A stretch of 64,000 nucleotides of DNA from Candidatus Latescibacterota bacterium (GCA_965242865.1 CBDETK010000008.1:32001-96000); one strand, 5' to 3'; shown: positions 1 through 64,000, counted from the first letter of the stretch. The notes: a model not told the origin generated them from the letters alone. A program made the numbers and translations.

Positions 1-243
1 CATCGTCCCCCACCCGGGGCGCCGAGATGTCGATCCAGTCGACCATCGTCACGGAATACGCGAATGAGCACGAATGCTCCAAACTGCCGGGCCCTCGCCG
101 ACTCCCTCTCCAATCCCGACCTGCGAGCTGGCCGTCGACAGTGGCACGCTCGGGACGAATAGCCGCAGATCAGCGCCACGTTTCGTGGATGATGGGTATA
201 ATCCCTGCGGGGAGGCTCCTCGCCCCGCCCGCGGAGGTGTGCT

Positions 244-1377
244 GTGCTGAGAAACCAGATTTCAAGACTCTTGCTTGTCGGCGTGTTCGCGTTCGTTGCA
301 GCGGCCGCCTATCAGTCGCTCAAGACCGAGGTCTTGATGGCGAACGCGGCCAATCGCTTGCTGGTGTCGCTGGACCGGATGCAGCGCATGGGAACCGTCT
401 TCCCGATGGACGCGCCCGAGCGTGAGAACTGGCACTACTTCCCCGAGACGGGGTTCGCTGACGAGTACGGTTACGTGCGGAACGGAATCACGTTCAAGGA
501 CATGGATCCCAAGCAGCGCCATCTCGCTTACGGACTCCTCAGCACGGGCTTGGGCCGCGCCGGGTTCGTCAAGGTCATGGATGTCATGGCCTTGGAAGAG
601 ATCGTCCGTGTGATTGAAGACGACACCACCGGGTATCGCGACACCGAGCGCTTTCATTTCACCGTGTTCGGGAAGCCGTCGATGACCGGGGACTGGGGCT
701 GGCGTGTCGAGGGGCATCACGTCTCGCTGCATTATGCGATTCGCGATGGCGTCCTCGTCGCGACGACCCCGACATTCCTCGGAGCGAATCCCCATGAGGT
801 CCCCCAAGGCTTGCACAAAGGGATGCGCGCCCTCGAACGCGAGGAGGACCTTGCCCGCGCCCTGCTAGTTTCCTTGGACGCGAGCGGTCGCAAGCGGGCG
901 ATCTTCGACAAGCAGGCACCCTATGACGTCGTGACCATGGCCGACAAGCGAGCGGAGTTGGAGGGTTCTCCTCAAGGCATTCCCGCCTCCGATCTGAGCG
1001 ACGGACAGTACGAAGACCTGCTCGGACTGATCGGCGAGTACGCGAGCGTCATGCCGCCCGAGATCGCAGCGAAGCGAATTCAGGAGGCTCGGGGAACGCC
1101 ACGGGACCAGCTCTTCTTCGGGTGGGCCGGAGATATCGACCGGCCCGCGGCCAAGCCGATCGAGATCGGCAGCAAGACTACGGAGAATCGGCATCTAGCA
1201 GGCAACTACTACCGCATCCAGTCGCCCACGTTCTTGATCGAGTACGCGAACACGCAGAACCAGAGCAACCACAGCCACGCTGTCTGGCGGGATTTCGAGG
1301 GCGATTTCGGTCGAGACGTGCTGGCGGCCCACTTTCGCGGAGTCGGGCATGGCGCGGAGCCGCTGCTCGCGGACTGA
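244..1377 (+). CDS. DUF3500 domain-containing secreted protein
   Basis: Signal peptide; family motifs WGWRVEGHHVSL, TPTFLGANP, YYRIQSPTFLIEY and NHSHAVWRD..GDFG; TATAAT at 197-202 upstream. Confidence 0.85.
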   Translation: MLRNQISRLLLVGVFAFVAAAAYQSLKTEVLMANAANRLLVSLDRMQRMGTVFPMDAPERENWHYFPETGFADEYGYVRNGITFKDMDPKQRHLAYGLLSTGLGRAGFVKVMDVMALEEIVRVIEDDTTGYRDTERFHFTVFGKPSMTGDWGWRVEGHHVSLHYAIRDGVLVATTPTFLGANPHEVPQGLHKGMRALEREEDLARALLVSLDASGRKRAIFDKQAPYDVVTMADKRAELEGSPQGIPASDLSDGQYEDLLGLIGEYASVMPPEIAAKRIQEARGTPRDQLFFGWAGDIDRPAAKPIEIGSKTTENRHLAGNYYRIQSPTFLIEYANTQNQSNHSHAVWRDFEGDFGRDVLAAHFRGVGHGAEPLLAD

Positions 1378-1943
1378 TTGAGGCCATCGCGTTCGGAGAC
1401 GCGATCAGTCCATCAGAGCCAGGTTGCGTGCCGACGACAGTCCGCCGCGGAATCCCGCAAGCAATCGCAAACGCGAATCCCGTTGGCTCCTGCTGCTTGC
1501 AAGCATCGGGCGAGTCGTCTGCGTTCGGCTGACTGCATCGCAAGAGGTGTTCGGGGTGCTCCGCGCAGTGCCGGGCGTGGTGCGACACGGACAGCTTCCG
1601 GCCGCGTCCCAATGGAGCCGCAGAGCGATTCGTGATCGTGGTTTACCCTCACGCATAAAGTGTTGCATCGGGTGATGCTGGGCAGTGCGCGGAATCGACT
1701 GGCCGCCGCCCGCGAAAGCCCCGCGACTGGGCCGGGTCGGCCCTTTCGCTTCTGGTGCAGGACGCAAGACTCTCGCTCAGGCCCTGCAGCCGAAACCGGG
1801 CAGTCCGAGCATTGATCTTGCTCCCGCTTGGAGCATCGCCTCAGCGTTGCTACTGTATACTGGGTCCAAGGCTTGGAGTAGTCTAGCGACTTGGACAGCG
1901 TGGCCAGTCCAAGATCCCGAGAGGTGCTCCGATCGGAACCGAC

Positions 1944-2240
1944 ATGAGGAAGATTAGCTTCTCCGTCAACAGCCACCCGTACGAGACAGAGTCAACCGGA
2001 ATGACTGTTTCGGAGGTGCTCGGCCGTAACGCTAGCTTCGTGCTTGGCTGCCTCTCAAGTGCGGCAAGGTGTGCCACAAGTTGTTCAGTAGCCGAGAGTA
2101 CAGCGCAAGGAAACCAATACCGGTGTCCATTCATCCGCGGGTCTACCAGCAATTCTCCACCAACAGAACCGCAGGGCGTATCCGAAAACATCCGAGACCG
2201 GATATTTTCGGTACTTCGTCGACCGAAAGGACTTTACTGA
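1944..2240 (+). CDS. small ORF, possibly a degenerate multi-ubiquitin-like (beta-grasp) protein
   Basis: N-terminus MRKISFSVNSHPYETESTGMTVSEVL resembles prokaryotic multi-ubiquitin domains; stop overlaps the ATPase start (TGATG at 2238-2242); the rest looks degenerate. Confidence 0.3.
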   Translation: MRKISFSVNSHPYETESTGMTVSEVLGRNASFVLGCLSSAARCATSCSVAESTAQGNQYRCPFIRGSTSNSPPTEPQGVSENIRDRIFSVLRRPKGLY

Positions 2241-3496
2241 TGAGTACAATCACAGAGCTACGAATCGGGAATGTTCGATGCTTCGACGGACTACAGTCTG
2301 TCTCCACTCGTAGAATTACCATCCTAGTAGGTGAGAATCGTGCTGGAAAATCCACCGCTCTTGGTTGCTATCGTGCGCTTGCTGAAATCGCAAGCCTAGC
2401 TGGAAGCGGCGAACCGAACTACTTTGGGCGGGCTCCATTCTGTATGGGAGACTTTGATAGTATTGCTCGTTCAGAGAGTCCTAGTTTCACAATAGGTGGA
2501 AGATTCAAAGGGCACTTCTATCCAAAAATCACGGTCCACTTCGTTCCCGACACGAATAGAAATCCGATTGCCAAGAAGGTGAGACTCGAATCAATGAAGG
2601 CGGGAGAGAACTATCAAATGCTCGAGATGGAACTGGTCAACGATTTCAAGGCCTTGCGATTCACAAGTCCCGATATCTGTTTTGATCTTGACTGTCGCGA
2701 TATCTCGAATGCGCCGATCTTGATATGGTTATCACAGTACGCAAATCATGGTTGCATTCCGTACGATGGAGAATTAGAGAAGCTGAAGGCACGAGTAGGT
2801 CCGGGGGTGGTAGAGAAAATCGCCCCAAAATTTGCAAAATTGATGACTATTCTTCGATCCGATCTACCGTTGCCAAATCAGCATTCATTCTTCGTTGAAG
2901 CTCTTAATGTGTCAACTAGAGAACGACTCCGTTCGTATTCGAGTGTGCCAGACTATTCGAGCAATATGTCAATAGATCACTCAGATCATCTAGCTAATGC
3001 AGGCAGAAATCTAAAGCTATGGGCGGACATTTCAATTCGCCATAACCCTGAAAATGGACGCAATGAAGTGTCAGTAAAGACACCGAGTGGATGGCAAGAC
3101 TTGGTCAATGTGGGGCATGGAGTACAGAGTATTCTGCCTTTATTGTCCGCATTATATGACCAGAAGAAGCCGACGACATTCGTACTACAACAACCAGAAT
3201 TTCAACTGCACGCGTCAGCCCAAGCGAACCTAGCCCAAATTATGGCTGAAAGCGAACACAAATTCTTGATTGAGACCCACAGTGATCACATTATTGATCG
3301 CTTCAGAATATGCGTCATGGAGGGAAAACTTCAGCCCGACGAGCTTTCCATCGCTTACTGTGCATTGAGTGCCGATGGCAGAAGTTCTCAGATTCACAAC
3401 TTGGGGGTAGATGAAGATGGCAATCTATTAAATGTACCGAGAGGATATCGCTCTTTCTTCATGGAAGAAACCAAACGTCTGCTGGGGTTCCAATAG
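2240..3496 (+). CDS. ABC-type AAA ATPase (AAA_15/AAA_21) with DUF3696-like C-terminus, putative defence/TA ATPase
   Basis: Walker A GENRAGKS, signature VGHGVQSILP, Walker B-like VLQQPE..LH, IETHSDH, C-terminal DEDGNL..P.G..FF; lower GC; RBS AAAGGA before ATG 2240. Confidence 0.85.
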   Translation: MSTITELRIGNVRCFDGLQSVSTRRITILVGENRAGKSTALGCYRALAEIASLAGSGEPNYFGRAPFCMGDFDSIARSESPSFTIGGRFKGHFYPKITVHFVPDTNRNPIAKKVRLESMKAGENYQMLEMELVNDFKALRFTSPDICFDLDCRDISNAPILIWLSQYANHGCIPYDGELEKLKARVGPGVVEKIAPKFAKLMTILRSDLPLPNQHSFFVEALNVSTRERLRSYSSVPDYSSNMSIDHSDHLANAGRNLKLWADISIRHNPENGRNEVSVKTPSGWQDLVNVGHGVQSILPLLSALYDQKKPTTFVLQQPEFQLHASAQANLAQIMAESEHKFLIETHSDHIIDRFRICVMEGKLQPDELSIAYCALSADGRSSQIHNLGVDEDGNLLNVPRGYRSFFMEETKRLLGFQ

Positions 3497-3509
3497 AAAG
3501 GTCAGTTTG

Positions 3510-3890
3510 ATGCATGCAGTCGCGATAGCAGATACAAACTTGTTTTGGATACTCGTACCGCGACCTAAGCAGTGCAAGGATCCCTGCTTGAGTACTTGGA
3601 TCGAGGAAGGACATGGTGTTCTCGCTTACCCTCGCCAAGGGGTTACTTCACTGAACTTGCGCAGAGCGAGCGGTGAATGCTCTACCTTTGGAAATGCCGC
3701 CAGCGCTTGCACTGGAGGTCGAGCCTTCCCGACGTTACGCGTGCAGCATGGTGCTGGGCGAAGACGCTTTTCGGACAAGCAACGGGATCTGGAGGCGTTC
3801 GCCAACTTCGCCATCCCGCTGCCGCACCCGATCGACGCAGCACCTAGCCCGACGCTGCCAGATGCGCCCCCCAAGCTGAGTCCCGTTTAG
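3510..3890 (+). pseudogene. degenerate PIN-like partner of the ATPase
   Basis: Starts MHAVAIADTNLF (PIN-like hhhDTN) after an RBS; protein-like sequence seems to continue in another frame near 3640 (GYFTELAQSER*MLYLWK) with an internal stop. Confidence 0.4.
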
Positions 3891-4309
3891 CGGTCTGGAG
3901 TCGCGACGGGCTTCGCGACAAAGGGACGGGGGCGCCTATACGGAAGATACTCGGAACTCGCGCTTCGGTGCTTGCGGGGACAATTCCGCGCCAAGCGCGA
4001 GTCAGCCGGTTTGGGCATCGCCCCTGTTCGCGTGACCCTGGCCCTCGTCAGTTTCTCGACATGGCTACGCACTCGATTGGTCCGGGCGGTTGAGCGAGTC
4101 TGCTGAGCGCACCGACTTGCTCGTGCCTCCATCATTCGGTCTTGCTTGGATCAGTCTTCGCTGTGGATCGTGGAGAGCCTTGGCAAACGTGTATCGGCCA
4201 CGACCCGTGCTCCGCCCGCTCCTTCTCCTCCACGAACGACGACATCGATGAGTACCAAGCACACGCCCAGAATCCGTCTGGCACCGCTGTGCGAAACTCT
4301 GATTGAACC

Positions 4310-5548
4310 GTGCATCGGCCCGCAGTGCCGGTTCTCCCCATGCCGCCCCTGCGCTTCGAAGAAGCCCGCAACGCCGTGTTTGAGCGCATCCGCGCCCTCA
4401 GGCAAGTCCCCGCTACCGAGACCGTGCCCTTGGACGCGGCCGCGGGCCGGATTCTCGCAGAGGCCGCCATCGCGGATCGGGACTACCCGCCATTCAACCG
4501 CTCGGCCCGCGACGGCTTCGCAGTCATCGCCGCGGACGTAGCGGAGGTGCCCGCGACGCTGGAACTAATCGGCGAGACACGCGCCGGCGAGCCCTCGCGG
4601 TTCACCCTTGAACGCGGCCAGACTGTCGAAATCATGACGGGAGCGCCCGGTCCGCGCAATGCCGATGCCGTGGTCATGGTCGAGCACTCCAGCCGGACCG
4701 GCAAGGCAGTTACGTTGCACCAGCCAATCACCTCCGGCCGCAACCTCATCGAGGCCGGATCCGAGGTGTCTCGAGGCAGTTGCGTACTAAACTCCGGAAC
4801 GCGGATCGACTACCCGCAGACCGCCGTGCTCGGAACGGTCGGGTGCGCAGCCGTGTCGGTGTACCGGCAACCGGAAGTGGCGATCCTGTCGACCGGGGAC
4901 GAGGTGCTGCCGGTCGAATCCGAGCCGGAGCCCTACCAGATCCGGAACTCGAACGCCCATTCCCTAGCCGCTCAAGTCCGGCGCAGGGGTGGCGTTCCGC
5001 GAATCCTGCCCGTCGCGAGGGATCGGCTTGACGAGACCCGGCAACGCCTCGAAGAGGGCTTGCGCAGCGACTTGCTGCTGCTCTCCGGGGGTGTCTCGAT
5101 GGGCAAGCACGACTTGGTGGAAGGCGTGCTCAGGGACTTGGGCGCGGAGATCGACTTCACCTCGGTGCGCATCCAGCCCGGCAAGCCGCTCGTGTTCGGG
5201 CGGGTCGGCGACACGCCGGTATTCGGCTTGCCCGGGAATCCCCTGTCGACCATGGTCACCTTCGAAGTGTTCGCCTCGATAGCGGTCGACTTGCTAGGTG
5301 GCGCGAACGAATCCCCGTTGCGATTCCAGCGGGCGCAGTTGGCCGAGCCCTTCCGCCACAAGCCCGTCCTTACGCGCTTCATCGGCGCGCGCCTGTCCGG
5401 CACCTACGGAAGCGCGACGGTGCGTCCTGACAGGGGCCAGGGTTCCGGCGATGTCGTTGCCTTCGCCCGCGCGGATTGCCTGATGGTTGCGTCGCAAGAA
5501 CGCGAATCGTGGGAAGCTGGCGAATGGATCGAGGTCATGCCACTATGA
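4310..5548 (+). CDS. moeA: molybdopterin molybdenumtransferase
   Basis: [36 protein letters not shown] and GLPGNP motifs. Confidence 0.95.
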
Positions 5549-6009
5549 GCGGGCTATCGCACTTCGACGAGAGCGGAGCGGTCTCGATGGTGGATGTCGG
5601 CGCGAAGCCCGCCACCCGTCGTGTCGCCACGGCAAGGGCGTTCGTCGCGATGAGCCGGGAGGTGCTGGCCGCGCTCCCCCGGAACCCCAAGGGCAATCCG
5701 TTGGAGGTGGCTCGCATTGCCGGCATCCAAGCCGCCAAGAGAACCGCGGATTTGATACCGCTGTGCCATCCCCTGCCGCTGTCTCATGTGGACGTGACCG
5801 CCGAAGTCGAAGAGAGCGGCGTCGTGGTCACTGCGACCGCTGCTACCCAAGCGGCCACCGGCGTCGAGATGGAGGCGATGACGGCGGCGTCTGTCGCTGC
5901 CCTGACGGTGTACGACATGTGCAAGGCACTCGACAAGGGAATTGAAATCCGTTCGATCGTCCTGATCGAGAAGGCCGGGGGCAAGAGCGGGCATTACGTC
6001 CGGCCCTGA
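5545..6009 (+). CDS. moaC: cyclic pyranopterin monophosphate synthase
   Basis: [40 protein letters not shown]; ATGA overlap with moeA. Confidence 0.96.
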
Positions 6010-6048
6010 GTCCGCCGCCGGTGGGCTAGACTGAACATCGAGCGGGCG

Positions 6049-7221
6049 ATGACCGGATCCCGACCCAACTGCCGACCGTTGATCTGGCTGCTGGTCGCGC
6101 TGACCTGCAGCGCGGCGACAGCGTTCGGCCAAGACGACGGGAACCTGTTCGATCCCGAGACGCTGTTCGAGTCGGACCAGCCCGCGATCTTTCTGGAGGA
6201 CATCGACCAGGTAACGGTGCCGGTCACGGTGCGGAGCCCCAAGGGCGAGTACATCCACGACATGATCAAGGGGGATTTCACGATCTTCGACAACGACGTC
6301 GAACAGGAAGTCGTGGGATTCGACGTGAGCTTCCTGCCGATCTCGATGGTGATCTGCGTCCAGACCAGCGACCGTGTCGAAGGGATCCTAGGCGATATCC
6401 GCAAGACCGCCTACTTGTTCACGGAATTGGTCCTCGGCGAGCACGGAGAGGCGGCGGTGCTTACGTTCGACAGCCGCATCAGGTTGATGCAGGACTTCAC
6501 GAATGACACCAAGAAGATCGACGAGGCTCTCAAGACGATGCGGATCGGCACGTCCGCGGTGGCCATGGCCGACGCTGTCTACAGCGCCATCCGCATGCTC
6601 CTCAAGCGGCCGCAGCACCATCGCAAGATCATCGTCCTGATTTCGGAATCGCAAAACAACGGGAGCCGCATCGGGCTCGGGGAGAGCCTCCGCACGGCGC
6701 AGCTATACGACATGACGTTCTACGCGGTGCGGCTGTCGACGCTTTCGGCGCGACTGCGTCGTAAGCCGGAGGTCCGTCCTCCGAACATCCCGGCCGGGGT
6801 GGTCGTGCGACCGACCATGCCGGGCACGCCCAGCACCCCGACCGCCCAGCAGCAGAGCAGCTACTCCATCACGCCGAACATGATTCCGATCATCATCGAC
6901 CTCGTGCGGGGCGTGAAGAATCTGATCTTCGACAACCCGCTCGAGATCCTGGCGGACGGCACGGGCGGGCGGGACTTCAGCCCGCGCACGACCAGCGGAG
7001 TGCAGGAATCCATCATCAAGATCGGCGAGGATATCCGCAGCCAGTACCGCTTGAGCTACAACCCCAACAACCTGAACGAACGCGGGATCTATCACCGGAT
7101 ACGGGTCGAAGTGCCGTATGACAAGCTGCGCTTGCGCCACCGCGTGGGCTACTTCCACGGCCCCACGCCAGTCCTCGATGGCGAGCCCGCCGAGCCGGAC
7201 GTGGTGACCGACTCCCAGTAG
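6049..7221 (+). CDS. acidobacterial-type VWA domain protein, secreted
   Basis: Signal peptide; VTVPVTV..KG....DFTIFDN, LA..TGG and IRSQYRLSY.P architecture. Confidence 0.85.
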   Translation: MTGSRPNCRPLIWLLVALTCSAATAFGQDDGNLFDPETLFESDQPAIFLEDIDQVTVPVTVRSPKGEYIHDMIKGDFTIFDNDVEQEVVGFDVSFLPISMVICVQTSDRVEGILGDIRKTAYLFTELVLGEHGEAAVLTFDSRIRLMQDFTNDTKKIDEALKTMRIGTSAVAMADAVYSAIRMLLKRPQHHRKIIVLISESQNNGSRIGLGESLRTAQLYDMTFYAVRLSTLSARLRRKPEVRPPNIPAGVVVRPTMPGTPSTPTAQQQSSYSITPNMIPIIIDLVRGVKNLIFDNPLEILADGTGGRDFSPRTTSGVQESIIKIGEDIRSQYRLSYNPNNLNERGIYHRIRVEVPYDKLRLRHRVGYFHGPTPVLDGEPAEPDVVTDSQ

Positions 7222-7413
7222 GGACTCCGACGGTCGACTGCGGCAGACGGGCCTCTTGCCGAGGTGGTGATCGATTCGTAGAGCGAATCGGCTGACCCCT
7301 GCTCAGTGGATCGGGCTTCCGGAGTTGCAGGCCAATACGCGGTAGACCGGGGGCGACTCGCTCGCCCCGGGGTGCTGTTCGGAATCCAGTGGGCAGGGCT
7401 TAGGATAAGTGCC

Positions 7414-9735
7414 ATGCACGACATGACCGTGGCCACTGCGGTTCTGCACCGGTCCACGCTTGTATTCCTTGCGGCCACGGGGCTTTGCGGCTTGGCCCGC
7501 GCGCAACAGGCGCCTCTGCAGGGGGGAGGGTCGACCGTTGAAATCAATGTTCCGTTGATGGATGCAGGTTCCGCTGTCTTGTGGGCGTATCGTCCTTTTT
7601 CGTACCAATCCGTATCCCAGTTTGCCAGCTTGGACTCCACGAATATCTCCGTGGCGACTAGGCACTCGTTGAACACCGCGGACCTGCCCAAGTACCGCAC
7701 CTTAATCGACTTAGTCGGCGAGTCCCTGTTCCCTTCGTTCCCTCAGGTCTCGATCACCGATCCGCCGCCCAATGCTTCAGGTGTGATTCTCGACGAACCT
7801 GTCAGCGGAACGACCATAGCGGGCTTCATCATCGGACTTCCACCGAACCTCGGTCCGTTCTTGTCATTCGGGCAGCCGCAAATCCTCGCCCAAGCGCTCG
7901 GATTCTTTCCTGCGACCAATCCGGCTGCCGGTTCCGGGCGCTGGCACGGGCAGGTCCTTGGGATCGATATCGGCCAGGGTGAGACGCGTGGCAATCAGAT
8001 CCTCGGCGACGTCGCTATCTTTCTGGAGGACTTTACGGACCCGCACGTCGATGTCCAGTTCAGCGGCCTGCTTGATGTCGTAACCGGAAACGATCACCCG
8101 GTCATCCAGCGAAGGGGTATTCCCGTGGAGCACGGGTTTTTCGAAGTAGCGGACGCCGACGGTGTTTTGCGCGGACGATTTTTCGGGCCGGCGAGCGAGG
8201 AAGTGGGCGGCGCGTTCGCTATCGAATCGATACTCGGTGCATTCGGGGCCACGCGAGTCAATGACACACTCATCCCGGACAGTGATGGCACTGACGCGGT
8301 ATATCCGAGGCTTGTGATCGCGCCGACCGAGTCCGCGGCATCGATCGCAGTGGGTTTCGATGCAGGGGTGCGCTTCCAGCGAGGAGCTGCGAGCACATCG
8401 CGGGTGGGGTTGGATTATTCGGCAGCGGATAGTACGCGCGCCCTTGACGGGCAGGCGAGGTTGTCAACAGTCTGGCTCGAGGACGGCCAAGCGTACGTGT
8501 ACCGTGATAGCTTTCAACGCGACGACACGTTGGACCATACGTCCCTTAGAGGCCTCCTCATCGGCCCGTCCGATCAGGCCCGCGTGTATTCCGGCGGCTT
8601 GGCAGCAAACATGAATCCACCTACCGGCGGCGCAACTTGGGTCGGCGCGGTCGCGGCCATGGATCCTCTGGATCGGGCGACCACGGTGAGCGGCGACGCG
8701 CTGGTGCATATTGATGACTTCGCCGATCCGGTTGCCTTCGTCGCGCTGACTAACTTGCGGGAAGACGGCTCGGGGCGGCCGCGCCACGACATCTACTGGA
8801 ATCGCGTTCCGGTCAGGCGTGGAGCATTCCATGGCAAGACCACTGGAGGCTGGATTCGCGGCAGATTCCACGGCCCGACTGGGGATGGAGTCGCGGGAAC
8901 CTTCTTTCGGCCTGCGCTCACCGGTGCCTTCGGAGCGTCCCGGTCGCCGCAGCAGACAGGTCAAGGTATGACTGATGGAAGCATACCGACTGTTGGGACG
9001 GCCGCAACCGCGTTCCAAGTGATTGGCCGCGTGAGCGGGTCCGCAGTGCCATTCGACTCCCGGCTACGCCCAGTGCATGGAGAAGCAGGAGAAGTGGCAT
9101 TCTCAATCGCAGAGCATGCCTACAGGGTCGCGGCTCTTGGAACGCCGCTACCAACTTTCGAGTGGGTCGAAGAAACGCGCTCGGCATCCCTGCATTGGCT
9201 CGGCACGATCCTTGGAGGCGAACTGACAGGGTCTGAGGAACTGCCGGACGGAGACAGTTCCTATACGCTGCGACCGCTGCCCGATGGCGGTTTCGGCGTG
9301 TTGCGCTACGACAGGACTGGACCCGAGGATACGCGACTGACGCTGACCGCAGGCTTCGCATTCGGCGCAGCGCAACTCAGCAACCCCGTCGGCGGCGCTG
9401 CTACTTGGACGGGCGACGTGCTCGGCTTCGACATCACCGATGGCGAAACTTCCGGGAATCAGGTTGGGGGCATCGCCACGCTGACGATCGGAGACTTCGC
9501 GGATCCGATGGTCGATGTCGCGTTCACGGGCTTGCAAGACATGCAGACCAGAACGGCAATTGCCGATATGGCATGGTCCGCCGTGCCATTGGAGCGCGGC
9601 GGGTTTCGATCAGAGGGCCATTCCGGAGTGATCGATGGCCAGATGTACGGCACGGATCATTCGCACGTGGGCGGTGTCTTTGAGCGCGATGGGATCGTCG
9701 GTGGATTCGGTGCCCGTCGCGGATCCGCGCCTTGA
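7414..9735 (+). CDS. secreted protein with three tandem TbpB/transferrin-binding-like C-terminal beta-barrel modules
   Basis: Three repeats of W.G...G.D...G...I.DF.DP..DV.F..L...G.F.GP...VGG.F....G.FGA.R; signal peptide; start chosen at the ATG 7 nt after TAGGAT (7401-7406). Confidence 0.75.
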   Translation: MHDMTVATAVLHRSTLVFLAATGLCGLARAQQAPLQGGGSTVEINVPLMDAGSAVLWAYRPFSYQSVSQFASLDSTNISVATRHSLNTADLPKYRTLIDLVGESLFPSFPQVSITDPPPNASGVILDEPVSGTTIAGFIIGLPPNLGPFLSFGQPQILAQALGFFPATNPAAGSGRWHGQVLGIDIGQGETRGNQILGDVAIFLEDFTDPHVDVQFSGLLDVVTGNDHPVIQRRGIPVEHGFFEVADADGVLRGRFFGPASEEVGGAFAIESILGAFGATRVNDTLIPDSDGTDAVYPRLVIAPTESAASIAVGFDAGVRFQRGAASTSRVGLDYSAADSTRALDGQARLSTVWLEDGQAYVYRDSFQRDDTLDHTSLRGLLIGPSDQARVYSGGLAANMNPPTGGATWVGAVAAMDPLDRATTVSGDALVHIDDFADPVAFVALTNLREDGSGRPRHDIYWNRVPVRRGAFHGKTTGGWIRGRFHGPTGDGVAGTFFRPALTGAFGASRSPQQTGQGMTDGSIPTVGTAATAFQVIGRVSGSAVPFDSRLRPVHGEAGEVAFSIAEHAYRVAALGTPLPTFEWVEETRSASLHWLGTILGGELTGSEELPDGDSSYTLRPLPDGGFGVLRYDRTGPEDTRLTLTAGFAFGAAQLSNPVGGAATWTGDVLGFDITDGETSGNQVGGIATLTIGDFADPMVDVAFTGLQDMQTRTAIADMAWSAVPLERGGFRSEGHSGVIDGQMYGTDHSHVGGVFERDGIVGGFGARRGSAP

Positions 9736-9825
9736 TGCAGAATAGACTGACATCACTGGCAAACTGCGCTTTCCGCCGGACCGGGGCGGTGGCACGAGGC
9801 GCAACGCGCTAACGGCGGCGGTCGA

Positions 9826-9854
9826 TTGCTGACAGGGGCTCCGTAAGGTATAGT
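9826..9854 (+). promoter_or_regulatory. putative sigma70 promoter of the macro-domain gene
   Basis: TTGCTG-N17-TATAGT, 12 nt before ATG 9867. Confidence 0.5.
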
Positions 9855-9866
9855 GCAAGTCGGGCC

Positions 9867-10751
9867 ATGATCACCTACGTCAACGGCAACCTGTTCGAGG
9901 CACCAGCTAGAGTCTTGGTGAACACCGTGAATACTGTCGGTGTAATGGGGAAGGGCATTGCGCTAGATTTCAAACGGATTTATCCGGAGATGTTCAGTCG
10001 ATATCAACACTTCTGTGAGTCTGGACAGCTAGCGATTGGAAAATTGTACCTATTCAAGACCGATCAGAAGTGGATTCTCAATTTCCCAACAAAAAAGCAC
10101 TGGAAAGCCCCTTCTCGGCTCGAATATATCGAGGCAGGTCTCAAGAAGTTTGTTTGCCACTACGCAGATGTTGGCATTACATCAATCGCATTCCCCGCCC
10201 TCGGCTGCGGAAATGGAGAACTGGACTATGACACTCAGGTTCGACCACTCATGGAGGATCACTTGAATAGCATTCCGATCTCAGTCTTCATATATCTGAA
10301 TCGCCCTACAACGACTCCCCCAAGGCACCGGGACGTAGAGCGAATCGCCGTTTGGTTGCGTCAAGATCCTCCGTCACTTCCGTTTGACTGCGTGTTGAGA
10401 GATGTGCATAATATTCTGGCGAACGCAAGACCTTTGCATACAATCGACAGGCAACACGAATTTGTAGCACAATTCAAGAGTAATCCTGTGCGACTGCAGA
10501 TTACATCCGCCGGTCATTCGTTCGCATACTCGGAGGATGTACTCTGGACATTTTGGCAGAGACTTAGGGAACATGGACCAGTATACGAAGAGATCTTGGC
10601 GGACTACCATCAACCATTGTTCCTCATTTCAGTTTTCGTAATGCTTCCATATGTTCAACAGATTCAAGTAGCTCGGTCTCCTGATCAACTCTGGAATGAG
10701 CCGCATATTGGGCTGCAGATCAAACCAAGTTACCGAGGACATGACCTCTAG
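9867..10751 (+). CDS. macro domain (DarG-like ADP-ribose glycohydrolase) protein
   Basis: MITYVNGNLF, LVNTVNTVGVMGKGIAL.FK, ILNFPTKKHW..PS, SIAFPALGCGNG; lower GC. Confidence 0.9.
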   Translation: MITYVNGNLFEAPARVLVNTVNTVGVMGKGIALDFKRIYPEMFSRYQHFCESGQLAIGKLYLFKTDQKWILNFPTKKHWKAPSRLEYIEAGLKKFVCHYADVGITSIAFPALGCGNGELDYDTQVRPLMEDHLNSIPISVFIYLNRPTTTPPRHRDVERIAVWLRQDPPSLPFDCVLRDVHNILANARPLHTIDRQHEFVAQFKSNPVRLQITSAGHSFAYSEDVLWTFWQRLREHGPVYEEILADYHQPLFLISVFVMLPYVQQIQVARSPDQLWNEPHIGLQIKPSYRGHDL

Positions 10752-10915
10752 TCAGTCGAAAATGTTAAGGGCTTCCAGCTCTTGAGTGCGGGTGTGGATG
10801 CTGGCGGAATCCCTCAGCAGTCTCGATCGGATCGCTTGGTCGGGGCGAATCGAACTGCTTGCGGCGGGCTCGGGGTACTCGGACCTCGAACGCAGGCACG
10901 GGTGCCCTTGCCGCC
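10735..10915 (+). repeat. dispersed structured repeat, copy A (shorter)
   Basis: Aligns to the reverse complement of 16448-16738 (about 48 of the first 60 nt identical, ungapped, counted by eye) and to 31466-31748. Confidence 0.85.
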
Positions 10916-11022
10916 CAACACGTCTGGCAAGATCCGCTCCACGTAATCTTCGGCTGCGACGGGATCTTTGGAGGATCCGGGGCTACGCGCGAGGCGGGTG
11001 ACTCGATCCGCCCTACAATTGA

Positions 11023-12000
11023 TTGTTGGATCACGCGACCGAATCGGTTTCGGACTTGGCGGCAAGCCTCGACCCAGTACCCGGATTGCACGTTGAGGCC
11101 GGTGTGCCGTTGAAGGCCCACACGCGCTTCGCCGTCGGTGGTCCCGCCGACCTGTTCGCTTGGGCCAGGACGCCGTCCGCCTTAGGTGCTGCGTTCCGAG
11201 GCGCACGGGAAGCCGGCATACCCTTCTACCTGCTGGGGGACGGGAGCAATGTAGTCGCGTCAGACGCCGGCTTCCGAGGCTTGGTGGCGCGGTACGTGGC
11301 GGACGGCTTGGAGTGTCGCGACGGAGTGATCGAGGCCGAGGCAGGGGGAAGTCTCCAAGCGCTGGTAGACCTCTCGATCGACAACCGTCTCGAGGGGATG
11401 CACACGCTGACGCGGATCCCAGGATCGGTGGGCGGAGCGGTCTACGGGAACGCGGGCGCGTACGGGCATCAACTCGACGAGTTCGTGCGTCGCGTGGATT
11501 TTCTCGATGACGGCGAATTGCGCTCGTTCGGCTCGGAGGACTGCGAGTTCGAGTACCGCGAATCCGTTTTCAAGCGGAACAAGGACTGGTTGATCCTTGG
11601 CGTCCAGCTCGAGCTGCCGCGGGGCGACTCGGCCGCTTTGCGGGCCCGCGCCGAAGAGATTCGAGCGGTGCGCGACGAGAAGTTCCCTCCGACCATGCGT
11701 TGCGCCGGCAGCATCTTCAAGAATCTCTACCTCAGCGCCTTGCCGCCGCAAGCCGCCGCGATCGTTCCCGAGCGGGCCGTGCGGGGCGGCAAGGTGGCGT
11801 CAGCGTTCTTCCTCGAGCAAGTTGGCGCGAAGGGTATGCGCAACGGCGGCATCGAGATTGCTTCGTATCATGCCAACTTGCTTTACAACCGGGGCGGCGG
11901 GACGTCCACCCAGATTCGCGAGTTAGTGGTAGAACTGAAGGTGCGCGTCCGGGATCGCTTCGCCTTCGAGATCGAAGAGGAAGTGCAGTACGCGGGTTGA
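11023..12000 (+). CDS. murB: UDP-N-acetylenolpyruvoylglucosamine reductase
   Basis: HTRFAVGGPAD, GDGSN, IPGSVGGAVYGNAGAYG, YRESVFK, AGSIFKN, HAN, EEEV. Confidence 0.95.
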   Translation: MLDHATESVSDLAASLDPVPGLHVEAGVPLKAHTRFAVGGPADLFAWARTPSALGAAFRGAREAGIPFYLLGDGSNVVASDAGFRGLVARYVADGLECRDGVIEAEAGGSLQALVDLSIDNRLEGMHTLTRIPGSVGGAVYGNAGAYGHQLDEFVRRVDFLDDGELRSFGSEDCEFEYRESVFKRNKDWLILGVQLELPRGDSAALRARAEEIRAVRDEKFPPTMRCAGSIFKNLYLSALPPQAAAIVPERAVRGGKVASAFFLEQVGAKGMRNGGIEIASYHANLLYNRGGGTSTQIRELVVELKVRVRDRFAFEIEEEVQYAG

Positions 12001-12043
12001 GGGGGATCCGATCCGTTGCGCCGGACGACGGGAGCGAATTGAC

Positions 12044-12718
12044 ATGAGGCGAATGCTGCTGGCCTTGGCGCTGTTCGGGTTCGCGGCGGCGGCACCCGCC
12101 GCGGACTGGAAGGATCTGCTGGGCAACGGCTTGGACGACTGGCGGGTGCTGGGCGACGGCCATTGGCGGTTGCGCTCCGACGGCGTGGTCGTTGCTTCGT
12201 TCGGCCATGATCGCCAACAGGAATTGCAGGGTACCGGCCCGATCGACCGGCAGGCGTTCGTGCGCTGGAGCACGCGGCAGTCGTGGCTCTACACAGTGCG
12301 TGATTTCGAGGAATTCGACCTGCATCTCGAATACTGGGTCAACACTCCCGGGAACGGCGGAATCTCGATTCGCGATCCCTCGCAAGCGCGTTGCGGCATC
12401 GCGGAGCGACCCGATTACAGCTGCACTCCTTCCAAGCTCGGTTACGAGATCCAGATCGACAGCGAGTACACCGGCAAATGGGCGACCGGCTCGATCTATG
12501 GACTGGTGAGGGCCCCGGATGGATTGGACGTGCCAGGGGAGTGGAACCGGATCAATATCGAATCGCGCCGCGATGCGATCCGGGTGTACGTCAACGGAGT
12601 GCTGGCCTCCGAGCATCCCGGCGATCCGGAGCGGCCCAAGAAGGGTCCGATCGGCCTGCAGCTGCACGATCTGCACAGCTTCGTGATGTTCCGCAACCTG
12701 TGGATTCTGGAGTACTGA
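12044..12718 (+). CDS. DUF1080 (3-keto-disaccharide hydrolase family) secreted protein
   Basis: Signal peptide; F.LHLEY, GNGG, GYEIQI, TGSIYG, WN, GPIGLQ.H, FRNL. Confidence 0.9.
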   Translation: MRRMLLALALFGFAAAAPAADWKDLLGNGLDDWRVLGDGHWRLRSDGVVVASFGHDRQQELQGTGPIDRQAFVRWSTRQSWLYTVRDFEEFDLHLEYWVNTPGNGGISIRDPSQARCGIAERPDYSCTPSKLGYEIQIDSEYTGKWATGSIYGLVRAPDGLDVPGEWNRINIESRRDAIRVYVNGVLASEHPGDPERPKKGPIGLQLHDLHSFVMFRNLWILEY

Positions 12719-12726
12719 CCGCCGAC

Positions 12727-14295
12727 TCAAGACGATTCCGCCTCGACATCGACGAAGCGTACTTCCTGTCCCCGGCGGATCTGCGAATGCTTGCGGAATG
12801 CCGATCGCGGCTCCGGGAAGTCCGAGCGGTAGTGGCCTCCCCGGCTTTCTTCTCGCCCTAGGGCGCAGCGCGCCACCAGCCGGATGATTTGGTACATGTT
12901 ATCGGTCTCGAATCCGGCCCGGCTGCTCCGCGCCAATCCCTTCTCGAACAGCGTCGACAGCAGGTCGAGTTGCTCGAGGCCCGCGCGGAGGCCTTCCCCG
13001 GAACGGGTGATGCCCGCGTGCCGCCAAGCGAGGTGGCGCAGGTTGGCGATGGCGTTGCCGGGCAGTGCGCTGGCCGGTCCCCGGTGCTTGATGCTCGGCC
13101 TCCGCACGGGCGCGTCGATTCTCGAGCGCATGGTTTCACCGGCCTCCGCTCCGAATACGAGCCCTTCGAGCAGCGAGTTGCTGGCCAGGCGGTTCGCACC
13201 GTGGACGCCGTTGCAAGCGACTTCGCCAGCCGCGAAAAGGCCGGGCAGGGTGGTAGAGCCATCGAGACTCGTCACCACCCCGCCCATCGCGTAGTGCGCC
13301 GCCGGGTGGACGGGGACCGGTTCGAGTTCCAAGTCCACGCCGTACGCCAGACAGGTTCGATAGACGCGCGGAAAGCGTTTGCGCACGTGCCCCGGCGCGA
13401 GGTGGGTCAGGTCGAGATAGACCGGACCCTTGCGCAAGCGCGCCAGCTCGCGCACGATGGCGCGCGAGACGATGTCGCGTGGCGCCAGTTCTTCGCTCTC
13501 GTGGTAGCGGGACATGAAGCGCTGCATGTCCGCGTTGCGCAGCACCGCTCCCTCGCCTCGCAGAGCCTCTGACAGCAGGAAGCGCGGAGCACCTTCCAAG
13601 AACAGCGCCGTGGGGTGAAACTGGACCATCTCCATGTTCGCGACCGTGGCCCCGGCCCGATAGGCCATCGCCACGCCGTCGCCGGTCGCCACGACCGGAT
13701 TTGTCGTCTCGCGATACACCCGGCCAATGCCGCCGGTCGCGAGCAGGACGGCGCGGGAATGGATGGGGACGAGCTCGCGCTGCTTCTCGTCCCACGCCAC
13801 GGCCCCGCAGACCTCTCCGTCCTCCATCAGCAGGTCGACCACCGACGAGAAACTTTGGAAAGAAATCGCCTCGATCGCCTGCGCCTTGCGAAACAGCGTG
13901 CGGGCGATTTCCCGTCCGGTCGAGTCGCCGTCGGCGTGCAGCACGCGATTGACGCTGTGGGCGCCTTCGATGGCGAAGGTCAGCTTCCCGCCGGCCGTGT
14001 CGAATTCGGCGCCCCAGTTGATCAGTCGCTGGATCCTGCGCGGACCGGCTTCGGCCAAGGCGCGAACGGCGCGCGGGTCGCAGAGCCCTGCGCCGGCGAG
14101 CAGCGTGTCCTGTTCGTGCAGGCGCACCTCGTCTTCGTCGCTCAGCGCGACTGCCACGCCCCCTTGCGAGTACTCGGTGGCGGACTCGGTCAGGCGATCC
14201 TTGGTCAGAACCAGCACCCGGCCGGCCGCGGAAGCCTCAATTGCGGCACTCAGTCCGGCGACCCCCGCGCCGCACACCAGAATGTCCGTTTCCAT
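12727..14295 (-). CDS. nadB: L-aspartate oxidase
   Basis: GAGVAGL, SQGGVA, EGAHS..RVLH, QFHPT, SEALRGEG, AHYAMGG, GVHGANRLASNSLLE. Confidence 0.96.
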   Translation of the reverse strand: METDILVCGAGVAGLSAAIEASAAGRVLVLTKDRLTESATEYSQGGVAVALSDEDEVRLHEQDTLLAGAGLCDPRAVRALAEAGPRRIQRLINWGAEFDTAGGKLTFAIEGAHSVNRVLHADGDSTGREIARTLFRKAQAIEAISFQSFSSVVDLLMEDGEVCGAVAWDEKQRELVPIHSRAVLLATGGIGRVYRETTNPVVATGDGVAMAYRAGATVANMEMVQFHPTALFLEGAPRFLLSEALRGEGAVLRNADMQRFMSRYHESEELAPRDIVSRAIVRELARLRKGPVYLDLTHLAPGHVRKRFPRVYRTCLAYGVDLELEPVPVHPAAHYAMGGVVTSLDGSTTLPGLFAAGEVACNGVHGANRLASNSLLEGLVFGAEAGETMRSRIDAPVRRPSIKHRGPASALPGNAIANLRHLAWRHAGITRSGEGLRAGLEQLDLLSTLFEKGLARSSRAGFETDNMYQIIRLVARCALGREESRGGHYRSDFPEPRSAFRKHSQIRRGQEVRFVDVEAESS

Positions 14296-14353
14296 GCCGT
14301 CGCGGGCCTGTCGCGCCGTCCGCCGCGAAGCCCATGGTACAAAAGGGACATCG

Positions 14354-15460
14354 ATGTTCGTTCCCGTCGAGACAGGCTCTGGACGCTACGAGGTTCGCAT
14401 CCGAGCTGGCACGCTCTTGCAGGCTGCGGTCTATATCCGCGAAGCGCTCGGGGAACGGAGGCTGTTTGTCATCGCGGATGAAGCGGTTTGGGACGCTCAA
14501 GGGCACTACTTGACGAGCGGGTTGGCTGACGCGGACTGGGCCGTGCTCGCAGTGCCCCTAGGGGAGCCGCGCAAGCGTTTGGCCACGGTCGAGCAACTGT
14601 GCGAGGCGATGCATGTCGCGGGAACTGATCGGCACACGGTCGTGGTGGCATTCGGCGGAGGGGTCGCGGGTGATATTTGCGGATTCGTGGCCGCGTCGTA
14701 CATGCGCGGCGTCGATCTCGTGCAAATCCCCACCACCTTGCTGGCCCAAGTCGACGCCTCCGTGGGCGGCAAGACCGGAGTGAATCTCGCCACCGGGAAG
14801 AACTTGGTGGGCGCGTTCCACCAGCCGAAGCTCGTGCTGATCGACCCGGATATTCTCGAGACCCTGCCGGACCGGGAGTATCGCGCGGGCGTGCAGGAAG
14901 TTGTGAAGCATGGCGTCATCCGCAGCGCGGAGCTATTCGAGTTCATGGAAAAGGAGCGGGATGCCGTTCTGGCCCGAGAGAGCAAGGCTGTCGAATACAT
15001 GATTGCGGAGTCGGTGCGCATCAAGGCGGACGTGGTGCGGCGTGACGAGCGCGAAGGCGGCCTGCGTCGCATCCTGAATTTCGGGCATACGCTCGGTCAC
15101 GCCTTGGAGGCGGAGACCGGATACAGCCTCCTGTTGCATGGAGAGGCTGTCGCGTTCGGCATGATCGCTGCTGCGAGGCTGTCCGAACTGCGCGGCCGCC
15201 TCGCGACGCGCGAACGCAAGAGGATCGAAGCGACCGTGCTTTCCTACTGCGACCTGCCGGACTTGTCTGACTTGGATGCCGTCGCAATAGCGTCGCGGGT
15301 CGCGGGCGACAAGAAGTCTGTTGGAGGGCAGGCGCGCTTCGTGCTGGCCGAAGGGATCGGAAGCGTTTGCGAGGAAGTCGCCCCGCCCCAGGAACAAGTC
15401 ATTAATGCGACCAAGCACGCCTTGCGGGTTTGTCGCACCAAGGGCGGGTCAGCAGGATAG
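14354..15460 (+). CDS. aroB: 3-dehydroquinate synthase
   Basis: GGGVAGD, PTTLLAQVDASVGGKTGVN, LNFGHTLGHALE, HGEAV; real start ATG 14354. Confidence 0.96.
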   Translation: MFVPVETGSGRYEVRIRAGTLLQAAVYIREALGERRLFVIADEAVWDAQGHYLTSGLADADWAVLAVPLGEPRKRLATVEQLCEAMHVAGTDRHTVVVAFGGGVAGDICGFVAASYMRGVDLVQIPTTLLAQVDASVGGKTGVNLATGKNLVGAFHQPKLVLIDPDILETLPDREYRAGVQEVVKHGVIRSAELFEFMEKERDAVLARESKAVEYMIAESVRIKADVVRRDEREGGLRRILNFGHTLGHALEAETGYSLLLHGEAVAFGMIAAARLSELRGRLATRERKRIEATVLSYCDLPDLSDLDAVAIASRVAGDKKSVGGQARFVLAEGIGSVCEEVAPPQEQVINATKHALRVCRTKGGSAG

Positions 15461-15463
15461 CTG

Positions 15464-16234
15464 GTGGGCATGCCCGAGACAGCTCGCGGCGCGGCGCCCG
15501 CAGGCGTGGAACCGAGCGATTCCGCAGCCGTGTCGCGCGTCGTGCGCGAGATGTTCGGTCGCGTCGCTCCGCGCTACGACCTGCTCAATCACCTTCTCTC
15601 CGGCCAGATCGACAGGTACTGGCGGCGCAAGTTGGTCCGCGCCGTGCGCCCGTACTTGGACCGGGACGAATCACGCATCGCTGATCTTTGCTGCGGTACC
15701 GGCGACGTTGCGCTGGCATTCGGCCGCGCACGGCGGAAGAGCCCGCAGGCGCAGCCGTGCCTAGCGAGCGACTTCTGCCGACCGATGCTGGAACGGGCGG
15801 ACGAGAAGCTGCGTCGCGCGGGATACCGCTTCCCGCTGGTGGAAGCGGACGCTTCTCGCATGCCCTTGCCCGACGGCAGCCTCGATCTGATCGCCATAGC
15901 GTACGGCTTTCGGAATCTGGCGAACTACCGCGGCGGGGCCGAGGAATTCGTGCGCTTGCTCGCTCCGGGTGGCTGCCTGGCGATCCTGGAGTTTTCGCAG
16001 CCGACATCGCGGCTGTGGAGAGCGGTGTTCAACGCGTATTTCGAGCACGCGCTGCCGCGACTCGGCAACGCGATATCCGGTAGCGGCGGGGCTTACTCCT
16101 ACTTGCAGGAATCCGTCGCCCGGTTCCCGGAGCCCGAGACGGTCCGGACGTTGCTCTGCGACGCCGGTTTCGAGCGTGTGGAGGCGCGGGTGCTGACAGG
16201 CGGCGTGAGCATGCTGTACCTAGCGTTCAGGTGA
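15464..16234 (+). CDS. ubiE: ubiquinone/menaquinone biosynthesis C-methyltransferase (UbiE/MenG)
   Basis: MFGRVAPRYDLLNHLLS, DLCCGTGD, YGFRN, ILEFS.P, YSYL.ES. Confidence 0.92.
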   Translation: MGMPETARGAAPAGVEPSDSAAVSRVVREMFGRVAPRYDLLNHLLSGQIDRYWRRKLVRAVRPYLDRDESRIADLCCGTGDVALAFGRARRKSPQAQPCLASDFCRPMLERADEKLRRAGYRFPLVEADASRMPLPDGSLDLIAIAYGFRNLANYRGGAEEFVRLLAPGGCLAILEFSQPTSRLWRAVFNAYFEHALPRLGNAISGSGGAYSYLQESVARFPEPETVRTLLCDAGFERVEARVLTGGVSMLYLAFR

Positions 16235-16447
16235 CCGGGCAAGATCTGAAATCCTGCCGAAGTAATGCTCGCGCCACCGTAGCGTGCCTGCTGGAGTGCA
16301 GGACTCGCTTTCTGATGATGTGAGACCGTCGAATGAGTCGAGACGCCAACCCCATTAGCGAGCAACAGAGCTTGCTGTGACTGATTTCGGCTGCCGACAG
16401 CCAGAGTGGGGCAAGCGCGGAGCGTAGCGGGGGATCCGTTCCCGGCC

Positions 16448-16738
16448 AGCGCGTAACACCGGGCTACCGCGCCGGGTGCGCACGAGCGGTGTCCGAGCGG
16501 GTGGCTTCGTGGCGGTCAGTCGGCACAGATCACGATTCGCATAGGTAACGCATAGCGTTCGGCGAGGGCGCACTCGCCCGCGGCCGAGGTCTTGTTGCCC
16601 CAAATCTGCCGCCAGCAGTCCGATCCGCCCCGACCGAACGATGCGATCCAAGCTGATTAGGGATTCCGATGGCATCCACACTCGCGCTCAAGAGCCAAAA
16701 GTCCTAATCATTCTCAACTGGCCAGAGGTCATGTCCTC
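16448..16738 (-). repeat. dispersed structured repeat, copy B
   Basis: Reverse complement begins GAGGACATGACCTCTGGCCAGTTGAGAATGATTAGG and aligns to copies A and C, over ~290 nt with C. Confidence 0.85.
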
Positions 16739-17128
16739 TGAGGCCCCGGCCAGGATTCTCGAATCGACCCCAGGCTGTTTCGCTGCACCTCTAGCAACAA
16801 GCAGCGGGCCTCGCAGCCTTGGCTCTGAGAGAGCCTGCCTAGTACGATTGCTCGCCCAGATGACTCTCAGCTTCGCGAAAAGATATCTTGCTTCCCCAGA
16901 ATCGTCAATGACGACTTACCACATTCCCTGCCGGTGCCCTGAACGCATGCTCGATCCCGCGTGCAAATCAACCGGGGCGGCCACACCTGCATTCGACACT
17001 CGCACTTGACCTCCGACCTGCAGCAATGGTAAGCTGACACCTCAGAGCGGGCACCGTCGCCGGTCGCGTACGGCCTCGGCACAGATCGCCAAAACAATAA
17101 CCGGCAGCCTGTTCTATGTGGGGCACGA

Positions 17129-18796
17129 ATGGCAAAATCTCGCTATCTGTCTGCGCTCGGCTCGGAAGACCGCCAGCTACTCGTGCGCCAGCTTCACAGG
17201 CTGCAGAATCGTCGCTGTTTCATCTGCACGAGCGAGATCGATCTAGACCTTCACAAGGGGCAGATCGACATCGATCACATTGACCCGCTATTGGAGGACG
17301 GACTCGATGACCCAAGCAACTTCGCTCTGACGCACGCCAAGTGCAATCGCAGTAAGGGTGCCTCAAATCTGCAGGTAGCCCGGCGAGTAGCGGAGTTTGA
17401 ACGACTGCAAGAACAAGCGCGTAGACAGGGGAAGCGAGGAGCAGATCTAGGGGATGTCTTGTCCCTACATGATGGCAGTAAAGCTGACTTGAGACTTTTG
17501 GTCGAGAATGATCGTGTCAAGTATAGTTTGCCAAACAGCGGCAATGAGGGAGTATATACGGAACGATTGATGCATGATAAACTGAGCAATATGGATTCCT
17601 TTGTGGCACAGTTTCCTCTTGAATATCTACATCACGATGACCGGATCAATCCTCGTAGCATAGGATCGAACATCAGGAATCTGATCGAAGAGTTCTTGGC
17701 AAGGCGCCCGCAGCTTCATATGGCTCTTGGATGGTGGGAGCCAGACGAAGCGAACAGCCAGACACAGGGTAAGCTACGTCTGTTCGATGGGCAACATAAG
17801 GTTGCCGCCCAGATACTATTGGGAGTTAGGACTATACCGGTCCGCGTCTTCGTTTGTCCCGATACAAATGTACTGCTCAAAGCCAACACTAATGCAGGCG
17901 GCAAGTTACGCCAAGTGGCATTCGATTCCGCTGTCATGCGCCACCTAGGCAACACGCTCTATGAGGAGCGTGTCAACCAATTTCGGCAAATGCGGAGATT
18001 GCCTGATAACGATCTTTCGTTTTCTGAACAGGACCTAGTCAAATTCTTTAGGGGAGAGAGCCGTGAAATGATTCGCTATATCATCGACGCACAGAGAGAT
18101 CGAATTACGCGTAATTCCGACAATAAGCTCTTGGATTTCGTCGAGTGGTCTGGAAGATCGAACCAGCTCCCGATGGCATATCATACGGTTGAACGCTCGT
18201 TTTTCAAGGAATTCCTCTACCAAAAAGCACTAGATACACCACTCGATGAGGGGTATGAGCAGGGTTTCAATCCCCGCCAACTGGAGCGTGAACAGTTGAC
18301 TAAAATCATGTCTCTATTTTCCGAAGTGTTCTTAATCAATAATTGGGATCGCGAAATCGGCGGAAGACGCCTTGAAACCCGTGTCCACGCAGGAGAGAAG
18401 ATTCCCGAGAATCATCTTCGTGCTTGGCGTGTCTCTAGAGAGGAAGTACTTGCGATCATTGTACGATATTTGAAGCTCGTAATCACTAACTATCTTGCTT
18501 GGACGGGAGCGTATGAGGAAGAAGATCGACTCCTACATAAGTGCTTGCCTGACGAAGTGTGGACACGAATGGAGAACTTCCTCTCCAACTTGGCTGGCCT
18601 GCCATGCTGGATTGATGGTAGTTTAGCAACGACAGTTTTTGGAGCAAAGCAGAATCGGGATTATTGGGTGAGCATTTTGAAGACCGGGAAAACCCCATCA
18701 GGTATCGAGGTCTTGGCACAACCACTCAAAATCCAAGAGATGATCTTGGATAGGGCTCAACACGATGTCAGCTTAGATCTGCAGATGCACCCCTGA
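17129..18796 (+). CDS. HNH endonuclease fused to a ParB/DGQHR-like domain, putative defence nuclease
   Basis: N-terminal CFIC...DHIDP....G.DD.SN....H.KCN.SKG; central LFDGQHKVAA; lower GC. Confidence 0.8.
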   Translation: MAKSRYLSALGSEDRQLLVRQLHRLQNRRCFICTSEIDLDLHKGQIDIDHIDPLLEDGLDDPSNFALTHAKCNRSKGASNLQVARRVAEFERLQEQARRQGKRGADLGDVLSLHDGSKADLRLLVENDRVKYSLPNSGNEGVYTERLMHDKLSNMDSFVAQFPLEYLHHDDRINPRSIGSNIRNLIEEFLARRPQLHMALGWWEPDEANSQTQGKLRLFDGQHKVAAQILLGVRTIPVRVFVCPDTNVLLKANTNAGGKLRQVAFDSAVMRHLGNTLYEERVNQFRQMRRLPDNDLSFSEQDLVKFFRGESREMIRYIIDAQRDRITRNSDNKLLDFVEWSGRSNQLPMAYHTVERSFFKEFLYQKALDTPLDEGYEQGFNPRQLEREQLTKIMSLFSEVFLINNWDREIGGRRLETRVHAGEKIPENHLRAWRVSREEVLAIIVRYLKLVITNYLAWTGAYEEEDRLLHKCLPDEVWTRMENFLSNLAGLPCWIDGSLATTVFGAKQNRDYWVSILKTGKTPSGIEVLAQPLKIQEMILDRAQHDVSLDLQMHP

Positions 18797-19114
18797 AGAA
18801 AATCGCCACCAGTCATACATCAGTTTGAGGGAAGTCCGCTCTGTTGGACTGAGATTTGATTCAACTGACGGAGTGAAAAGGCGTGTTCCTAGCGTGTTAA
18901 AGGGCTAAGGTACAATATGTACAAGCAGGTCGAAATTGAGTAATTGGCGTGACGAATCTCGTTTCACAGTCTAGTAATCCGAGTCAATTCGTTGGATAGG
19001 ATCTAGGTGATATGGCTGATGCATAGGCTGCAAGTACGCGCAAATCGCAAAGGGCTAACGACATAGAACCGATCAGCCAGCGAGACGTCGGGGCGGATCC
19101 TGAAGGGTTGGCGT

Positions 19115-20992
19115 TTACGGAGTGTTCCACGGCAATGACAGGTCCGGCATGTTGGCGTAGCGATCCATGCCTAGTTCGAGACGTCGTCCAGCACCCGGCG
19201 CCAGTTTCACCGCGATCAGCTTGGAGTCGATGTTCCGCATGCCGCTTCCTTCGCCATCGTCCACGCCTGTGAACTGGTGCTCGGCGTAGCCGCCCGCCTG
19301 GACGAGCACTTCCCGTGCTTCCGCTTGGTTGACATTGACCAACGTGACCGCGACCGAGTCGTCCCGCAATTCGTGTACCAAGGCGGCCACGTCCGGCGGC
19401 AGGCCGGCTCGCTTGCGTTCGGGGTCGAAATAGCGCAGTCGGCTGTGCAGCACCCAGATGCGGCCGCGGGCGAAATATCCCCCGGTGGTCAGCCGAGTCA
19501 AGGTCTCGGTGGTTGCCGGCATGATCCCCAGCAGGTAGTCGGCAAGCCTTGTCTCCGCAGTCGTGGTGTCATTCCGCTGCGCTGCGAGGCGATCGCGAAT
19601 GTGTCGGAAGTCCTCTTGCATGGCGCGGATCGGGTAGCTCGGATCGGCGCCTTGCAGGAACGCAATCCACCGTTCGTCCGCTAGCGGTATGCGAGCGAGG
19701 TCTCGGTCTTGCATGGACCACAGGTAGATCTCGGCGAGGCGGTCCGAGTAGGTGACCGGCTGGTAGCGATAGAACTCGGGTTCCCCGTCGAACGCGTAGC
19801 CGCGCGGGTCGCCGTACATCATGGGCAAGAGCGTCTTCCCGTCCACTACCTTGGCCGCGTCCAGCACGAGGTCCATCTGCTTGCGCAAGACATCGATGTA
19901 CGCTTGGTCGCCTGTCAGCAGCAGGCCGTTCGCGAAGCCTTGGAAGCTCGCCGCCGTGAAGTAGTTGCGGTGGGCGATCTGCTGGAGCTCGCCGTCGAAG
20001 ATCGTGAAGTTCCAGCCGTACGTGCCCTTCCACCACTGCCCGTCGTGCTCCCCGCCGAGGGATCCGTCCAGCCCGATGTTCGACGGGATCATCCCGCCCG
20101 TGGCTGCGGCCCGCTCCCGCCATGCGTCGAGGTATTCCAGCGTCCAGTCGCGGTACTTGTCCTTGCCGGTCAATGCGTACGCGTTCGTGGTCAGCAGGGT
20201 CGCCGCTAGATTCAAAAAGTTGTCACCGACCGAATCGAGATATTCGTCGCAGTGCGCCAGCATGCGCGGGTACCACTGCTCGAGGTCCAGGAGCTTGGTC
20301 GTCCGGGCCGGGTTGTGCAGCAGGTGGAACTTGCCCGGCACCGGATCGCCCACCCAGTCGTACACGGTCGCCCGGCGCAGCATCGGCCCCAAGCTGCCGT
20401 TCCAAATGCTCTTGATGATTCTGGTTTGCGGATCGTAGTTCCCGTACCGGGGATCCTCGCCCGTGTACATCCGCGAAAACCGTTCCATGCGGTCCACGAA
20501 CCGCTCGTCATGAGGGTCCGCATGCCCCATCAGGAAGAACGCTCTCATGCCCTCGCCCGTGTGGAACCAATCCGACTGGGTGATGAATTCTTCGCGGTAC
20601 GCGCCCTCGCTCGCCAGCGTGGTGAGTTCCGTGCGGAGCTCGCCGTACTGCTGCAGGTGTCCCTCCAAGCCGCGCTTGTAGAGTTCCAAGACGGAATCCG
20701 AGCCGCCGAGGGCATGCAGCAGCGTCCAGTTGTAGAAGGTCTCGATGGCGTCGTCCGGTCCGTCAAGCGTGCCCCAGCGCGGCGTGTGCAGCAGGTAGCC
20801 CCGTTCGTCGAGGTAGCGCGCGGCGAAGGCTTCGACAGCCTTGGAATTCGCGTCCAAGAGCGCGCGCTCCATGAGCGCCCAGCCCGGCGGCGGCATCGCC
20901 TCGTCGATGTTAACCACCGGTACTTGGCCGAAAGCGGCCGCGGTCAGGAGGAGCGTTCCGGCGACACAGGACTTCATGGTGATCCGCAGCAT
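19115..20992 (-). CDS. conserved secreted hypothetical protein (probable alpha/alpha-barrel carbohydrate-active enzyme)
   Basis: Long GC3-rich ORF with signal peptide; WG..DGPDDA.E.F.NW, DWFH.GE, GYAEHQF; fold is inferred; start 7 nt after TACCAT. Confidence 0.75.
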   Translation of the reverse strand: MLRITMKSCVAGTLLLTAAAFGQVPVVNIDEAMPPPGWALMERALLDANSKAVEAFAARYLDERGYLLHTPRWGTLDGPDDAIETFYNWTLLHALGGSDSVLELYKRGLEGHLQQYGELRTELTTLASEGAYREEFITQSDWFHTGEGMRAFFLMGHADPHDERFVDRMERFSRMYTGEDPRYGNYDPQTRIIKSIWNGSLGPMLRRATVYDWVGDPVPGKFHLLHNPARTTKLLDLEQWYPRMLAHCDEYLDSVGDNFLNLAATLLTTNAYALTGKDKYRDWTLEYLDAWRERAAATGGMIPSNIGLDGSLGGEHDGQWWKGTYGWNFTIFDGELQQIAHRNYFTAASFQGFANGLLLTGDQAYIDVLRKQMDLVLDAAKVVDGKTLLPMMYGDPRGYAFDGEPEFYRYQPVTYSDRLAEIYLWSMQDRDLARIPLADERWIAFLQGADPSYPIRAMQEDFRHIRDRLAAQRNDTTTAETRLADYLLGIMPATTETLTRLTTGGYFARGRIWVLHSRLRYFDPERKRAGLPPDVAALVHELRDDSVAVTLVNVNQAEAREVLVQAGGYAEHQFTGVDDGEGSGMRNIDSKLIAVKLAPGAGRRLELGMDRYANMPDLSLPWNTP

Positions 20993-21014
20993 GCCCACTA
21001 TGGTAGTCGTCCGT

Positions 21015-22694
21015 TCACTCGGGCGGGTGCCAGCTGGGATCGTGCGCCGTTGTAGCGGTCCAAATGTTGCTGCCCTGCATGTCGAGCATGCCCCGTCGCA
21101 CGAGGTCGCGGAGCGTGACCGCTTGGCGTCCTCCGGCGAAACGCCCCTCGAATTCCACGGTTCCGACGAGGGGTTCGCGCGGGGCGACGCGATAGATCGG
21201 GACGACCCGACGCTGGCGCTTGCCCGTGCCCTTGCCGGGGCGCATGCTGCCCGGCCGCTGGGTCAGGAACCGGTTCCACGAAGCTGTGTGGCGGATGTCT
21301 TCCTCGGTCGCTCGCTCGAGCACGGTCGCGAAGGTCGTCATGGCGGCGTTCAGGGCGCCGTAGCCCTCTTCGCCGGTGTCGTCGCTCTCCAGCGAGCGCT
21401 TCTCGCCGAAGGGCAGGATTTCCAGCGAAATCACGTGGGTCGCGCCCGCGTCAATCGCGATGTGGATCGGACTCGTGTGCAGCACCCCGCCGTCGACGAA
21501 GTGGTGATAGGCGATGCGTCGCTTGTCGGCGCCGTAGAGTCCGATCCTCTGGGTCGGGAAGGCCCCAGGCACAGCGGAAGACGCGCACAGCGTCTGCAAT
21601 AAGTTCTGCGACAGGGTAAACAGCGCGTCGCTCTCCGCACCGTATTCCTTGGTGTCGTGGGAATCCGATCCGAATTGCACCGTCATCCATTCGTGACGCA
21701 GCAACTGGGAGTAGGTCTCCGGGCGGACCAGCGTGAAGAGGCAGCCACGGCCGGCCGTGATATCCGTCGAGGCAACGATGAATTCGGGGGCTTCGGATTG
21801 CTGGCGGTACCAAGTGCCGACCAAGTCCCGGCTGAGTACGCGGGCTTCGTCGATGGCTTGGCCGCGCGATATCGGGCGCGTGCGTCGCATGTCGCCCTGC
21901 GGTCCGGTGTTCGCGAGCAGGTGCAGCATCGGCGCGTCGCCGAACAGTCCCGCCCGAAACTTCCGGAAAACGAGCGCTGCCGCGATTCCGAGCGCCGCGG
22001 TCGCGGCCAGCGACCAGCCGAACAGGTACGGGAGCGCGTCCACGAGGCTGCTGGAATCGATCCAGTTCGACGCCGGATTCCCGAGGCGGGTCGCGACGAG
22101 CGCTAGCGGCAGAAACAGGCTCGGTTGGAGCAGGGCCGCCAGAAGGAGCAGTCCTACAGCGAGGCAAGCAGTCTGCCAGCGCGACGCTAGCCCGCGGGCC
22201 AAGAGACGCACCAGCCACGACCGGCCGCCCACAACCCAGCGGGACGCTTTGCTGTCCCGCGCAAGGTAGGACCACACCGACGCGATATAGCTTTCGTACG
22301 GCTGCTGGACGGCAGGGTCCGATGCGTACTGCGGGTTCCGCATCCCCAGTTCCTCGACGAAGACGCCGTAACCGTTGACCGCGCCCGACGAGGTGCCGAC
22401 GAGCAGGCCGACCTTGATTCCCCGCTTGCGCAAGCGGTCGAGCAGCACCTCGAGCTGGCCGGCGCTATAGGCTCCGGCCGCGCCCCCGCCGCTAATCGCT
22501 ATGGCCAGCTTGCGTCGCTCTGGAGGGCACTTGCGGAGTTCCAAGCCGGGCTGGCGGAAGCGGCTCTCGCTCAGCGCGACCTCGTGCTCGATGGCGTCCA
22601 GCACCTCGTCCAGATCGAGGTATCGCGGATCCAAGAACCGCTCCAGATCGCCCTGCGGTGCCTTGTCAGAGTCCATTGGAGCCCTTAGCGTCAC
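21015..22694 (-). CDS. patatin-like phospholipase with inserted transmembrane segments
   Basis: GGGAAG oxyanion loop, GTSSG nucleophile, DGG motif; hydrophobic helices between the motifs. Confidence 0.85.
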   Translation of the reverse strand: MTLRAPMDSDKAPQGDLERFLDPRYLDLDEVLDAIEHEVALSESRFRQPGLELRKCPPERRKLAIAISGGGAAGAYSAGQLEVLLDRLRKRGIKVGLLVGTSSGAVNGYGVFVEELGMRNPQYASDPAVQQPYESYIASVWSYLARDSKASRWVVGGRSWLVRLLARGLASRWQTACLAVGLLLLAALLQPSLFLPLALVATRLGNPASNWIDSSSLVDALPYLFGWSLAATAALGIAAALVFRKFRAGLFGDAPMLHLLANTGPQGDMRRTRPISRGQAIDEARVLSRDLVGTWYRQQSEAPEFIVASTDITAGRGCLFTLVRPETYSQLLRHEWMTVQFGSDSHDTKEYGAESDALFTLSQNLLQTLCASSAVPGAFPTQRIGLYGADKRRIAYHHFVDGGVLHTSPIHIAIDAGATHVISLEILPFGEKRSLESDDTGEEGYGALNAAMTTFATVLERATEEDIRHTASWNRFLTQRPGSMRPGKGTGKRQRRVVPIYRVAPREPLVGTVEFEGRFAGGRQAVTLRDLVRRGMLDMQGSNIWTATTAHDPSWHPPE

Positions 22695-22828
22695 GGTCTC
22701 TCCAGTCCCGCTTGCTGCATTTCGCAGTATACGGAACGAGCGTCCCGGCCGATTCGCGACGGTGATACAATGCTGAAACTCTCACGCGCCCGAGGGCGCG
22801 GGAATCCGTTCAAAGGAGTCGATTCAGC

Positions 22829-23470
22829 ATGCAGAGCAGAGCACTCGTTGCGGAGTTCATCGGAACCTTCGCGCTGATCTTCATCGGGGCCGGCGCAGCA
22901 GCCATTAGCGGCAACTTGGTCGCGATAGCCTTCGCCCACGGCTTGGTCGTGATGGCGTTCGCTTTCGCCTACGGCAACATCTCGGGCACCCACATCAACC
23001 CGGCCGTGACGATCGGTCTGCTCGCCGGCGGGCAGATCAAGGCGGGCGACGCGGTGGGCTACATCTTGGTGCAGCTGCTCGGCGGCGCTGCCGGGGCGTC
23101 CGCGCTGTTCTTCGTGGTCGGCGAGGGTTCGCTGGGCGCAACCGTGCCGGCCGACGGAGTCGGTCTCGGGCAGGCGTTCCTAGTGGAGGTGGTGCTGACG
23201 TTCCTGCTGGTGAATTCGATCTACCATTCGGCGGTGAGCGGCAAAGCCGGGAACCTCGCGCCGGTCGCGATCGGCTTGACGCTGACCGCCTGCATCGCGA
23301 TGGGCGGGCCGCTGACCGGCGCTTCGCTGAATCCCGCCCGGTCGCTCGGACCGGCGCTGTTCAGCGACGCCCCGAACGCCATCTCGTCGCTGTGGGTCTA
23401 CTTCATCGCGTGCCCCGTGGGCGGCGTGCTGGCGGCCTTGGTGCATAAGTTCCTGACTAGCGAGGACTAA
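22829..23470 (+). CDS. MIP family aquaporin
   Basis: AEFIGTF, SGTHINPAVT and GASLNPARS (two NPA boxes); RBS AAGGAG. Confidence 0.95.
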   Translation: MQSRALVAEFIGTFALIFIGAGAAAISGNLVAIAFAHGLVVMAFAFAYGNISGTHINPAVTIGLLAGGQIKAGDAVGYILVQLLGGAAGASALFFVVGEGSLGATVPADGVGLGQAFLVEVVLTFLLVNSIYHSAVSGKAGNLAPVAIGLTLTACIAMGGPLTGASLNPARSLGPALFSDAPNAISSLWVYFIACPVGGVLAALVHKFLTSED

Positions 23471-23823
23471 TCAAGCGGTCGCTATCCGTCGGGTTGCCAG
23501 CCAGCCGAGGTCGGTCGGAGTCCTCGCGTCAGGCATCGGACCGAGCCGCTGTCCGCGAGTGACCGCGCTCTCGATGGTGCGCGCGAGGGGGCTTGCCTGA
23601 AGGGACCGTCGAGCGTCTCGCGCGACGAGGTGTTTCCGACTGCGGCGATTGCTGCAGGCAGACAGGATGCGGCTCGTTCTGCGGGCGCGGATCACGGACG
23701 CGCTACGCATGTCCTGTAGCGACCGGGTGGGCGGAATCGGCCGGTGGGTTCTCTCGCGCGTCCGCGCTCGCAGCCGGGTCGCATCTGCTGCGACGGGTCA
23801 GGTCGTTGATTGGCGTAGCGAAG

Positions 23824-24261
23824 CTACTCGATGATCATGCAAACCGATACCCATCTCTGCTTGTTCTCGAGTTCGTGGCAGGCAGCAAACATGACGCCTA
23901 CCTGCTTGGCCGTCGTCGCTCCATCCTTACGCCGGACCGTGACATCCATGATCTTCGCTTCGTCGTGCTTGCCGGGAACGCAAACGCCCCAAGTGGAGTT
24001 CTTGTCCCACAGCGGGATGAACGTGGGGGATTTGAATCGGTAGTCCTGGTACAAATCCGCCTTGGCCGCCCACTTCTGCTGTTGTTCCTCGGACATGCCG
24101 GTGAAAATCTCTCTGAGCCGGCAGCCGTCTTCGATCGCGGTGCTCCTCCGCGCGTTCCTAGCCGCGTCCTCGCGGCTCAACGACGCTTCTGTCTCTGCCC
24201 TTGACTTCTGGAATGCATCCAACAGTCCCTTCAAGACCCAACCTAGGAAAAACCCCCGCAT
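23824..24261 (-). CDS. hypothetical protein (145 aa)
   Basis: Protein-like ORF; TACAAT box 7 nt before ATG; C-terminal WGVCVPG...VTVRRKDG. Confidence 0.6.
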   Translation of the reverse strand: MRGFFLGWVLKGLLDAFQKSRAETEASLSREDAARNARRSTAIEDGCRLREIFTGMSEEQQQKWAAKADLYQDYRFKSPTFIPLWDKNSTWGVCVPGKHDEAKIMDVTVRRKDGATTAKQVGVMFAACHELENKQRWVSVCMIIE

Positions 24262-24410
24262 GGGCCTGATTGTAGCGAGGTCCGGTACTGGACCCCCTGC
24301 CGGGCGTCCGCGGCCGTCACTCGCCCCAACTGGTGCGTTCGCAGTGAGTTCATTCCAATTCGAAAATGAGCCTGAACGAGGGCCGAGGGAAGGGACGCGG
24401 GAACGGGGTG

Positions 24411-24440
24411 ATTATAGACCTTCGGGAGGGTGGGCTGCAA
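24411..24440 (-). promoter_or_regulatory. outward-facing promoter inside the IS end
   Basis: Minus strand TTGCAG-N18-TATAAT, pointing out of the IS towards 23824-24261. Confidence 0.55.
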
Positions 24441-24648
24441 GTCGTGTCCCACCGCCTCGGGCGCCCTTCCCTCGGGGCCAGCTCATGCCTAAGGAAAACC
24501 TTGGGGGGGTCGGGGGGCAAAGCCCACCTTCGGCTAACAAGGCTGCGCCCGCAGGGCGCAGACCGCTGACCCCGCTCGCGGATCCCGCGGCACGGCCCGA
24601 GGCGAAAAGCTCGATTCCAGCGTGAAGTGAGCCTGAACGCGGCCGCGC

Positions 24649-25899
24649 TCAGGCCGCTTCCCGCAGCTCCGCGAAGAGCGCCTCGCGGGCTTCCTGCAGC
24701 GCCCGCGCCGCCGCGTGATCCGTCTGCGCGTGCGCCTCCCGGTCCAGCTCCGCGAAGCTCGTGCCCGGCTTCAAGTAACGCGCCGCCTCCGGCAGCGCCT
24801 TGAGCCGCTCGTACGGCGTGCGGATGTCCGCCTGCCGGTACGCCTTGCGCCGCTTCCCCTTGGCGTCCGTCTCCACGTGCGGGAACAGGCACGGCCGGTG
24901 GTAGTTCAGGTACGGGGCCAGCACCTCCCGGTGGAACCGGTCCAGGCGCTCCGCGTGCCGCCCGGGGATGTGCCCGTACCCGAACTGCTTGCGGATCACG
25001 CTGCCGTTCTTGCTCTCCGCCAGGGCGTTGTCGTTGCTGCGCCGCGGGCGCGACTTGGTGAACTCCTCCACGCGCAGCTTCTCCAGCAGTTCGGCCACCT
25101 GGTAGTTGATGTACTCGGACCCGTTGTCGGAGTGAAACCCATGCACGGCAAAGGGGAACGACGCCAGCAGCCGCTCCAGCACCGGCAGCAGGTAGCGTTC
25201 CGAGATGCGCTCCACGCAGCCCGTGAACTGGTACTGGGTGACCTCGTCGACCGCGTTGATGTGGTACACCCCCTTGACCTTGTCGAGGTCGCCCTGATGC
25301 ACCGAGTCGACCCGCACCCAGCCCGGGCGGCCCTCCGGGCGCGGCTTGCGCCGCTCGCCGATCGGCGTCGGCGCGGGGCGCGTGCCGTCCAGGTTGCCGA
25401 GCACGCGCACGTACGCCTTCGAGTGCCGCAGGTTGTACAGATGGCCGTGGGAGATCCCCGCCAGACGCTCGTAGCGCTCGTCGCCGAAGACCTCGAAAGC
25501 CCGCCGCAGCAAGGCCATCGTGGCCGGGCCGGACAGCGTGCCGTGCAGCGCGTCCGTCTCGGCCAGCAGCAGGATGTCGTCCCGCGTGTAACGCCGCCGG
25601 AACGGTCGCGCCGCGCCCTTGCGCCCGTCCGCCAAGCCCCCTTTCTCGATGTACGCCGCGATCAGCCGCGCCACCTGCGCCCGCGACAGCCCCGTCGTCC
25701 GCTGCAAGTACGTCCGCAGCAAGCCCCGCTCCGCCCGCTTGGGCAGCTTCCAGTACGAGAACCGCCGCACCGTGCGCTCCACGTGCGCGTACGCCTCCGT
25801 GCGCGACGGCGCCAGCGTCGCCTCCGGCGGCGTCGCCTCCAGGAACTGACGCACGTCCGCCAAGGTCCTGTGCGTCGCCAGATCGATTTGCAAGATCAC
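24649..25899 (-). CDS. DDE transposase (integrase core domain)
   Basis: RVDSVHQGD, HSDNGSEYIN, FTKSRP..SNDNALAESKN; N-terminal HTH-like region. Confidence 0.92.
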   Translation of the reverse strand: MILQIDLATHRTLADVRQFLEATPPEATLAPSRTEAYAHVERTVRRFSYWKLPKRAERGLLRTYLQRTTGLSRAQVARLIAAYIEKGGLADGRKGAARPFRRRYTRDDILLLAETDALHGTLSGPATMALLRRAFEVFGDERYERLAGISHGHLYNLRHSKAYVRVLGNLDGTRPAPTPIGERRKPRPEGRPGWVRVDSVHQGDLDKVKGVYHINAVDEVTQYQFTGCVERISERYLLPVLERLLASFPFAVHGFHSDNGSEYINYQVAELLEKLRVEEFTKSRPRRSNDNALAESKNGSVIRKQFGYGHIPGRHAERLDRFHREVLAPYLNYHRPCLFPHVETDAKGKRRKAYRQADIRTPYERLKALPEAARYLKPGTSFAELDREAHAQTDHAAARALQEAREALFAELREAA

Positions 25900-26078
25900 C
25901 CTCCGATGATCCGCGCATCCCCTCCAGAGCCTCGTTGAGGCTCATCTCTCGTTGGAATCAACCCCCTCGTTGAGGCTCATCTCTCGTTGGAGAAGACTCA
26001 GTGATAGCTGGTTGTACGATAAAGGCCAAGGTGCCGGGCCGCGGCGCTTCGCCACTGGCCCGCCGCCCGAGCGACAGC

Positions 26079-27035
26079 GTGAGTGGATTCGTCCCGATCG
26101 GCAACCTGCGTGCCAAGCCGATGGTTCCGCCGCACGCGAAGCCCTTGGAGAACCCGGCCGGTCCCAGGCCGCGCTGGCTCCTCGCTCCCGCCGCTACCGG
26201 CGAGAACTACCAGCGCCTGCGGCGCTTGACGTCGGAGTTACGCCTGCACACGGTCTGCGAGAGCGCGGCCTGCCCGAATGTCGGGGAATGCTGGAACCGG
26301 CTGAGCGCGACATTCATGATTCTGGGCAATGTCTGCACGCGTCGTTGCGGATTCTGCGCGGTCCAGAAGGGGCCTCCCGACACCGTGGATTACGACGAGC
26401 CGCGCCGAGTCGCCGAAGCTGTCGCGCAGCTCGGATTGCGCCACGCCGTGATCACTAGCGTCAATCGGGACGACCGGGAAGACGGAGGCGCCGAACTCTT
26501 CGCGATGGTCATCCGCGCGATCCGTGATAGGCTCCCGACTTGCACGGTGGAGGTACTCGTCCCGGACTTCCAAGGTGCTCGTGCCGCGATGGACATCGTC
26601 CTCGATGCGCGGCCCGATGTGCTGAACCACAACGTCGAAACGGTCTCTCGTCTCTATCGGGCCGTCCGCGTTGGTTCCGATTACCAGCGGTCACTGGGCA
26701 TGCTGCGCTACGCCAGCGCGCAAGTGCCTGCGATGCCGACCAAGTCCGGCATCATGCTCGGCCTGGGAGAGACTTCCGAGGAGATTCGGAGCACCCTGTC
26801 GGACTTGCGCGACCACGGCGTCTCGGTGCTGACGATCGGCCAGTACTTGCGACCCTCCCCCGATCACCTCGCCATCCAGAGATTCTACGCACCGGAGGAA
26901 TTCGACGAGTACCGGGAGTTGGGTTACCGACTGGGATTCCGCCACGTGGAATCCGGGGCGCTGGTGCGCAGTTCGTACCACGCAGACGAAGGCGCTCACG
27001 CATTGAGCGCGCGAGACGGTGCCAAGCCTTCTTGA
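26079..27035 (+). CDS. lipA: lipoyl synthase
   Basis: CESAACPNVGEC (CX4CX5C), CTRRCGFC, VRSSYHA; start uncertain (26031, 26079 or 26121). Confidence 0.96.
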   Translation: MSGFVPIGNLRAKPMVPPHAKPLENPAGPRPRWLLAPAATGENYQRLRRLTSELRLHTVCESAACPNVGECWNRLSATFMILGNVCTRRCGFCAVQKGPPDTVDYDEPRRVAEAVAQLGLRHAVITSVNRDDREDGGAELFAMVIRAIRDRLPTCTVEVLVPDFQGARAAMDIVLDARPDVLNHNVETVSRLYRAVRVGSDYQRSLGMLRYASAQVPAMPTKSGIMLGLGETSEEIRSTLSDLRDHGVSVLTIGQYLRPSPDHLAIQRFYAPEEFDEYRELGYRLGFRHVESGALVRSSYHADEGAHALSARDGAKPS

Positions 27036-27067
27036 CGGAATCGGTCTCGAGCAGGCGAAGGTGGGAA

Positions 27068-27154
27068 TGGTGCCCGGAGTGGGACTCGAACCCACACGTC
27101 CTTGCGGACAACGGATTTTAAGTCCGTTGCGTCTGCCAATTTCGCCATCCGGGC
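27068..27154 (-). tRNA. tRNA-Leu (anticodon TAA)
   Basis: GCCCGGATGGCGAAATTGGCAGACGCAACGGACTTAAAATCCGTTGTCCGCAAGGACGTGTGGGTTCGAGTCCCACTCCGGGCACCA: cloverleaf with long variable arm, GTTCGA T-loop, encoded CCA. Confidence 0.97.
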
Positions 27155-27261
27155 TGACTGCACCTGCTTTCATTGTAGGGAGTGGCCAATACGTCCGGAT
27201 CGGTCCCGGTCGGGCTCTCCGCGAGTCGCCGGGCCGGACGGGCACGAAGGAGGGTTGACCC

Positions 27262-28830
27262 ATGCGCAGCAAGCTCCGTTCTTGGCGGCTATCCGCCGTT
27301 CTAGCGACTCTCGCCTGCATTTCGATGCACGGCTTGTCCGGCGGTTCGGCGTCGGGCGCGACCGTTGGATCGGCCGAAGATTGCGAGCGCCTCGGCGAAC
27401 TGACCAACAGCGCGTACTCCATCCTCTCGGCGGAGTTCTTGCAAGCTGGCGACGAGGTCGCGGCACGCTGCCGCGTTGTGGGCGTTCTGCCGCCAGAGAT
27501 CGTTTTCGAGGTCGTCATGCCGGCTGCTTGGAACGGTCGCATCTTGATGCAAGGCAACGGGGGTTACGCCGGGACGTCACCAAACTCGCGAGGACGCAGG
27601 CAACGGTCCGCGAGAGTCGCTTCGCAAGGATTCGTCTCGGTCTACACGAACACCGGTCACGACCGGGTCAACGAACCGCTGGCCACGTTCGCTTTGAACA
27701 ATCGCCAAAAGGAGATCGACTACAGCTTCCGGGCCGTGCATCTGACCATCGTCACCGCCAAGGAACTCACCGAGACCTATTACGGGCGCCCGGCCAACTA
27801 CAGCTATTGGCAGGGCTGTTCCACCGGCGGTAGGCAAGGCTTGATGTCCGCCCAGCGCTTCCCCCGCGACTTCGATGGGATCGTGGTCGGCGCTCCCGTG
27901 CTGAACTTCACGGATACGCAGATTTCCGGGGCATGGAACGCAAAGGCGTTGGAGAATTCGGGGATCGGGCTGGACAAGATGAAGATCGTGGCGGACGCCG
28001 TCTACAGCCGTTGCGACACGCTCGACGGCCTGCAGGACGGACTCCTGGACGACCCCCGCAACTGCGACTTCGACCCTCGCCGGGATCTGCCGCTCTGCGA
28101 GTCGGGACTCGGAGAGGCTTGCTTCACCTCCGACCAGATCGAGGTGCTCGAGAAGGTCTACGGCGGCGTGATCAGTCGCGGCGAGACGCTTTTCCCCGGA
28201 TTTCCGTTCGGCTCGGAAGCCGCTCCCCCAACCGGGCGGCGGCGCACCAGCGGCTGGGCCGGGTGGCTGGTCCAAGGGGACGGACCTTCCCGGCAGCAGG
28301 TCTTCGCCGAGACGTTCCTGCGCTACATGGCCTTCGAGCCCGACGACCCCGATTACGACTGGCGCTCGTTCGACTATGACGAGGATCCGCATCGGATGGA
28401 CTTCATCCGTTCGATTCTCGACGCCACGGATCCCGATCTCGGGCGATTTCGAGACGCCGGAGGCAAGATGCTGATGTACTTCGGCTGGGCTGATACGGCG
28501 CTCAATCCGATGATGGGCGTCGACTACTACGAAGCCGTGCTGGAGGAATCAGGACCGGGAGTGGAAGACTTCTACCGGCTCTTCATGGTGCCGGGCATGT
28601 ACCACTGCGGAGGGGGTCTGGGGGTGTCCCAAACCGACTACCTCGGCGCTCTGATGAAGTGGGTGGAATCTGGCGAAGCCCCGGAACGCCTCGTGGCCGC
28701 GAGGGTGGTCAACGGCAGGAGCGAGATGACGCGACCGCTGTGTCCGTATCCGCAGATCGCTCAGTACGACGGCAGCGGGGACCCGAAGTCGGCGGACTCG
28801 TTCGCCTGTACAGACCCACCCGCGCGGTGA
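27262..28830 (+). CDS. tannase/feruloyl esterase family alpha/beta hydrolase, secreted
   Basis: WNGR..MQGNGG, GCSTGGRQG, DFDGIVVGAP, PGMYHCGGG, TRPLCPYP. Confidence 0.92.
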   Translation: MRSKLRSWRLSAVLATLACISMHGLSGGSASGATVGSAEDCERLGELTNSAYSILSAEFLQAGDEVAARCRVVGVLPPEIVFEVVMPAAWNGRILMQGNGGYAGTSPNSRGRRQRSARVASQGFVSVYTNTGHDRVNEPLATFALNNRQKEIDYSFRAVHLTIVTAKELTETYYGRPANYSYWQGCSTGGRQGLMSAQRFPRDFDGIVVGAPVLNFTDTQISGAWNAKALENSGIGLDKMKIVADAVYSRCDTLDGLQDGLLDDPRNCDFDPRRDLPLCESGLGEACFTSDQIEVLEKVYGGVISRGETLFPGFPFGSEAAPPTGRRRTSGWAGWLVQGDGPSRQQVFAETFLRYMAFEPDDPDYDWRSFDYDEDPHRMDFIRSILDATDPDLGRFRDAGGKMLMYFGWADTALNPMMGVDYYEAVLEESGPGVEDFYRLFMVPGMYHCGGGLGVSQTDYLGALMKWVESGEAPERLVAARVVNGRSEMTRPLCPYPQIAQYDGSGDPKSADSFACTDPPAR

Positions 28831-28969
28831 GCCTGTTCGGTCGTGCTTGAGGGGGTGGGTCCAAGGGTTCGGTGGAGGCCGGTGGATCAGCAATCGCGAG
28901 ATAGGGTCTCAGTCAGGTCGATCTGCTGACGACCCTCGGCAGTCTGACAGCTTTCTTCCATTCGGATCC

Positions 28970-28997
28970 TTGCAGTCCATGTCGCACACTGTATAAT
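28970..28997 (+). promoter_or_regulatory. putative promoter of the R-M operon
   Basis: TTGCAG-N16-TATAAT. Confidence 0.5.
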
Positions 28998-29064
28998 GGT
29001 ATTCGCCTGACGGCAAAGAAGTAGGCCTTTTCCCGCGTCCCCTTGACGCCCGAGTCCCGAAACC

Positions 29065-30510
29065 ATGGCGAGAGCCCAGTTGCACGAACAGCGCGACATC
29101 ATCGCAGAGCCTGTGATTCCACCTGTCACGTCTCCTCACGCTGGCGAGACTACGGCGCGCCAGCTGCTGAACGACCGCTTCGGGGGCCGGGTCGCATTCG
29201 ACCCGGAGTTCACTCGTAGAACAGTCTCGTACCAAGGCAACCGACAAGTCCCCGGACTGCGCTGGATGAAATACAAAGAGGGATTCTCCAGAGCCTTGGT
29301 GGACTACCTGCTGGATGAGTACAAGCCGAATCGTGTACTCGATCCGTTCGCTGGGATAGGCACCACGCCGCTGATCGCCGCCGGTCGGGGAATGCAGGCC
29401 ACCGGAATCGAGATCATGCCGGTCGGGGTCCTCGCCGGTGCCGGAGTTGCTGCAGCTGCTAACGGATTGTCGAGCGTGGCTATCAAGAACGCCGCGGATG
29501 CTATCCAGAATCGGTTGGGGTCGGCGCGGCCCGCTGCACGCAGCCATGCTTTCCCTCACGTGCGGATCACCGAGGGGGCCTTTCCAGCCGAGACTGAGAG
29601 CACCATCGGGAAAGCCCGTGAGTTCATCGCAGGAATGGAGGACGGGCCGGCGAAGACGCTGGTGAATCTTGCTTGTATGTCCGTACTCGAGGCCGTGAGC
29701 TTCACCCGGAAGGACGGCCAGTACCTCCGCTGGGATACCCGATCCGGGCGCAATCTGCGGGCCAGAATGCACAAGGGCCCCATTCTGTCGTTTCAGGATG
29801 CCCTTGAATCACGTCTCTCAGAAATAGCTAGCGATTTGGAATTCGTCAAGCGCAAGTATGGCCGTGGCAGCCCTGAGCTTGTGAACGGCTCCTCCCTTGA
29901 ACTGCTCCGAACCATGCCCGACGCGGCATTCGACATGGTGATCACGTCTCCGCCGTATGCGAACCGTTACGACTACACCCGAACCTACGCGCTGGAACTG
30001 GCTTGGCTGAACCTAGATCAGACTGGTTTCGCTAGGCTCCGGCAACAGATGCTCTCTGCAACTGTTGAAAACCGGAGCAAACTCGATGCACTCAGTGACC
30101 TGTACGCTGACAGGCCGGACCTCCTGCAGCAGGCAGTCACTAGGTACGAGAAGCAAGCGGCTCTTCACGAAGTGCTACGCATACTGAGAACGCATGCCGC
30201 CGAACTTGGCAACCGCCATGTTATACGGCTACTGGAGGGATATTTCCTAGAGATGGCTCTCGTAGTGGCCGAACTTGGGCGCTTAGTGCGACCGGGTGGC
30301 AACGTGATCATGGTCAACGACAACGTGCAATACCATGGGGAGGAAATTCCGGTCGACTTCATTCTTGCCGACCTTGCTGAGCAATCGGGGTTCACCTGCG
30401 CGAAAATCTGGACACTAGCTCGTGGCAAGGGAAATGCGAGCCAACAAATGGGGCGGTTTGGACGTCGCGAGATCCGCAAGTGCGTCTACCGTTGGGTTCG
30501 GGAACGATGA
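29065..30510 (+). CDS. type II DNA methyltransferase (N4-cytosine type, SPPY)
   Basis: RWMKYKEGFS, motif I DPFAGIGTT ahead of motif IV TSPPYANRYDY. Confidence 0.9.
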   Translation: MARAQLHEQRDIIAEPVIPPVTSPHAGETTARQLLNDRFGGRVAFDPEFTRRTVSYQGNRQVPGLRWMKYKEGFSRALVDYLLDEYKPNRVLDPFAGIGTTPLIAAGRGMQATGIEIMPVGVLAGAGVAAAANGLSSVAIKNAADAIQNRLGSARPAARSHAFPHVRITEGAFPAETESTIGKAREFIAGMEDGPAKTLVNLACMSVLEAVSFTRKDGQYLRWDTRSGRNLRARMHKGPILSFQDALESRLSEIASDLEFVKRKYGRGSPELVNGSSLELLRTMPDAAFDMVITSPPYANRYDYTRTYALELAWLNLDQTGFARLRQQMLSATVENRSKLDALSDLYADRPDLLQQAVTRYEKQAALHEVLRILRTHAAELGNRHVIRLLEGYFLEMALVVAELGRLVRPGGNVIMVNDNVQYHGEEIPVDFILADLAEQSGFTCAKIWTLARGKGNASQQMGRFGRREIRKCVYRWVRER

Positions 30511-31418
30511 GTGGACACAAGGACCTGATTCGGCGCTCGAAGTTTCTTTCGGAGCGAATCAGACAACGCACTGACGTCAAGATGAGAGGGCTCGTCGACG
30601 ACTTTCCCGCTCCGCTCGATTTCCAAGACAGGGAAGACCTGCTGATCAGCCAGTCTGCTTGGGAGTACGTAACCAAATCAGGAATCAAGCTGCAGCAAGT
30701 CTTTGCTCACCCTGACTTACTGCGGATGCACCCTGAAACATCGCTTTATTACCGCGGGCTCGCACTGCTTCCATTGAAAAGGGTGCGCACAGCAGTAGGA
30801 GTTGAAGTGAAGTATTGGGAGAAGGGCTTGGTTGAGAACCTGCCGATGGAAAGCGCAAAAGCAGTCTGTCGCCTCTACAACAGCGTCGTTTCCTCGATCA
30901 TCGAAGGAGCTACTGACTGGACGTTGGAAAACGGCTACCGAAACATAATGCACAGCATCGGGATAACGCTCGACGGAGTATTCCGGAACACCATAGGCCA
31001 AGATGCCGAGCGACTGATAAAAACCAAGATTGAAGACTGGCTGCGCGAGCATGAAATGATTGTAGAGCAGGGATCTCGAACTGAATTTGTACTCGCAGGT
31101 GGTGTGAATATGATTTATGGGAGTGACCCCGACATCCTGTTCAAACGGCTAGGACGACAACTAGCCACCATTGAAATCAAGGGTGGCAAAGACCCCGCTG
31201 GCGCACTCGAGCGCCTTGGTGCCATGCAGAAGAGCTTCGATGCAACGCCTGCCACTTGTCAGAACATCCTAATTGCAGGCGTCGTTACGGCGGAAATGCA
31301 GACCCGACTCGAGCAGCTAGGTGTCCGTAGCGTCTTTATCCTTGACGACCTCTTGAATGACGACGAATGGCGCAGATTCACTCGAGAAGTATTCCATCAC
31401 ATACTTCGACTTCATTAG
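30507..31418 (+). CDS. type II restriction endonuclease, PD-(D/E)XK, XcyI-like family
   Basis: SDPDI...ATIEIKGGKDPAGALERLGA; ATGA overlap with the MTase; lower GC. Confidence 0.75.
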   Translation: MSGHKDLIRRSKFLSERIRQRTDVKMRGLVDDFPAPLDFQDREDLLISQSAWEYVTKSGIKLQQVFAHPDLLRMHPETSLYYRGLALLPLKRVRTAVGVEVKYWEKGLVENLPMESAKAVCRLYNSVVSSIIEGATDWTLENGYRNIMHSIGITLDGVFRNTIGQDAERLIKTKIEDWLREHEMIVEQGSRTEFVLAGGVNMIYGSDPDILFKRLGRQLATIEIKGGKDPAGALERLGAMQKSFDATPATCQNILIAGVVTAEMQTRLEQLGVRSVFILDDLLNDDEWRRFTREVFHHILRLH

Positions 31419-31465
31419 GGATCTCCCCTAGGTGACTTGGTTGGTAATTACCTAGGCACCAGTCA

Positions 31466-31748
31466 ACATGACCTATGGCCAGTTAAGAATGTTAAGGGAT
31501 TTCCAGCTCTTGAGCCCCAATGCGGAAGCTGTCGGAATCCTTGATCAGTCTCAATCGGATCCTTTCGTTGGGGCAGATCGGACTGCTCGCGCGGGTTGGG
31601 AACACCAAGATCCAGACCGCGCGCGAGTGTGCCCTCGCCGAACGCTACGCTTTGCCAGTGCAAGTCGTGATCCCAGCTAGTTGTCCGCCACGAAGCAGCC
31701 CATTCGACAAAGGTTCGCGCAACCCGCGCGGTAGCCCGCCACAGCGCT
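31466..31748 (+). repeat. dispersed structured repeat, copy C
   Basis: ACATGACCTATGGCCAGTTAAGAATGTTAAGGG... aligns to copies A and B. Confidence 0.85.
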
Positions 31749-32039
31749 CCTCGCTGCGTCCGTGCCCGGTTGCTGTGGGGCCAAAACCATTAACCCGGCC
31801 GCTGGCCGGCTACGACTCTCCGGCGAGTGTTCTGCTCACCCAAAGGCCTTGTTTCACTTGGTCTTGTCACGAAGCGACTGCCGCGACCGACCGTAGGCGT
31901 CATGTCGTCTGAGGCAGATTGCTCGGACTTGGTTGCGGTCATCGGGTAACGCTTGGTACCAGTCCGCCCAGCGATGCCGGGATCAGGCTTAGGTTCGCCC
32001 TAGCGATTCTGCCTTCAGAATCGACAGATCATGAAGGGG

Positions 32040-32422
32040 ATCTGGGCTACCGGACCAATCGGAAACTCAATGCTCGTGAGATGAGTCGGTTGCAGACGTT
32101 TCCCGACGGCCTCGAATTCGATTGTGGACGCACGCATGTCCAGGAGTTGCTCGGGAACGCCGTGCCCCCGCTGCTGGCGGAGGTGCTGGCGGAGGTGCTG
32201 GCGCGAGAGATCCGGAATCAACTCTTCAATGGTGCCACCGATCCACGCCCTCTCAAACTGATACCCCCAGTGGGGTCACAGACACCGCCTCGGGAAACGG
32301 TCGGGCCCGTGCCAGTGCAGTACCGTCAGCTGGTGGTGGAGCATGCCGATCGCCCGGCAACAAGCAAGCGACAGCCGCAAGGCGTTCCTACCCGCCGTCC
32401 CGAGCCCGGTGCGGTCGCATGA
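32040..32422 (+). pseudogene. C-terminal remnant of a C5-cytosine methyltransferase (Dcm-like)
   Basis: Motifs IX-X RKLNAREMSRLQTFPD...LGNAVPPLLA; catalytic N-terminal part absent; contains a tandem 12-bp duplication (GCTGGCGGAGGT). Confidence 0.8.
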
Positions 32423-32433
32423 TCGAAGTCAAT

Positions 32434-33648
32434 TCATGCTTCTTCGCCGCTCGGGGCCTCCGCCGACCGCTCGGCTTCCCTCAGGTCGTTGAATTCGTGC
32501 AACATTTCGGCCAGGTCGCCTGGGATGTATACGCGATCATGGCTGATGTCCGAGGTTTCTTCCACGAGTTCGAGTTGCACGAGGCGATCCAAAGCCCTTC
32601 TGACCGTACGCTCAGAGAAATCGGTCTTGGCCACCAGCCATGACACTGGGGCTAGGGGCTTCTCCAGCAGTGCCTCGTGGACCATCTGGGCCGACAGCAC
32701 TCCCTCTTCCATGCTCTGGATCTGCTCCCGCGTCCTTGCGACCAGAACGTTGGCACGTGTGATGGCCTTCAAGGCCCATTCCGCCGCGTAGATCGCGGCG
32801 TCTGCGAAGAATTCAAGCCACAGTGTCCAGTCACCTGTCTCGCGGACGGAGTTCAGCAGGTGGTAGTAGCGTTGCTGGCGGACACAGATGTAAAGACTCA
32901 GGCACAGCAGGGGCTCCCGCAGGACCTTCGCTTCATGGAGGATCAGCGTGATGAGTAAGCGCCCGATCCGGCCGTTCCCGTCCAGAAAGGGATGGATAGT
33001 TTCGAACTGGAGATGAGCGACCGCCGCTTTGACCAGCGCCGAGTCCTCTCGACCCGACTCGGGTTCATCGTGCAAGAACAGTTCCAAGTCACCCATGTGC
33101 TCCAGCACGTGATCGGCCGGCGGCGGGACGAACGCGGCGTCTCCCGGACGCTTGCCGCCGATCCAGACTTGGCTCCGCCTGAAATCGCCTGGAGTCAAGT
33201 GCATGTCACGCTCACCCGAGAGCAGCACCGCGTGCGTCTCCCGCAGCAGGCGCAGGGAGAGCGGAAATCCCTCATCAAGGCGTCGGAGTCCGTGGTCGAA
33301 TGCGCGCACAAGATTCAAGACCACGTCGACTTTGCCCCACGGATTCTTCGCAACGAGGTTTCCCTCAATCTGCACGAGGTCCCGCATCTGGGCGAATAGA
33401 TGCTCGATCCTGGAAGAGAAAACCGCTTCCTTGCGGACGAGCACGAATGCCAGCAAGGACTTGGCCCGAGAGTGTGCCGACGTAGCGCTCAAGCATTCGA
33501 TCGCGTAATCAGCTTCATCGAACTTGTCCACCAGATCTGCTGTCCATTCGATGGGCGGCCGCGGCCGCAGTAGCGGCGGAATAAACGCTTCCACCTTCTC
33601 GCCACCCGTGATGACCGTCTCGTAGTGTCCGTGCTGATCGGCATGCAT
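32434..33648 (-). CDS. Fic family protein
   Basis: HPFLDGNGRIGR; N-terminal EAVFSSRIE; C-terminal HTH; RBS GGAGG. Confidence 0.92.
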   Translation of the reverse strand: MHADQHGHYETVITGGEKVEAFIPPLLRPRPPIEWTADLVDKFDEADYAIECLSATSAHSRAKSLLAFVLVRKEAVFSSRIEHLFAQMRDLVQIEGNLVAKNPWGKVDVVLNLVRAFDHGLRRLDEGFPLSLRLLRETHAVLLSGERDMHLTPGDFRRSQVWIGGKRPGDAAFVPPPADHVLEHMGDLELFLHDEPESGREDSALVKAAVAHLQFETIHPFLDGNGRIGRLLITLILHEAKVLREPLLCLSLYICVRQQRYYHLLNSVRETGDWTLWLEFFADAAIYAAEWALKAITRANVLVARTREQIQSMEEGVLSAQMVHEALLEKPLAPVSWLVAKTDFSERTVRRALDRLVQLELVEETSDISHDRVYIPGDLAEMLHEFNDLREAERSAEAPSGEEA

Positions 33649-34229
33649 TGAGTTCCAGCCTCCTTTTTACAAGATCCTTGTCATACGATACCGCGAAGCG
33701 GGTAGCTCGAGCAAGCGGCGTCCATGGAACGCTGCCGAGCGAGGTCCCGTAGACGCCTCTCTGCCTACCCCGGGCCGCCTAGCGGCAACTTCCGCCAATC
33801 ACCGACGGATGGACGGGACGCGTCGGGCTCGAGAGCCGGACCGCCGTCGTTCGCCAAGACCCGGGAAGGCAATTTCAATGCATCGCGGGCGAAGATCTGA
33901 CGGCTCCCACTCGACAGAGCCCGCCGCACGCTTCCACCATGTCGCGCTCAACGTTCGTCACCTCACCCTCCTCCTTCCGTGCCGTGCCCCGAGCAACTCG
34001 AATCCCGGCCGGTGAAGGTTTCTTCAGTCTCGGTACGGTCAACCATCGCGGCGGTTCGCGCGGGACCGGCCCTCCGAGGGCGTTGCATCGCGCCCCAAGC
34101 GCAAGCATCGGCGCGGTTGCAGCGAGTGCCCGCAATCCGTTGCTCGGCAGGCGATCGGGGCCGCAGTTCGACCCCTGTACTCGCATGCGGTGTGGTACGC
34201 TTACTGGCCGAATCCCTAGGAGGATTTTC

Positions 34230-35486
34230 ATGAATCGCGACCGACTCTTCCTTGCCAGTTGCGTGGCGCTCGTCACCACGTCCATGGTGTTCTCCATCCG
34301 CGGCGACGTGCTCGACGCGCTCGGGGTCGACTTCAAGCTGACCAAGGAGCAACTGGGCCAGCTGTTGAGCCCAGCGTTCCTAGGCTTCACCGTGTCGATC
34401 CTGATCGGCGGGTCCTTGGTCGACGTGTTCGGGATGCGACGGCTGCTGACGATCTCGGGATGGTTCTACGTAGCGGCGATTCTCGTGATCGTCCTCGCCC
34501 CGTTTCCCGATGCCCCGATCGAGGCCATCACCGGTAATCCGATCACGATGCTTGTATGGTTCGCGATGCTGACTCTGGGGCTGGCGCAGGGGCTCGTGGA
34601 GGGCGTGATCAACCCGCTGTGCTCGACGCTCTACCCCGAAGACAAGACGCATCGCATGAACGTCCTCCATGCGTGGTGGCCCGGCGGCTTGATCGTCGGC
34701 GGCTTGCTGGCGTTCTTGATCACGATGGTGATGGGGCTCGGCGACGATGTTGTCACCCCCGCGACAGCCACGCTCGGCTGGCGCATCAAGCTGCTGACGA
34801 TCTTGATCGTCGCGGTCGGCTACCTGTACTTGATTCGCGGCCAGGAGTTTCCCAAGACCGAGCGGGTCGCCGCCGGCGTGAGCAACCGGGACATGCTGCG
34901 CGACCTGCTCAGGCCCTCGTTCATCGCCCTGTGGGGTTGCATGTGGCTGACTTCCGCGACGGAACTGGGTCCGGACCAGTGGACGGCGTCCTTGATCACC
35001 AATCTGACCGGCATGCAGGGCATCCTGATTCTGGTCTACACGGCGGGCATCATGTTCGTGCTCCGCTTTTTCGGCGGGCCCTTGGCCCACAAGTTCTCGC
35101 CGTTCGGATTGCTGACGATCTCCGCGGTGCTCGCGGCCGCGGGCCTGTACTCGCTGGGCTCGGTGTCGACGATGATGGGCGCGTTCGCCGCGGCCACGCT
35201 GTTCGGCGTTGGCAAGACCTACTTCTGGCCCTGCATGCTGGGGATTACGTCGGAGCAGTACCCGAAGGGTGGCCCGGTGGCCCTGGCCTTGATGGGCGGC
35301 ACGGGCAATCTCGCGATCGCGTTGGTGCTGCCGTTCATGGGTCGCTGGTACGACAACGACGGCGCGGCCGCCGCCTTCCAGTACGTTTCGGTCATGCCGG
35401 TGGCGCTGGTCGTCTTCTTCGGACTGTTCTTCCTGTACTTCCGCAGCAAGGGCGGCTACAAGCCCGTGGAACTCGCCCAGCAGTAG
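34230..35486 (+). CDS. MFS transporter
   Basis: About 12 hydrophobic segments; LHAWWPGG, GKTYFWP; RBS AGGAGG before ATG 34230. Confidence 0.88.
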   Translation: MNRDRLFLASCVALVTTSMVFSIRGDVLDALGVDFKLTKEQLGQLLSPAFLGFTVSILIGGSLVDVFGMRRLLTISGWFYVAAILVIVLAPFPDAPIEAITGNPITMLVWFAMLTLGLAQGLVEGVINPLCSTLYPEDKTHRMNVLHAWWPGGLIVGGLLAFLITMVMGLGDDVVTPATATLGWRIKLLTILIVAVGYLYLIRGQEFPKTERVAAGVSNRDMLRDLLRPSFIALWGCMWLTSATELGPDQWTASLITNLTGMQGILILVYTAGIMFVLRFFGGPLAHKFSPFGLLTISAVLAAAGLYSLGSVSTMMGAFAAATLFGVGKTYFWPCMLGITSEQYPKGGPVALALMGGTGNLAIALVLPFMGRWYDNDGAAAAFQYVSVMPVALVVFFGLFFLYFRSKGGYKPVELAQQ

Positions 35487-35499
35487 CGCAGGTCGCTAA

Positions 35500-35982
35500 A
35501 TGAAGAGGCACCCGGCACTGGTTCCGCTTTCGAGGCAGCACCACGACGGGTTGGCGCTCGGGGTGTTCATCGAGAGAGGTCTGCGACAAGGCGCGGATCC
35601 GGGCGAGCCGGAACGCTTGCGCAAGCAGGTGCTGGACGCTTGGGAATTCGAGCTCAAGGGACACTTCGAGGTCGAGGAACGAGTGCTGTTTCCAGCCGTG
35701 CGCGAATCCATCCCGGATCCGCGCGCGGTCGACTTGCTCATTCGCGAGCATCAAGAGATCCGCCAGCTGATCGACTCCCTGCGAACCGCCGATGACGACA
35801 GGCTGCGAGACGCCCTGCTCGCGGTGCGCAGCGTCCTGACCCGCCACATCCGTACCGAGGAACGCGTGCTGTTCGAGGCCGTGCAGGAAAGCTTGGAAGA
35901 GGCCGACCTGCTGGCGCTGGGCCGAAAGATCGACGAAGCCTTGCCGACAGCCTGCCTGCGGATGGGCAGTGCGCAGGTCTGA
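35500..35982 (+). CDS. hemerythrin domain protein
   Basis: LSRQHH, HFEVEE..LFP, EH..I, HIRTEER.LF. Confidence 0.88.
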   Translation: MKRHPALVPLSRQHHDGLALGVFIERGLRQGADPGEPERLRKQVLDAWEFELKGHFEVEERVLFPAVRESIPDPRAVDLLIREHQEIRQLIDSLRTADDDRLRDALLAVRSVLTRHIRTEERVLFEAVQESLEEADLLALGRKIDEALPTACLRMGSAQV

Positions 35983-36014
35983 GTCCCGGGAACGTTCCGC
36001 GGAGCGCTGCCGGA

Positions 36015-37052
36015 TCAGGTCCGTTCGAGGCTGCGCTTCAAGTTCGCTTCGATCTGGCGGTTGATGCCGCCGGTCTCGAACTCCACGGCCACCCGGATCG
36101 CGTTCTTGATCGCCTGGCAGCTCGAGCTGCCGTGGCAGATGATCACCCCGCCCCGCACGCCGAGCATCGGCGCGCCGCCGTACTCCTCGTAATCGACCCG
36201 CTTCTTGAACTCCTCGAACGCGCCCTTGGCGAGGCTGTAGCCGATCTGGCGCATGACGGTCGCTTCCAGCGATTCGATCAGCATTTTCTTGATGCTCGCG
36301 ACCAGTCCCTCGCTGACCTTCAGCGCCACGTTGCCGATGAAGCCGTCGCACACGACCACGTCCGCGTTGCCGCTGAACAGGTCCCGCCCCTCGACGTTGC
36401 CCACGAACTGGAACCCCTCTTGCTTCAGCAGCGGCGTGGTCTCCCGCGTGAGTTCGTTGCCCTTCTGCTCTTCCTCTCCGATCGAAAGCAGTCCGATGCG
36501 CGGCTGCTCCAACCCGAACAGGATGCGCGTGTACGCGTCGCCCATCACGGCGAACTGCACCAGCATCGCCGCCGTGCAATCCACGTTCGCCCCGACGTCG
36601 AGCACCAGCGTGCGCCCTCCGGTGCCGGTCGGAAACGTTTGCGCGACCGCCGGACGATAGACGCCCGGGATGCGACCGAGCACCTTCAGGGCGGTGGCCA
36701 TGACCGCGCCCGTGTTGCCCGCCGAGACCAATCCGGCCGCGCGTCCCTGCAGCACCTGCTCGGCTGCCAAGCGAATGGAGCTTTCCTTCTTGGTGCGGAG
36801 GGCCTTGGAGGGGTTGTCGTGCATCGTGACCACGTCGCTGGCGTGGACGATTTCGATCTTGCCGCGCGCCGGGAAGTACTTGGAGAGTTCCTTCCGCAGG
36901 ACATCCTCGCGTCCCACGAGCAGGATCTTGGCACCGAATTCCTCGGCTGCCAGCAGGGATCCCTCGACCTCGGCGACAGGGGCTCCGTCGCTGCCCATGG
37001 CATCGACAGCGACAGTGATCGGTTCCGGCACGGGGTTTCCGGTTCCTAGCAC
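36015..37052 (-). CDS. plsX: phosphate acyltransferase
   Basis: [49 protein letters not shown]. Confidence 0.96.
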
Positions 37053-37058
37053 TTTCAG

Positions 37059-37241
37059 CTACTCGGACTCGACCTCGATCACCTGCCGACCCCTGTAGTA
37101 GCCGCACTTCGGGCAGACGCGATGCGGCACCGTGCTCTCGCCGCACTGCGAGCAGAGCGAGTCTGCCGACTCGACGAGGTGGTCGTGCGCGCGTCGCTTG
37201 CCCGTGCGGGATCTGGAATGTCGTCGTTTGGGATTCGGCAT
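37059..37241 (-). CDS. rpmF: 50S ribosomal protein L32
   Basis: MPNPKRRHS...CSQCG...HRVCPKCGYY. Confidence 0.96.
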   Translation of the reverse strand: MPNPKRRHSRSRTGKRRAHDHLVESADSLCSQCGESTVPHRVCPKCGYYRGRQVIEVESE

Positions 37242-37272
37242 GGTTCGATGCTCCTGATGGTGGTAATCGGGC

Positions 37273-37815
37273 TCAATGCTTGTATTTTAGATGGCGCAAG
37301 CCGTCCCAGCGGGGATCGGCGAACGCGTCGCGGCAGTCGCAGGGCTCGACGTTGCGATCCGCCTTGCAGATCGGGCAGATGCCCTTGCAGTCGGGATCGC
37401 ACAGGTAGCGGGCCGGCAGCCAGAGCAGCAATTGCTCCTGCACCACTTGCGTCAAGCCGATGCCGCCATCCTCGTAGAAACCCACTTCGGTCTGCTCGCG
37501 CGTGATCGCGGTCTCGCCGCTCTGCTCGATGATCTCCATCGGATAGAAGTACAGCTCGAAGCTCTCGTCGAAGTCGCGCCGCAAATCCTTGAGGCAGCGG
37601 TCGCAGGCATGGACGGCGTTCGCTTGCAGCCGCCCTTTGACGCGAATCGTGCGGAGTCCTTGCTTGTCCAGCAGCTCGGCCTTGCCCGCGACCTGCGCGG
37701 GCCCGGCCAGGCCCCACCCGTCGATCAGCTCCAGCAGCCTCGGTTGGATCGCCGTCTCGAAGCGAAACGGCTTGCGCTCCAGTGCTGTCGCGTCGATGAA
37801 AAGCCTCCGATCCAC
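37273..37815 (-). CDS. yceD: DUF177/YceD family protein
   Basis: CDRCL, LC..DCKGICP.C, DPRW; canonical position upstream of rpmF. Confidence 0.92.
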   Translation of the reverse strand: MDRRLFIDATALERKPFRFETAIQPRLLELIDGWGLAGPAQVAGKAELLDKQGLRTIRVKGRLQANAVHACDRCLKDLRRDFDESFELYFYPMEIIEQSGETAITREQTEVGFYEDGGIGLTQVVQEQLLLWLPARYLCDPDCKGICPICKADRNVEPCDCRDAFADPRWDGLRHLKYKH

Positions 37816-37926
37816 GCCACGACACTCCCAGTCTAGCGACAGCGACCGAGTTCCCGCAAACCGCCGTTCGAGGCAGCGGGCGGGATGCGGTCTCGCGCCC
37901 CCTTCCTACAATGGTTGCTTCGGCCC

Positions 37927-39228
37927 ATGAAAATCAAGGATCTGCGGGTTCACTCCATTGCCATCGCCGACCCGCCGCTACGCAGCTCGTACGGGTTGCA
38001 CGCGCCGTACGCGTTGCGGAACATCGTCGAGGTCGAGAGCGAGGACGGCATCGTCGGGATCGCGGAGACCTACGGCGGCGAGGGTCCGGCCGACGCCTTG
38101 CGCCAGCTCAAGCCCGAAGTGGTCGGCGCCGATGCCTACCGCGTCACCGGCGACCTCTTGGAACTCGCGGACGGCGCGGGCGCGGGAGCCGAGCGCTCCC
38201 ACGTCATGCGCACGCCCGGCGAGAATCCCCTCGATGCCGGGCCGCGCACGTACTCCGCGTTGGAGACCGCCTGCCTGGACCTGATCGGTCGCAGCACCGG
38301 CGTCCCGGCGTGCGACCTGCTCGGCGGCCGCTGCCGGGACGCGGTGCCGTTTTCGGCCTATGCCTTTTACAAGCACGCGGGTGGTGGCGGCGAGGGTGCC
38401 GATGCGCGCGAGGACAAGTACGGCGAGTGCCTGACGCCCGCCTCGATCGTGGCGCAGGTGCGCTCGATGGTCGACGAATACGGGTTCCGGGACATCAAGC
38501 TCAAGGGCGGAGTGCTCGATCCGGACGACGAAATCGAAGCCATCCGCCAGCTGCGGTCGGAGTTCGGATCCGACATGCCCTTGCGCATCGATCCGAATTC
38601 GGCTTGGACGGTCGAGACATCGGTGCGGGTCGGCGAGCGCTTGCGCGAAGAGCTGCGGGGCGGAGGCTATCTCGAGGACCCAGCTGCCGGACTCGACGGC
38701 ATGGCCGCGACCCGCCGCGAGCTGCTGCGACGGGGCATCGACACACCCTTGGCGAGCAACGTGGCCGTGACTTCGTTCGCCCATCTGCCCGAGGCGATCT
38801 CGCGAGATGCCGTGCAGGTCGTCCTGTGCGATCACCACTTCTGGGGCGGCATGCGCCAGGTCCAGCACTTGGGCAAGCTCTGCCAGACATTCGGGCTGGC
38901 GCTCTCGATGCACTCCAACTCGCACCTCGGCGTATCGCTGATGGCCATGGCGCACGTGGCGGCCGCCACCCGGAACCTGACGTACGCCTGCGACACGCAC
39001 TACCCGTGGCAGGCTGCGGACGAAGTGATCGCGGGTGGGCGTTTGGCATTCGAGGGCGGCGCCTTGCGGATTCCCGACCGGGGCGGCCTGGGCGTCGATC
39101 TGGACTACGACCAGCTCGAGCGATTGAAGGCACGCTACGCTGCGATTCCGTACCGGCGGCGCGATGACGAAGCGGAAATGCGCAAGCATATCGACCCGAC
39201 TTGGCGCAGGGTACTGCCGCGGTGGTAG
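37927..39228 (+). CDS. glucarate dehydratase-like enolase superfamily enzyme
   Basis: DPPL...GLHAPYALR, GETYGG-like, KLKGG, LRIDPNSAW, YLEDP, SMHSNSHLG, DTHYPW. Confidence 0.85.
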   Translation: MKIKDLRVHSIAIADPPLRSSYGLHAPYALRNIVEVESEDGIVGIAETYGGEGPADALRQLKPEVVGADAYRVTGDLLELADGAGAGAERSHVMRTPGENPLDAGPRTYSALETACLDLIGRSTGVPACDLLGGRCRDAVPFSAYAFYKHAGGGGEGADAREDKYGECLTPASIVAQVRSMVDEYGFRDIKLKGGVLDPDDEIEAIRQLRSEFGSDMPLRIDPNSAWTVETSVRVGERLREELRGGGYLEDPAAGLDGMAATRRELLRRGIDTPLASNVAVTSFAHLPEAISRDAVQVVLCDHHFWGGMRQVQHLGKLCQTFGLALSMHSNSHLGVSLMAMAHVAAATRNLTYACDTHYPWQAADEVIAGGRLAFEGGALRIPDRGGLGVDLDYDQLERLKARYAAIPYRRRDDEAEMRKHIDPTWRRVLPRW

Positions 39229-39306
39229 TATCTGTTGCGTGTTTTCCGTCCGGTCGTGTTGCATACCGGACGGCAAGAGTCTACGATCAATGCACCGGAA
39301 GGAGGG

Positions 39307-39765
39307 ATGGTCATGGCGAGAGCGTGCCGTCTAACAGTCTTGTTTCTTTCTCTGGCCTGCGCGCTGGCGCTCGCGGTGCCCCGGATCGCGTCCGTCAATC
39401 CCGATGCCGTGGCACCGGGCGGCTCGGCGGTCGCCGATGGCTCGGATCTCGGCGCAGGGTCGGTTGCCAAGCTGTACCTCACGGCGTCCGGCAAGGACGT
39501 CGAGCTGACTGTCACCGAGCAGGCCGATGGCAAGATCGCCTTCACCGTGCCCGACGGCACGGACATGAAGCGGTATCGCCTGATGGTTCTCACGGCGGGG
39601 TCGGGAGCTGCTTACATGGAGCAGCCCGTGGCGCTGGAAGTCGTCGACGAGGCGACCGCCAAGGCGCGCGCCGAAGAGGGCGAGGTCGAACTCGAGATCA
39701 TCGAGGCCGAGCCAGCGGAAGAGGAAGAGCCCCAGCAGGGCAAGGGCAAGAAGAAGCGCAACTGA
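39307..39765 (+). CDS. secreted IPT/TIG-like (Ig-fold) hypothetical protein
   Basis: Signal peptide followed by PRIASVNPD...G..L; RBS GGAGG. Confidence 0.7.
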   Translation: MVMARACRLTVLFLSLACALALAVPRIASVNPDAVAPGGSAVADGSDLGAGSVAKLYLTASGKDVELTVTEQADGKIAFTVPDGTDMKRYRLMVLTAGSGAAYMEQPVALEVVDEATAKARAEEGEVELEIIEAEPAEEEEPQQGKGKKKRN

Positions 39766-39775
39766 GCGAGACCGC

Positions 39776-40912
39776 TCAAGCGGTCTCTGCGTTGCGGGCC
39801 GCGCCGGCGCTGCCGGTGCGCGGCGGGGATGCCCCCAACTGTTGCAACGCCCAGCGGGCGTGTTCGCGGACGACGGCGTCCGGATATTCCGCGAGTCGCG
39901 CGAGCGCCTCGCGAAACGCGGGGTTGCCGCTGTTGCCCATGGCCACGGCGACGTTGCGCAGGAACCCCGCGTAGCGGCTTCTCTCGACCGGCGTGCCCCC
40001 GAACCGGCGGTCGAACTCTTCTTCGGAAAGGCCCGCCAATTCGGCTAGATCCGGTCGCTCGTTGATCGCTTGGTAGGCAGGTTCCGCGGTCACGGCCGCC
40101 CGGCGATGGTTGTTCCACGGGCAGACGTCCTGGCAGATGTCGCATCCGAAGACATGGTGGCCGACCCCCTCGCGATGCCCTTCGGGGATGGAGCCGCGCA
40201 ACTCCACGGTCCAGTAGGCGATGCACAGCCGCGAGTCCAGCGCGTGGGACGGCCCGCTCGCGCTGTCGAGTTCGACGAACGCATCGGTCGGGCAGGCGTC
40301 GATGCATCTCCGGCACGTGCCGCACCGGAAGGCCGCCTCCTCGTCCCGCGCGAATTCCACCGAGGTGAGGATCTCGCCGAGGAAGAACCAAGACCCCGTC
40401 CGTTCCTCGATCAGGCACGAGTTCTTGCCGATCCAGCCCAGCCCGGCCCTGCGGGCGTAGGCGCGCTCCAGCAACGGCGAGGTGTCCACGCAGACCTTGT
40501 TCTTCACACCGGGTCCGAAGCGCATCTGGATCCAGTCCGCGAGCGCGCGCAAGCGGGCCTTAATCGTGTCGTGGTAATCGGCGCCCCAGGCGTAGCGCGA
40601 GATCCAACCCCGGCGGTCGGACGCGAATTCCGTGGAGTACGGCGCCGAGGCGTTGTAGACCGACCCGACGCAGACCACGGAGCGAGCCGACGGCAGCAAG
40701 GCGCGCGGGTCGGAGCGCAGCTCTCCGCGGCGTCCGGCCAGATAGCCCATGTCGCCGTGGTACCCGCGCTCCAGCCACTCGGCGTAGAACAGGGATTCGA
40801 GTGTCGGCTCCGGGGATGCCACGCCCGCCAGTTCGAATCCGAGTTCGCGGGCGCGAGCCTTGAGCGGGGCGCTGTCCTGCACGGTGCCGTCCGTGGAGCG
40901 GCGCGGCCGCAT
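39776..40912 (-). CDS. queG: tRNA epoxyqueuosine(34) reductase
   Basis: ISRYAWG.DYH, VDTSPLLER, GLGWIGKN, CGTCRRCIDACPT, FGCDICQDVCPWN; only the 3' part of the long track ORF is real. Confidence 0.95.
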   Translation of the reverse strand: MRPRRSTDGTVQDSAPLKARARELGFELAGVASPEPTLESLFYAEWLERGYHGDMGYLAGRRGELRSDPRALLPSARSVVCVGSVYNASAPYSTEFASDRRGWISRYAWGADYHDTIKARLRALADWIQMRFGPGVKNKVCVDTSPLLERAYARRAGLGWIGKNSCLIEERTGSWFFLGEILTSVEFARDEEAAFRCGTCRRCIDACPTDAFVELDSASGPSHALDSRLCIAYWTVELRGSIPEGHREGVGHHVFGCDICQDVCPWNNHRRAAVTAEPAYQAINERPDLAELAGLSEEEFDRRFGGTPVERSRYAGFLRNVAVAMGNSGNPAFREALARLAEYPDAVVREHARWALQQLGASPPRTGSAGAARNAETA

Positions 40913-41140
40913 CCCGCTCCCGAGTGACGCGAAACAGCCGTTCAGCCCCTCTATGCTGCCATAGAACCGCGAATTTCTGCGATTCGCCGATATTCCGTTG
41001 CGCGGCCGGGCGGCGAGGTCATATTCTTGCGTATGGCTGGCAGGAGTGCCTCCACGCGGGTGCGGATGCCGGCCGATCGCGATCGGGAGCCCCCTCGGGA
41101 GCGCGCTCGGCGCGAGTGGAATCTCGAGGAGGGAACACGC

Positions 41141-43243
<2,103 letters not shown>

Positions 43244-43264
43244 GCCGCCGGCATGGAATCAGCC

Positions 43265-43302
43265 CAGCCTCTGACTCGCGAATTCACGCGGGTCAGGGGC
43301 TG
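43265..43302 (+). terminator. long hairpin after the radical SAM gene
   Basis: CAGCCTCTGACTCGCG-AATTCA-CGCGGGTCAGGGGCTG: 16-bp stem with two GU pairs, no U-tract. Confidence 0.45.
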
Positions 43303-43340
43303 AGCGAAGTTGTGCGAACCAGAACGGCAATCGCCCGCGG

Positions 43341-43718
43341 GTGACGGGAAGGTTCTCTATCGGTGTTCAACACGACATCGGAGAGTCTGACCGCCACGGG
43401 CGCGGGCGGATCGCCTTGCGCATTGCTACGCAATCGGCTTCAAGCCTCACAGAACAGCTCTTCCAGCCGCTGTTGGACCAGATCGATCCGTTGCGACTTG
43501 CCGTGGACACTCGATCCATGCGCATGGCCGCGGAATACGGTATGCGGCTGGCGAAGCGCAGCGAGAACCTGAAGCATGACGGACTTGCTGAACTAATCTC
43601 GGACTACCCAGCACACGAGCCTGAGATCAATCGCGAGGCAGCAGCCGAAAAGCTCTGCTCAAGCGTCAAGGGACCGAGTGGAACCGCACTTGCACTGTTG
43701 GAAGGTCTGAGTCCCTAG
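43341..43718 (+). pseudogene. C-terminal fragment of an SDH/ClpP-fold serine protease-like protein
   Basis: L..QIDP, RSM.MA.EYG.RL and LISDYPAH...INRE.A resemble the C-terminus of SDH-family proteases; no N-terminal catalytic part. Confidence 0.5.
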
Positions 43719-43791
43719 TTGGAGATTCCGCAGGTCGCACCGTTGGTGCAGGTGTTCTCGATTGGTATAGTACGCAACGGGGAGAGGAGTC

Positions 43792-43959
43792 ATGAGAAAG
43801 GGAAAATCCATCCAGCAGGTTCAAATCGAGAAGATGCTCGAGACCAAGAAGCTCATCGATCACCGCTACCAAGCGATCAGACGGTCAGACCGGTACATTC
43901 GGCCGAGCCGTCCAGACACGAGACAGACGAAATCAACTGACGATATGTTTCGCAGCTAG
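43792..43959 (+). CDS. 55-aa small protein (below the ORF-track cutoff)
   Basis: Strong RBS GGAGAGGAG 2 nt before ATG, TATAGT upstream; MRKGKSIQQVQIEKMLETKKLIDHRYQAIRRSDRYIRP... Confidence 0.45.
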   Translation: MRKGKSIQQVQIEKMLETKKLIDHRYQAIRRSDRYIRPSRPDTRQTKSTDDMFRS

Positions 43960-44251
43960 CAAGGCCGTGCCTGGCCATTTGCCTTGCGCGAGCTGGAGTG
44001 GCGGCTGGCGCAACGAGTGTTCTGGTTGCGAGCGGTGTGTCTGCTCGTGTCACCACGAAGTCCCTTCAAAGCGACCTGCCGTGCAGAGGCTTGACGAATG
44101 GATCGGCGTGGAAGGGGGGACGAACGGCTAGCGGTGCAGTTCCGGCATCTCGAATTGCGGGGAACAGACCGGTCCGCCAAGCGAACCGTTGCTAGGCGAT
44201 GCAGTATGGCGGAACGCCCATGACATCTCAGGTGGTCAGGTTCGAGTCCTC

Positions 44252-44755
44252 TTAATCGGGAGCCGGAGCCTTCCAGCGCGACAACGATGGCTGTACCGTC
44301 CTGCACGATTCCAGAGTCAGGTCCCTCCGCAAATGACTGGGACCGCCCGTGGGCTCTCCCTTGCCGGCAGCAACTGCCAAGCACAGGTCACTGTTGGCTA
44401 ACTTGATCCGGCCGTCGGCCTCGACCACGAAGCGTTGCGATCCTGAAGCACCGCAGGGCGCGAGCGAGACGCTCGCTCCGGCACGTGCGGACGATGCCTC
44501 GGCGCAACGGTCGTACGCCTTCATGTAAAGCTGGCCAGCCTCCGGGTGGTTAGGCGTGAACAGCTCGTCCGCGGCACCCGGCTTGCAGGTGTGCGCCATC
44601 AATGGCGCGTCGAGGTTCACCCGATTACGGAACCCTGGAACATCGACGCAGTAGAACTGGGGCTCGTCCAGAGGATCGATCAACTGGATCAGCCCCTCGG
44701 CACCCACTAACGGAAGTGCCCCCGCAACGGCGATCAATACAGCGGCTCTGCGCAT
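44252..44755 (-). CDS. secreted ricin-type beta-trefoil lectin-like protein
   Basis: Signal peptide; LIDPLDEPQFYCVDVPG, HTCK, paired cysteines, LCLAV; start 7 nt after TACAAT. Confidence 0.75.
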   Translation of the reverse strand: MRRAAVLIAVAGALPLVGAEGLIQLIDPLDEPQFYCVDVPGFRNRVNLDAPLMAHTCKPGAADELFTPNHPEAGQLYMKAYDRCAEASSARAGASVSLAPCGASGSQRFVVEADGRIKLANSDLCLAVAAGKGEPTGGPSHLRRDLTLESCRTVQPSLSRWKAPAPD

Positions 44756-44883
44756 GCTGGCCATTGTAATGGCACCGCCCAGTGGTGCCTCGGCTCCGGC
44801 GGGACCGAAACCAGTGCCGTGGGGGCGCGGCCTCGGATGGTTCGTAGCCCTGCCTTGAGTCGCTCCGGTGGTATCATTCCGGC

Positions 44884-46083
44884 GTGCGCCAGCAACTGAT
44901 CTATCTCCTCCTTGTCGGCGGTCTTTGCGCGGGCGCATTCGCAGCCTCCGCTCCGGTCGAATTTCAAACGCACGTCATCGAAGCCGAGATGCCCGGCGGA
45001 TACGCCGTACTCGTCGCCGACTTGAATGACGACGGCCGCCCTGACGTGCTCGGGATGACGTCCCGCATCAAGGAACTCCCTTGGTACGAGAATCCGTCCT
45101 GGCAACGGCATGTCTTGCAGAAGGACCTCAACGGATTAGTCAACATGGCTGCTCACGACATCGACGGCGATGGCATTCCGGAACTCGCTATCGAGAACGA
45201 ATTCAGCATGGTCGCCGCCAAGAGCCGGGGCCTCGTGTGGTTGCTCGAGCATCAAGGAGACCCGCGGGAACCATGGAAGTCCGTGCCTGTCGACGAACTG
45301 ACGACCTCCCACCACGTGGCGTGGGCCGATGTCGATGGGAATGGCGACAAGGAGCTCATCAATGCCCCGCTCATCGGGTCCGAGGCGCTAGCGCCGAAGT
45401 ACGAGGACAACGTTCCGCTGGTGTACTACCACGTGCCCCCGGAACGTCGCGGACCTTGGAAGCGGTTGCTGATTGATGACACGCTCAGAGGTGTCCTGCA
45501 CCGCGTGCGGGTTGTCCAGTGGGATGCCGATCCCCGCGAAGAACTGCTGACCGCTGGATTCGACGGCATCACGTTGCACGATCCCACCGGGACGGGAACC
45601 GAAATCCGGTGGCAGAACACGCTGCTGTCCCCAGGCCGCGCGCCGGAACCGAAGACCGCCGGAGCGAGCGATGTGGCGATGGGGAACCTAAACGGAACGA
45701 GGATGTTGACTTCGGTCGAGCCATGGCACGGCAACGAGGTCGTGGTCTATACGGAAGCCGCTGATGGCCGCTGGCAGCGCAAGGTCATCTACGACCGCTT
45801 GACGGAGGGCCACGAAGTCTGCGTCGGAGACTTCAACGGCGACGGCCGCGACGACATCGTCGCCGGAGACCGTGCGCGGGGCGAAATCGCGGGTTCGCAT
45901 GTGTTCTTCGCGCAAGACGACGCTGGTTCGGAGTGGCTCCACCAAGACCTCGATCCGATGGGCATGTCGGCTTCCGGCTGCGCGGTAGCGGATCTGAATG
46001 GCGACGGACGATTGGATGTCGTTCAGATCGGCGGCGCGACGAAGAACATCAAGTGGTACGAGAACCTAGGGACCGAGCGCTGA
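44884..46083 (+). CDS. FG-GAP/VCBS repeat beta-propeller secreted protein
   Basis: Repeated DLNDDGRPD, DIDGDGIPE and DFNGDGRDD; EPWHGNEVVVY. Confidence 0.88.
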   Translation: MRQQLIYLLLVGGLCAGAFAASAPVEFQTHVIEAEMPGGYAVLVADLNDDGRPDVLGMTSRIKELPWYENPSWQRHVLQKDLNGLVNMAAHDIDGDGIPELAIENEFSMVAAKSRGLVWLLEHQGDPREPWKSVPVDELTTSHHVAWADVDGNGDKELINAPLIGSEALAPKYEDNVPLVYYHVPPERRGPWKRLLIDDTLRGVLHRVRVVQWDADPREELLTAGFDGITLHDPTGTGTEIRWQNTLLSPGRAPEPKTAGASDVAMGNLNGTRMLTSVEPWHGNEVVVYTEAADGRWQRKVIYDRLTEGHEVCVGDFNGDGRDDIVAGDRARGEIAGSHVFFAQDDAGSEWLHQDLDPMGMSASGCAVADLNGDGRLDVVQIGGATKNIKWYENLGTER

Positions 46084-46346
46084 CAACGCTCTCCACGTAG
46101 CACCGAGGATCGATTCTTCTCCGCCCCTGCCAGCTGCCCGTGCTCGTACTTCGAGCCACGGCGGTAGCTGTCGGGTCTTGCCCAGGTATCGGGTTCCCGT
46201 GACCCGCTCAGTTCAGCCCGTTGCACTTGGACTGCCACGACACCGCCACAGTCGACCGCATGATGTCGAGCCACCGCCCTTGAGGGTGTTGTCATTGAAC
46301 GGGCTGTGTGGTATCGTGGGAACTCAAGAGCGAAGTGGCGGATACT

Positions 46347-47531
46347 ATGGTACAACCTGAGCTGACGGTGACGGAGCGGACTGCAAGGGCCGGTGTGGAT
46401 GCCCTGAGGGTTCGGAGTTTATCTGTCGATGGGTATCGAGGATTCCATGCATTACGTATCGGCGACCTAGGTCGCGTAAACTTAATCACAGGCCGAAATA
46501 ACACGGGCAAGACATCCCTTCTTGAGGCGATTCGAATTCTTGTCCACCGAGCCTCACCCCGCGTGATTCATGAAGTCGTCAGCTATAGGGAAGGAATTGA
46601 ACTCGATGACAAGCAAGCACCATACTCAACAGGTCAGCCGCCATTAGTTGCGAAACTATTCAATGGATACCCGTTCCGTATTTCCAATCAGACTCTCGAT
46701 CAGGTCATTGTTTCTATCAAAACAGAGGGCACTCTTATTCCTTCGACTATAACGATGCAACTAGCCAATGTTGTACCCAGTGAATGCAATCAGAAATCAA
46801 CCGTGATCGAAGGGCAGTATCGCGATGGTGACATCGTCTTGGTGGTGGGAATCGACCACGAGCGGAAGGAACACCTTCTAAATTGGCCGTCAAGCAGTTG
46901 TGGCCGAGATCAGGGCGAGAATTCGTTACAGTTTTCCTGTCAGGAAACGTTTGGTCCAGTCTGCCATTGTGTTGGTGTCGATGTGTACGGGGCGCAAGAC
47001 TTTTCCCGTTTAGGCAAGCTATGGGACAGTATCGTGCTATCGAAGGACCAAGACCTTGTAATTCAATGCCTTAACATTATCGAACCGAAGATTACCGGAG
47101 TTTCAATGATCAGTGATGGCCACAACTCGGATCATCGGAGGCCGTTCGTTCGGATGTCTGACTCCGAGAGTCCAGTTACGCTCCGCTCAATGGGCATTGG
47201 AATTAGTCGATTATTTGAAATCATTGTATCTCTAGTTAACGCCCGTAGCGGATTCTTGTTGATCGAAGAACTCGATAGAGGACTTCACTATGGTGTTCAT
47301 TTCGAAGTCTGGAAAATGATCTTGAGGCTGGCTCGCGAGCTTGATGCTCAAGTTTTTGCGACTTCCCACAGCGGGGATGCGGTCAAGGCATTTTGTCGTG
47401 CCAACGCCGAGGATACCTTTCACCATGGTGCTCTGATAAAGCTCGAGCGGATCCGCGGAGAGATTGTATCCACAGTCTTCTTCGGAGACGAGTTGGACAT
47501 CATCGCTCGTCACCAAATCGAGGTACGATAA
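46347..47531 (+). CDS. ABC-type AAA ATPase (AAA_15/AAA_21), putative defence/TA
   Basis: VNLITGRNNTGKTSLLEA, LLIEELDRGLHY, QVFATSHS; lower GC. Confidence 0.85.
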   Translation: MVQPELTVTERTARAGVDALRVRSLSVDGYRGFHALRIGDLGRVNLITGRNNTGKTSLLEAIRILVHRASPRVIHEVVSYREGIELDDKQAPYSTGQPPLVAKLFNGYPFRISNQTLDQVIVSIKTEGTLIPSTITMQLANVVPSECNQKSTVIEGQYRDGDIVLVVGIDHERKEHLLNWPSSSCGRDQGENSLQFSCQETFGPVCHCVGVDVYGAQDFSRLGKLWDSIVLSKDQDLVIQCLNIIEPKITGVSMISDGHNSDHRRPFVRMSDSESPVTLRSMGIGISRLFEIIVSLVNARSGFLLIEELDRGLHYGVHFEVWKMILRLARELDAQVFATSHSGDAVKAFCRANAEDTFHHGALIKLERIRGEIVSTVFFGDELDIIARHQIEVR

Positions 47532-47877
47532 CGCGAAGCGGGCCTTACATGGTCGACACACAGTCGCTCGGTGTCGATGCTGGCCATGAAAAACCCGACA
47601 TAGGCTTGCGAGAAGAACGGAAATGTGACGCGAAGAGCGGACTGCCGGGGCCGTCTGAATCCAAGCCCACGTTCAAACTGACGTAGAGACGCAGCTAGCG
47701 AATCCGGGCAATCGTTGGTCAGGAGTTGTTGGCGGAAGCGTCGGCGTGGATCCGCATGCGCGGTCATGCGATTCCAGTTGCACCTAGAAGAGGCGACCTT
47801 ACGCGCACCGCTCAGACTTGCTGTGCATTTGCGCCTGATGCGACCCTCGTTGCGTCACCTATCCGTCCTCACATGGA

Positions 47878-50721
47878 TCAATGCACGCCGATTCGAGTGG
47901 GCTTGCCGCCATGGACGGATGGTTCGGCGCACCATTGATTTCGCAGCAGGTCAAGCCCTTCCGCCAAGTCGGGGTCGAACTGCAGCAGACTCGCTCTCCC
48001 GAAGAACAGGGCGCTATCGAGTGCCTTGCGTGTCGCGTCACGGTACGCCTCGTTCGCGGGCTGGAACACCCTGTCCTTGAACTCCTCGAATATCGTGCGA
48101 CAGCGATCCGTTTGGTCTCCGGTCAATGTGCGAGGGTCGAGCACGGGCAGTTCGGGGAGTTTGGTAATGGTGATCCGCGCCCGTCCCTGCTGCTGCCTTG
48201 TCCCTTGCCACCAGAAAAGGATCAGTCCCAATGTCGAATTGGACCAGAGCAGAAGGGGAATCTCGTATCGCTGTTCGTGCGGAATCACGTTCGGCCATGC
48301 AGTTCCGCCTAGGCACTTCTCCGGTGTCAGGCACATGGCGAGGCTCTGGGAGTTCAGCCGGAAGTCCAGGTTTGAGTGCAGGCGAGAGGCCGCTTGATGC
48401 CAACGCTCGGCCGCTCGCGCCTCGTCCCCCGCCCGGGGCTCTCCGCAACGGTCGGGCTGCACTACGAAGCTTCGCTGGTGATCGGCAGAGTGCCTCCAGA
48501 GTATTGGGTACGTCGGTACCTCGCCGGACCGGGTGAGACGCACGACGAACGGGCCTTGCGGCGGACCGGTCTTGTGTCGGTCCGTGGGGCCGCCACTGAT
48601 GTCCCTATGCACGAGACCCCGCTTCGCGACAGCGCCTAGCGTGACGATGGGCAGATCAATTCCCCGCGACTGCCGCGGTAGGCACAGGTTCCCCGAAGCG
48701 AGGTTGCGAGCGGCCTCGATGACGCTATTGGAGCGGATGCCTGCAGCCCCCGCGTCGCGAATGTCGCCGGTCACGACGCGTCGCCTCGCTGATCTCGCTT
48801 CCAAGGCGGCGGCGAGGAGCGTCGCGGGCCGTGCAGCGAGGTTGGAGAACATCGTGCGAGGGGAACCGCTCTTCCGCTTGGTGGCTACGACAAGGCACTC
48901 CGCCATGCCCGTGTCCGCCGAGAATGCGCTCGCCGTTGCTCCCGTCGCAGCGATTGATGTGACGTGAATCTCTCCGTAGGATCCGGCAAGCGTTTCGCGC
49001 GCCCCCTTCCACGCCTCGCCGCGGACGAACGCGAACGGGAGCACCGCGGCGAGCACGCCGCCGTCCCGCAGCTTGCGATGCGCCAAGTCCAAGAAATTCG
49101 AGGCGAGACCGGCATGGCCGCTGCCAAACCCCCCGCCAGCTTGCTTGAGCTTGCGTTGCATCGCGGCTTGCTCGTCGTGCGAGGTATTGAAGCCCGCGAA
49201 TGACGGCACCGGTATGTCGGCATGGTGGGCTTCGTGGTTCGTGGGCCGCGTGAACGGGGGATTCATGATGACCAAGTCGCAGGATTCGTCCTTGATCGTG
49301 ACGGAGTGCTCGCGTCGGCTGTCCGCTGCCCGGCCGCCGAGCGACTCGCCCGTGGCGAACAGTGAGAAGGAATGATCGGAATCGAGGAAATCCAAGGCAC
49401 CGATGTGCGTCCGGCCACCGCTGATGCCGTAGGGCACCGTGTGAATCTGCGATTCGCCGTAGACGAGCGAGGGGTGGGTGCTGGAGAGCATCGAGCAGGT
49501 CAAGTGTGTCGCGGCGGGCATGATGTCCAGACCGACCAAGACGCGCTCCATCATGGCCTTGTGCAAGAGCTTGTCATCGCCGCCCGCCCGGCGGTATCGC
49601 CGGTAGATGGCCCGCTGGGTGGCGGAGAGCAAGGCCCCCGTGCCGCACGCGAAATCCGCGACGCGCAGGTTTTCGACAGCGGCTTGGTCTGTCCAGTCCA
49701 CGCCTAGCCGGTTGATCGCCAGTTCCGCGAGCAGGCACGCGGACGGCGGCAAAGTGTAGAAGGTGGCGAGGAACTTCCGATCCGCGATCAGAGTCTGGAA
49801 CATCCGTCCCGTCAAGTCGTGGTAGCTGGTCGCTCCGAGCTTCGTCAGTTCGGGGATAGCCGCCGTGAATAGTTCCATGACCCACCACACGAGCTTGGTG
49901 GGCATTCGTTCCACTACCTCGCAAGCGATGCCGAAGATCGGGTAGTAGTTCACATCGAGGATTCGTCTCCAAGCCCGCAGCAGGAAAGATTTGTTTACCA
50001 CCGGTTCATGTATGGGAAGGGGCGGAATCCCCGGCTGGCCTTCGATCGCCGCGTGAAAGACGCAGGCCGAGACGCAGATCGCAGCGGCCATGCGTTCGGT
50101 CTGCTTGCCGGGTGCTTGATGCAACGTCTGCGCGATTTCTTCCAGAATGCGGTCGGTGGCTCGCTCGGCCAACCGATCCGACGATTGACTCACCACCCGT
50201 TCGAGAACCTCTGTCCCGAGCGCGAGCTGCCGTTCCGAGAGCGACAGGTACTCGATGGCGTCGGCGAGGTCGTCCACACCCCCCTCCAGCCATTCCCGAC
50301 CGGTCGGCCACCGCCTGCCGATTCCGCCGGAATCCAAGTAATAGGTGGCATAGCGGAACGGCGCATCCTCGATGGCTTCGAGATCACCTGTCCTCAGGCT
50401 CTCGGGCAAGACGACGGCCAAGACGCCTTCGATCCCGGATCCGCCCTGTTTCAAAATCGTTCCCAACCGAGCGGTCGCGTCTTTCTCGACGCTCGGGGCA
50501 GGGGCGAACTCCGTCTCCACGATCACCGCCTGCCGGTTTGGCGCGGCGACGAGAATGTCCGGCCTCATGCCCGCCCCGCTGCCCATGCCCGGCGTGGCTT
50601 GTTGAATCACTCGGGTGCGCTCGGCGTGAACGGTCTTGGCGTTCCAGTCGGGATTCCGCTTGCACAGCGCGCGAGCCAACTCGCCGTTCGCCTGCGTTTC
50701 CGTGTTCCACGGTTCATTCAT
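47878..50721 (-). CDS. type IIG restriction-modification fusion enzyme (REase-N6 adenine MTase-TRD)
   Basis: N-terminal RPDI...ETEFAPA..VEKDA; motif I DFACGTGALL; motif IV MNPPF; C-terminal TRD-like region. Confidence 0.85.
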   Translation of the reverse strand: MNEPWNTETQANGELARALCKRNPDWNAKTVHAERTRVIQQATPGMGSGAGMRPDILVAAPNRQAVIVETEFAPAPSVEKDATARLGTILKQGGSGIEGVLAVVLPESLRTGDLEAIEDAPFRYATYYLDSGGIGRRWPTGREWLEGGVDDLADAIEYLSLSERQLALGTEVLERVVSQSSDRLAERATDRILEEIAQTLHQAPGKQTERMAAAICVSACVFHAAIEGQPGIPPLPIHEPVVNKSFLLRAWRRILDVNYYPIFGIACEVVERMPTKLVWWVMELFTAAIPELTKLGATSYHDLTGRMFQTLIADRKFLATFYTLPPSACLLAELAINRLGVDWTDQAAVENLRVADFACGTGALLSATQRAIYRRYRRAGGDDKLLHKAMMERVLVGLDIMPAATHLTCSMLSSTHPSLVYGESQIHTVPYGISGGRTHIGALDFLDSDHSFSLFATGESLGGRAADSRREHSVTIKDESCDLVIMNPPFTRPTNHEAHHADIPVPSFAGFNTSHDEQAAMQRKLKQAGGGFGSGHAGLASNFLDLAHRKLRDGGVLAAVLPFAFVRGEAWKGARETLAGSYGEIHVTSIAATGATASAFSADTGMAECLVVATKRKSGSPRTMFSNLAARPATLLAAALEARSARRRVVTGDIRDAGAAGIRSNSVIEAARNLASGNLCLPRQSRGIDLPIVTLGAVAKRGLVHRDISGGPTDRHKTGPPQGPFVVRLTRSGEVPTYPILWRHSADHQRSFVVQPDRCGEPRAGDEARAAERWHQAASRLHSNLDFRLNSQSLAMCLTPEKCLGGTAWPNVIPHEQRYEIPLLLWSNSTLGLILFWWQGTRQQQGRARITITKLPELPVLDPRTLTGDQTDRCRTIFEEFKDRVFQPANEAYRDATRKALDSALFFGRASLLQFDPDLAEGLDLLRNQWCAEPSVHGGKPTRIGVH

Positions 50722-51242
50722 GTCGTGAATGCTCTCGTGCGCGTTGCCGCGCTGGCTGCCGCACGACTCCCTGCGCTGGCTGCCGAATGCATTTCCCAGA
50801 ACTGCTTCAGTCCAGTTGCTGCCGGGTGGATGGCGATTCTTCTTGCTCGCAAGCCAGCTTGCTCAACTCGATGGACATTTGGCTGCGGGCAGTTCATTTC
50901 GGATGCCATCGTAGGGCGATTGACACTGCGGCCGCTCTGCCAGCTCGCTGCTGGAGATTGAGATTCTGAAATCCACCTGCAGTCCACATACCTAGGTTGC
51001 GCCAATTCGATGATTGCGAACGTCCTATACGATTCCAGAGACTCCCGGCCGTCGCAAGGCACCCATTCCAGATCCATACTCGTCCCGTCGGTTCCCGTCG
51101 CTTCCCCCAACAACTTCATTGTCTCACAAGCCGCCGGCCGTGCGCTAGCAGCCGTTGCGCCGACAGGGACAATTCGACGTGACGCGGTCCTACCCACGAC
51201 TGCTATGTTGAAGACGCGCCAGGGTCTGGAGAGACCGGTCAG

Positions 51243-51791
51243 ATGACATTGTTCAGTGGATCAAATCGGCATCCCGAGAGACGGCCAGAGACCGAGGCCA
51301 GTCGGATTCTGGAGCGTTTCTGGAATCGGCGATGCATCCCCGTCGATCCATTCACGATCGCTCGACGGATGGGTCTTGAGGTCAAGCGCGGACCGCTCCC
51401 GCAAGACGTTTCCGGAGTCCTCCGCAAGATCCCCGGAGATGTAGCGGTTATCGTTCTTGAGGCTACGGACTCGTTGAACAGGAAGCGATTCACGTGTGTG
51501 CATGAGCTAGGCCACTATATACTCCGAGCGGGCGATGCAGACTACATTAATGTCGAGGGTTACGTGGAACTTCGGGGCACAGCCTCAACGCCGGGCGAGA
51601 TCTCGGATGAGGTCTTCGCCAATCAGTTCGCGGCATTCTTGCTGATGCCTCGCGAAGAGGTCGTGCGGCGCTTCAGGAGTGACAGGCAGGTGTATATGCT
51701 TGCTCCGCATTTTGGTGTTTCCGATGAGGCAATGCGCTATCACCTAGAGAACCTCAGGATGAAATCAGACAAAGTCCGGCGCGGGCAGTAG
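51243..51791 (+). CDS. ImmA/IrrE family metallopeptidase
   Basis: PVDPF.IA, R.RFTCVHELGH, E.FANQFAA.LLMP, FGVS..AM. Confidence 0.9.
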   Translation: MTLFSGSNRHPERRPETEASRILERFWNRRCIPVDPFTIARRMGLEVKRGPLPQDVSGVLRKIPGDVAVIVLEATDSLNRKRFTCVHELGHYILRAGDADYINVEGYVELRGTASTPGEISDEVFANQFAAFLLMPREEVVRRFRSDRQVYMLAPHFGVSDEAMRYHLENLRMKSDKVRRGQ

Positions 51792-52026
51792 AGATCAGTT
51801 TGATTGAGCTTGGCTGATCGTACGGTACGTGTTTACCGAGAGGAATATTCGGTAGAACGGCATCATCGGCTGCTTGGAAACTCAACCTGACCACGGCGCG
51901 CTAGAGGTCCACCTCGCTTCTGCAAGAGGTGTGCTGGCGAAAGGACCTCGGCAGTCAAATCCGCGGATCTAGGTCCCGCCGAGATGGGATCCCCACCCCG
52001 CAGGTCCAGCGCGGACCAAGCTTGGA

Positions 52027-53334
52027 TCAGGCGTGAGCGAGCCGCTCGAGGACCGAGCCGGAGCGGACGATAGTGTGCTCGCGTCCCGGCCCGGTCGAGA
52101 CGCCCCCGATCTCCACCTCGATGCGGTCTTCCAAGAACGTTAGGTAGTCCCGCGCGACCTGCGGGAGATCGTCGTATGCCTCGATGCCCGATGTCGAACT
52201 CCGCCAGCCAGGAAGTTCCTCGTAGACCGGTTCCACCGCTGCGTAATCCTCGGCGATCGCCGGCATCCAGTCCAGCGTCGCGCCCTTGTAGCGATATCCC
52301 GTGCAAACCGGGATCCTGTCCAAGTAGTCCAGTACGTCCAGCTTGGTGAGGAACAGCGTTGAAAGGTGATTGATCGAGTGGGCGTACCGCAGCAGCGGGA
52401 TGTCGAACCACCCGCAGCGCCTCGGGCGTCCGGTCACCGTGCCGTATTCCTTGCCGACTTCCCGCAGCTTGTCCGCTTCGGGTCCGAACAGTTCCGTCAC
52501 GAACGGCCCTTCCCCCACGCGCGTCGCGTAAGCCTTCGCCACGCCCGCGATCTCGTGCAGCAGTCGCGGCGAGACCCCGGATCCCGTGCAGAGCCCTCCC
52601 GCTGTCGCATTCGACGACGTGACGTATGGGTAGGTGCCGAAGTCAATGTCCAGCATCGTGGCTTGGGCACCCTCGAACAGCAGTCGCTTGCCCTGCTTCG
52701 TGGCGTCGTTGAGGTACTTGCCGGTGTCCGTCACGAACGGGCGCAAGCGGTCGGCGAAGTCTTGGTAGCGCTTCAGAGCGGCATCGACATCCCAAGGTTC
52801 TCCGATACCCGAGGCGTCCGCTAGCACACCCTTCTCCGTCGCGAGTGCGCGGAATCGGTCGGCGAATAGATCCATCGACAGCAGCTCGGCAACGCGAATC
52901 CCGCGTCTGCCGACCTTGTCTTCGTAGCAAGGGCCGATCCCGCGCGAAGTGGTGCCAATCTTGCGCTTGCCCGGCGTGGCCTCCGTCGACCGTTCCATCA
53001 CCGGGTGGTACGGCGAGACCACATGCGCTCTGTTGCTGATGATCAGGTTGCGCTCGACCTCGACTCCAAGGTCACGCAGAGTCTCGATTTCATTGAGGAG
53101 GGCCTCCGGATCGATCACAACCCCGTTTCCGACAACCGCCACCTTGCCGGGGCGGAGGATGCCGCTAGGCACTAGGGAGAGCTTGTATACCTGATCGCCA
53201 ACTTGAACGGTGTGGCCAGCGTTGTTGCCGCCTTGGCAGCGCACGACGATGTCGAAGTGCTCCGCGACCAGATCGATCAGCTTGCCCTTGCCCTCATCCC
53301 CCCACTGCAGACCCAAGACGGCAAGGTTAGGCAT
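52027..53334 (-). CDS. purA: adenylosuccinate synthetase
   Basis: QWGDEGKGK, GGNNAGHT, IGTTSRGIGP, EGAQ, GTYPYVTSS, VTGRPRRCGWFD, TKLDVL. Confidence 0.97.
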   Translation of the reverse strand: MPNLAVLGLQWGDEGKGKLIDLVAEHFDIVVRCQGGNNAGHTVQVGDQVYKLSLVPSGILRPGKVAVVGNGVVIDPEALLNEIETLRDLGVEVERNLIISNRAHVVSPYHPVMERSTEATPGKRKIGTTSRGIGPCYEDKVGRRGIRVAELLSMDLFADRFRALATEKGVLADASGIGEPWDVDAALKRYQDFADRLRPFVTDTGKYLNDATKQGKRLLFEGAQATMLDIDFGTYPYVTSSNATAGGLCTGSGVSPRLLHEIAGVAKAYATRVGEGPFVTELFGPEADKLREVGKEYGTVTGRPRRCGWFDIPLLRYAHSINHLSTLFLTKLDVLDYLDRIPVCTGYRYKGATLDWMPAIAEDYAAVEPVYEELPGWRSSTSGIEAYDDLPQVARDYLTFLEDRIEVEIGGVSTGPGREHTIVRSGSVLERLAHA

Positions 53335-53459
53335 AGCTGTTCCTGTGGAATCCCGCCAAGTGCGGGGAAAGGGGACACCGGGCTCGCCTGCGATAGGGGC
53401 GTTAGGCCGCGGCTCTCCTCTTATTCTAGCCCCTCCAGAGGGAAACGGATCGTCGACGC

Positions 53460-55055
53460 TTAGCCGTCCTGCAGGGAGGGCGGGCCTTCGCGCCAGGCGT
53501 TCCAGAGTCGTTCGAGTCCTGCTACGCGCTCCGGCTGGGACCCGGCGAGATCGTTCAGTTCCGTCCCGTCGGCCTCCAAGTCATAGAGTTCCCATGGTTC
53601 GTCCCGGACAGCGACCAATTTCCACCGCCCCTGCCGAATCGCTCTGCCGCGGCTCCACTGCCAGTACAGTTCGCTCGGCGGCTCTCGCGAGCCGCCTTTG
53701 AGTACCGGCAGCAAACTGCGGCCATCCATGGGATGCACGGGCGAGCCATTGAATTCTGTCGGTTGCGCGACGCCAGCCGCTTCCAAGAACGTTGGCATCA
53801 AGTCGATCACGTGCGCCAATTGGTCGGTGATGCCTCCGGTATCGCCAATCACGTCCGGCCAGCGTGCGATCAGCGGGACGTTGATGCCGCCTTCGTGGTC
53901 ATGCTGCTTGTAGAGGCGGAAGGGCGTGTTGGACGCGTTCGCCCATCCGTATCCGTAGCTCTGGTAGGTGTCCTCGGGGCCCGGCATGACCTCCGGCACG
54001 TTGCCCGGCACGACCGGCCTCCCGTCCCGCGTTTGCTCCGGCAGGTACGGACCCTCGCGATCCGTCGTGTATTCGACATGGCAGCCGCCGTTGTCGACTT
54101 GGAAGACCACCAGCGTGTTGTCCGCTTCACCCGAGGCCTCGAGGAGGTCGAGCAGCTTGCCGATCCCGCGATCCATGCTCGTGACCTGCGCGGAATAGAC
54201 CTCCATCCGGCGTTGCTGCCACGCCTGGTGCGGCTCGTCCGACCAAGCGGGCACGCGCGGATTGCGCGGCGAGAGATCCCAAGCGGGGTTGACCATCCCG
54301 AGTTCCTTGGTCCGAGCGTGGCGCTCGAGGCGCAGGTCGTCCCAGCCCTTGGCGTAGCGGCCTTCGTAGTGCGCGACATCCTCCGGGAAGGCATGCAGCG
54401 GCCAGTGGGCCGCGGTATACGCGACATAGAGGAAGAACGGCCGATCTTGACTCAGTCCGTCTCGCATGAAGTCCAGGGCGTAGTCGGTGATCGCGTCGGT
54501 GTAGTAGAAGTCCGGATCCATGAAGAGATGCTCGGCCGGATCGTTGTCCAGCATCAGCGAAGCCGGCGTCCAGAAGCTCCCGGCACCCAGCATGGTTCCG
54601 AAGAACCGGTCAAATCCGCGCTCGCAGGGAAGGCTCTCGCGCCGCTCGTCGTTCGCAAGATGCCACTTGCCGCTCATGTAGGTCGCGTAGCCCGCGTCGC
54701 CGAGGGCCTCGGCGGCCGTGACCACGGATGGCGAGATGGCGCTCTCGTCCGTCAGCGCCTTGGTCGTGTAGCAGCCGCTCAGCAGAGATGCCCGGGTGGG
54801 CACGCACATGTTGTTGGTGTAGTAGCGCGTGAACCGCAGGCCTTGCGCCGCCAAGCGGTCCAGATGCGGTGTCTCGATCTCGCCGCCGTAGCACCCGAGG
54901 TCGGAATAGCCCATGTCGTCCGACATGATCATCACGATGTTGGGCCGCTTGGGCTCAGCTGGCGCGTCCGGACGCGAGCAACGAACCGCCGCCAATGGCG
55001 CAGCGAGCGCGCCGAGTTGCACGAACCGGCGCCGGTTGATGACGGAGAGATCCAT
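53460..55055 (-). CDS. arylsulfatase, Tat-exported
   Basis: NRRRF Tat signal; SDDMGYSD, CVPTRASL (CxPxR), GKWHL. Confidence 0.93.
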   Translation of the reverse strand: MDLSVINRRRFVQLGALAAPLAAVRCSRPDAPAEPKRPNIVMIMSDDMGYSDLGCYGGEIETPHLDRLAAQGLRFTRYYTNNMCVPTRASLLSGCYTTKALTDESAISPSVVTAAEALGDAGYATYMSGKWHLANDERRESLPCERGFDRFFGTMLGAGSFWTPASLMLDNDPAEHLFMDPDFYYTDAITDYALDFMRDGLSQDRPFFLYVAYTAAHWPLHAFPEDVAHYEGRYAKGWDDLRLERHARTKELGMVNPAWDLSPRNPRVPAWSDEPHQAWQQRRMEVYSAQVTSMDRGIGKLLDLLEASGEADNTLVVFQVDNGGCHVEYTTDREGPYLPEQTRDGRPVVPGNVPEVMPGPEDTYQSYGYGWANASNTPFRLYKQHDHEGGINVPLIARWPDVIGDTGGITDQLAHVIDLMPTFLEAAGVAQPTEFNGSPVHPMDGRSLLPVLKGGSREPPSELYWQWSRGRAIRQGRWKLVAVRDEPWELYDLEADGTELNDLAGSQPERVAGLERLWNAWREGPPSLQDG

Positions 55056-55182
55056 TACGGAAACATCGTACCCCTACACCCGCCGGACCACATGATCGCA
55101 AGCGACTGTCTCACTGCCGCTCCGACTAACTCGGAGTATCATCCGAATTAGTCGGACCATTTCGGAATTCGATTCGATTCGG

Positions 55183-56346
55183 ATGCACTACGAGCGAACC
55201 CTACGCTTGGATCTTCCGCGAGGCCAGTCGGCTTTCCTCTGGGGGCCTCGCAAGGTAGGCAAGTCAACGCTGTTGCGCGAGCGATTCCCGGACTCCGCTC
55301 GCTTCGACCTGCTGGACACGCGCCTGATGCTGGAGCTGACGCGTTCCCCATGGGCGCTTTCGGAACGGGTGCGCGCCTTGGAGCCGGGCGTTCGCGCCAG
55401 ACACATCGTTATCGATGAAGTGCAAAAGGTACCGACCGTTCTGGACGAGATCCACCGGTTGATCGAGGACGACGGCCTGAGCTTCGTGCTTTGCGGCTCC
55501 AGTGCCAGGAAGCTGAAGCGCACGGGCTCGAACCTGCTCGGCGGGCGCGCATGGCGCTTCGCCCTCCAGCCGCTAGCTTGGCTGGAGGTGCCGGCGTTCG
55601 ACATCCTGCAGGCCGTGAACCGCGGACTGGTCCCGCAACACTATGACAGTGCGCAGCACCGTCGCGCTCTCGCGGGATATGTGGAGGATTACTTGAAGGA
55701 GGAGGTGTTCGCCGAAGGGCTGACGAGGAACGTGGCCGCGTTCGCCCGGTTCTTCGAGACGCTCTCGTTCTGCCACGGCGAATTGGTCAATTACAGCGAC
55801 ATTGCCCGCGACTGCGGCGTGGATTCCAAGACCGTCCGCGAGTATTTCCAGATTCTCGTCGACACGCTACTCGGAGTCTTCGTGGAGCCGTTCAGCCGCC
55901 GTCGCTCGCGCGCGGTCATCACCCGTGCCCCGAAGTTCTACTTGTTCGATGTCGGGGTCGCGGGCCACCTCGCCGGACGGCGGATCGAGCGTCCGTCCGG
56001 CGCGGAGTTTGGGCGCGCCTTCGAGCACTTCCTGCTGATGGAACTGCTCGCCTATCGCGCTTATCGCGAGCGCGATTTCCCGGTGCGCTTCTGGCGCACC
56101 AAGTCGGGACTGGAATGCGATTTCGTGCTGGGCGCGGACGGTGCCACGGTGATTGCAGCGAAGGGTGGCGGACGAGTCCGGCCGTCGGAACTTGCGGGAA
56201 TCCGCGCTTTTGTCGACGAGCATGAGCCCCGTCACGCCGTGGTGGTGTGCAACGAGAGCGACGCTAGACGGACGCCGGACGGAGTCTGGATATTGCCGTG
56301 GCGTCAGTTCCTCGAACGGCTCTGGGCGGACGAGTTCTTCGATTGA
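55183..56346 (+). CDS. AAA_14 ATPase with C-terminal DUF4143
   Basis: GPRKVGKST, IDEVQK, CGSSARKL, LLGGRA, KFYLFDVG, FWRTKSG.ECD. Confidence 0.9.
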   Translation: MHYERTLRLDLPRGQSAFLWGPRKVGKSTLLRERFPDSARFDLLDTRLMLELTRSPWALSERVRALEPGVRARHIVIDEVQKVPTVLDEIHRLIEDDGLSFVLCGSSARKLKRTGSNLLGGRAWRFALQPLAWLEVPAFDILQAVNRGLVPQHYDSAQHRRALAGYVEDYLKEEVFAEGLTRNVAAFARFFETLSFCHGELVNYSDIARDCGVDSKTVREYFQILVDTLLGVFVEPFSRRRSRAVITRAPKFYLFDVGVAGHLAGRRIERPSGAEFGRAFEHFLLMELLAYRAYRERDFPVRFWRTKSGLECDFVLGADGATVIAAKGGGRVRPSELAGIRAFVDEHEPRHAVVVCNESDARRTPDGVWILPWRQFLERLWADEFFD

Positions 56347-56530
56347 CCGACCAGGCTCGGGTATCCGGTCACCAAGCTGCCGAACCATGCGCCGGTGCCG
56401 TTGCGCCCCCGGTGCCGGTGATCGCTTTCCGCTTGATCTTCAACGGTCGTTGCAAAGTTCCGCTCCGAATCCTGCGGTGCTGTCTCGCCGACTCAGGTCG
56501 ATGTGCGCTGCAACCCCAACCAAGCGGGAA

Positions 56531-56558
56531 GACGGGAGCGGAAGGTGACGCTCCCGTC
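56531..56558. terminator. hairpin between convergent genes
   Basis: GACGGGAGCG-N8-CGCTCCCGTC, perfect 10-bp stem about 20 nt past the stop of the 1655-aa gene. Confidence 0.5.
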
Positions 56559-56579
56559 AAATCGTGCCGCGCCCGAGCC

Positions 56580-59500
56580 CTACGGTGCGGGATTGTAGTC
56601 GGCTCCGAACGAGCCGTAGATCTTGCCGGCGCCGTTGTTCCCGCCGGTGGCGCTCATCCAGTGCCCCGTACCGTATTGAGCACCGGTGCCGATGATCGCC
56701 CATGTCCCCATCACGGCCAACGGGCCGTCGGGGCCTTGGCCCACGAACATGCCGCTGATTTCCGCGGAAAGATCGATATCCGATTTCGCGACGTTCAAGT
56801 AGCCTCTTGCGGGGCCGCTGAAGAAATCGTCGAAACTGGCCTCCGGAGTCCGCGGGGCGGACCAAACGACGTGAGACTTTTGGTTGCGGGGACCGGAGCC
56901 GTCCGGATCCGTAGCGAATATGCTCCCTGTCGAGAAGCCTCCGACAGCATTCTCCAAGGTGGTTCCGTCCTCAAACTCCAAGACCACCCTGCCGTTGCCC
57001 GAAGTCGGCCTTTCGTACGTCGCGGACACGAGTTCCAACTTGTGTCCCAACCGTCCGTCCGCGTCAGTCCACTCGGAGTTGGCCAGACTGTTCAACTGCG
57101 CGAGGCCCGCGGCGTCCATGGAAACCGAGGATCCGGGGTCCGGCGGATCGCTGGTGTCGAAGAGATTGATGAAATCCTGCCGAGCAACCCCCGGCAGGTT
57201 GTCGGCCGCGTTAATCGCTCGGCCGTCGCTCGGGCGGTTCCCGCCGCTGTGGTGAACGCGCAACCTCCCCGCGCTTAGTTCTAGCGTGTTGATGTTCCAG
57301 AGGGTGTCGTCCCGGTACCCCTTCAACTCGCCAGGGAGGTCCGCGTACGTGATCTCGACGTCAATGTCGGTCTCCTCGAAGCCGATCTTGCCGCTCGCGT
57401 CGGCCCCGATGTCAGCCCAGAACGTCAGCGTCTCGACATCGAACGTGCCGGGCCTGGACCGCGTGAAGGTATTGTCCGCGGCCCGGTAGTTGATCAAGCC
57501 GTGCTGCAGCAAGCCGAAGCCCCCTCCGGATTCCCGGGCGGTCAGGTCGCTGATGTCGACGCGGAGGTCGCCCGCGACGGTCGCGGCGTCCCATTGCACC
57601 CGTGCCGTGACATCGCCTTCATAGAAGACGGTGTGCTGCATGGCCACCGTTCTCCCCTCGTAAGTCGCCAGCACGCCGGCGGGGTATCTCGACGAGCTGA
57701 TCGAGTCGTAATCCGACTGGGCCAGCGGGCTGTAAGCGAACGGCTCGCCGAACTCCTCGATCCTGTGGTAGCCGCTGTAGCTCCCATTCCGCCAGGACGA
57801 CAGCCGGTGGGCCGCGTACTGGCTCGTGTGGATCTGCCAGGCTCCCAAGCGGGTATGGTCCGTGGTATCGGTCAGAAACAGGATTCGCGTCGGCGACTTG
57901 TTCCACATGATATCGACCGAAGGATCGACGCCGCTGCCGCTGTCGAACCCGCTATCCGCCTTGCCGTAGAAGATCCCGCCCTCCGCGAAAGCGTCCGCGA
58001 AAGCGTCCCGGTTCTCCAGTGCTGCCAGCACGTCTTCGACCCGGGTGATGACCTCGCGGTCCCTGGCCAGGCCCGCGCTAGTCACCGGGTAATCGCTGTG
58101 AGCCGTCCACGCGGTCGCCGCGTCTCCCTCGAGTGGCGTCGTCTCGGCCGGGTCCAGCACGCCGCTATCCCGGCTCGCGTCCCTGCCCCGCGTGATGAAG
58201 TCCTTGCCTCTGTTGTCCGGGCCCAGCAGATGGCCTCGGATCCAGTTCTGCATCTCGTCGAAGATTCGCTGTCGCTGGTCGTTGGCGAAGCGGGTGTCGT
58301 CGGCGCTCGCTTCCGCGCCGTCCAGGCTGACCACTCTCCGCAACTGGCCGAGCAGCTTGGTGAGCTCTTCCCGGACGACTTGGACATGCGTCGGCGACTT
58401 GAACTCGGCCGATGCGGCGACCCGCACACGAGAATCTCTGGATTGCGGCTCGTACCCGTCCGTGAACAGCCGCTCGCGATCCAGCGTGAACTTGTAGAAA
58501 TTGCGAGGTTCGTTCTTGAAGTCGTAAAACTCGTAGCTGCGGTCGTCTCCGAGGTTCCCCAAGCGCAAGTAGCTCGCGACGACGAGGTTGTTGTTCTCGG
58601 TGCTGATCGTAGTCCGCGACTCGGTGATCGCCACTCCCGGCTCTCCTCCCGGATATTCGATCGGCTCTAGATCCGATGCCGGGCGCAACCCGCCGTTTCC
58701 CGACCGTCTCGACAGTACCACCCGTCTGGAGACGCTCGCGGCCGTCGCAAAGTCGGGTTCTGGCGGCGCGGTCGTCGACATCAACGTGCCGTCGTCGCGG
58801 GCCGCGCCGAAAACAGCTGCCGCTACTTCCAAGGGATTCTGGGACGCGCTGCCTGCCGCTACCGTGCTCCGGAAGGCGGTCACGGCGGCACTCGCCGCCG
58901 CAACGGTGTATCCCGCTCTCCGCAGCGCCGCTTGGAACTGGCTCACGGCCGCCTCGACCGCAGCTTCGTCCGCCGGGTCCAGCGCGGCCTGCTCGCCCAG
59001 CCCGGCCGCCGACAGCGCCAGCCGGAATTGGTCCTCCTCCAAAGGCTCGCCTAGGATGCCCCGGGCCCGGGCCGTGCTGAACGCGTTCGCAGCCGTTCGC
59101 GATATGTCCTGATCCGGAGTGCCTGCCAGCACAGTCTGTCGGAAGGAAAGCGCTACCGTGCGCGCCGCGGCCGGGCCGTAACCGGCCGCCAGCAAAGCTG
59201 CTTGGAATCGATTCACCACCGCCTCCACGGCGTCGGTGTCCGCCGGGTCCAACGCACTGCCCTCGCCCAGTCCGGCTGCCTCCAGCGCCGTACCGAACAG
59301 GGAGCGCTCGCGGGCCGCCTGCCGGTCCGACGGAATCGGGGCGCGCATCGCCCCGAAGCCGCCCGCCAGGAGCGTGGACCCGCGACTGTCCGCGATCTTC
59401 CAGGCCCCAAGCACCTGCGCGCCGACATCGACCTCGCGGCCCAGCAGTCGACCGCTGAAATCGCCCTCGACGCCCGTCTCCAGTTCCGGTGCGCCGCCCG

Positions 59501-61547
59501 GCAGCGAGTAGTAGGACAGCCGTACCGCGCCCTCGCGCTCCGCCCAACTGCCGTTGCGCCGCAGGTTCGCTTCCGGCAGCGTGATCGCCTCGACCGCCCC
59601 GCCGAAGCCGTACGTCCAAGCCGCGCCGGTGTCCGTCCGCGCTAGATTCAGCACCACGCCGTCCACTCGTTGCGGCCCGAATCGCACCTGCACGTCCATG
59701 TCGCCCGCGTACAAGACGCCCTTGCTGTCTGCCGCGTAGGTCCCGCCGGTGTAGTAGGCGTTGCCTTGCACTTGGACATGGTTAGCCCTTCGCACGGGCT
59801 CCACGGTCGACCACGCGAACCCTTGCGCCCGCCGTCCGCTCGACAGTTCCTTGGTCGCGTCAGCCCTCTCCACGTAGCTCGCCGCGCCGTAACGCACGTC
59901 TCCAATCACGCTCAGGGCGGCTTCTGCTGTCCACTCTTCCGCGTCGAAGGCCTTGGCCGCGTTCGCCGCGCTGAGCGTATTGAACCCTCCGATGAAGTCG
60001 CTGCCGCCCTGCTCGGTCGCCGCCGCCAGGCTCTCCGCGCTCGAGAACGCTTCCACTACCCGGTCGAACGAGTCCAGCAGCCGATTCCGGTTGTATTCGC
60101 GCTCCAACTCCAAGTCGTCATCGCCGAAGAACGCCCTCAGATGCCTCTCCGCGCTCGCCCAGTGACGGTCGAGCAGGCTCCTGAAGGTGGCCTGACTGTC
60201 CGCGAAGGTCCCGGCCCGCTCCGTCTCCACGAGCCGCTCCATCTGGCCGCGGATCTTGGTCAGCTCGGTCAGCGTGCTCGCTGCCAGACGCGGTCCCGCC
60301 GCGGTAGCCTGCCCGCTGCCCAGCAGGTCGCCCATGGCGAACTCCGCCTGCACAACCTCCAGCGTCACGCCCGTCTCGTCGATTGCGGTCTTGCGGTCGT
60401 CCGTGCTCAGCATCGGCAATTCGTTGGCGCCCGCAGCGTCCTCCTTCATGGCCGTGCCCTCAGCCATCGGCAGGTCGTAGCGCATGCCCGAGAACATGCC
60501 CTCGGCGTCCATTGCCACGCGATACAGCGCGCCGTACAAGGAGATGTTGCCGCTGCCGTCGGCCGGCAGCGTGACGCCGGTCGCGCCTGCTACCGAGTAG
60601 CCCCCGCTGTCCTCGTCGCGCGTCACCTGCAGATCCGTGCCCGCGACCTGCAGAGCCTCCGGCGCGTACTCGGCCGTCCAGACGCCGTCGGCCAGAGTCA
60701 GCGTGTAGGCGTTGGTGTCGCCCGCTTGGTTCTCCGCCTCGACGGTGCCGCCCGACGCCACGGTCCGCTCGCCCATCTGCCACGAGCCGTCCTCGGATCG
60801 CGACACCGTCGCCGAGCCGCCTTCGGCGCCCAGCGCCAGCGTCTGCACAGTGGCCCTGTAGGTGCCCACCCAGCCACCGCGCTCGGTGCGCTCCAGCGCG
60901 TACTCGTTGCCGTTCGCGGTGACGATCGCCCCCGCCATCACGGTCATGCCGTCCGCGTCCTGGAAGGTGTCGTCCTCTTGTCGATACAGCGTCAGCGTGC
61001 CGCCCAGCTGGCCTAGCGCTGCCGTCACGGCCTCCGGCACGTACACGGCCATGGGCACGCCATCCTCTCCCAGCTCAACGCCGTAAGTGTTGCCGTTCTC
61101 GGTGGTGTAACGTGTTTCGGCGGTGATGGTCGTGCCGTCGGGGAGCGCGTAGGAGCCGTCCTCTTGGCGGGTGATGATGACCAATTCGCCTCTGGTCCCC
61201 AGCGGAACGGTCACTTCAACCGGGTTGTAGGTCGCCGCCCACGTACCGTCCTCGCTCATGCTGAGGGTGTAGCTGTTGCCGTTCGAGCTGGTCGTCATGG
61301 TCTCGCCGGATATGACCGGTGCGCCGTCCAGCGTGTAGCCGCCGGATTCGGTGGGCATCAAGGTCACCGACTCGTCGCTGGAGCCGAGTGCGACCTCCAC
61401 GGCGTGTGAGTGGGACCGTGCCGGGGGACCGGTTACAGCGCCTTGCTCGTCAACCCCGAGCGCTGCCGGACAAAGTGCCAGCACGATGCATGGTGCGAGA
61501 AGGGATCGCCCCCCCCCATTTCTGTGCCCGAGTCGAAAGATCGTCAT
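56580..61547 (-). CDS. large secreted/surface repeat protein with TbpB-like barrels (1655 aa)
   Basis: Signal peptide; four ~60-aa beta-rich repeats (V.LG..G..V.....EDG.Y...NGN.Y.L....G.W.A.Y); two ~88-aa Ala-rich helical repeats; two barrel modules ending GGFGA and GSFGA. Confidence 0.85.
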   Translation of the reverse strand: MTIFRLGHRNGGGRSLLAPCIVLALCPAALGVDEQGAVTGPPARSHSHAVEVALGSSDESVTLMPTESGGYTLDGAPVISGETMTTSSNGNSYTLSMSEDGTWAATYNPVEVTVPLGTRGELVIITRQEDGSYALPDGTTITAETRYTTENGNTYGVELGEDGVPMAVYVPEAVTAALGQLGGTLTLYRQEDDTFQDADGMTVMAGAIVTANGNEYALERTERGGWVGTYRATVQTLALGAEGGSATVSRSEDGSWQMGERTVASGGTVEAENQAGDTNAYTLTLADGVWTAEYAPEALQVAGTDLQVTRDEDSGGYSVAGATGVTLPADGSGNISLYGALYRVAMDAEGMFSGMRYDLPMAEGTAMKEDAAGANELPMLSTDDRKTAIDETGVTLEVVQAEFAMGDLLGSGQATAAGPRLAASTLTELTKIRGQMERLVETERAGTFADSQATFRSLLDRHWASAERHLRAFFGDDDLELEREYNRNRLLDSFDRVVEAFSSAESLAAATEQGGSDFIGGFNTLSAANAAKAFDAEEWTAEAALSVIGDVRYGAASYVERADATKELSSGRRAQGFAWSTVEPVRRANHVQVQGNAYYTGGTYAADSKGVLYAGDMDVQVRFGPQRVDGVVLNLARTDTGAAWTYGFGGAVEAITLPEANLRRNGSWAEREGAVRLSYYSLPGGAPELETGVEGDFSGRLLGREVDVGAQVLGAWKIADSRGSTLLAGGFGAMRAPIPSDRQAARERSLFGTALEAAGLGEGSALDPADTDAVEAVVNRFQAALLAAGYGPAAARTVALSFRQTVLAGTPDQDISRTAANAFSTARARGILGEPLEEDQFRLALSAAGLGEQAALDPADEAAVEAAVSQFQAALRRAGYTVAAASAAVTAFRSTVAAGSASQNPLEVAAAVFGAARDDGTLMSTTAPPEPDFATAASVSRRVVLSRRSGNGGLRPASDLEPIEYPGGEPGVAITESRTTISTENNNLVVASYLRLGNLGDDRSYEFYDFKNEPRNFYKFTLDRERLFTDGYEPQSRDSRVRVAASAEFKSPTHVQVVREELTKLLGQLRRVVSLDGAEASADDTRFANDQRQRIFDEMQNWIRGHLLGPDNRGKDFITRGRDASRDSGVLDPAETTPLEGDAATAWTAHSDYPVTSAGLARDREVITRVEDVLAALENRDAFADAFAEGGIFYGKADSGFDSGSGVDPSVDIMWNKSPTRILFLTDTTDHTRLGAWQIHTSQYAAHRLSSWRNGSYSGYHRIEEFGEPFAYSPLAQSDYDSISSSRYPAGVLATYEGRTVAMQHTVFYEGDVTARVQWDAATVAGDLRVDISDLTARESGGGFGLLQHGLINYRAADNTFTRSRPGTFDVETLTFWADIGADASGKIGFEETDIDVEITYADLPGELKGYRDDTLWNINTLELSAGRLRVHHSGGNRPSDGRAINAADNLPGVARQDFINLFDTSDPPDPGSSVSMDAAGLAQLNSLANSEWTDADGRLGHKLELVSATYERPTSGNGRVVLEFEDGTTLENAVGGFSTGSIFATDPDGSGPRNQKSHVVWSAPRTPEASFDDFFSGPARGYLNVAKSDIDLSAEISGMFVGQGPDGPLAVMGTWAIIGTGAQYGTGHWMSATGGNNGAGKIYGSFGADYNPAP
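61509..61517 (-). repeat. G9 homopolymer in the signal-peptide coding region
   Basis: C9 on + strand; coding strand AAT GGG GGG GGG CGA (N-G-G-G-R). Confidence 0.9.
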
Positions 61548-61594
61548 TGCTGAACCTACACAAGCCCTGTTTCAGTCATCACCAGAAACTGCTC

Positions 61595-61606
61595 GGGGGG
61601 GGGGGG
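61595..61606 (-). repeat. C12 homopolymer upstream of the 1655-aa gene
   Basis: G12 on + strand, about 50 nt upstream of the ATG. Confidence 0.9.
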
Positions 61607-61676
61607 TGAAGACTGACACTTTCCCCGACCTTCTCCCGATCGCGCCTGCGCTCCTCGCGAAAGCCCGACTCTTGAT

Positions 61677-61707
61677 ATTGTAGACTGATCGTGCGGAGCA
61701 TTGTCAA
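61677..61707 (-). promoter_or_regulatory. putative promoter of the 1655-aa gene
   Basis: Minus strand TTGACA-N19-TACAAT; the spacer is longer than optimal. Confidence 0.45.
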
Positions 61708-62230
61708 CTCTACTGCATCCGGGCGGTACAGGGGATGGCAATCCGAATATCAAAACTTTGTAAAGAATCTGATCAAGAGTGAAATCTGCCCATCGCTCGC
61801 CAGTCCGCCGATGCGGAAAATCGAATGTCTGGACAATCGGCTTGGAGGAACCGCAGGGGCGAGACTTCGCAACTAGAAGCTAGACCTACTTCTATTCGGG
61901 ACGAACGATCCGGCGAGACAGCTTGTGGTATACGGGGTGTCTTGGCCGTAGCGCGCACCGGGGATTTGATCGCCGAGACAATGAGAAAGCCATGCACGAC
62001 GCGTCAAGGCCGCAAGAAGCCTAGCCAATGACGAAGGGGACGAACCACGTTTGACCGTCGGTCCGGAGTGATTCGTCGGAGTGCGCGGGGGCGGGCAATG
62101 CCTCGTGTTTTCAATCGTCGACGCGGCGGGACTCAGACGAGTTAACCCGCAGGGCCCGGTTGGTTCGATGACGCGACGGAATATCGCAGTTGCACGAATT
62201 GCGCCGCAGAGCACGTGCCCTCCCGATGCC

Positions 62231-63721
62231 TCACAGTTCGGCGAGTTCCGGATTCTCGGCGGCCCATTCCAAGAAGTCCTCGACGGTATAGAACGTCTCG
62301 TGCCTGTACAGCCGGCCCCGGTCCTCGACCGGCACTGTCCAGTCGTGGTCCCACGAGTCTCCCGTGCGCTCCATCCAGTCCGCAATCTTTCCTTCGAGCT
62401 CGGCTTGGATTGCCGCCGCCTCGGGCTTGTCAACCAGGTTGTTTAGTTCGTAGGGATCCGCATCGAGGTCATAGAGAACCCAAGGAGCCTCCCTCGTGCG
62501 GGCGTACATGTAACGCTTGGTTCGGACCCCGCGCCAACCCGCGTCGACGCCTCCCGAGATGTACGGCCCGAGGATCTGGAAGTAAGCGGATTCCGGCCCG
62601 CTCTCGGACTCGCCGAGAATGACCGCCGACAGATCGCTGCCCTGCATCGCCGGATCGGGGTCCAAGCCGCATAGCGAAAGGAGGGTAGGGGCCATGTCGA
62701 CATGCGAGAACAGCTCGTCCGTCACGCGACCGCCCGGAGCCCGCGGGTGCCGCACGATGCCCGGCACATTGATCGATTCCTCCCAAGGCTTGCGCTTCAG
62801 GCGCGCTCCCTGCGAACCGAGCATGTCTCCGTGGTCCGAGGAAACGACCACGATCGTGTTCTCCCGCAAGCCCAGAGCGTCCAGTTCGGCCATGAGCCGG
62901 CCGACTTCGACGTCAAGCGCCGTGATCATGGCGTAGTAGGCCGTGATTTCCTTGCGGCCCGGTATCCTGCGATTCGGATTCGACTCCGGATCGGGAGTCG
63001 ATTCCTCGCCCTTGTAATTGGGGCGGAGCGTGATCGCTTCCGGGTCGTACATCGCCATGTAGTCCTCCGGCGCGATGTAGGGGTTGTGGGGCGGACCCAT
63101 CTGAACGGTCAGGAAGAACGGACGCTTGTCTTCGCGGGTCTGCTGCAGGAACTCGATGCCCAGATCCGCCCAGACCTCGGCCTCGAACCGCTTGATCGGG
63201 ATGGGCTCCGGATCGTCGCGGAAGTATTGCGTGTCGAAATGCCGGTGGCTGACTTCGTTGGCTGCCCAGAACTCGAAGCCTTGGCGGCGCGGTCCGGGCG
63301 GGATCCAGCCTGGCTGGCGCGGCCCGCCGTCCAGGTGCCACTTGCCGATAAAGCCCGTCCTGTAGCCGGCCTCAGCGAAAAGCTCGGCAACGCTCGTTTC
63401 GGACTCGCGCAAGCGGAGGTCGTTGGCGACCATGCCGTTGGCATGGGCGTACTTGCCGGTGAGGATGATCGCTCGCGCCGGGCAGCACACCGGTGTGTTG
63501 GCGAGATGATTGCGGAACAAGAGCCCTTCGGAGGCCAGCTTGTCCAGGTGGGGTGACTTGACGTCGGGGTTGCCCATGCACCCCATCGCGTGAGCCCGCA
63601 TCTGATCGGGGAACAGGAACAGGACGTTGAGCGGTGCGTCCGGTCCTTTGGAACCGGATCCGCAGGCGAGGGTTCCCAGCAGGGCTCCGCCCGAGGCCAT
63701 GAAGTCACGTCGCGTCAGCAT
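62231..63721 (-). CDS. sulfatase, Tat-exported
   Basis: TRRDF Tat signal; PDQMR, CCPARA (CxPxR), GKWHLDG, SDHGDMLG. Confidence 0.93.
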   Translation of the reverse strand: MLTRRDFMASGGALLGTLACGSGSKGPDAPLNVLFLFPDQMRAHAMGCMGNPDVKSPHLDKLASEGLLFRNHLANTPVCCPARAIILTGKYAHANGMVANDLRLRESETSVAELFAEAGYRTGFIGKWHLDGGPRQPGWIPPGPRRQGFEFWAANEVSHRHFDTQYFRDDPEPIPIKRFEAEVWADLGIEFLQQTREDKRPFFLTVQMGPPHNPYIAPEDYMAMYDPEAITLRPNYKGEESTPDPESNPNRRIPGRKEITAYYAMITALDVEVGRLMAELDALGLRENTIVVVSSDHGDMLGSQGARLKRKPWEESINVPGIVRHPRAPGGRVTDELFSHVDMAPTLLSLCGLDPDPAMQGSDLSAVILGESESGPESAYFQILGPYISGGVDAGWRGVRTKRYMYARTREAPWVLYDLDADPYELNNLVDKPEAAAIQAELEGKIADWMERTGDSWDHDWTVPVEDRGRLYRHETFYTVEDFLEWAAENPELAEL

Positions 63722-63811
63722 GCGGTAAAGATTCTAGCGCGGCAAGGCGGTTGGCACACTCGCGAGCATCGCTCGCAGACCCGTCGCACGTCACACTCGC
63801 TGCATTGATCC

Positions 63812-64000
63812 TCAACGCTTCCGGTACTTCGCAAGCAGTGCCTCCCGTCCGCGCTGCGCCTCTTCGAGACTGCGGTATTTGAAGACCCCCTTAGGGAGGG
63901 ATCGCGGTGCCATCTCGCGCAGGGTCTGGTTGTGGCGGATGAAGTGCTCGAAGCAGTCCGTCCGCCGGCGGGGGACCGGCACGGCATTCATCTCCTCGAG
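63812..64000 (-). CDS. partial small hypothetical protein (3' end; runs off the window)
   Basis: Frame LEEMNAVPVP...PKGVFKYRSLEEAQR...*; the GVFK.RS.EEA motif resembles small proteins I recall beside nucleotidyltransferase genes (from memory, unverified). Confidence 0.55.
   Translation of the reverse strand, partial: LEEMNAVPVPRRRTDCFEHFIRHNQTLREMAPRSLPKGVFKYRSLEEAQRGREALLAKYRKR

Follow-up and report, generated by a model that had tools for sequence, protein, structure and literature searches.

A MITE family in strain-variable, defence-bearing DNA of a sponge-associated Bryobacterales species

The window examined here, a 64,000-nt stretch (CBDETK010000008.1:32001-96000) of contig C8 in an assembly labelled Candidatus Latescibacterota (GCA_965242865.1), contains genes related to anti-phage defence and, next to them, three copies (A, B and C) of a repeat, with a fourth copy, D, on the same contig (Table 1). 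The product of the gene that abuts copy A matches the Pfam Macro domain (1.6e-17) and the PADLOC DarG model (5.5e-63), with an NCBIfam DarG score of 200.7 bits that falls under the 250-bit cut-off. Copy B is found with an HNH-domain gene (17129-18796), copy C with a type II methyltransferase (29065-30510) and an XcyI-type endonuclease (30480-31418), and copy D with a GmrSD-like gene. The initial annotation, which described these repeats as hairpin elements bordering defence genes, located all three copies in the window correctly. The macro/DarG-like ORF ends within the head of copy A, which provides its final codons and its TAG stop (10749-10751), in line with the overlap claimed; the head of copy B is 389 nt from the start of the HNH ORF (about 390 nt had been given), and ACATGACC of copy C begins 47 nt after the end of the endonuclease ORF (again as reported, about 47 nt). 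The link of the copies with defence genes is likewise borne out, by the Pfam and PADLOC matches and by the comparison of strains.

Table 1 Features of the window and of contig C8 (window positions unless marked C8).
Feature	Coordinates	Strand	Remarks
Macro-domain DarG-like gene	9867..10751	+	abuts copy A
Copy A	10733..10915	+	5' ~180 bp of the MITE only, head CCGAGGACATGAC; 3' part lost
Imperfect hairpin of copy A	10763..10819	+	subterminal inverted repeat of the MITE
Slot 1	16235..19123		between convergent 3' ends of UbiE-type and 627-aa core genes
Copy B	16333..16740	-	subfamily-2 MITE, head CAGAGGACATGAC at 16740; ~408 bp recognisable
Tentative relic of another MITE tail	16870..16883	-	TCTTTTCGCGAAGC; ~130 nt from the head of B
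Slot 3	28872..32051		strain-variable; boundary from alignment to G115
Left target-site duplication of C	31454..31458		AGGCA; extra base C31459 before CAG
Copy C	31460..31911	+	full-length MITE, 452 bp; alignment with D ends at the TIRs
Left TIR of copy C	31460-31472		reads CAGTCAACATGAC
Right TIR of copy C	31899-31911		reads CAGACGACATGAC on the other strand
Right target-site duplication of C	31912..31916		AGGCA; read from the sequence
3' stub of C5-methylase gene	32052..32422	+	end coordinate from ORF 31919-32422; gene intact in G115
Copy D	C8:126576-127028	-	fourth copy, same contig, ~31 kb outside the window

The housekeeping genes of C8 are only 29–55% identical to the copies on the main chromosome of the assembly, and its UbiE is ~40% identical to that of genomes assigned to the same genus, so that C8 does not come from the same organism as the chromosome. 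C8 is collinear with the complete genome G115, at 96–99% identity except for one 703-bp block at 85%, and the contig comes from one Bryobacterales (Acidobacteriota) species of sponge metagenomes. Copies B, C and D all lie within the 11.8 kb (7.7%) of C8 that are non-homologous to G115, and a block of 98.9% identity carries the orthologue of copy A at the corresponding position of G115 (1518407-1518585). Downstream of A, a 52-nt stretch matches another G115 repeat that is distinct from the one described here.

The repeat is a ~450-base non-coding MITE, an ordinary kind of mobile DNA. Copies C and D align over 452 bp, not the ~280 bp first reported, and the alignment stops sharply at terminal inverted repeats (TIRs) that read CAGNCRACATGAC at both ends of both copies. 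The TIR is imperfect, with 11 of the 13 bases of this core matching within C, and can be extended to ~23 bp; the TIR pattern occurs at four sites only in the whole assembly, namely, the ends of C and D. Homology between copies sets in abruptly at (C)AGNNNACATGACCT, and the copy-versus-copy BLAST E-values of 2e-21 to 5e-42 indicate that the resemblance is not due to chance. The family comprises several subfamilies, 452–485 bp in length, and 1-nt indels separate C from D as well as one subfamily from another. A Pfam search of the ORFs within the copies gave no match; the element carries no transposase gene or conserved ORF, and a scan of copy C for promoters and terminators returned nothing resembling either. 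The copies on C8 are found in both orientations relative to the neighbouring genes. Copy C is 85–86% identical to full-length copies in G115, and copy B is 88% identical to three of them (L137, L139 and L143) over 368 nt, diverging after AGCCGAAATCA, with its last 75–95 bp, including the 3' TIR, missing or decayed. Copy D has no target-site duplication under the rule used.

G115 yielded at least 42 BLAST matches to the element (40 of 118 candidates scored) and 90 matches to the TIR pattern, whereas the pattern reversed as a control gave 0. The G115 loci retrieved contain at least 55 distinct copies, in addition to the four on C8. Direct duplications of at least 5 bp (5–6 bp) flank 27 of the 45 G115 copies with both ends located, compared to 23 of 1980 mismatched pairs of flanks; the other 18 have no duplication under the same rule. 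In three copies, the head is replaced by a sequence, 'X', that is another repeat, not a gene. The TIRs, the target-site duplications of 5–6 bp, the lack of coding capacity and the dozens of dispersed copies together identify the family as a MITE, so that 'MITE-like', one of the options initially offered, was the right one. In subfamily 1, 15 of the 31 aligned copies cluster at ≥97% identity, which points to recent activity, although we infer mobility from the duplications and the copy number rather than from observed events. Neither an empty-site allele nor a precise excision of copy C was seen in the comparison with G115 or in the public runs, and no joint removing copy C alone was found in contigs from four public runs. 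The DNA within 1 kb of 54 G115 copies (those with enough flank) has a GC content of 0.600, compared to 0.630 for random positions drawn from a single 200-kb region (p=9e-11).

In searches of other genomes at the level of the family, a real match was obtained in 1 of 77 genomes, which was G115, with three other genomes giving matches of 26–31 nt (E 0.004–0.007), and at the level of the order, in 1 of 401 genomes (best two candidates scored per genome). The element is present in none of five complete Bryobacterales genomes, no copy occurs at 80 related syntenic loci, and metagenome contigs scanned with the head and tail patterns gave 0 matches. No match was found in 40 genomes taken as relatives by the label of the assembly, which is uninformative given that C8 belongs to another organism.

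Comparison with G115 shows that B, C and D each sit in a strain-variable segment, those of B and C being slots 1 and 3. In the window, slot 1 contains copy B and the HNH-domain gene; in G115, the same position is taken by a 2060-bp gene for PtuA, the Septu ATPase (6e-183), without a MITE, and in other species by a conserved 229-aa gene. Both alleles of slot 1 are present in public runs. Slot 3 contains, in the window, the methyltransferase, the endonuclease, copy C and then 140 bp, and in G115, a 1051-bp stretch with the 5' part of a C5-cytosine methylase gene, again without a MITE; the joint 28871>32052 with 1051 letters between was recovered from public runs X1 and X4. The G115 methylase ORF (1534214-1535110) continues into the shared sequence, and the stub left in the window implies that slot 3 of the window is a replacement that deleted the 5' part of this gene. 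At locus L014, the homologues of p809 and MurB are separated by a 74-bp gap; since the flanking genes are adjacent in other species, the macro-domain gene together with copy A represents an insertion.

Among 98 ORFs neighbouring G115 copies, the most frequent Pfam families are DNA_methylase, AAA_21, AAA_15, Uma2, SMC_N and AAA_16 (three each), followed by ResIII and Peptidase_M78 (two each), whereas the commonest among 90 control ORFs are TPR, outer-membrane barrels and sulfatases. PADLOC matched 274 families in the 98 neighbours and 160 in the 90 controls, with the qualification that the control region is itself defence-rich and that the counts are per family, not per protein. The suggestion of an undescribed cassette-capture system is not supported: for two of the three variable sites, G115 has a different defence gene and lacks the element, and C has a duplication of its own, so that the MITE is a lodger in variable segments rather than the mechanism of their exchange.

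A more limited role in gene movement is suggested for pairs of copies. Among 18 pairs of G115 copies less than 10 kb apart, three share an outer duplication (GTGCC, GACAAA and AGTCC) with none on either member, which is the mark of composite transposition; the control rate for a shared outer duplication is 23 of 1944. The proposal that the element mobilises cassettes is partly supported by these three pairs; only one of the three cargoes looks defence-like, through a weak AbiEii-like match. The window copies do not form such composites: C has its own duplication, A and B are without 3' ends, and there is no second copy at the far ends of the slots. It could be argued that the copies are nonetheless the vehicle, that is, that macro plus A, B plus HNH, restriction-modification plus C and GmrSD plus D all arrived as composite transposons, one end of which was later lost. 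The three composite-type pairs agree with this possibility, as do several G115 loci at which one accessory gene lies between two MITE copies (RelA/SpoT-like, ThiF and two paralogous 525-aa AAA ATPases), the truncation of A and B, such as decay would give, and what may be the remnant of another tail close to B, a weak 14-nt exact match to consensus positions 403–416 (E=0.088). A published precedent exists in MITE pairs around integrons and a mer region (PMC6382973). However, the 5-bp duplication marks C as a solo insertion, no TIR is present at the far ends of the window slots, the slots break off where flanking core genes end, or inside the deleted methylase gene, rather than at TIRs, and the G115 alleles of slots 1 and 3 are free of the MITE. 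Arrival of the window genes as composites is, accordingly, unlikely.

The first ~100 nt of the element contain the hairpin on which the initial annotation centred, and the stems quoted there are present: in copy A, an outer stem pairs 10763-10771 with 10811-10819, and an inner stem pairs CAGC (10776-10779) with GCTG (10800-10803). If this hairpin acted as a structured RNA, or as an attC-like single-strand site marking cassette ends, with the remainder of the repeat incidental, covariation would be its best support. Across 29 copies, 79.9% of the cells in the hairpin are paired and the covariation score is 0.196; for slid partners, the corresponding values are 30–51% and 0.04–0.10. Changes on both sides are found in 18 cells, a level reached by 0 of 500 shuffles, and in seven sequences the C-G of pair 49/77 is replaced by U-A. 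Shuffles can, however, be surpassed through kinship among the sequences, without any structure, and double changes are confined to four of the 12 pairs; the bases fail to pair in 26 of the 29 sequences at 39/89 and in 14 at 37/91. The RNAalifold energy is only -3.6 kcal/mol (covariation term, -0.15), and single-sequence folds are no better than those of shuffled sequences (z from -0.3 to -0.9; -0.72 for copy A). Rfam gave no match to copy C at E<=1 and only a tRNA in the whole window at the gathering thresholds. The covarying stem-loop originally described amounts to an imperfect inverted repeat that is conserved among the copies and shows a small number of compensatory changes; its stability is not unusual, and it has no counterpart in Rfam. 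The HEARO/IscB omega-RNA was considered and rejected, given the absence of an Rfam match and the score of the neighbouring HNH protein against the IscB model (24.9 bits, cut-off 175).

A dedicated RNA or attC-like site is also hard to reconcile with homology that extends over 452 bp between inverted ends flanked by target duplications, with the lack of promoter-like or terminator-like sites in C, with the occurrence of copies in both orientations relative to adjacent genes, and with an element several times the length of attC in which GTT lies on the 5' arm, opposite to the attC consensus. This part of the original proposal is not supported, and we consider the reading very improbable. The covariation of the hairpin exceeds that of the controls all the same, which leaves room for some additional function.

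An origin of the repeats as remains of a protein-coding gene that was duplicated and then decayed is scarcely credible: ORFs of 71–130 aa with the same start in A, B and C, and a peptide-like ECALAERYALP.. common to C and, frame-shifted, B, give it some semblance of support, but 1-nt indels shift the frames between subfamilies, Pfam is blank, the only longer relative found among 5.8 billion proteins was one 226-aa ORF on a 1248-bp contig, and the TIRs and target duplications explain the boundaries.

No autonomous insertion sequence with matching TIRs and duplication length was detected among the G115 matches to the TIR pattern, the solo TIRs inspected or the insertion sequences listed. Three candidate partners were rejected, namely, the IS1634 family (11 copies above the cut-off, 10 inspected), the ends of which begin CTAGCC, an ISAzo13-family element with ends GGGGACAG and a TTAG duplication, and a 1653-bp rve-type element with TG..CA ends.

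The reading that very probably accounts for these observations as a whole is that of a MITE family moved in trans, which lodges in variable, defence-bearing DNA and in which nearby pairs are able to move the DNA between them. On this reading, the element is a non-autonomous DNA transposon, the ends of which are presumably bound by a DDE-type transposase acting in trans; a staggered 5–6 bp cut of the target by this putative enzyme would leave the 5–6 bp direct duplications. The family has multiplied in one sponge-associated Bryobacterales species, with copies building up in lower-GC, strain-variable accessory DNA, much of it single defence genes wedged between core genes, and every copy in the window would border a defence gene because of this accumulation. 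Judging from the breakpoints, turnover of the defence slots is most likely due to recombination within the core genes on either side, and the MITE would ride along with the variable DNA or insert into it. The three G115 cases suggest that two nearby copies can move the intervening DNA as a composite transposon. The 5' hairpin is a subterminal inverted repeat of the element, to which the transposase or some host factor may bind.

Neither this kind of element nor the composite mechanism is new. What was a mysterious hairpin beside defence genes is now a mobile element with defined ends, target duplication and subfamilies, which should aid annotation of genomes of uncultured sponge symbionts and guard against misreading such repeats as regulatory RNAs or recombination sites. 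G115 and the public runs provide a direct view of defence slots of one or two genes being swapped between coexisting strains, and MITE pairs with genes between them offer a concrete, testable route of accessory-gene shuffling in an unculturable lineage. It is conceivable, albeit doubtful, that MITE pairs routinely capture single defence genes and shuttle them between one-gene slots, with the hairpin as the module read by the putative transposase; if so, the MITE would be the main shuttle of the immune gene pool of an uncultured symbiont.

Among known systems, attC sites are imperfect palindromes of ~60–140 bp with RYYYAAC on the 5' side and GTTRRRY on the 3' side, which form an array next to intI and all point the same way. 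The likeness to attC sites and cassette arrays consists in a repeated imperfect palindrome adjoining individual accessory or defence genes that look promoterless. Unlike attC sites, the present element has TIRs and target duplications, forms a 452-bp unit and is dispersed between core genes on both strands; there is no array, and the GTTAAGG-like sequence on the 5' arm has the reverse polarity. REP/BIME sequences are RAYT-associated palindromes of 20–40 bp without TIRs or duplications, and identity with them is contradicted by size, TIRs and target duplications.

Further parallels are described in PMC6382973, namely, a 439-bp MITE that flanks class 1 integrons in Acinetobacter, and MITE-297, which flanks a 76-kb mer region. 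Like the present element, these are non-coding, a few hundred bp long and bounded by TIRs, and a pair can bracket accessory genes. There is no sequence kinship, and the host phylum differs, being Acidobacteriota (sponge metagenomes) here; the present element is chromosomal, with dozens of copies and a 5–6 bp duplication, and it lies beside genes for anti-phage defence rather than resistance. The same paper describes MITEAba12, which is 113 bp long, has an AT-rich preference and an identified parent, ISAba12. Here, too, a non-autonomous element with TIRs and target duplications is associated with lower-GC DNA and fuses to the ends of adjoining genes, as copy A does with the DarG-like ORF, but the element described here is 452–485 bp long and no parent was found for it. 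The slots themselves resemble the core-genome defence hotspots reported for, among others, Pseudomonas aeruginosa (PMC10250203), in that defence genes differing from strain to strain occupy fixed intergenic positions between conserved genes, with HNH or PtuA in slot 1; this concept covers the slots, not the repeat, and each slot here contains one or two genes, often together with MITE copies.

The three diverged repeats (copies A, B and C) reported in the initial annotation are real: in every copy, the homology starts abruptly at (C)AGNNNACATGACCT, and the quoted stems are found at their positions. When the copies were searched by BLAST against the entire assembly, a fourth copy, D, was found, and no more beyond one 79-nt partial match on the assembly's contig C5; all four are located on the 154-kb contig C8, the source of the window. 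The repeat is longer than the ~280 bp first assigned to it, with C and D having 452 bp in common (85% identity). This shared stretch has sharp ends on both sides, which are inverted repeats: the 5' end reads CAG(T/A)CAACATGAC and the 3' end GTCATGTCG(T/C)CTG or, on the other strand, CAG(A/G)CGACATGAC, extendable to ~23 bp when one indel is allowed. Within the 6-Mb assembly, the pattern CAGNCRACATGAC is confined to the four ends of C and D. Copies C and D are several 1-nt indels apart, and ORFs beginning within A, B and C do not stay in frame from copy to copy and have no Pfam match; the element is therefore non-coding.

The MurB, NadB, DHQ synthase, UbiE and LipA proteins of C8 are merely 29–55% identical to the copies on the 5.6-Mb main contig of the assembly; UbiE shows ~40% identity to UbiE of the 'same genus' genomes, and NadB matches Bryobacterales (Acidobacteriota) MAGs at 75–86% identity. 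We infer from these identities that C8 is a contig of another organism, a member of Bryobacterales, binned into a chimeric assembly, so that the window should not be compared with relatives of the assembly; hence the absence of the element from 40 such 'relatives'. The element was found in none of the five complete genomes of true kin, in one of the 77 genomes of the family-level search (G115), with matches of just 26–31 nt (E 0.004–0.007) in three others, and in one of 401 genomes at the order level (two candidates scored per genome). C8 is collinear with G115:C5:1475680-1635836 at 96–99% identity, save for one 703-bp block at 85%; by this comparison, G115 is a conspecific complete genome. 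Part of the region is contained in a public sequencing run labelled as sponge metagenome.

In G115, copy C has at least 42 BLAST matches (40 of the 118 first-look candidates scored), the terminal inverted repeat (TIR) pattern gives 90 matches versus 0 for the reversed control, and the fetched loci hold at least 55 distinct copies of several subfamilies. When aligned with their flanks, the copies display direct target duplications, for example, GATAC, TGGTT, CGCCC and GCATGC. Under a fixed rule (5 bp or more matching exactly, with an offset of 0–1 permitted on either side), duplications flank 27 of the 45 copies with both ends located, compared to 23 of 1980 mismatched-flank controls; copy C has one, and copy D has none under this rule. 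Of the 31 aligned copies of subfamily 1, 15 form a cluster at 97% identity or higher, suggesting a recent spread. Passages of PMC6382973 and PMC10969869 define MITEs, non-autonomous TIR transposons, by small size, lack of coding capacity, TIRs, target duplications and copy number, and with these features the element is a MITE. Thus, of the options offered originally, 'MITE-like' was right given size, TIRs, target duplications and copy number, and the attC-like site was wrong. The MITE constitutes a new family, from an uncultured acidobacterium, of an already known kind of element.

No parent element with matching ends was found among the inspected insertion sequences (IS) and solo TIR matches of G115: the ends of the IS1634-family elements begin with CTAGCC (10 inspected of the 11 copies above the cut-off), an ISAzo13-family IS is bounded by GGGGACAG and flanked by a TTAG duplication, the termini of a 1653-bp rve-type IS are TG..CA, and the solo TIR matches are truncated or nested MITE copies. 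In the window, the 1653-bp IS sits between the aquaporin and lipoyl-synthase genes, and its 416-aa ORF matches the rve domain weakly (29.6 bits, under the cut-off). Neither G115 nor the dominant strains of three public runs have it at this position; at least 10 copies with 93–100% identity are present in G115. The 2.0-kb ISAzo13-family IS of G115 is not present at the corresponding window site (~53460). A 775-bp stretch of G115 (L170) is bounded by TIRs of the same kind (CAGATCACATGACC and CAGACAACATGACG), has an unrelated interior, and may represent a second MITE family sharing the same ends.

Two of the window copies are incomplete. Copy B belongs to a subfamily with the head CAGAGGACATGAC, is at most 88% identical over 368 nt to the G115 copies, which are ~480 bp long in this subfamily, and lacks the last 75–95 bp. 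Copy A retains only ~180 bp; directly 3' of it is a 52-nt piece, 85% identical to a different multi-copy G115 repeat that occurs in locus L148 and, in locus L177, flanks an IS1634-family element as inverted repeats, suggesting that another mobile element truncated A.

The 5' part of the repeat had been described as a covarying hairpin and, possibly, a structured RNA. Across 29 copies from all subfamilies, the 12 proposed pairs show standard pairing in 79.9% of the cells versus 30–51% with the 3' partners slid by 1–3 columns, and a covariation score of 0.196 versus 0.04–0.10; 18 cells are changed on both sides, which was equalled in none of 500 shuffles. Covariation thus exceeds the controls, but the signal is narrow: of the 29 sequences, 16 have C-G and 7 have U-A at pair 49/77, which is unpaired in 5 and a gap in one, pairs 37/91 and 39/89 are unpaired in 14 and 26, respectively, and RNAalifold assigns the consensus −3.6 kcal/mol (covariation term, −0.15). 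Single-sequence folds are no better than shuffles (z −0.3 to −0.9), and Rfam yields nothing but a tRNA across the window at gathering thresholds and no match for copy C even at E≤1. The proposal of a structured RNA was wrong, and nothing observed points to a free-standing RNA. In our reading, the hairpin represents a subterminal inverted repeat conserved in the transposon, to which a protein may bind.

As originally noted, each copy has a defence gene next to it, the neighbours being conflict genes according to Pfam and PADLOC. The final codons and the TAG stop (10749–10751) of the macro-domain ORF (9867–10751) come from the head of copy A; ACATGACC of copy C starts 47 nt past the end of the endonuclease ORF (31418), and the head of copy B is 389 nt from the start of the HNH ORF (17129). 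In comparison with other species, the patatin and 627-aa genes belong to the conserved core and not to an island, the macro gene with copy A is an insertion between two genes that are 74 bp apart in a related genome (L014), and B and the HNH gene stand in place of a 229-aa gene conserved in 10 relatives. Within 1 kb of the G115 copies, GC is 0.600 versus 0.630 at random sites (54 copies, 5000 sites, one 200-kb region; p=9e-11). In plain tallies, the 98 ORFs adjoining these copies match 49 Pfam families, led by DNA_methylase, AAA_21, AAA_15, Uma2, SMC_N and AAA_16 (3 each), with ResIII and Peptidase_M78 at 2 each, compared to 91 families for 90 control ORFs, led by TPR, outer-membrane barrels and sulfatases. 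Low GC and neighbour families agree with a preference of the MITE for, or better survival in, accessory DNA.

Coordinates of the repeat copies, strain-variable slots and associated features (bare coordinates, window positions; C8, contig containing the window; G115, conspecific genome)
Feature	Position	Strand	Content or neighbour	State in G115
Copy A			DarG-like macro protein (PADLOC 5.5e-63)	macro + A at same site
Copy B	head 16740	-	HNH protein (Pfam HNH 5.5e-07; weak PtuB and Cas9-HNH matches)
Copy C, target duplication	31454-31458 and 31912-31916		AGGCA; type II methylase (PADLOC 3.7e-110), XcyI-type endonuclease (Pfam RE_XcyI 3.6e-15); far side, Fic protein (Pfam Fic 2.5e-19)
Copy D	C8:126576-127028	-	GmrSD/HEC-05-like protein; ~31 kb outside window
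Piece 3' of copy A	10905-10955		other multi-copy repeat
Slot 1	16235-19123		B + HNH	G115:C5:1523907-1525966; 2060 bp, PtuA Septu ATPase (6e-183), no MITE
Slot 3	28872-32051		methylase, endonuclease, C	1051 bp, 5' part of C5-methylase gene, no MITE
Slot 6	C8:123911-127150		GmrSD-like gene + D	2987 bp, other genes + 94-bp MITE tail relic
rve-type IS	24346-25998		1653 bp
tRNA	27071-27154
ISAzo13-family IS	G115:C5:1556502-1558513		2.0 kb
L170	G115:C5:2609053-2609827		775 bp between TIRs
MITE pair	G115 553842-558974		outer duplication GTGCC; repeats + ISAzo13-family IS
MITE pair	G115 1723447-1727185		GACAAA; weakly AbiEii-like nucleotidyltransferase + 338-aa partner
MITE pair	G115 1882725-1885154		AGTCC; 1.5 kb without family matches
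525-aa AAA-ATPase (L131)	G115:C5:1867166-1869961		between two MITE copies
525-aa AAA-ATPase (L139)	G115:C5:2554097-2557494		between two MITE copies

Three of the four copies lie within the 11.8 kb (7.7%) of C8 that have no G115 homologue (p ~0.002 for at least three under random placement, the copies themselves lengthening these segments). A C5-cytosine methylase gene at slot 3 is intact in G115; in the window, the restriction-modification system took the place of its 5' part, and just a 3' stub (32052–32422) is left. Contigs from four public runs of two studies demonstrate that both alleles exist in nature, with the joints 16235>19124 (2059 other letters between) and 28871>32052 (1051 letters between), and include no joint that removes copy C alone. 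The alleles of the window belong to a minor strain in runs X1 and X3 (in X1, depth 13–15 versus 105–120), and a contig of the sponge-metagenome run has what looks like a third allele of slot 3, ~3.35 kb long. The gap between NadB and the homologue of a 224-aa gene is another variable slot, empty in the window and occupied in related Bryobacterales (L017–L025) by 1.0–5.7 kb of differing inserted genes, such as that for an 830-aa protein in L018. Opened by the study of a MITE, this look at one-gene defence slots at the strain level is useful.

The proposal of a new cassette-capture system was wrong. None of the breakpoints in slots 1 and 3 is at a TIR: those of slot 1 are at the UbiE stop codon and two codons upstream of the stop in the convergent 627-aa gene, and the right one of slot 3 is inside a methylase gene. 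Two of the three alternative G115 alleles are MITE-free and copy C has its own target duplication; slot turnover therefore does not require the element. Slot exchange likely proceeds by homologous recombination within flanking core genes, at times accompanied by deletion, and the MITE would insert into slot DNA or travel along with it.

The claim that the element mobilises genes holds in part. Among the G115 pairs less than 10 kb apart, 3 of 18 have a common outer-flank duplication with neither member having its own (control, 23 of 1944), which suggests that pairs of this MITE can move the intervening DNA; arrival of the window's defence genes by this route, or specificity for such genes, would go beyond what these three pairs show. 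Two 525-aa AAA-ATPase genes of G115, paralogues with 81% identity, occupy different loci, each with a MITE copy on either side. In the apparent ability of its pairs to move the DNA between them, this MITE resembles other MITEs, for which such movement is described in a passage of PMC6382973.
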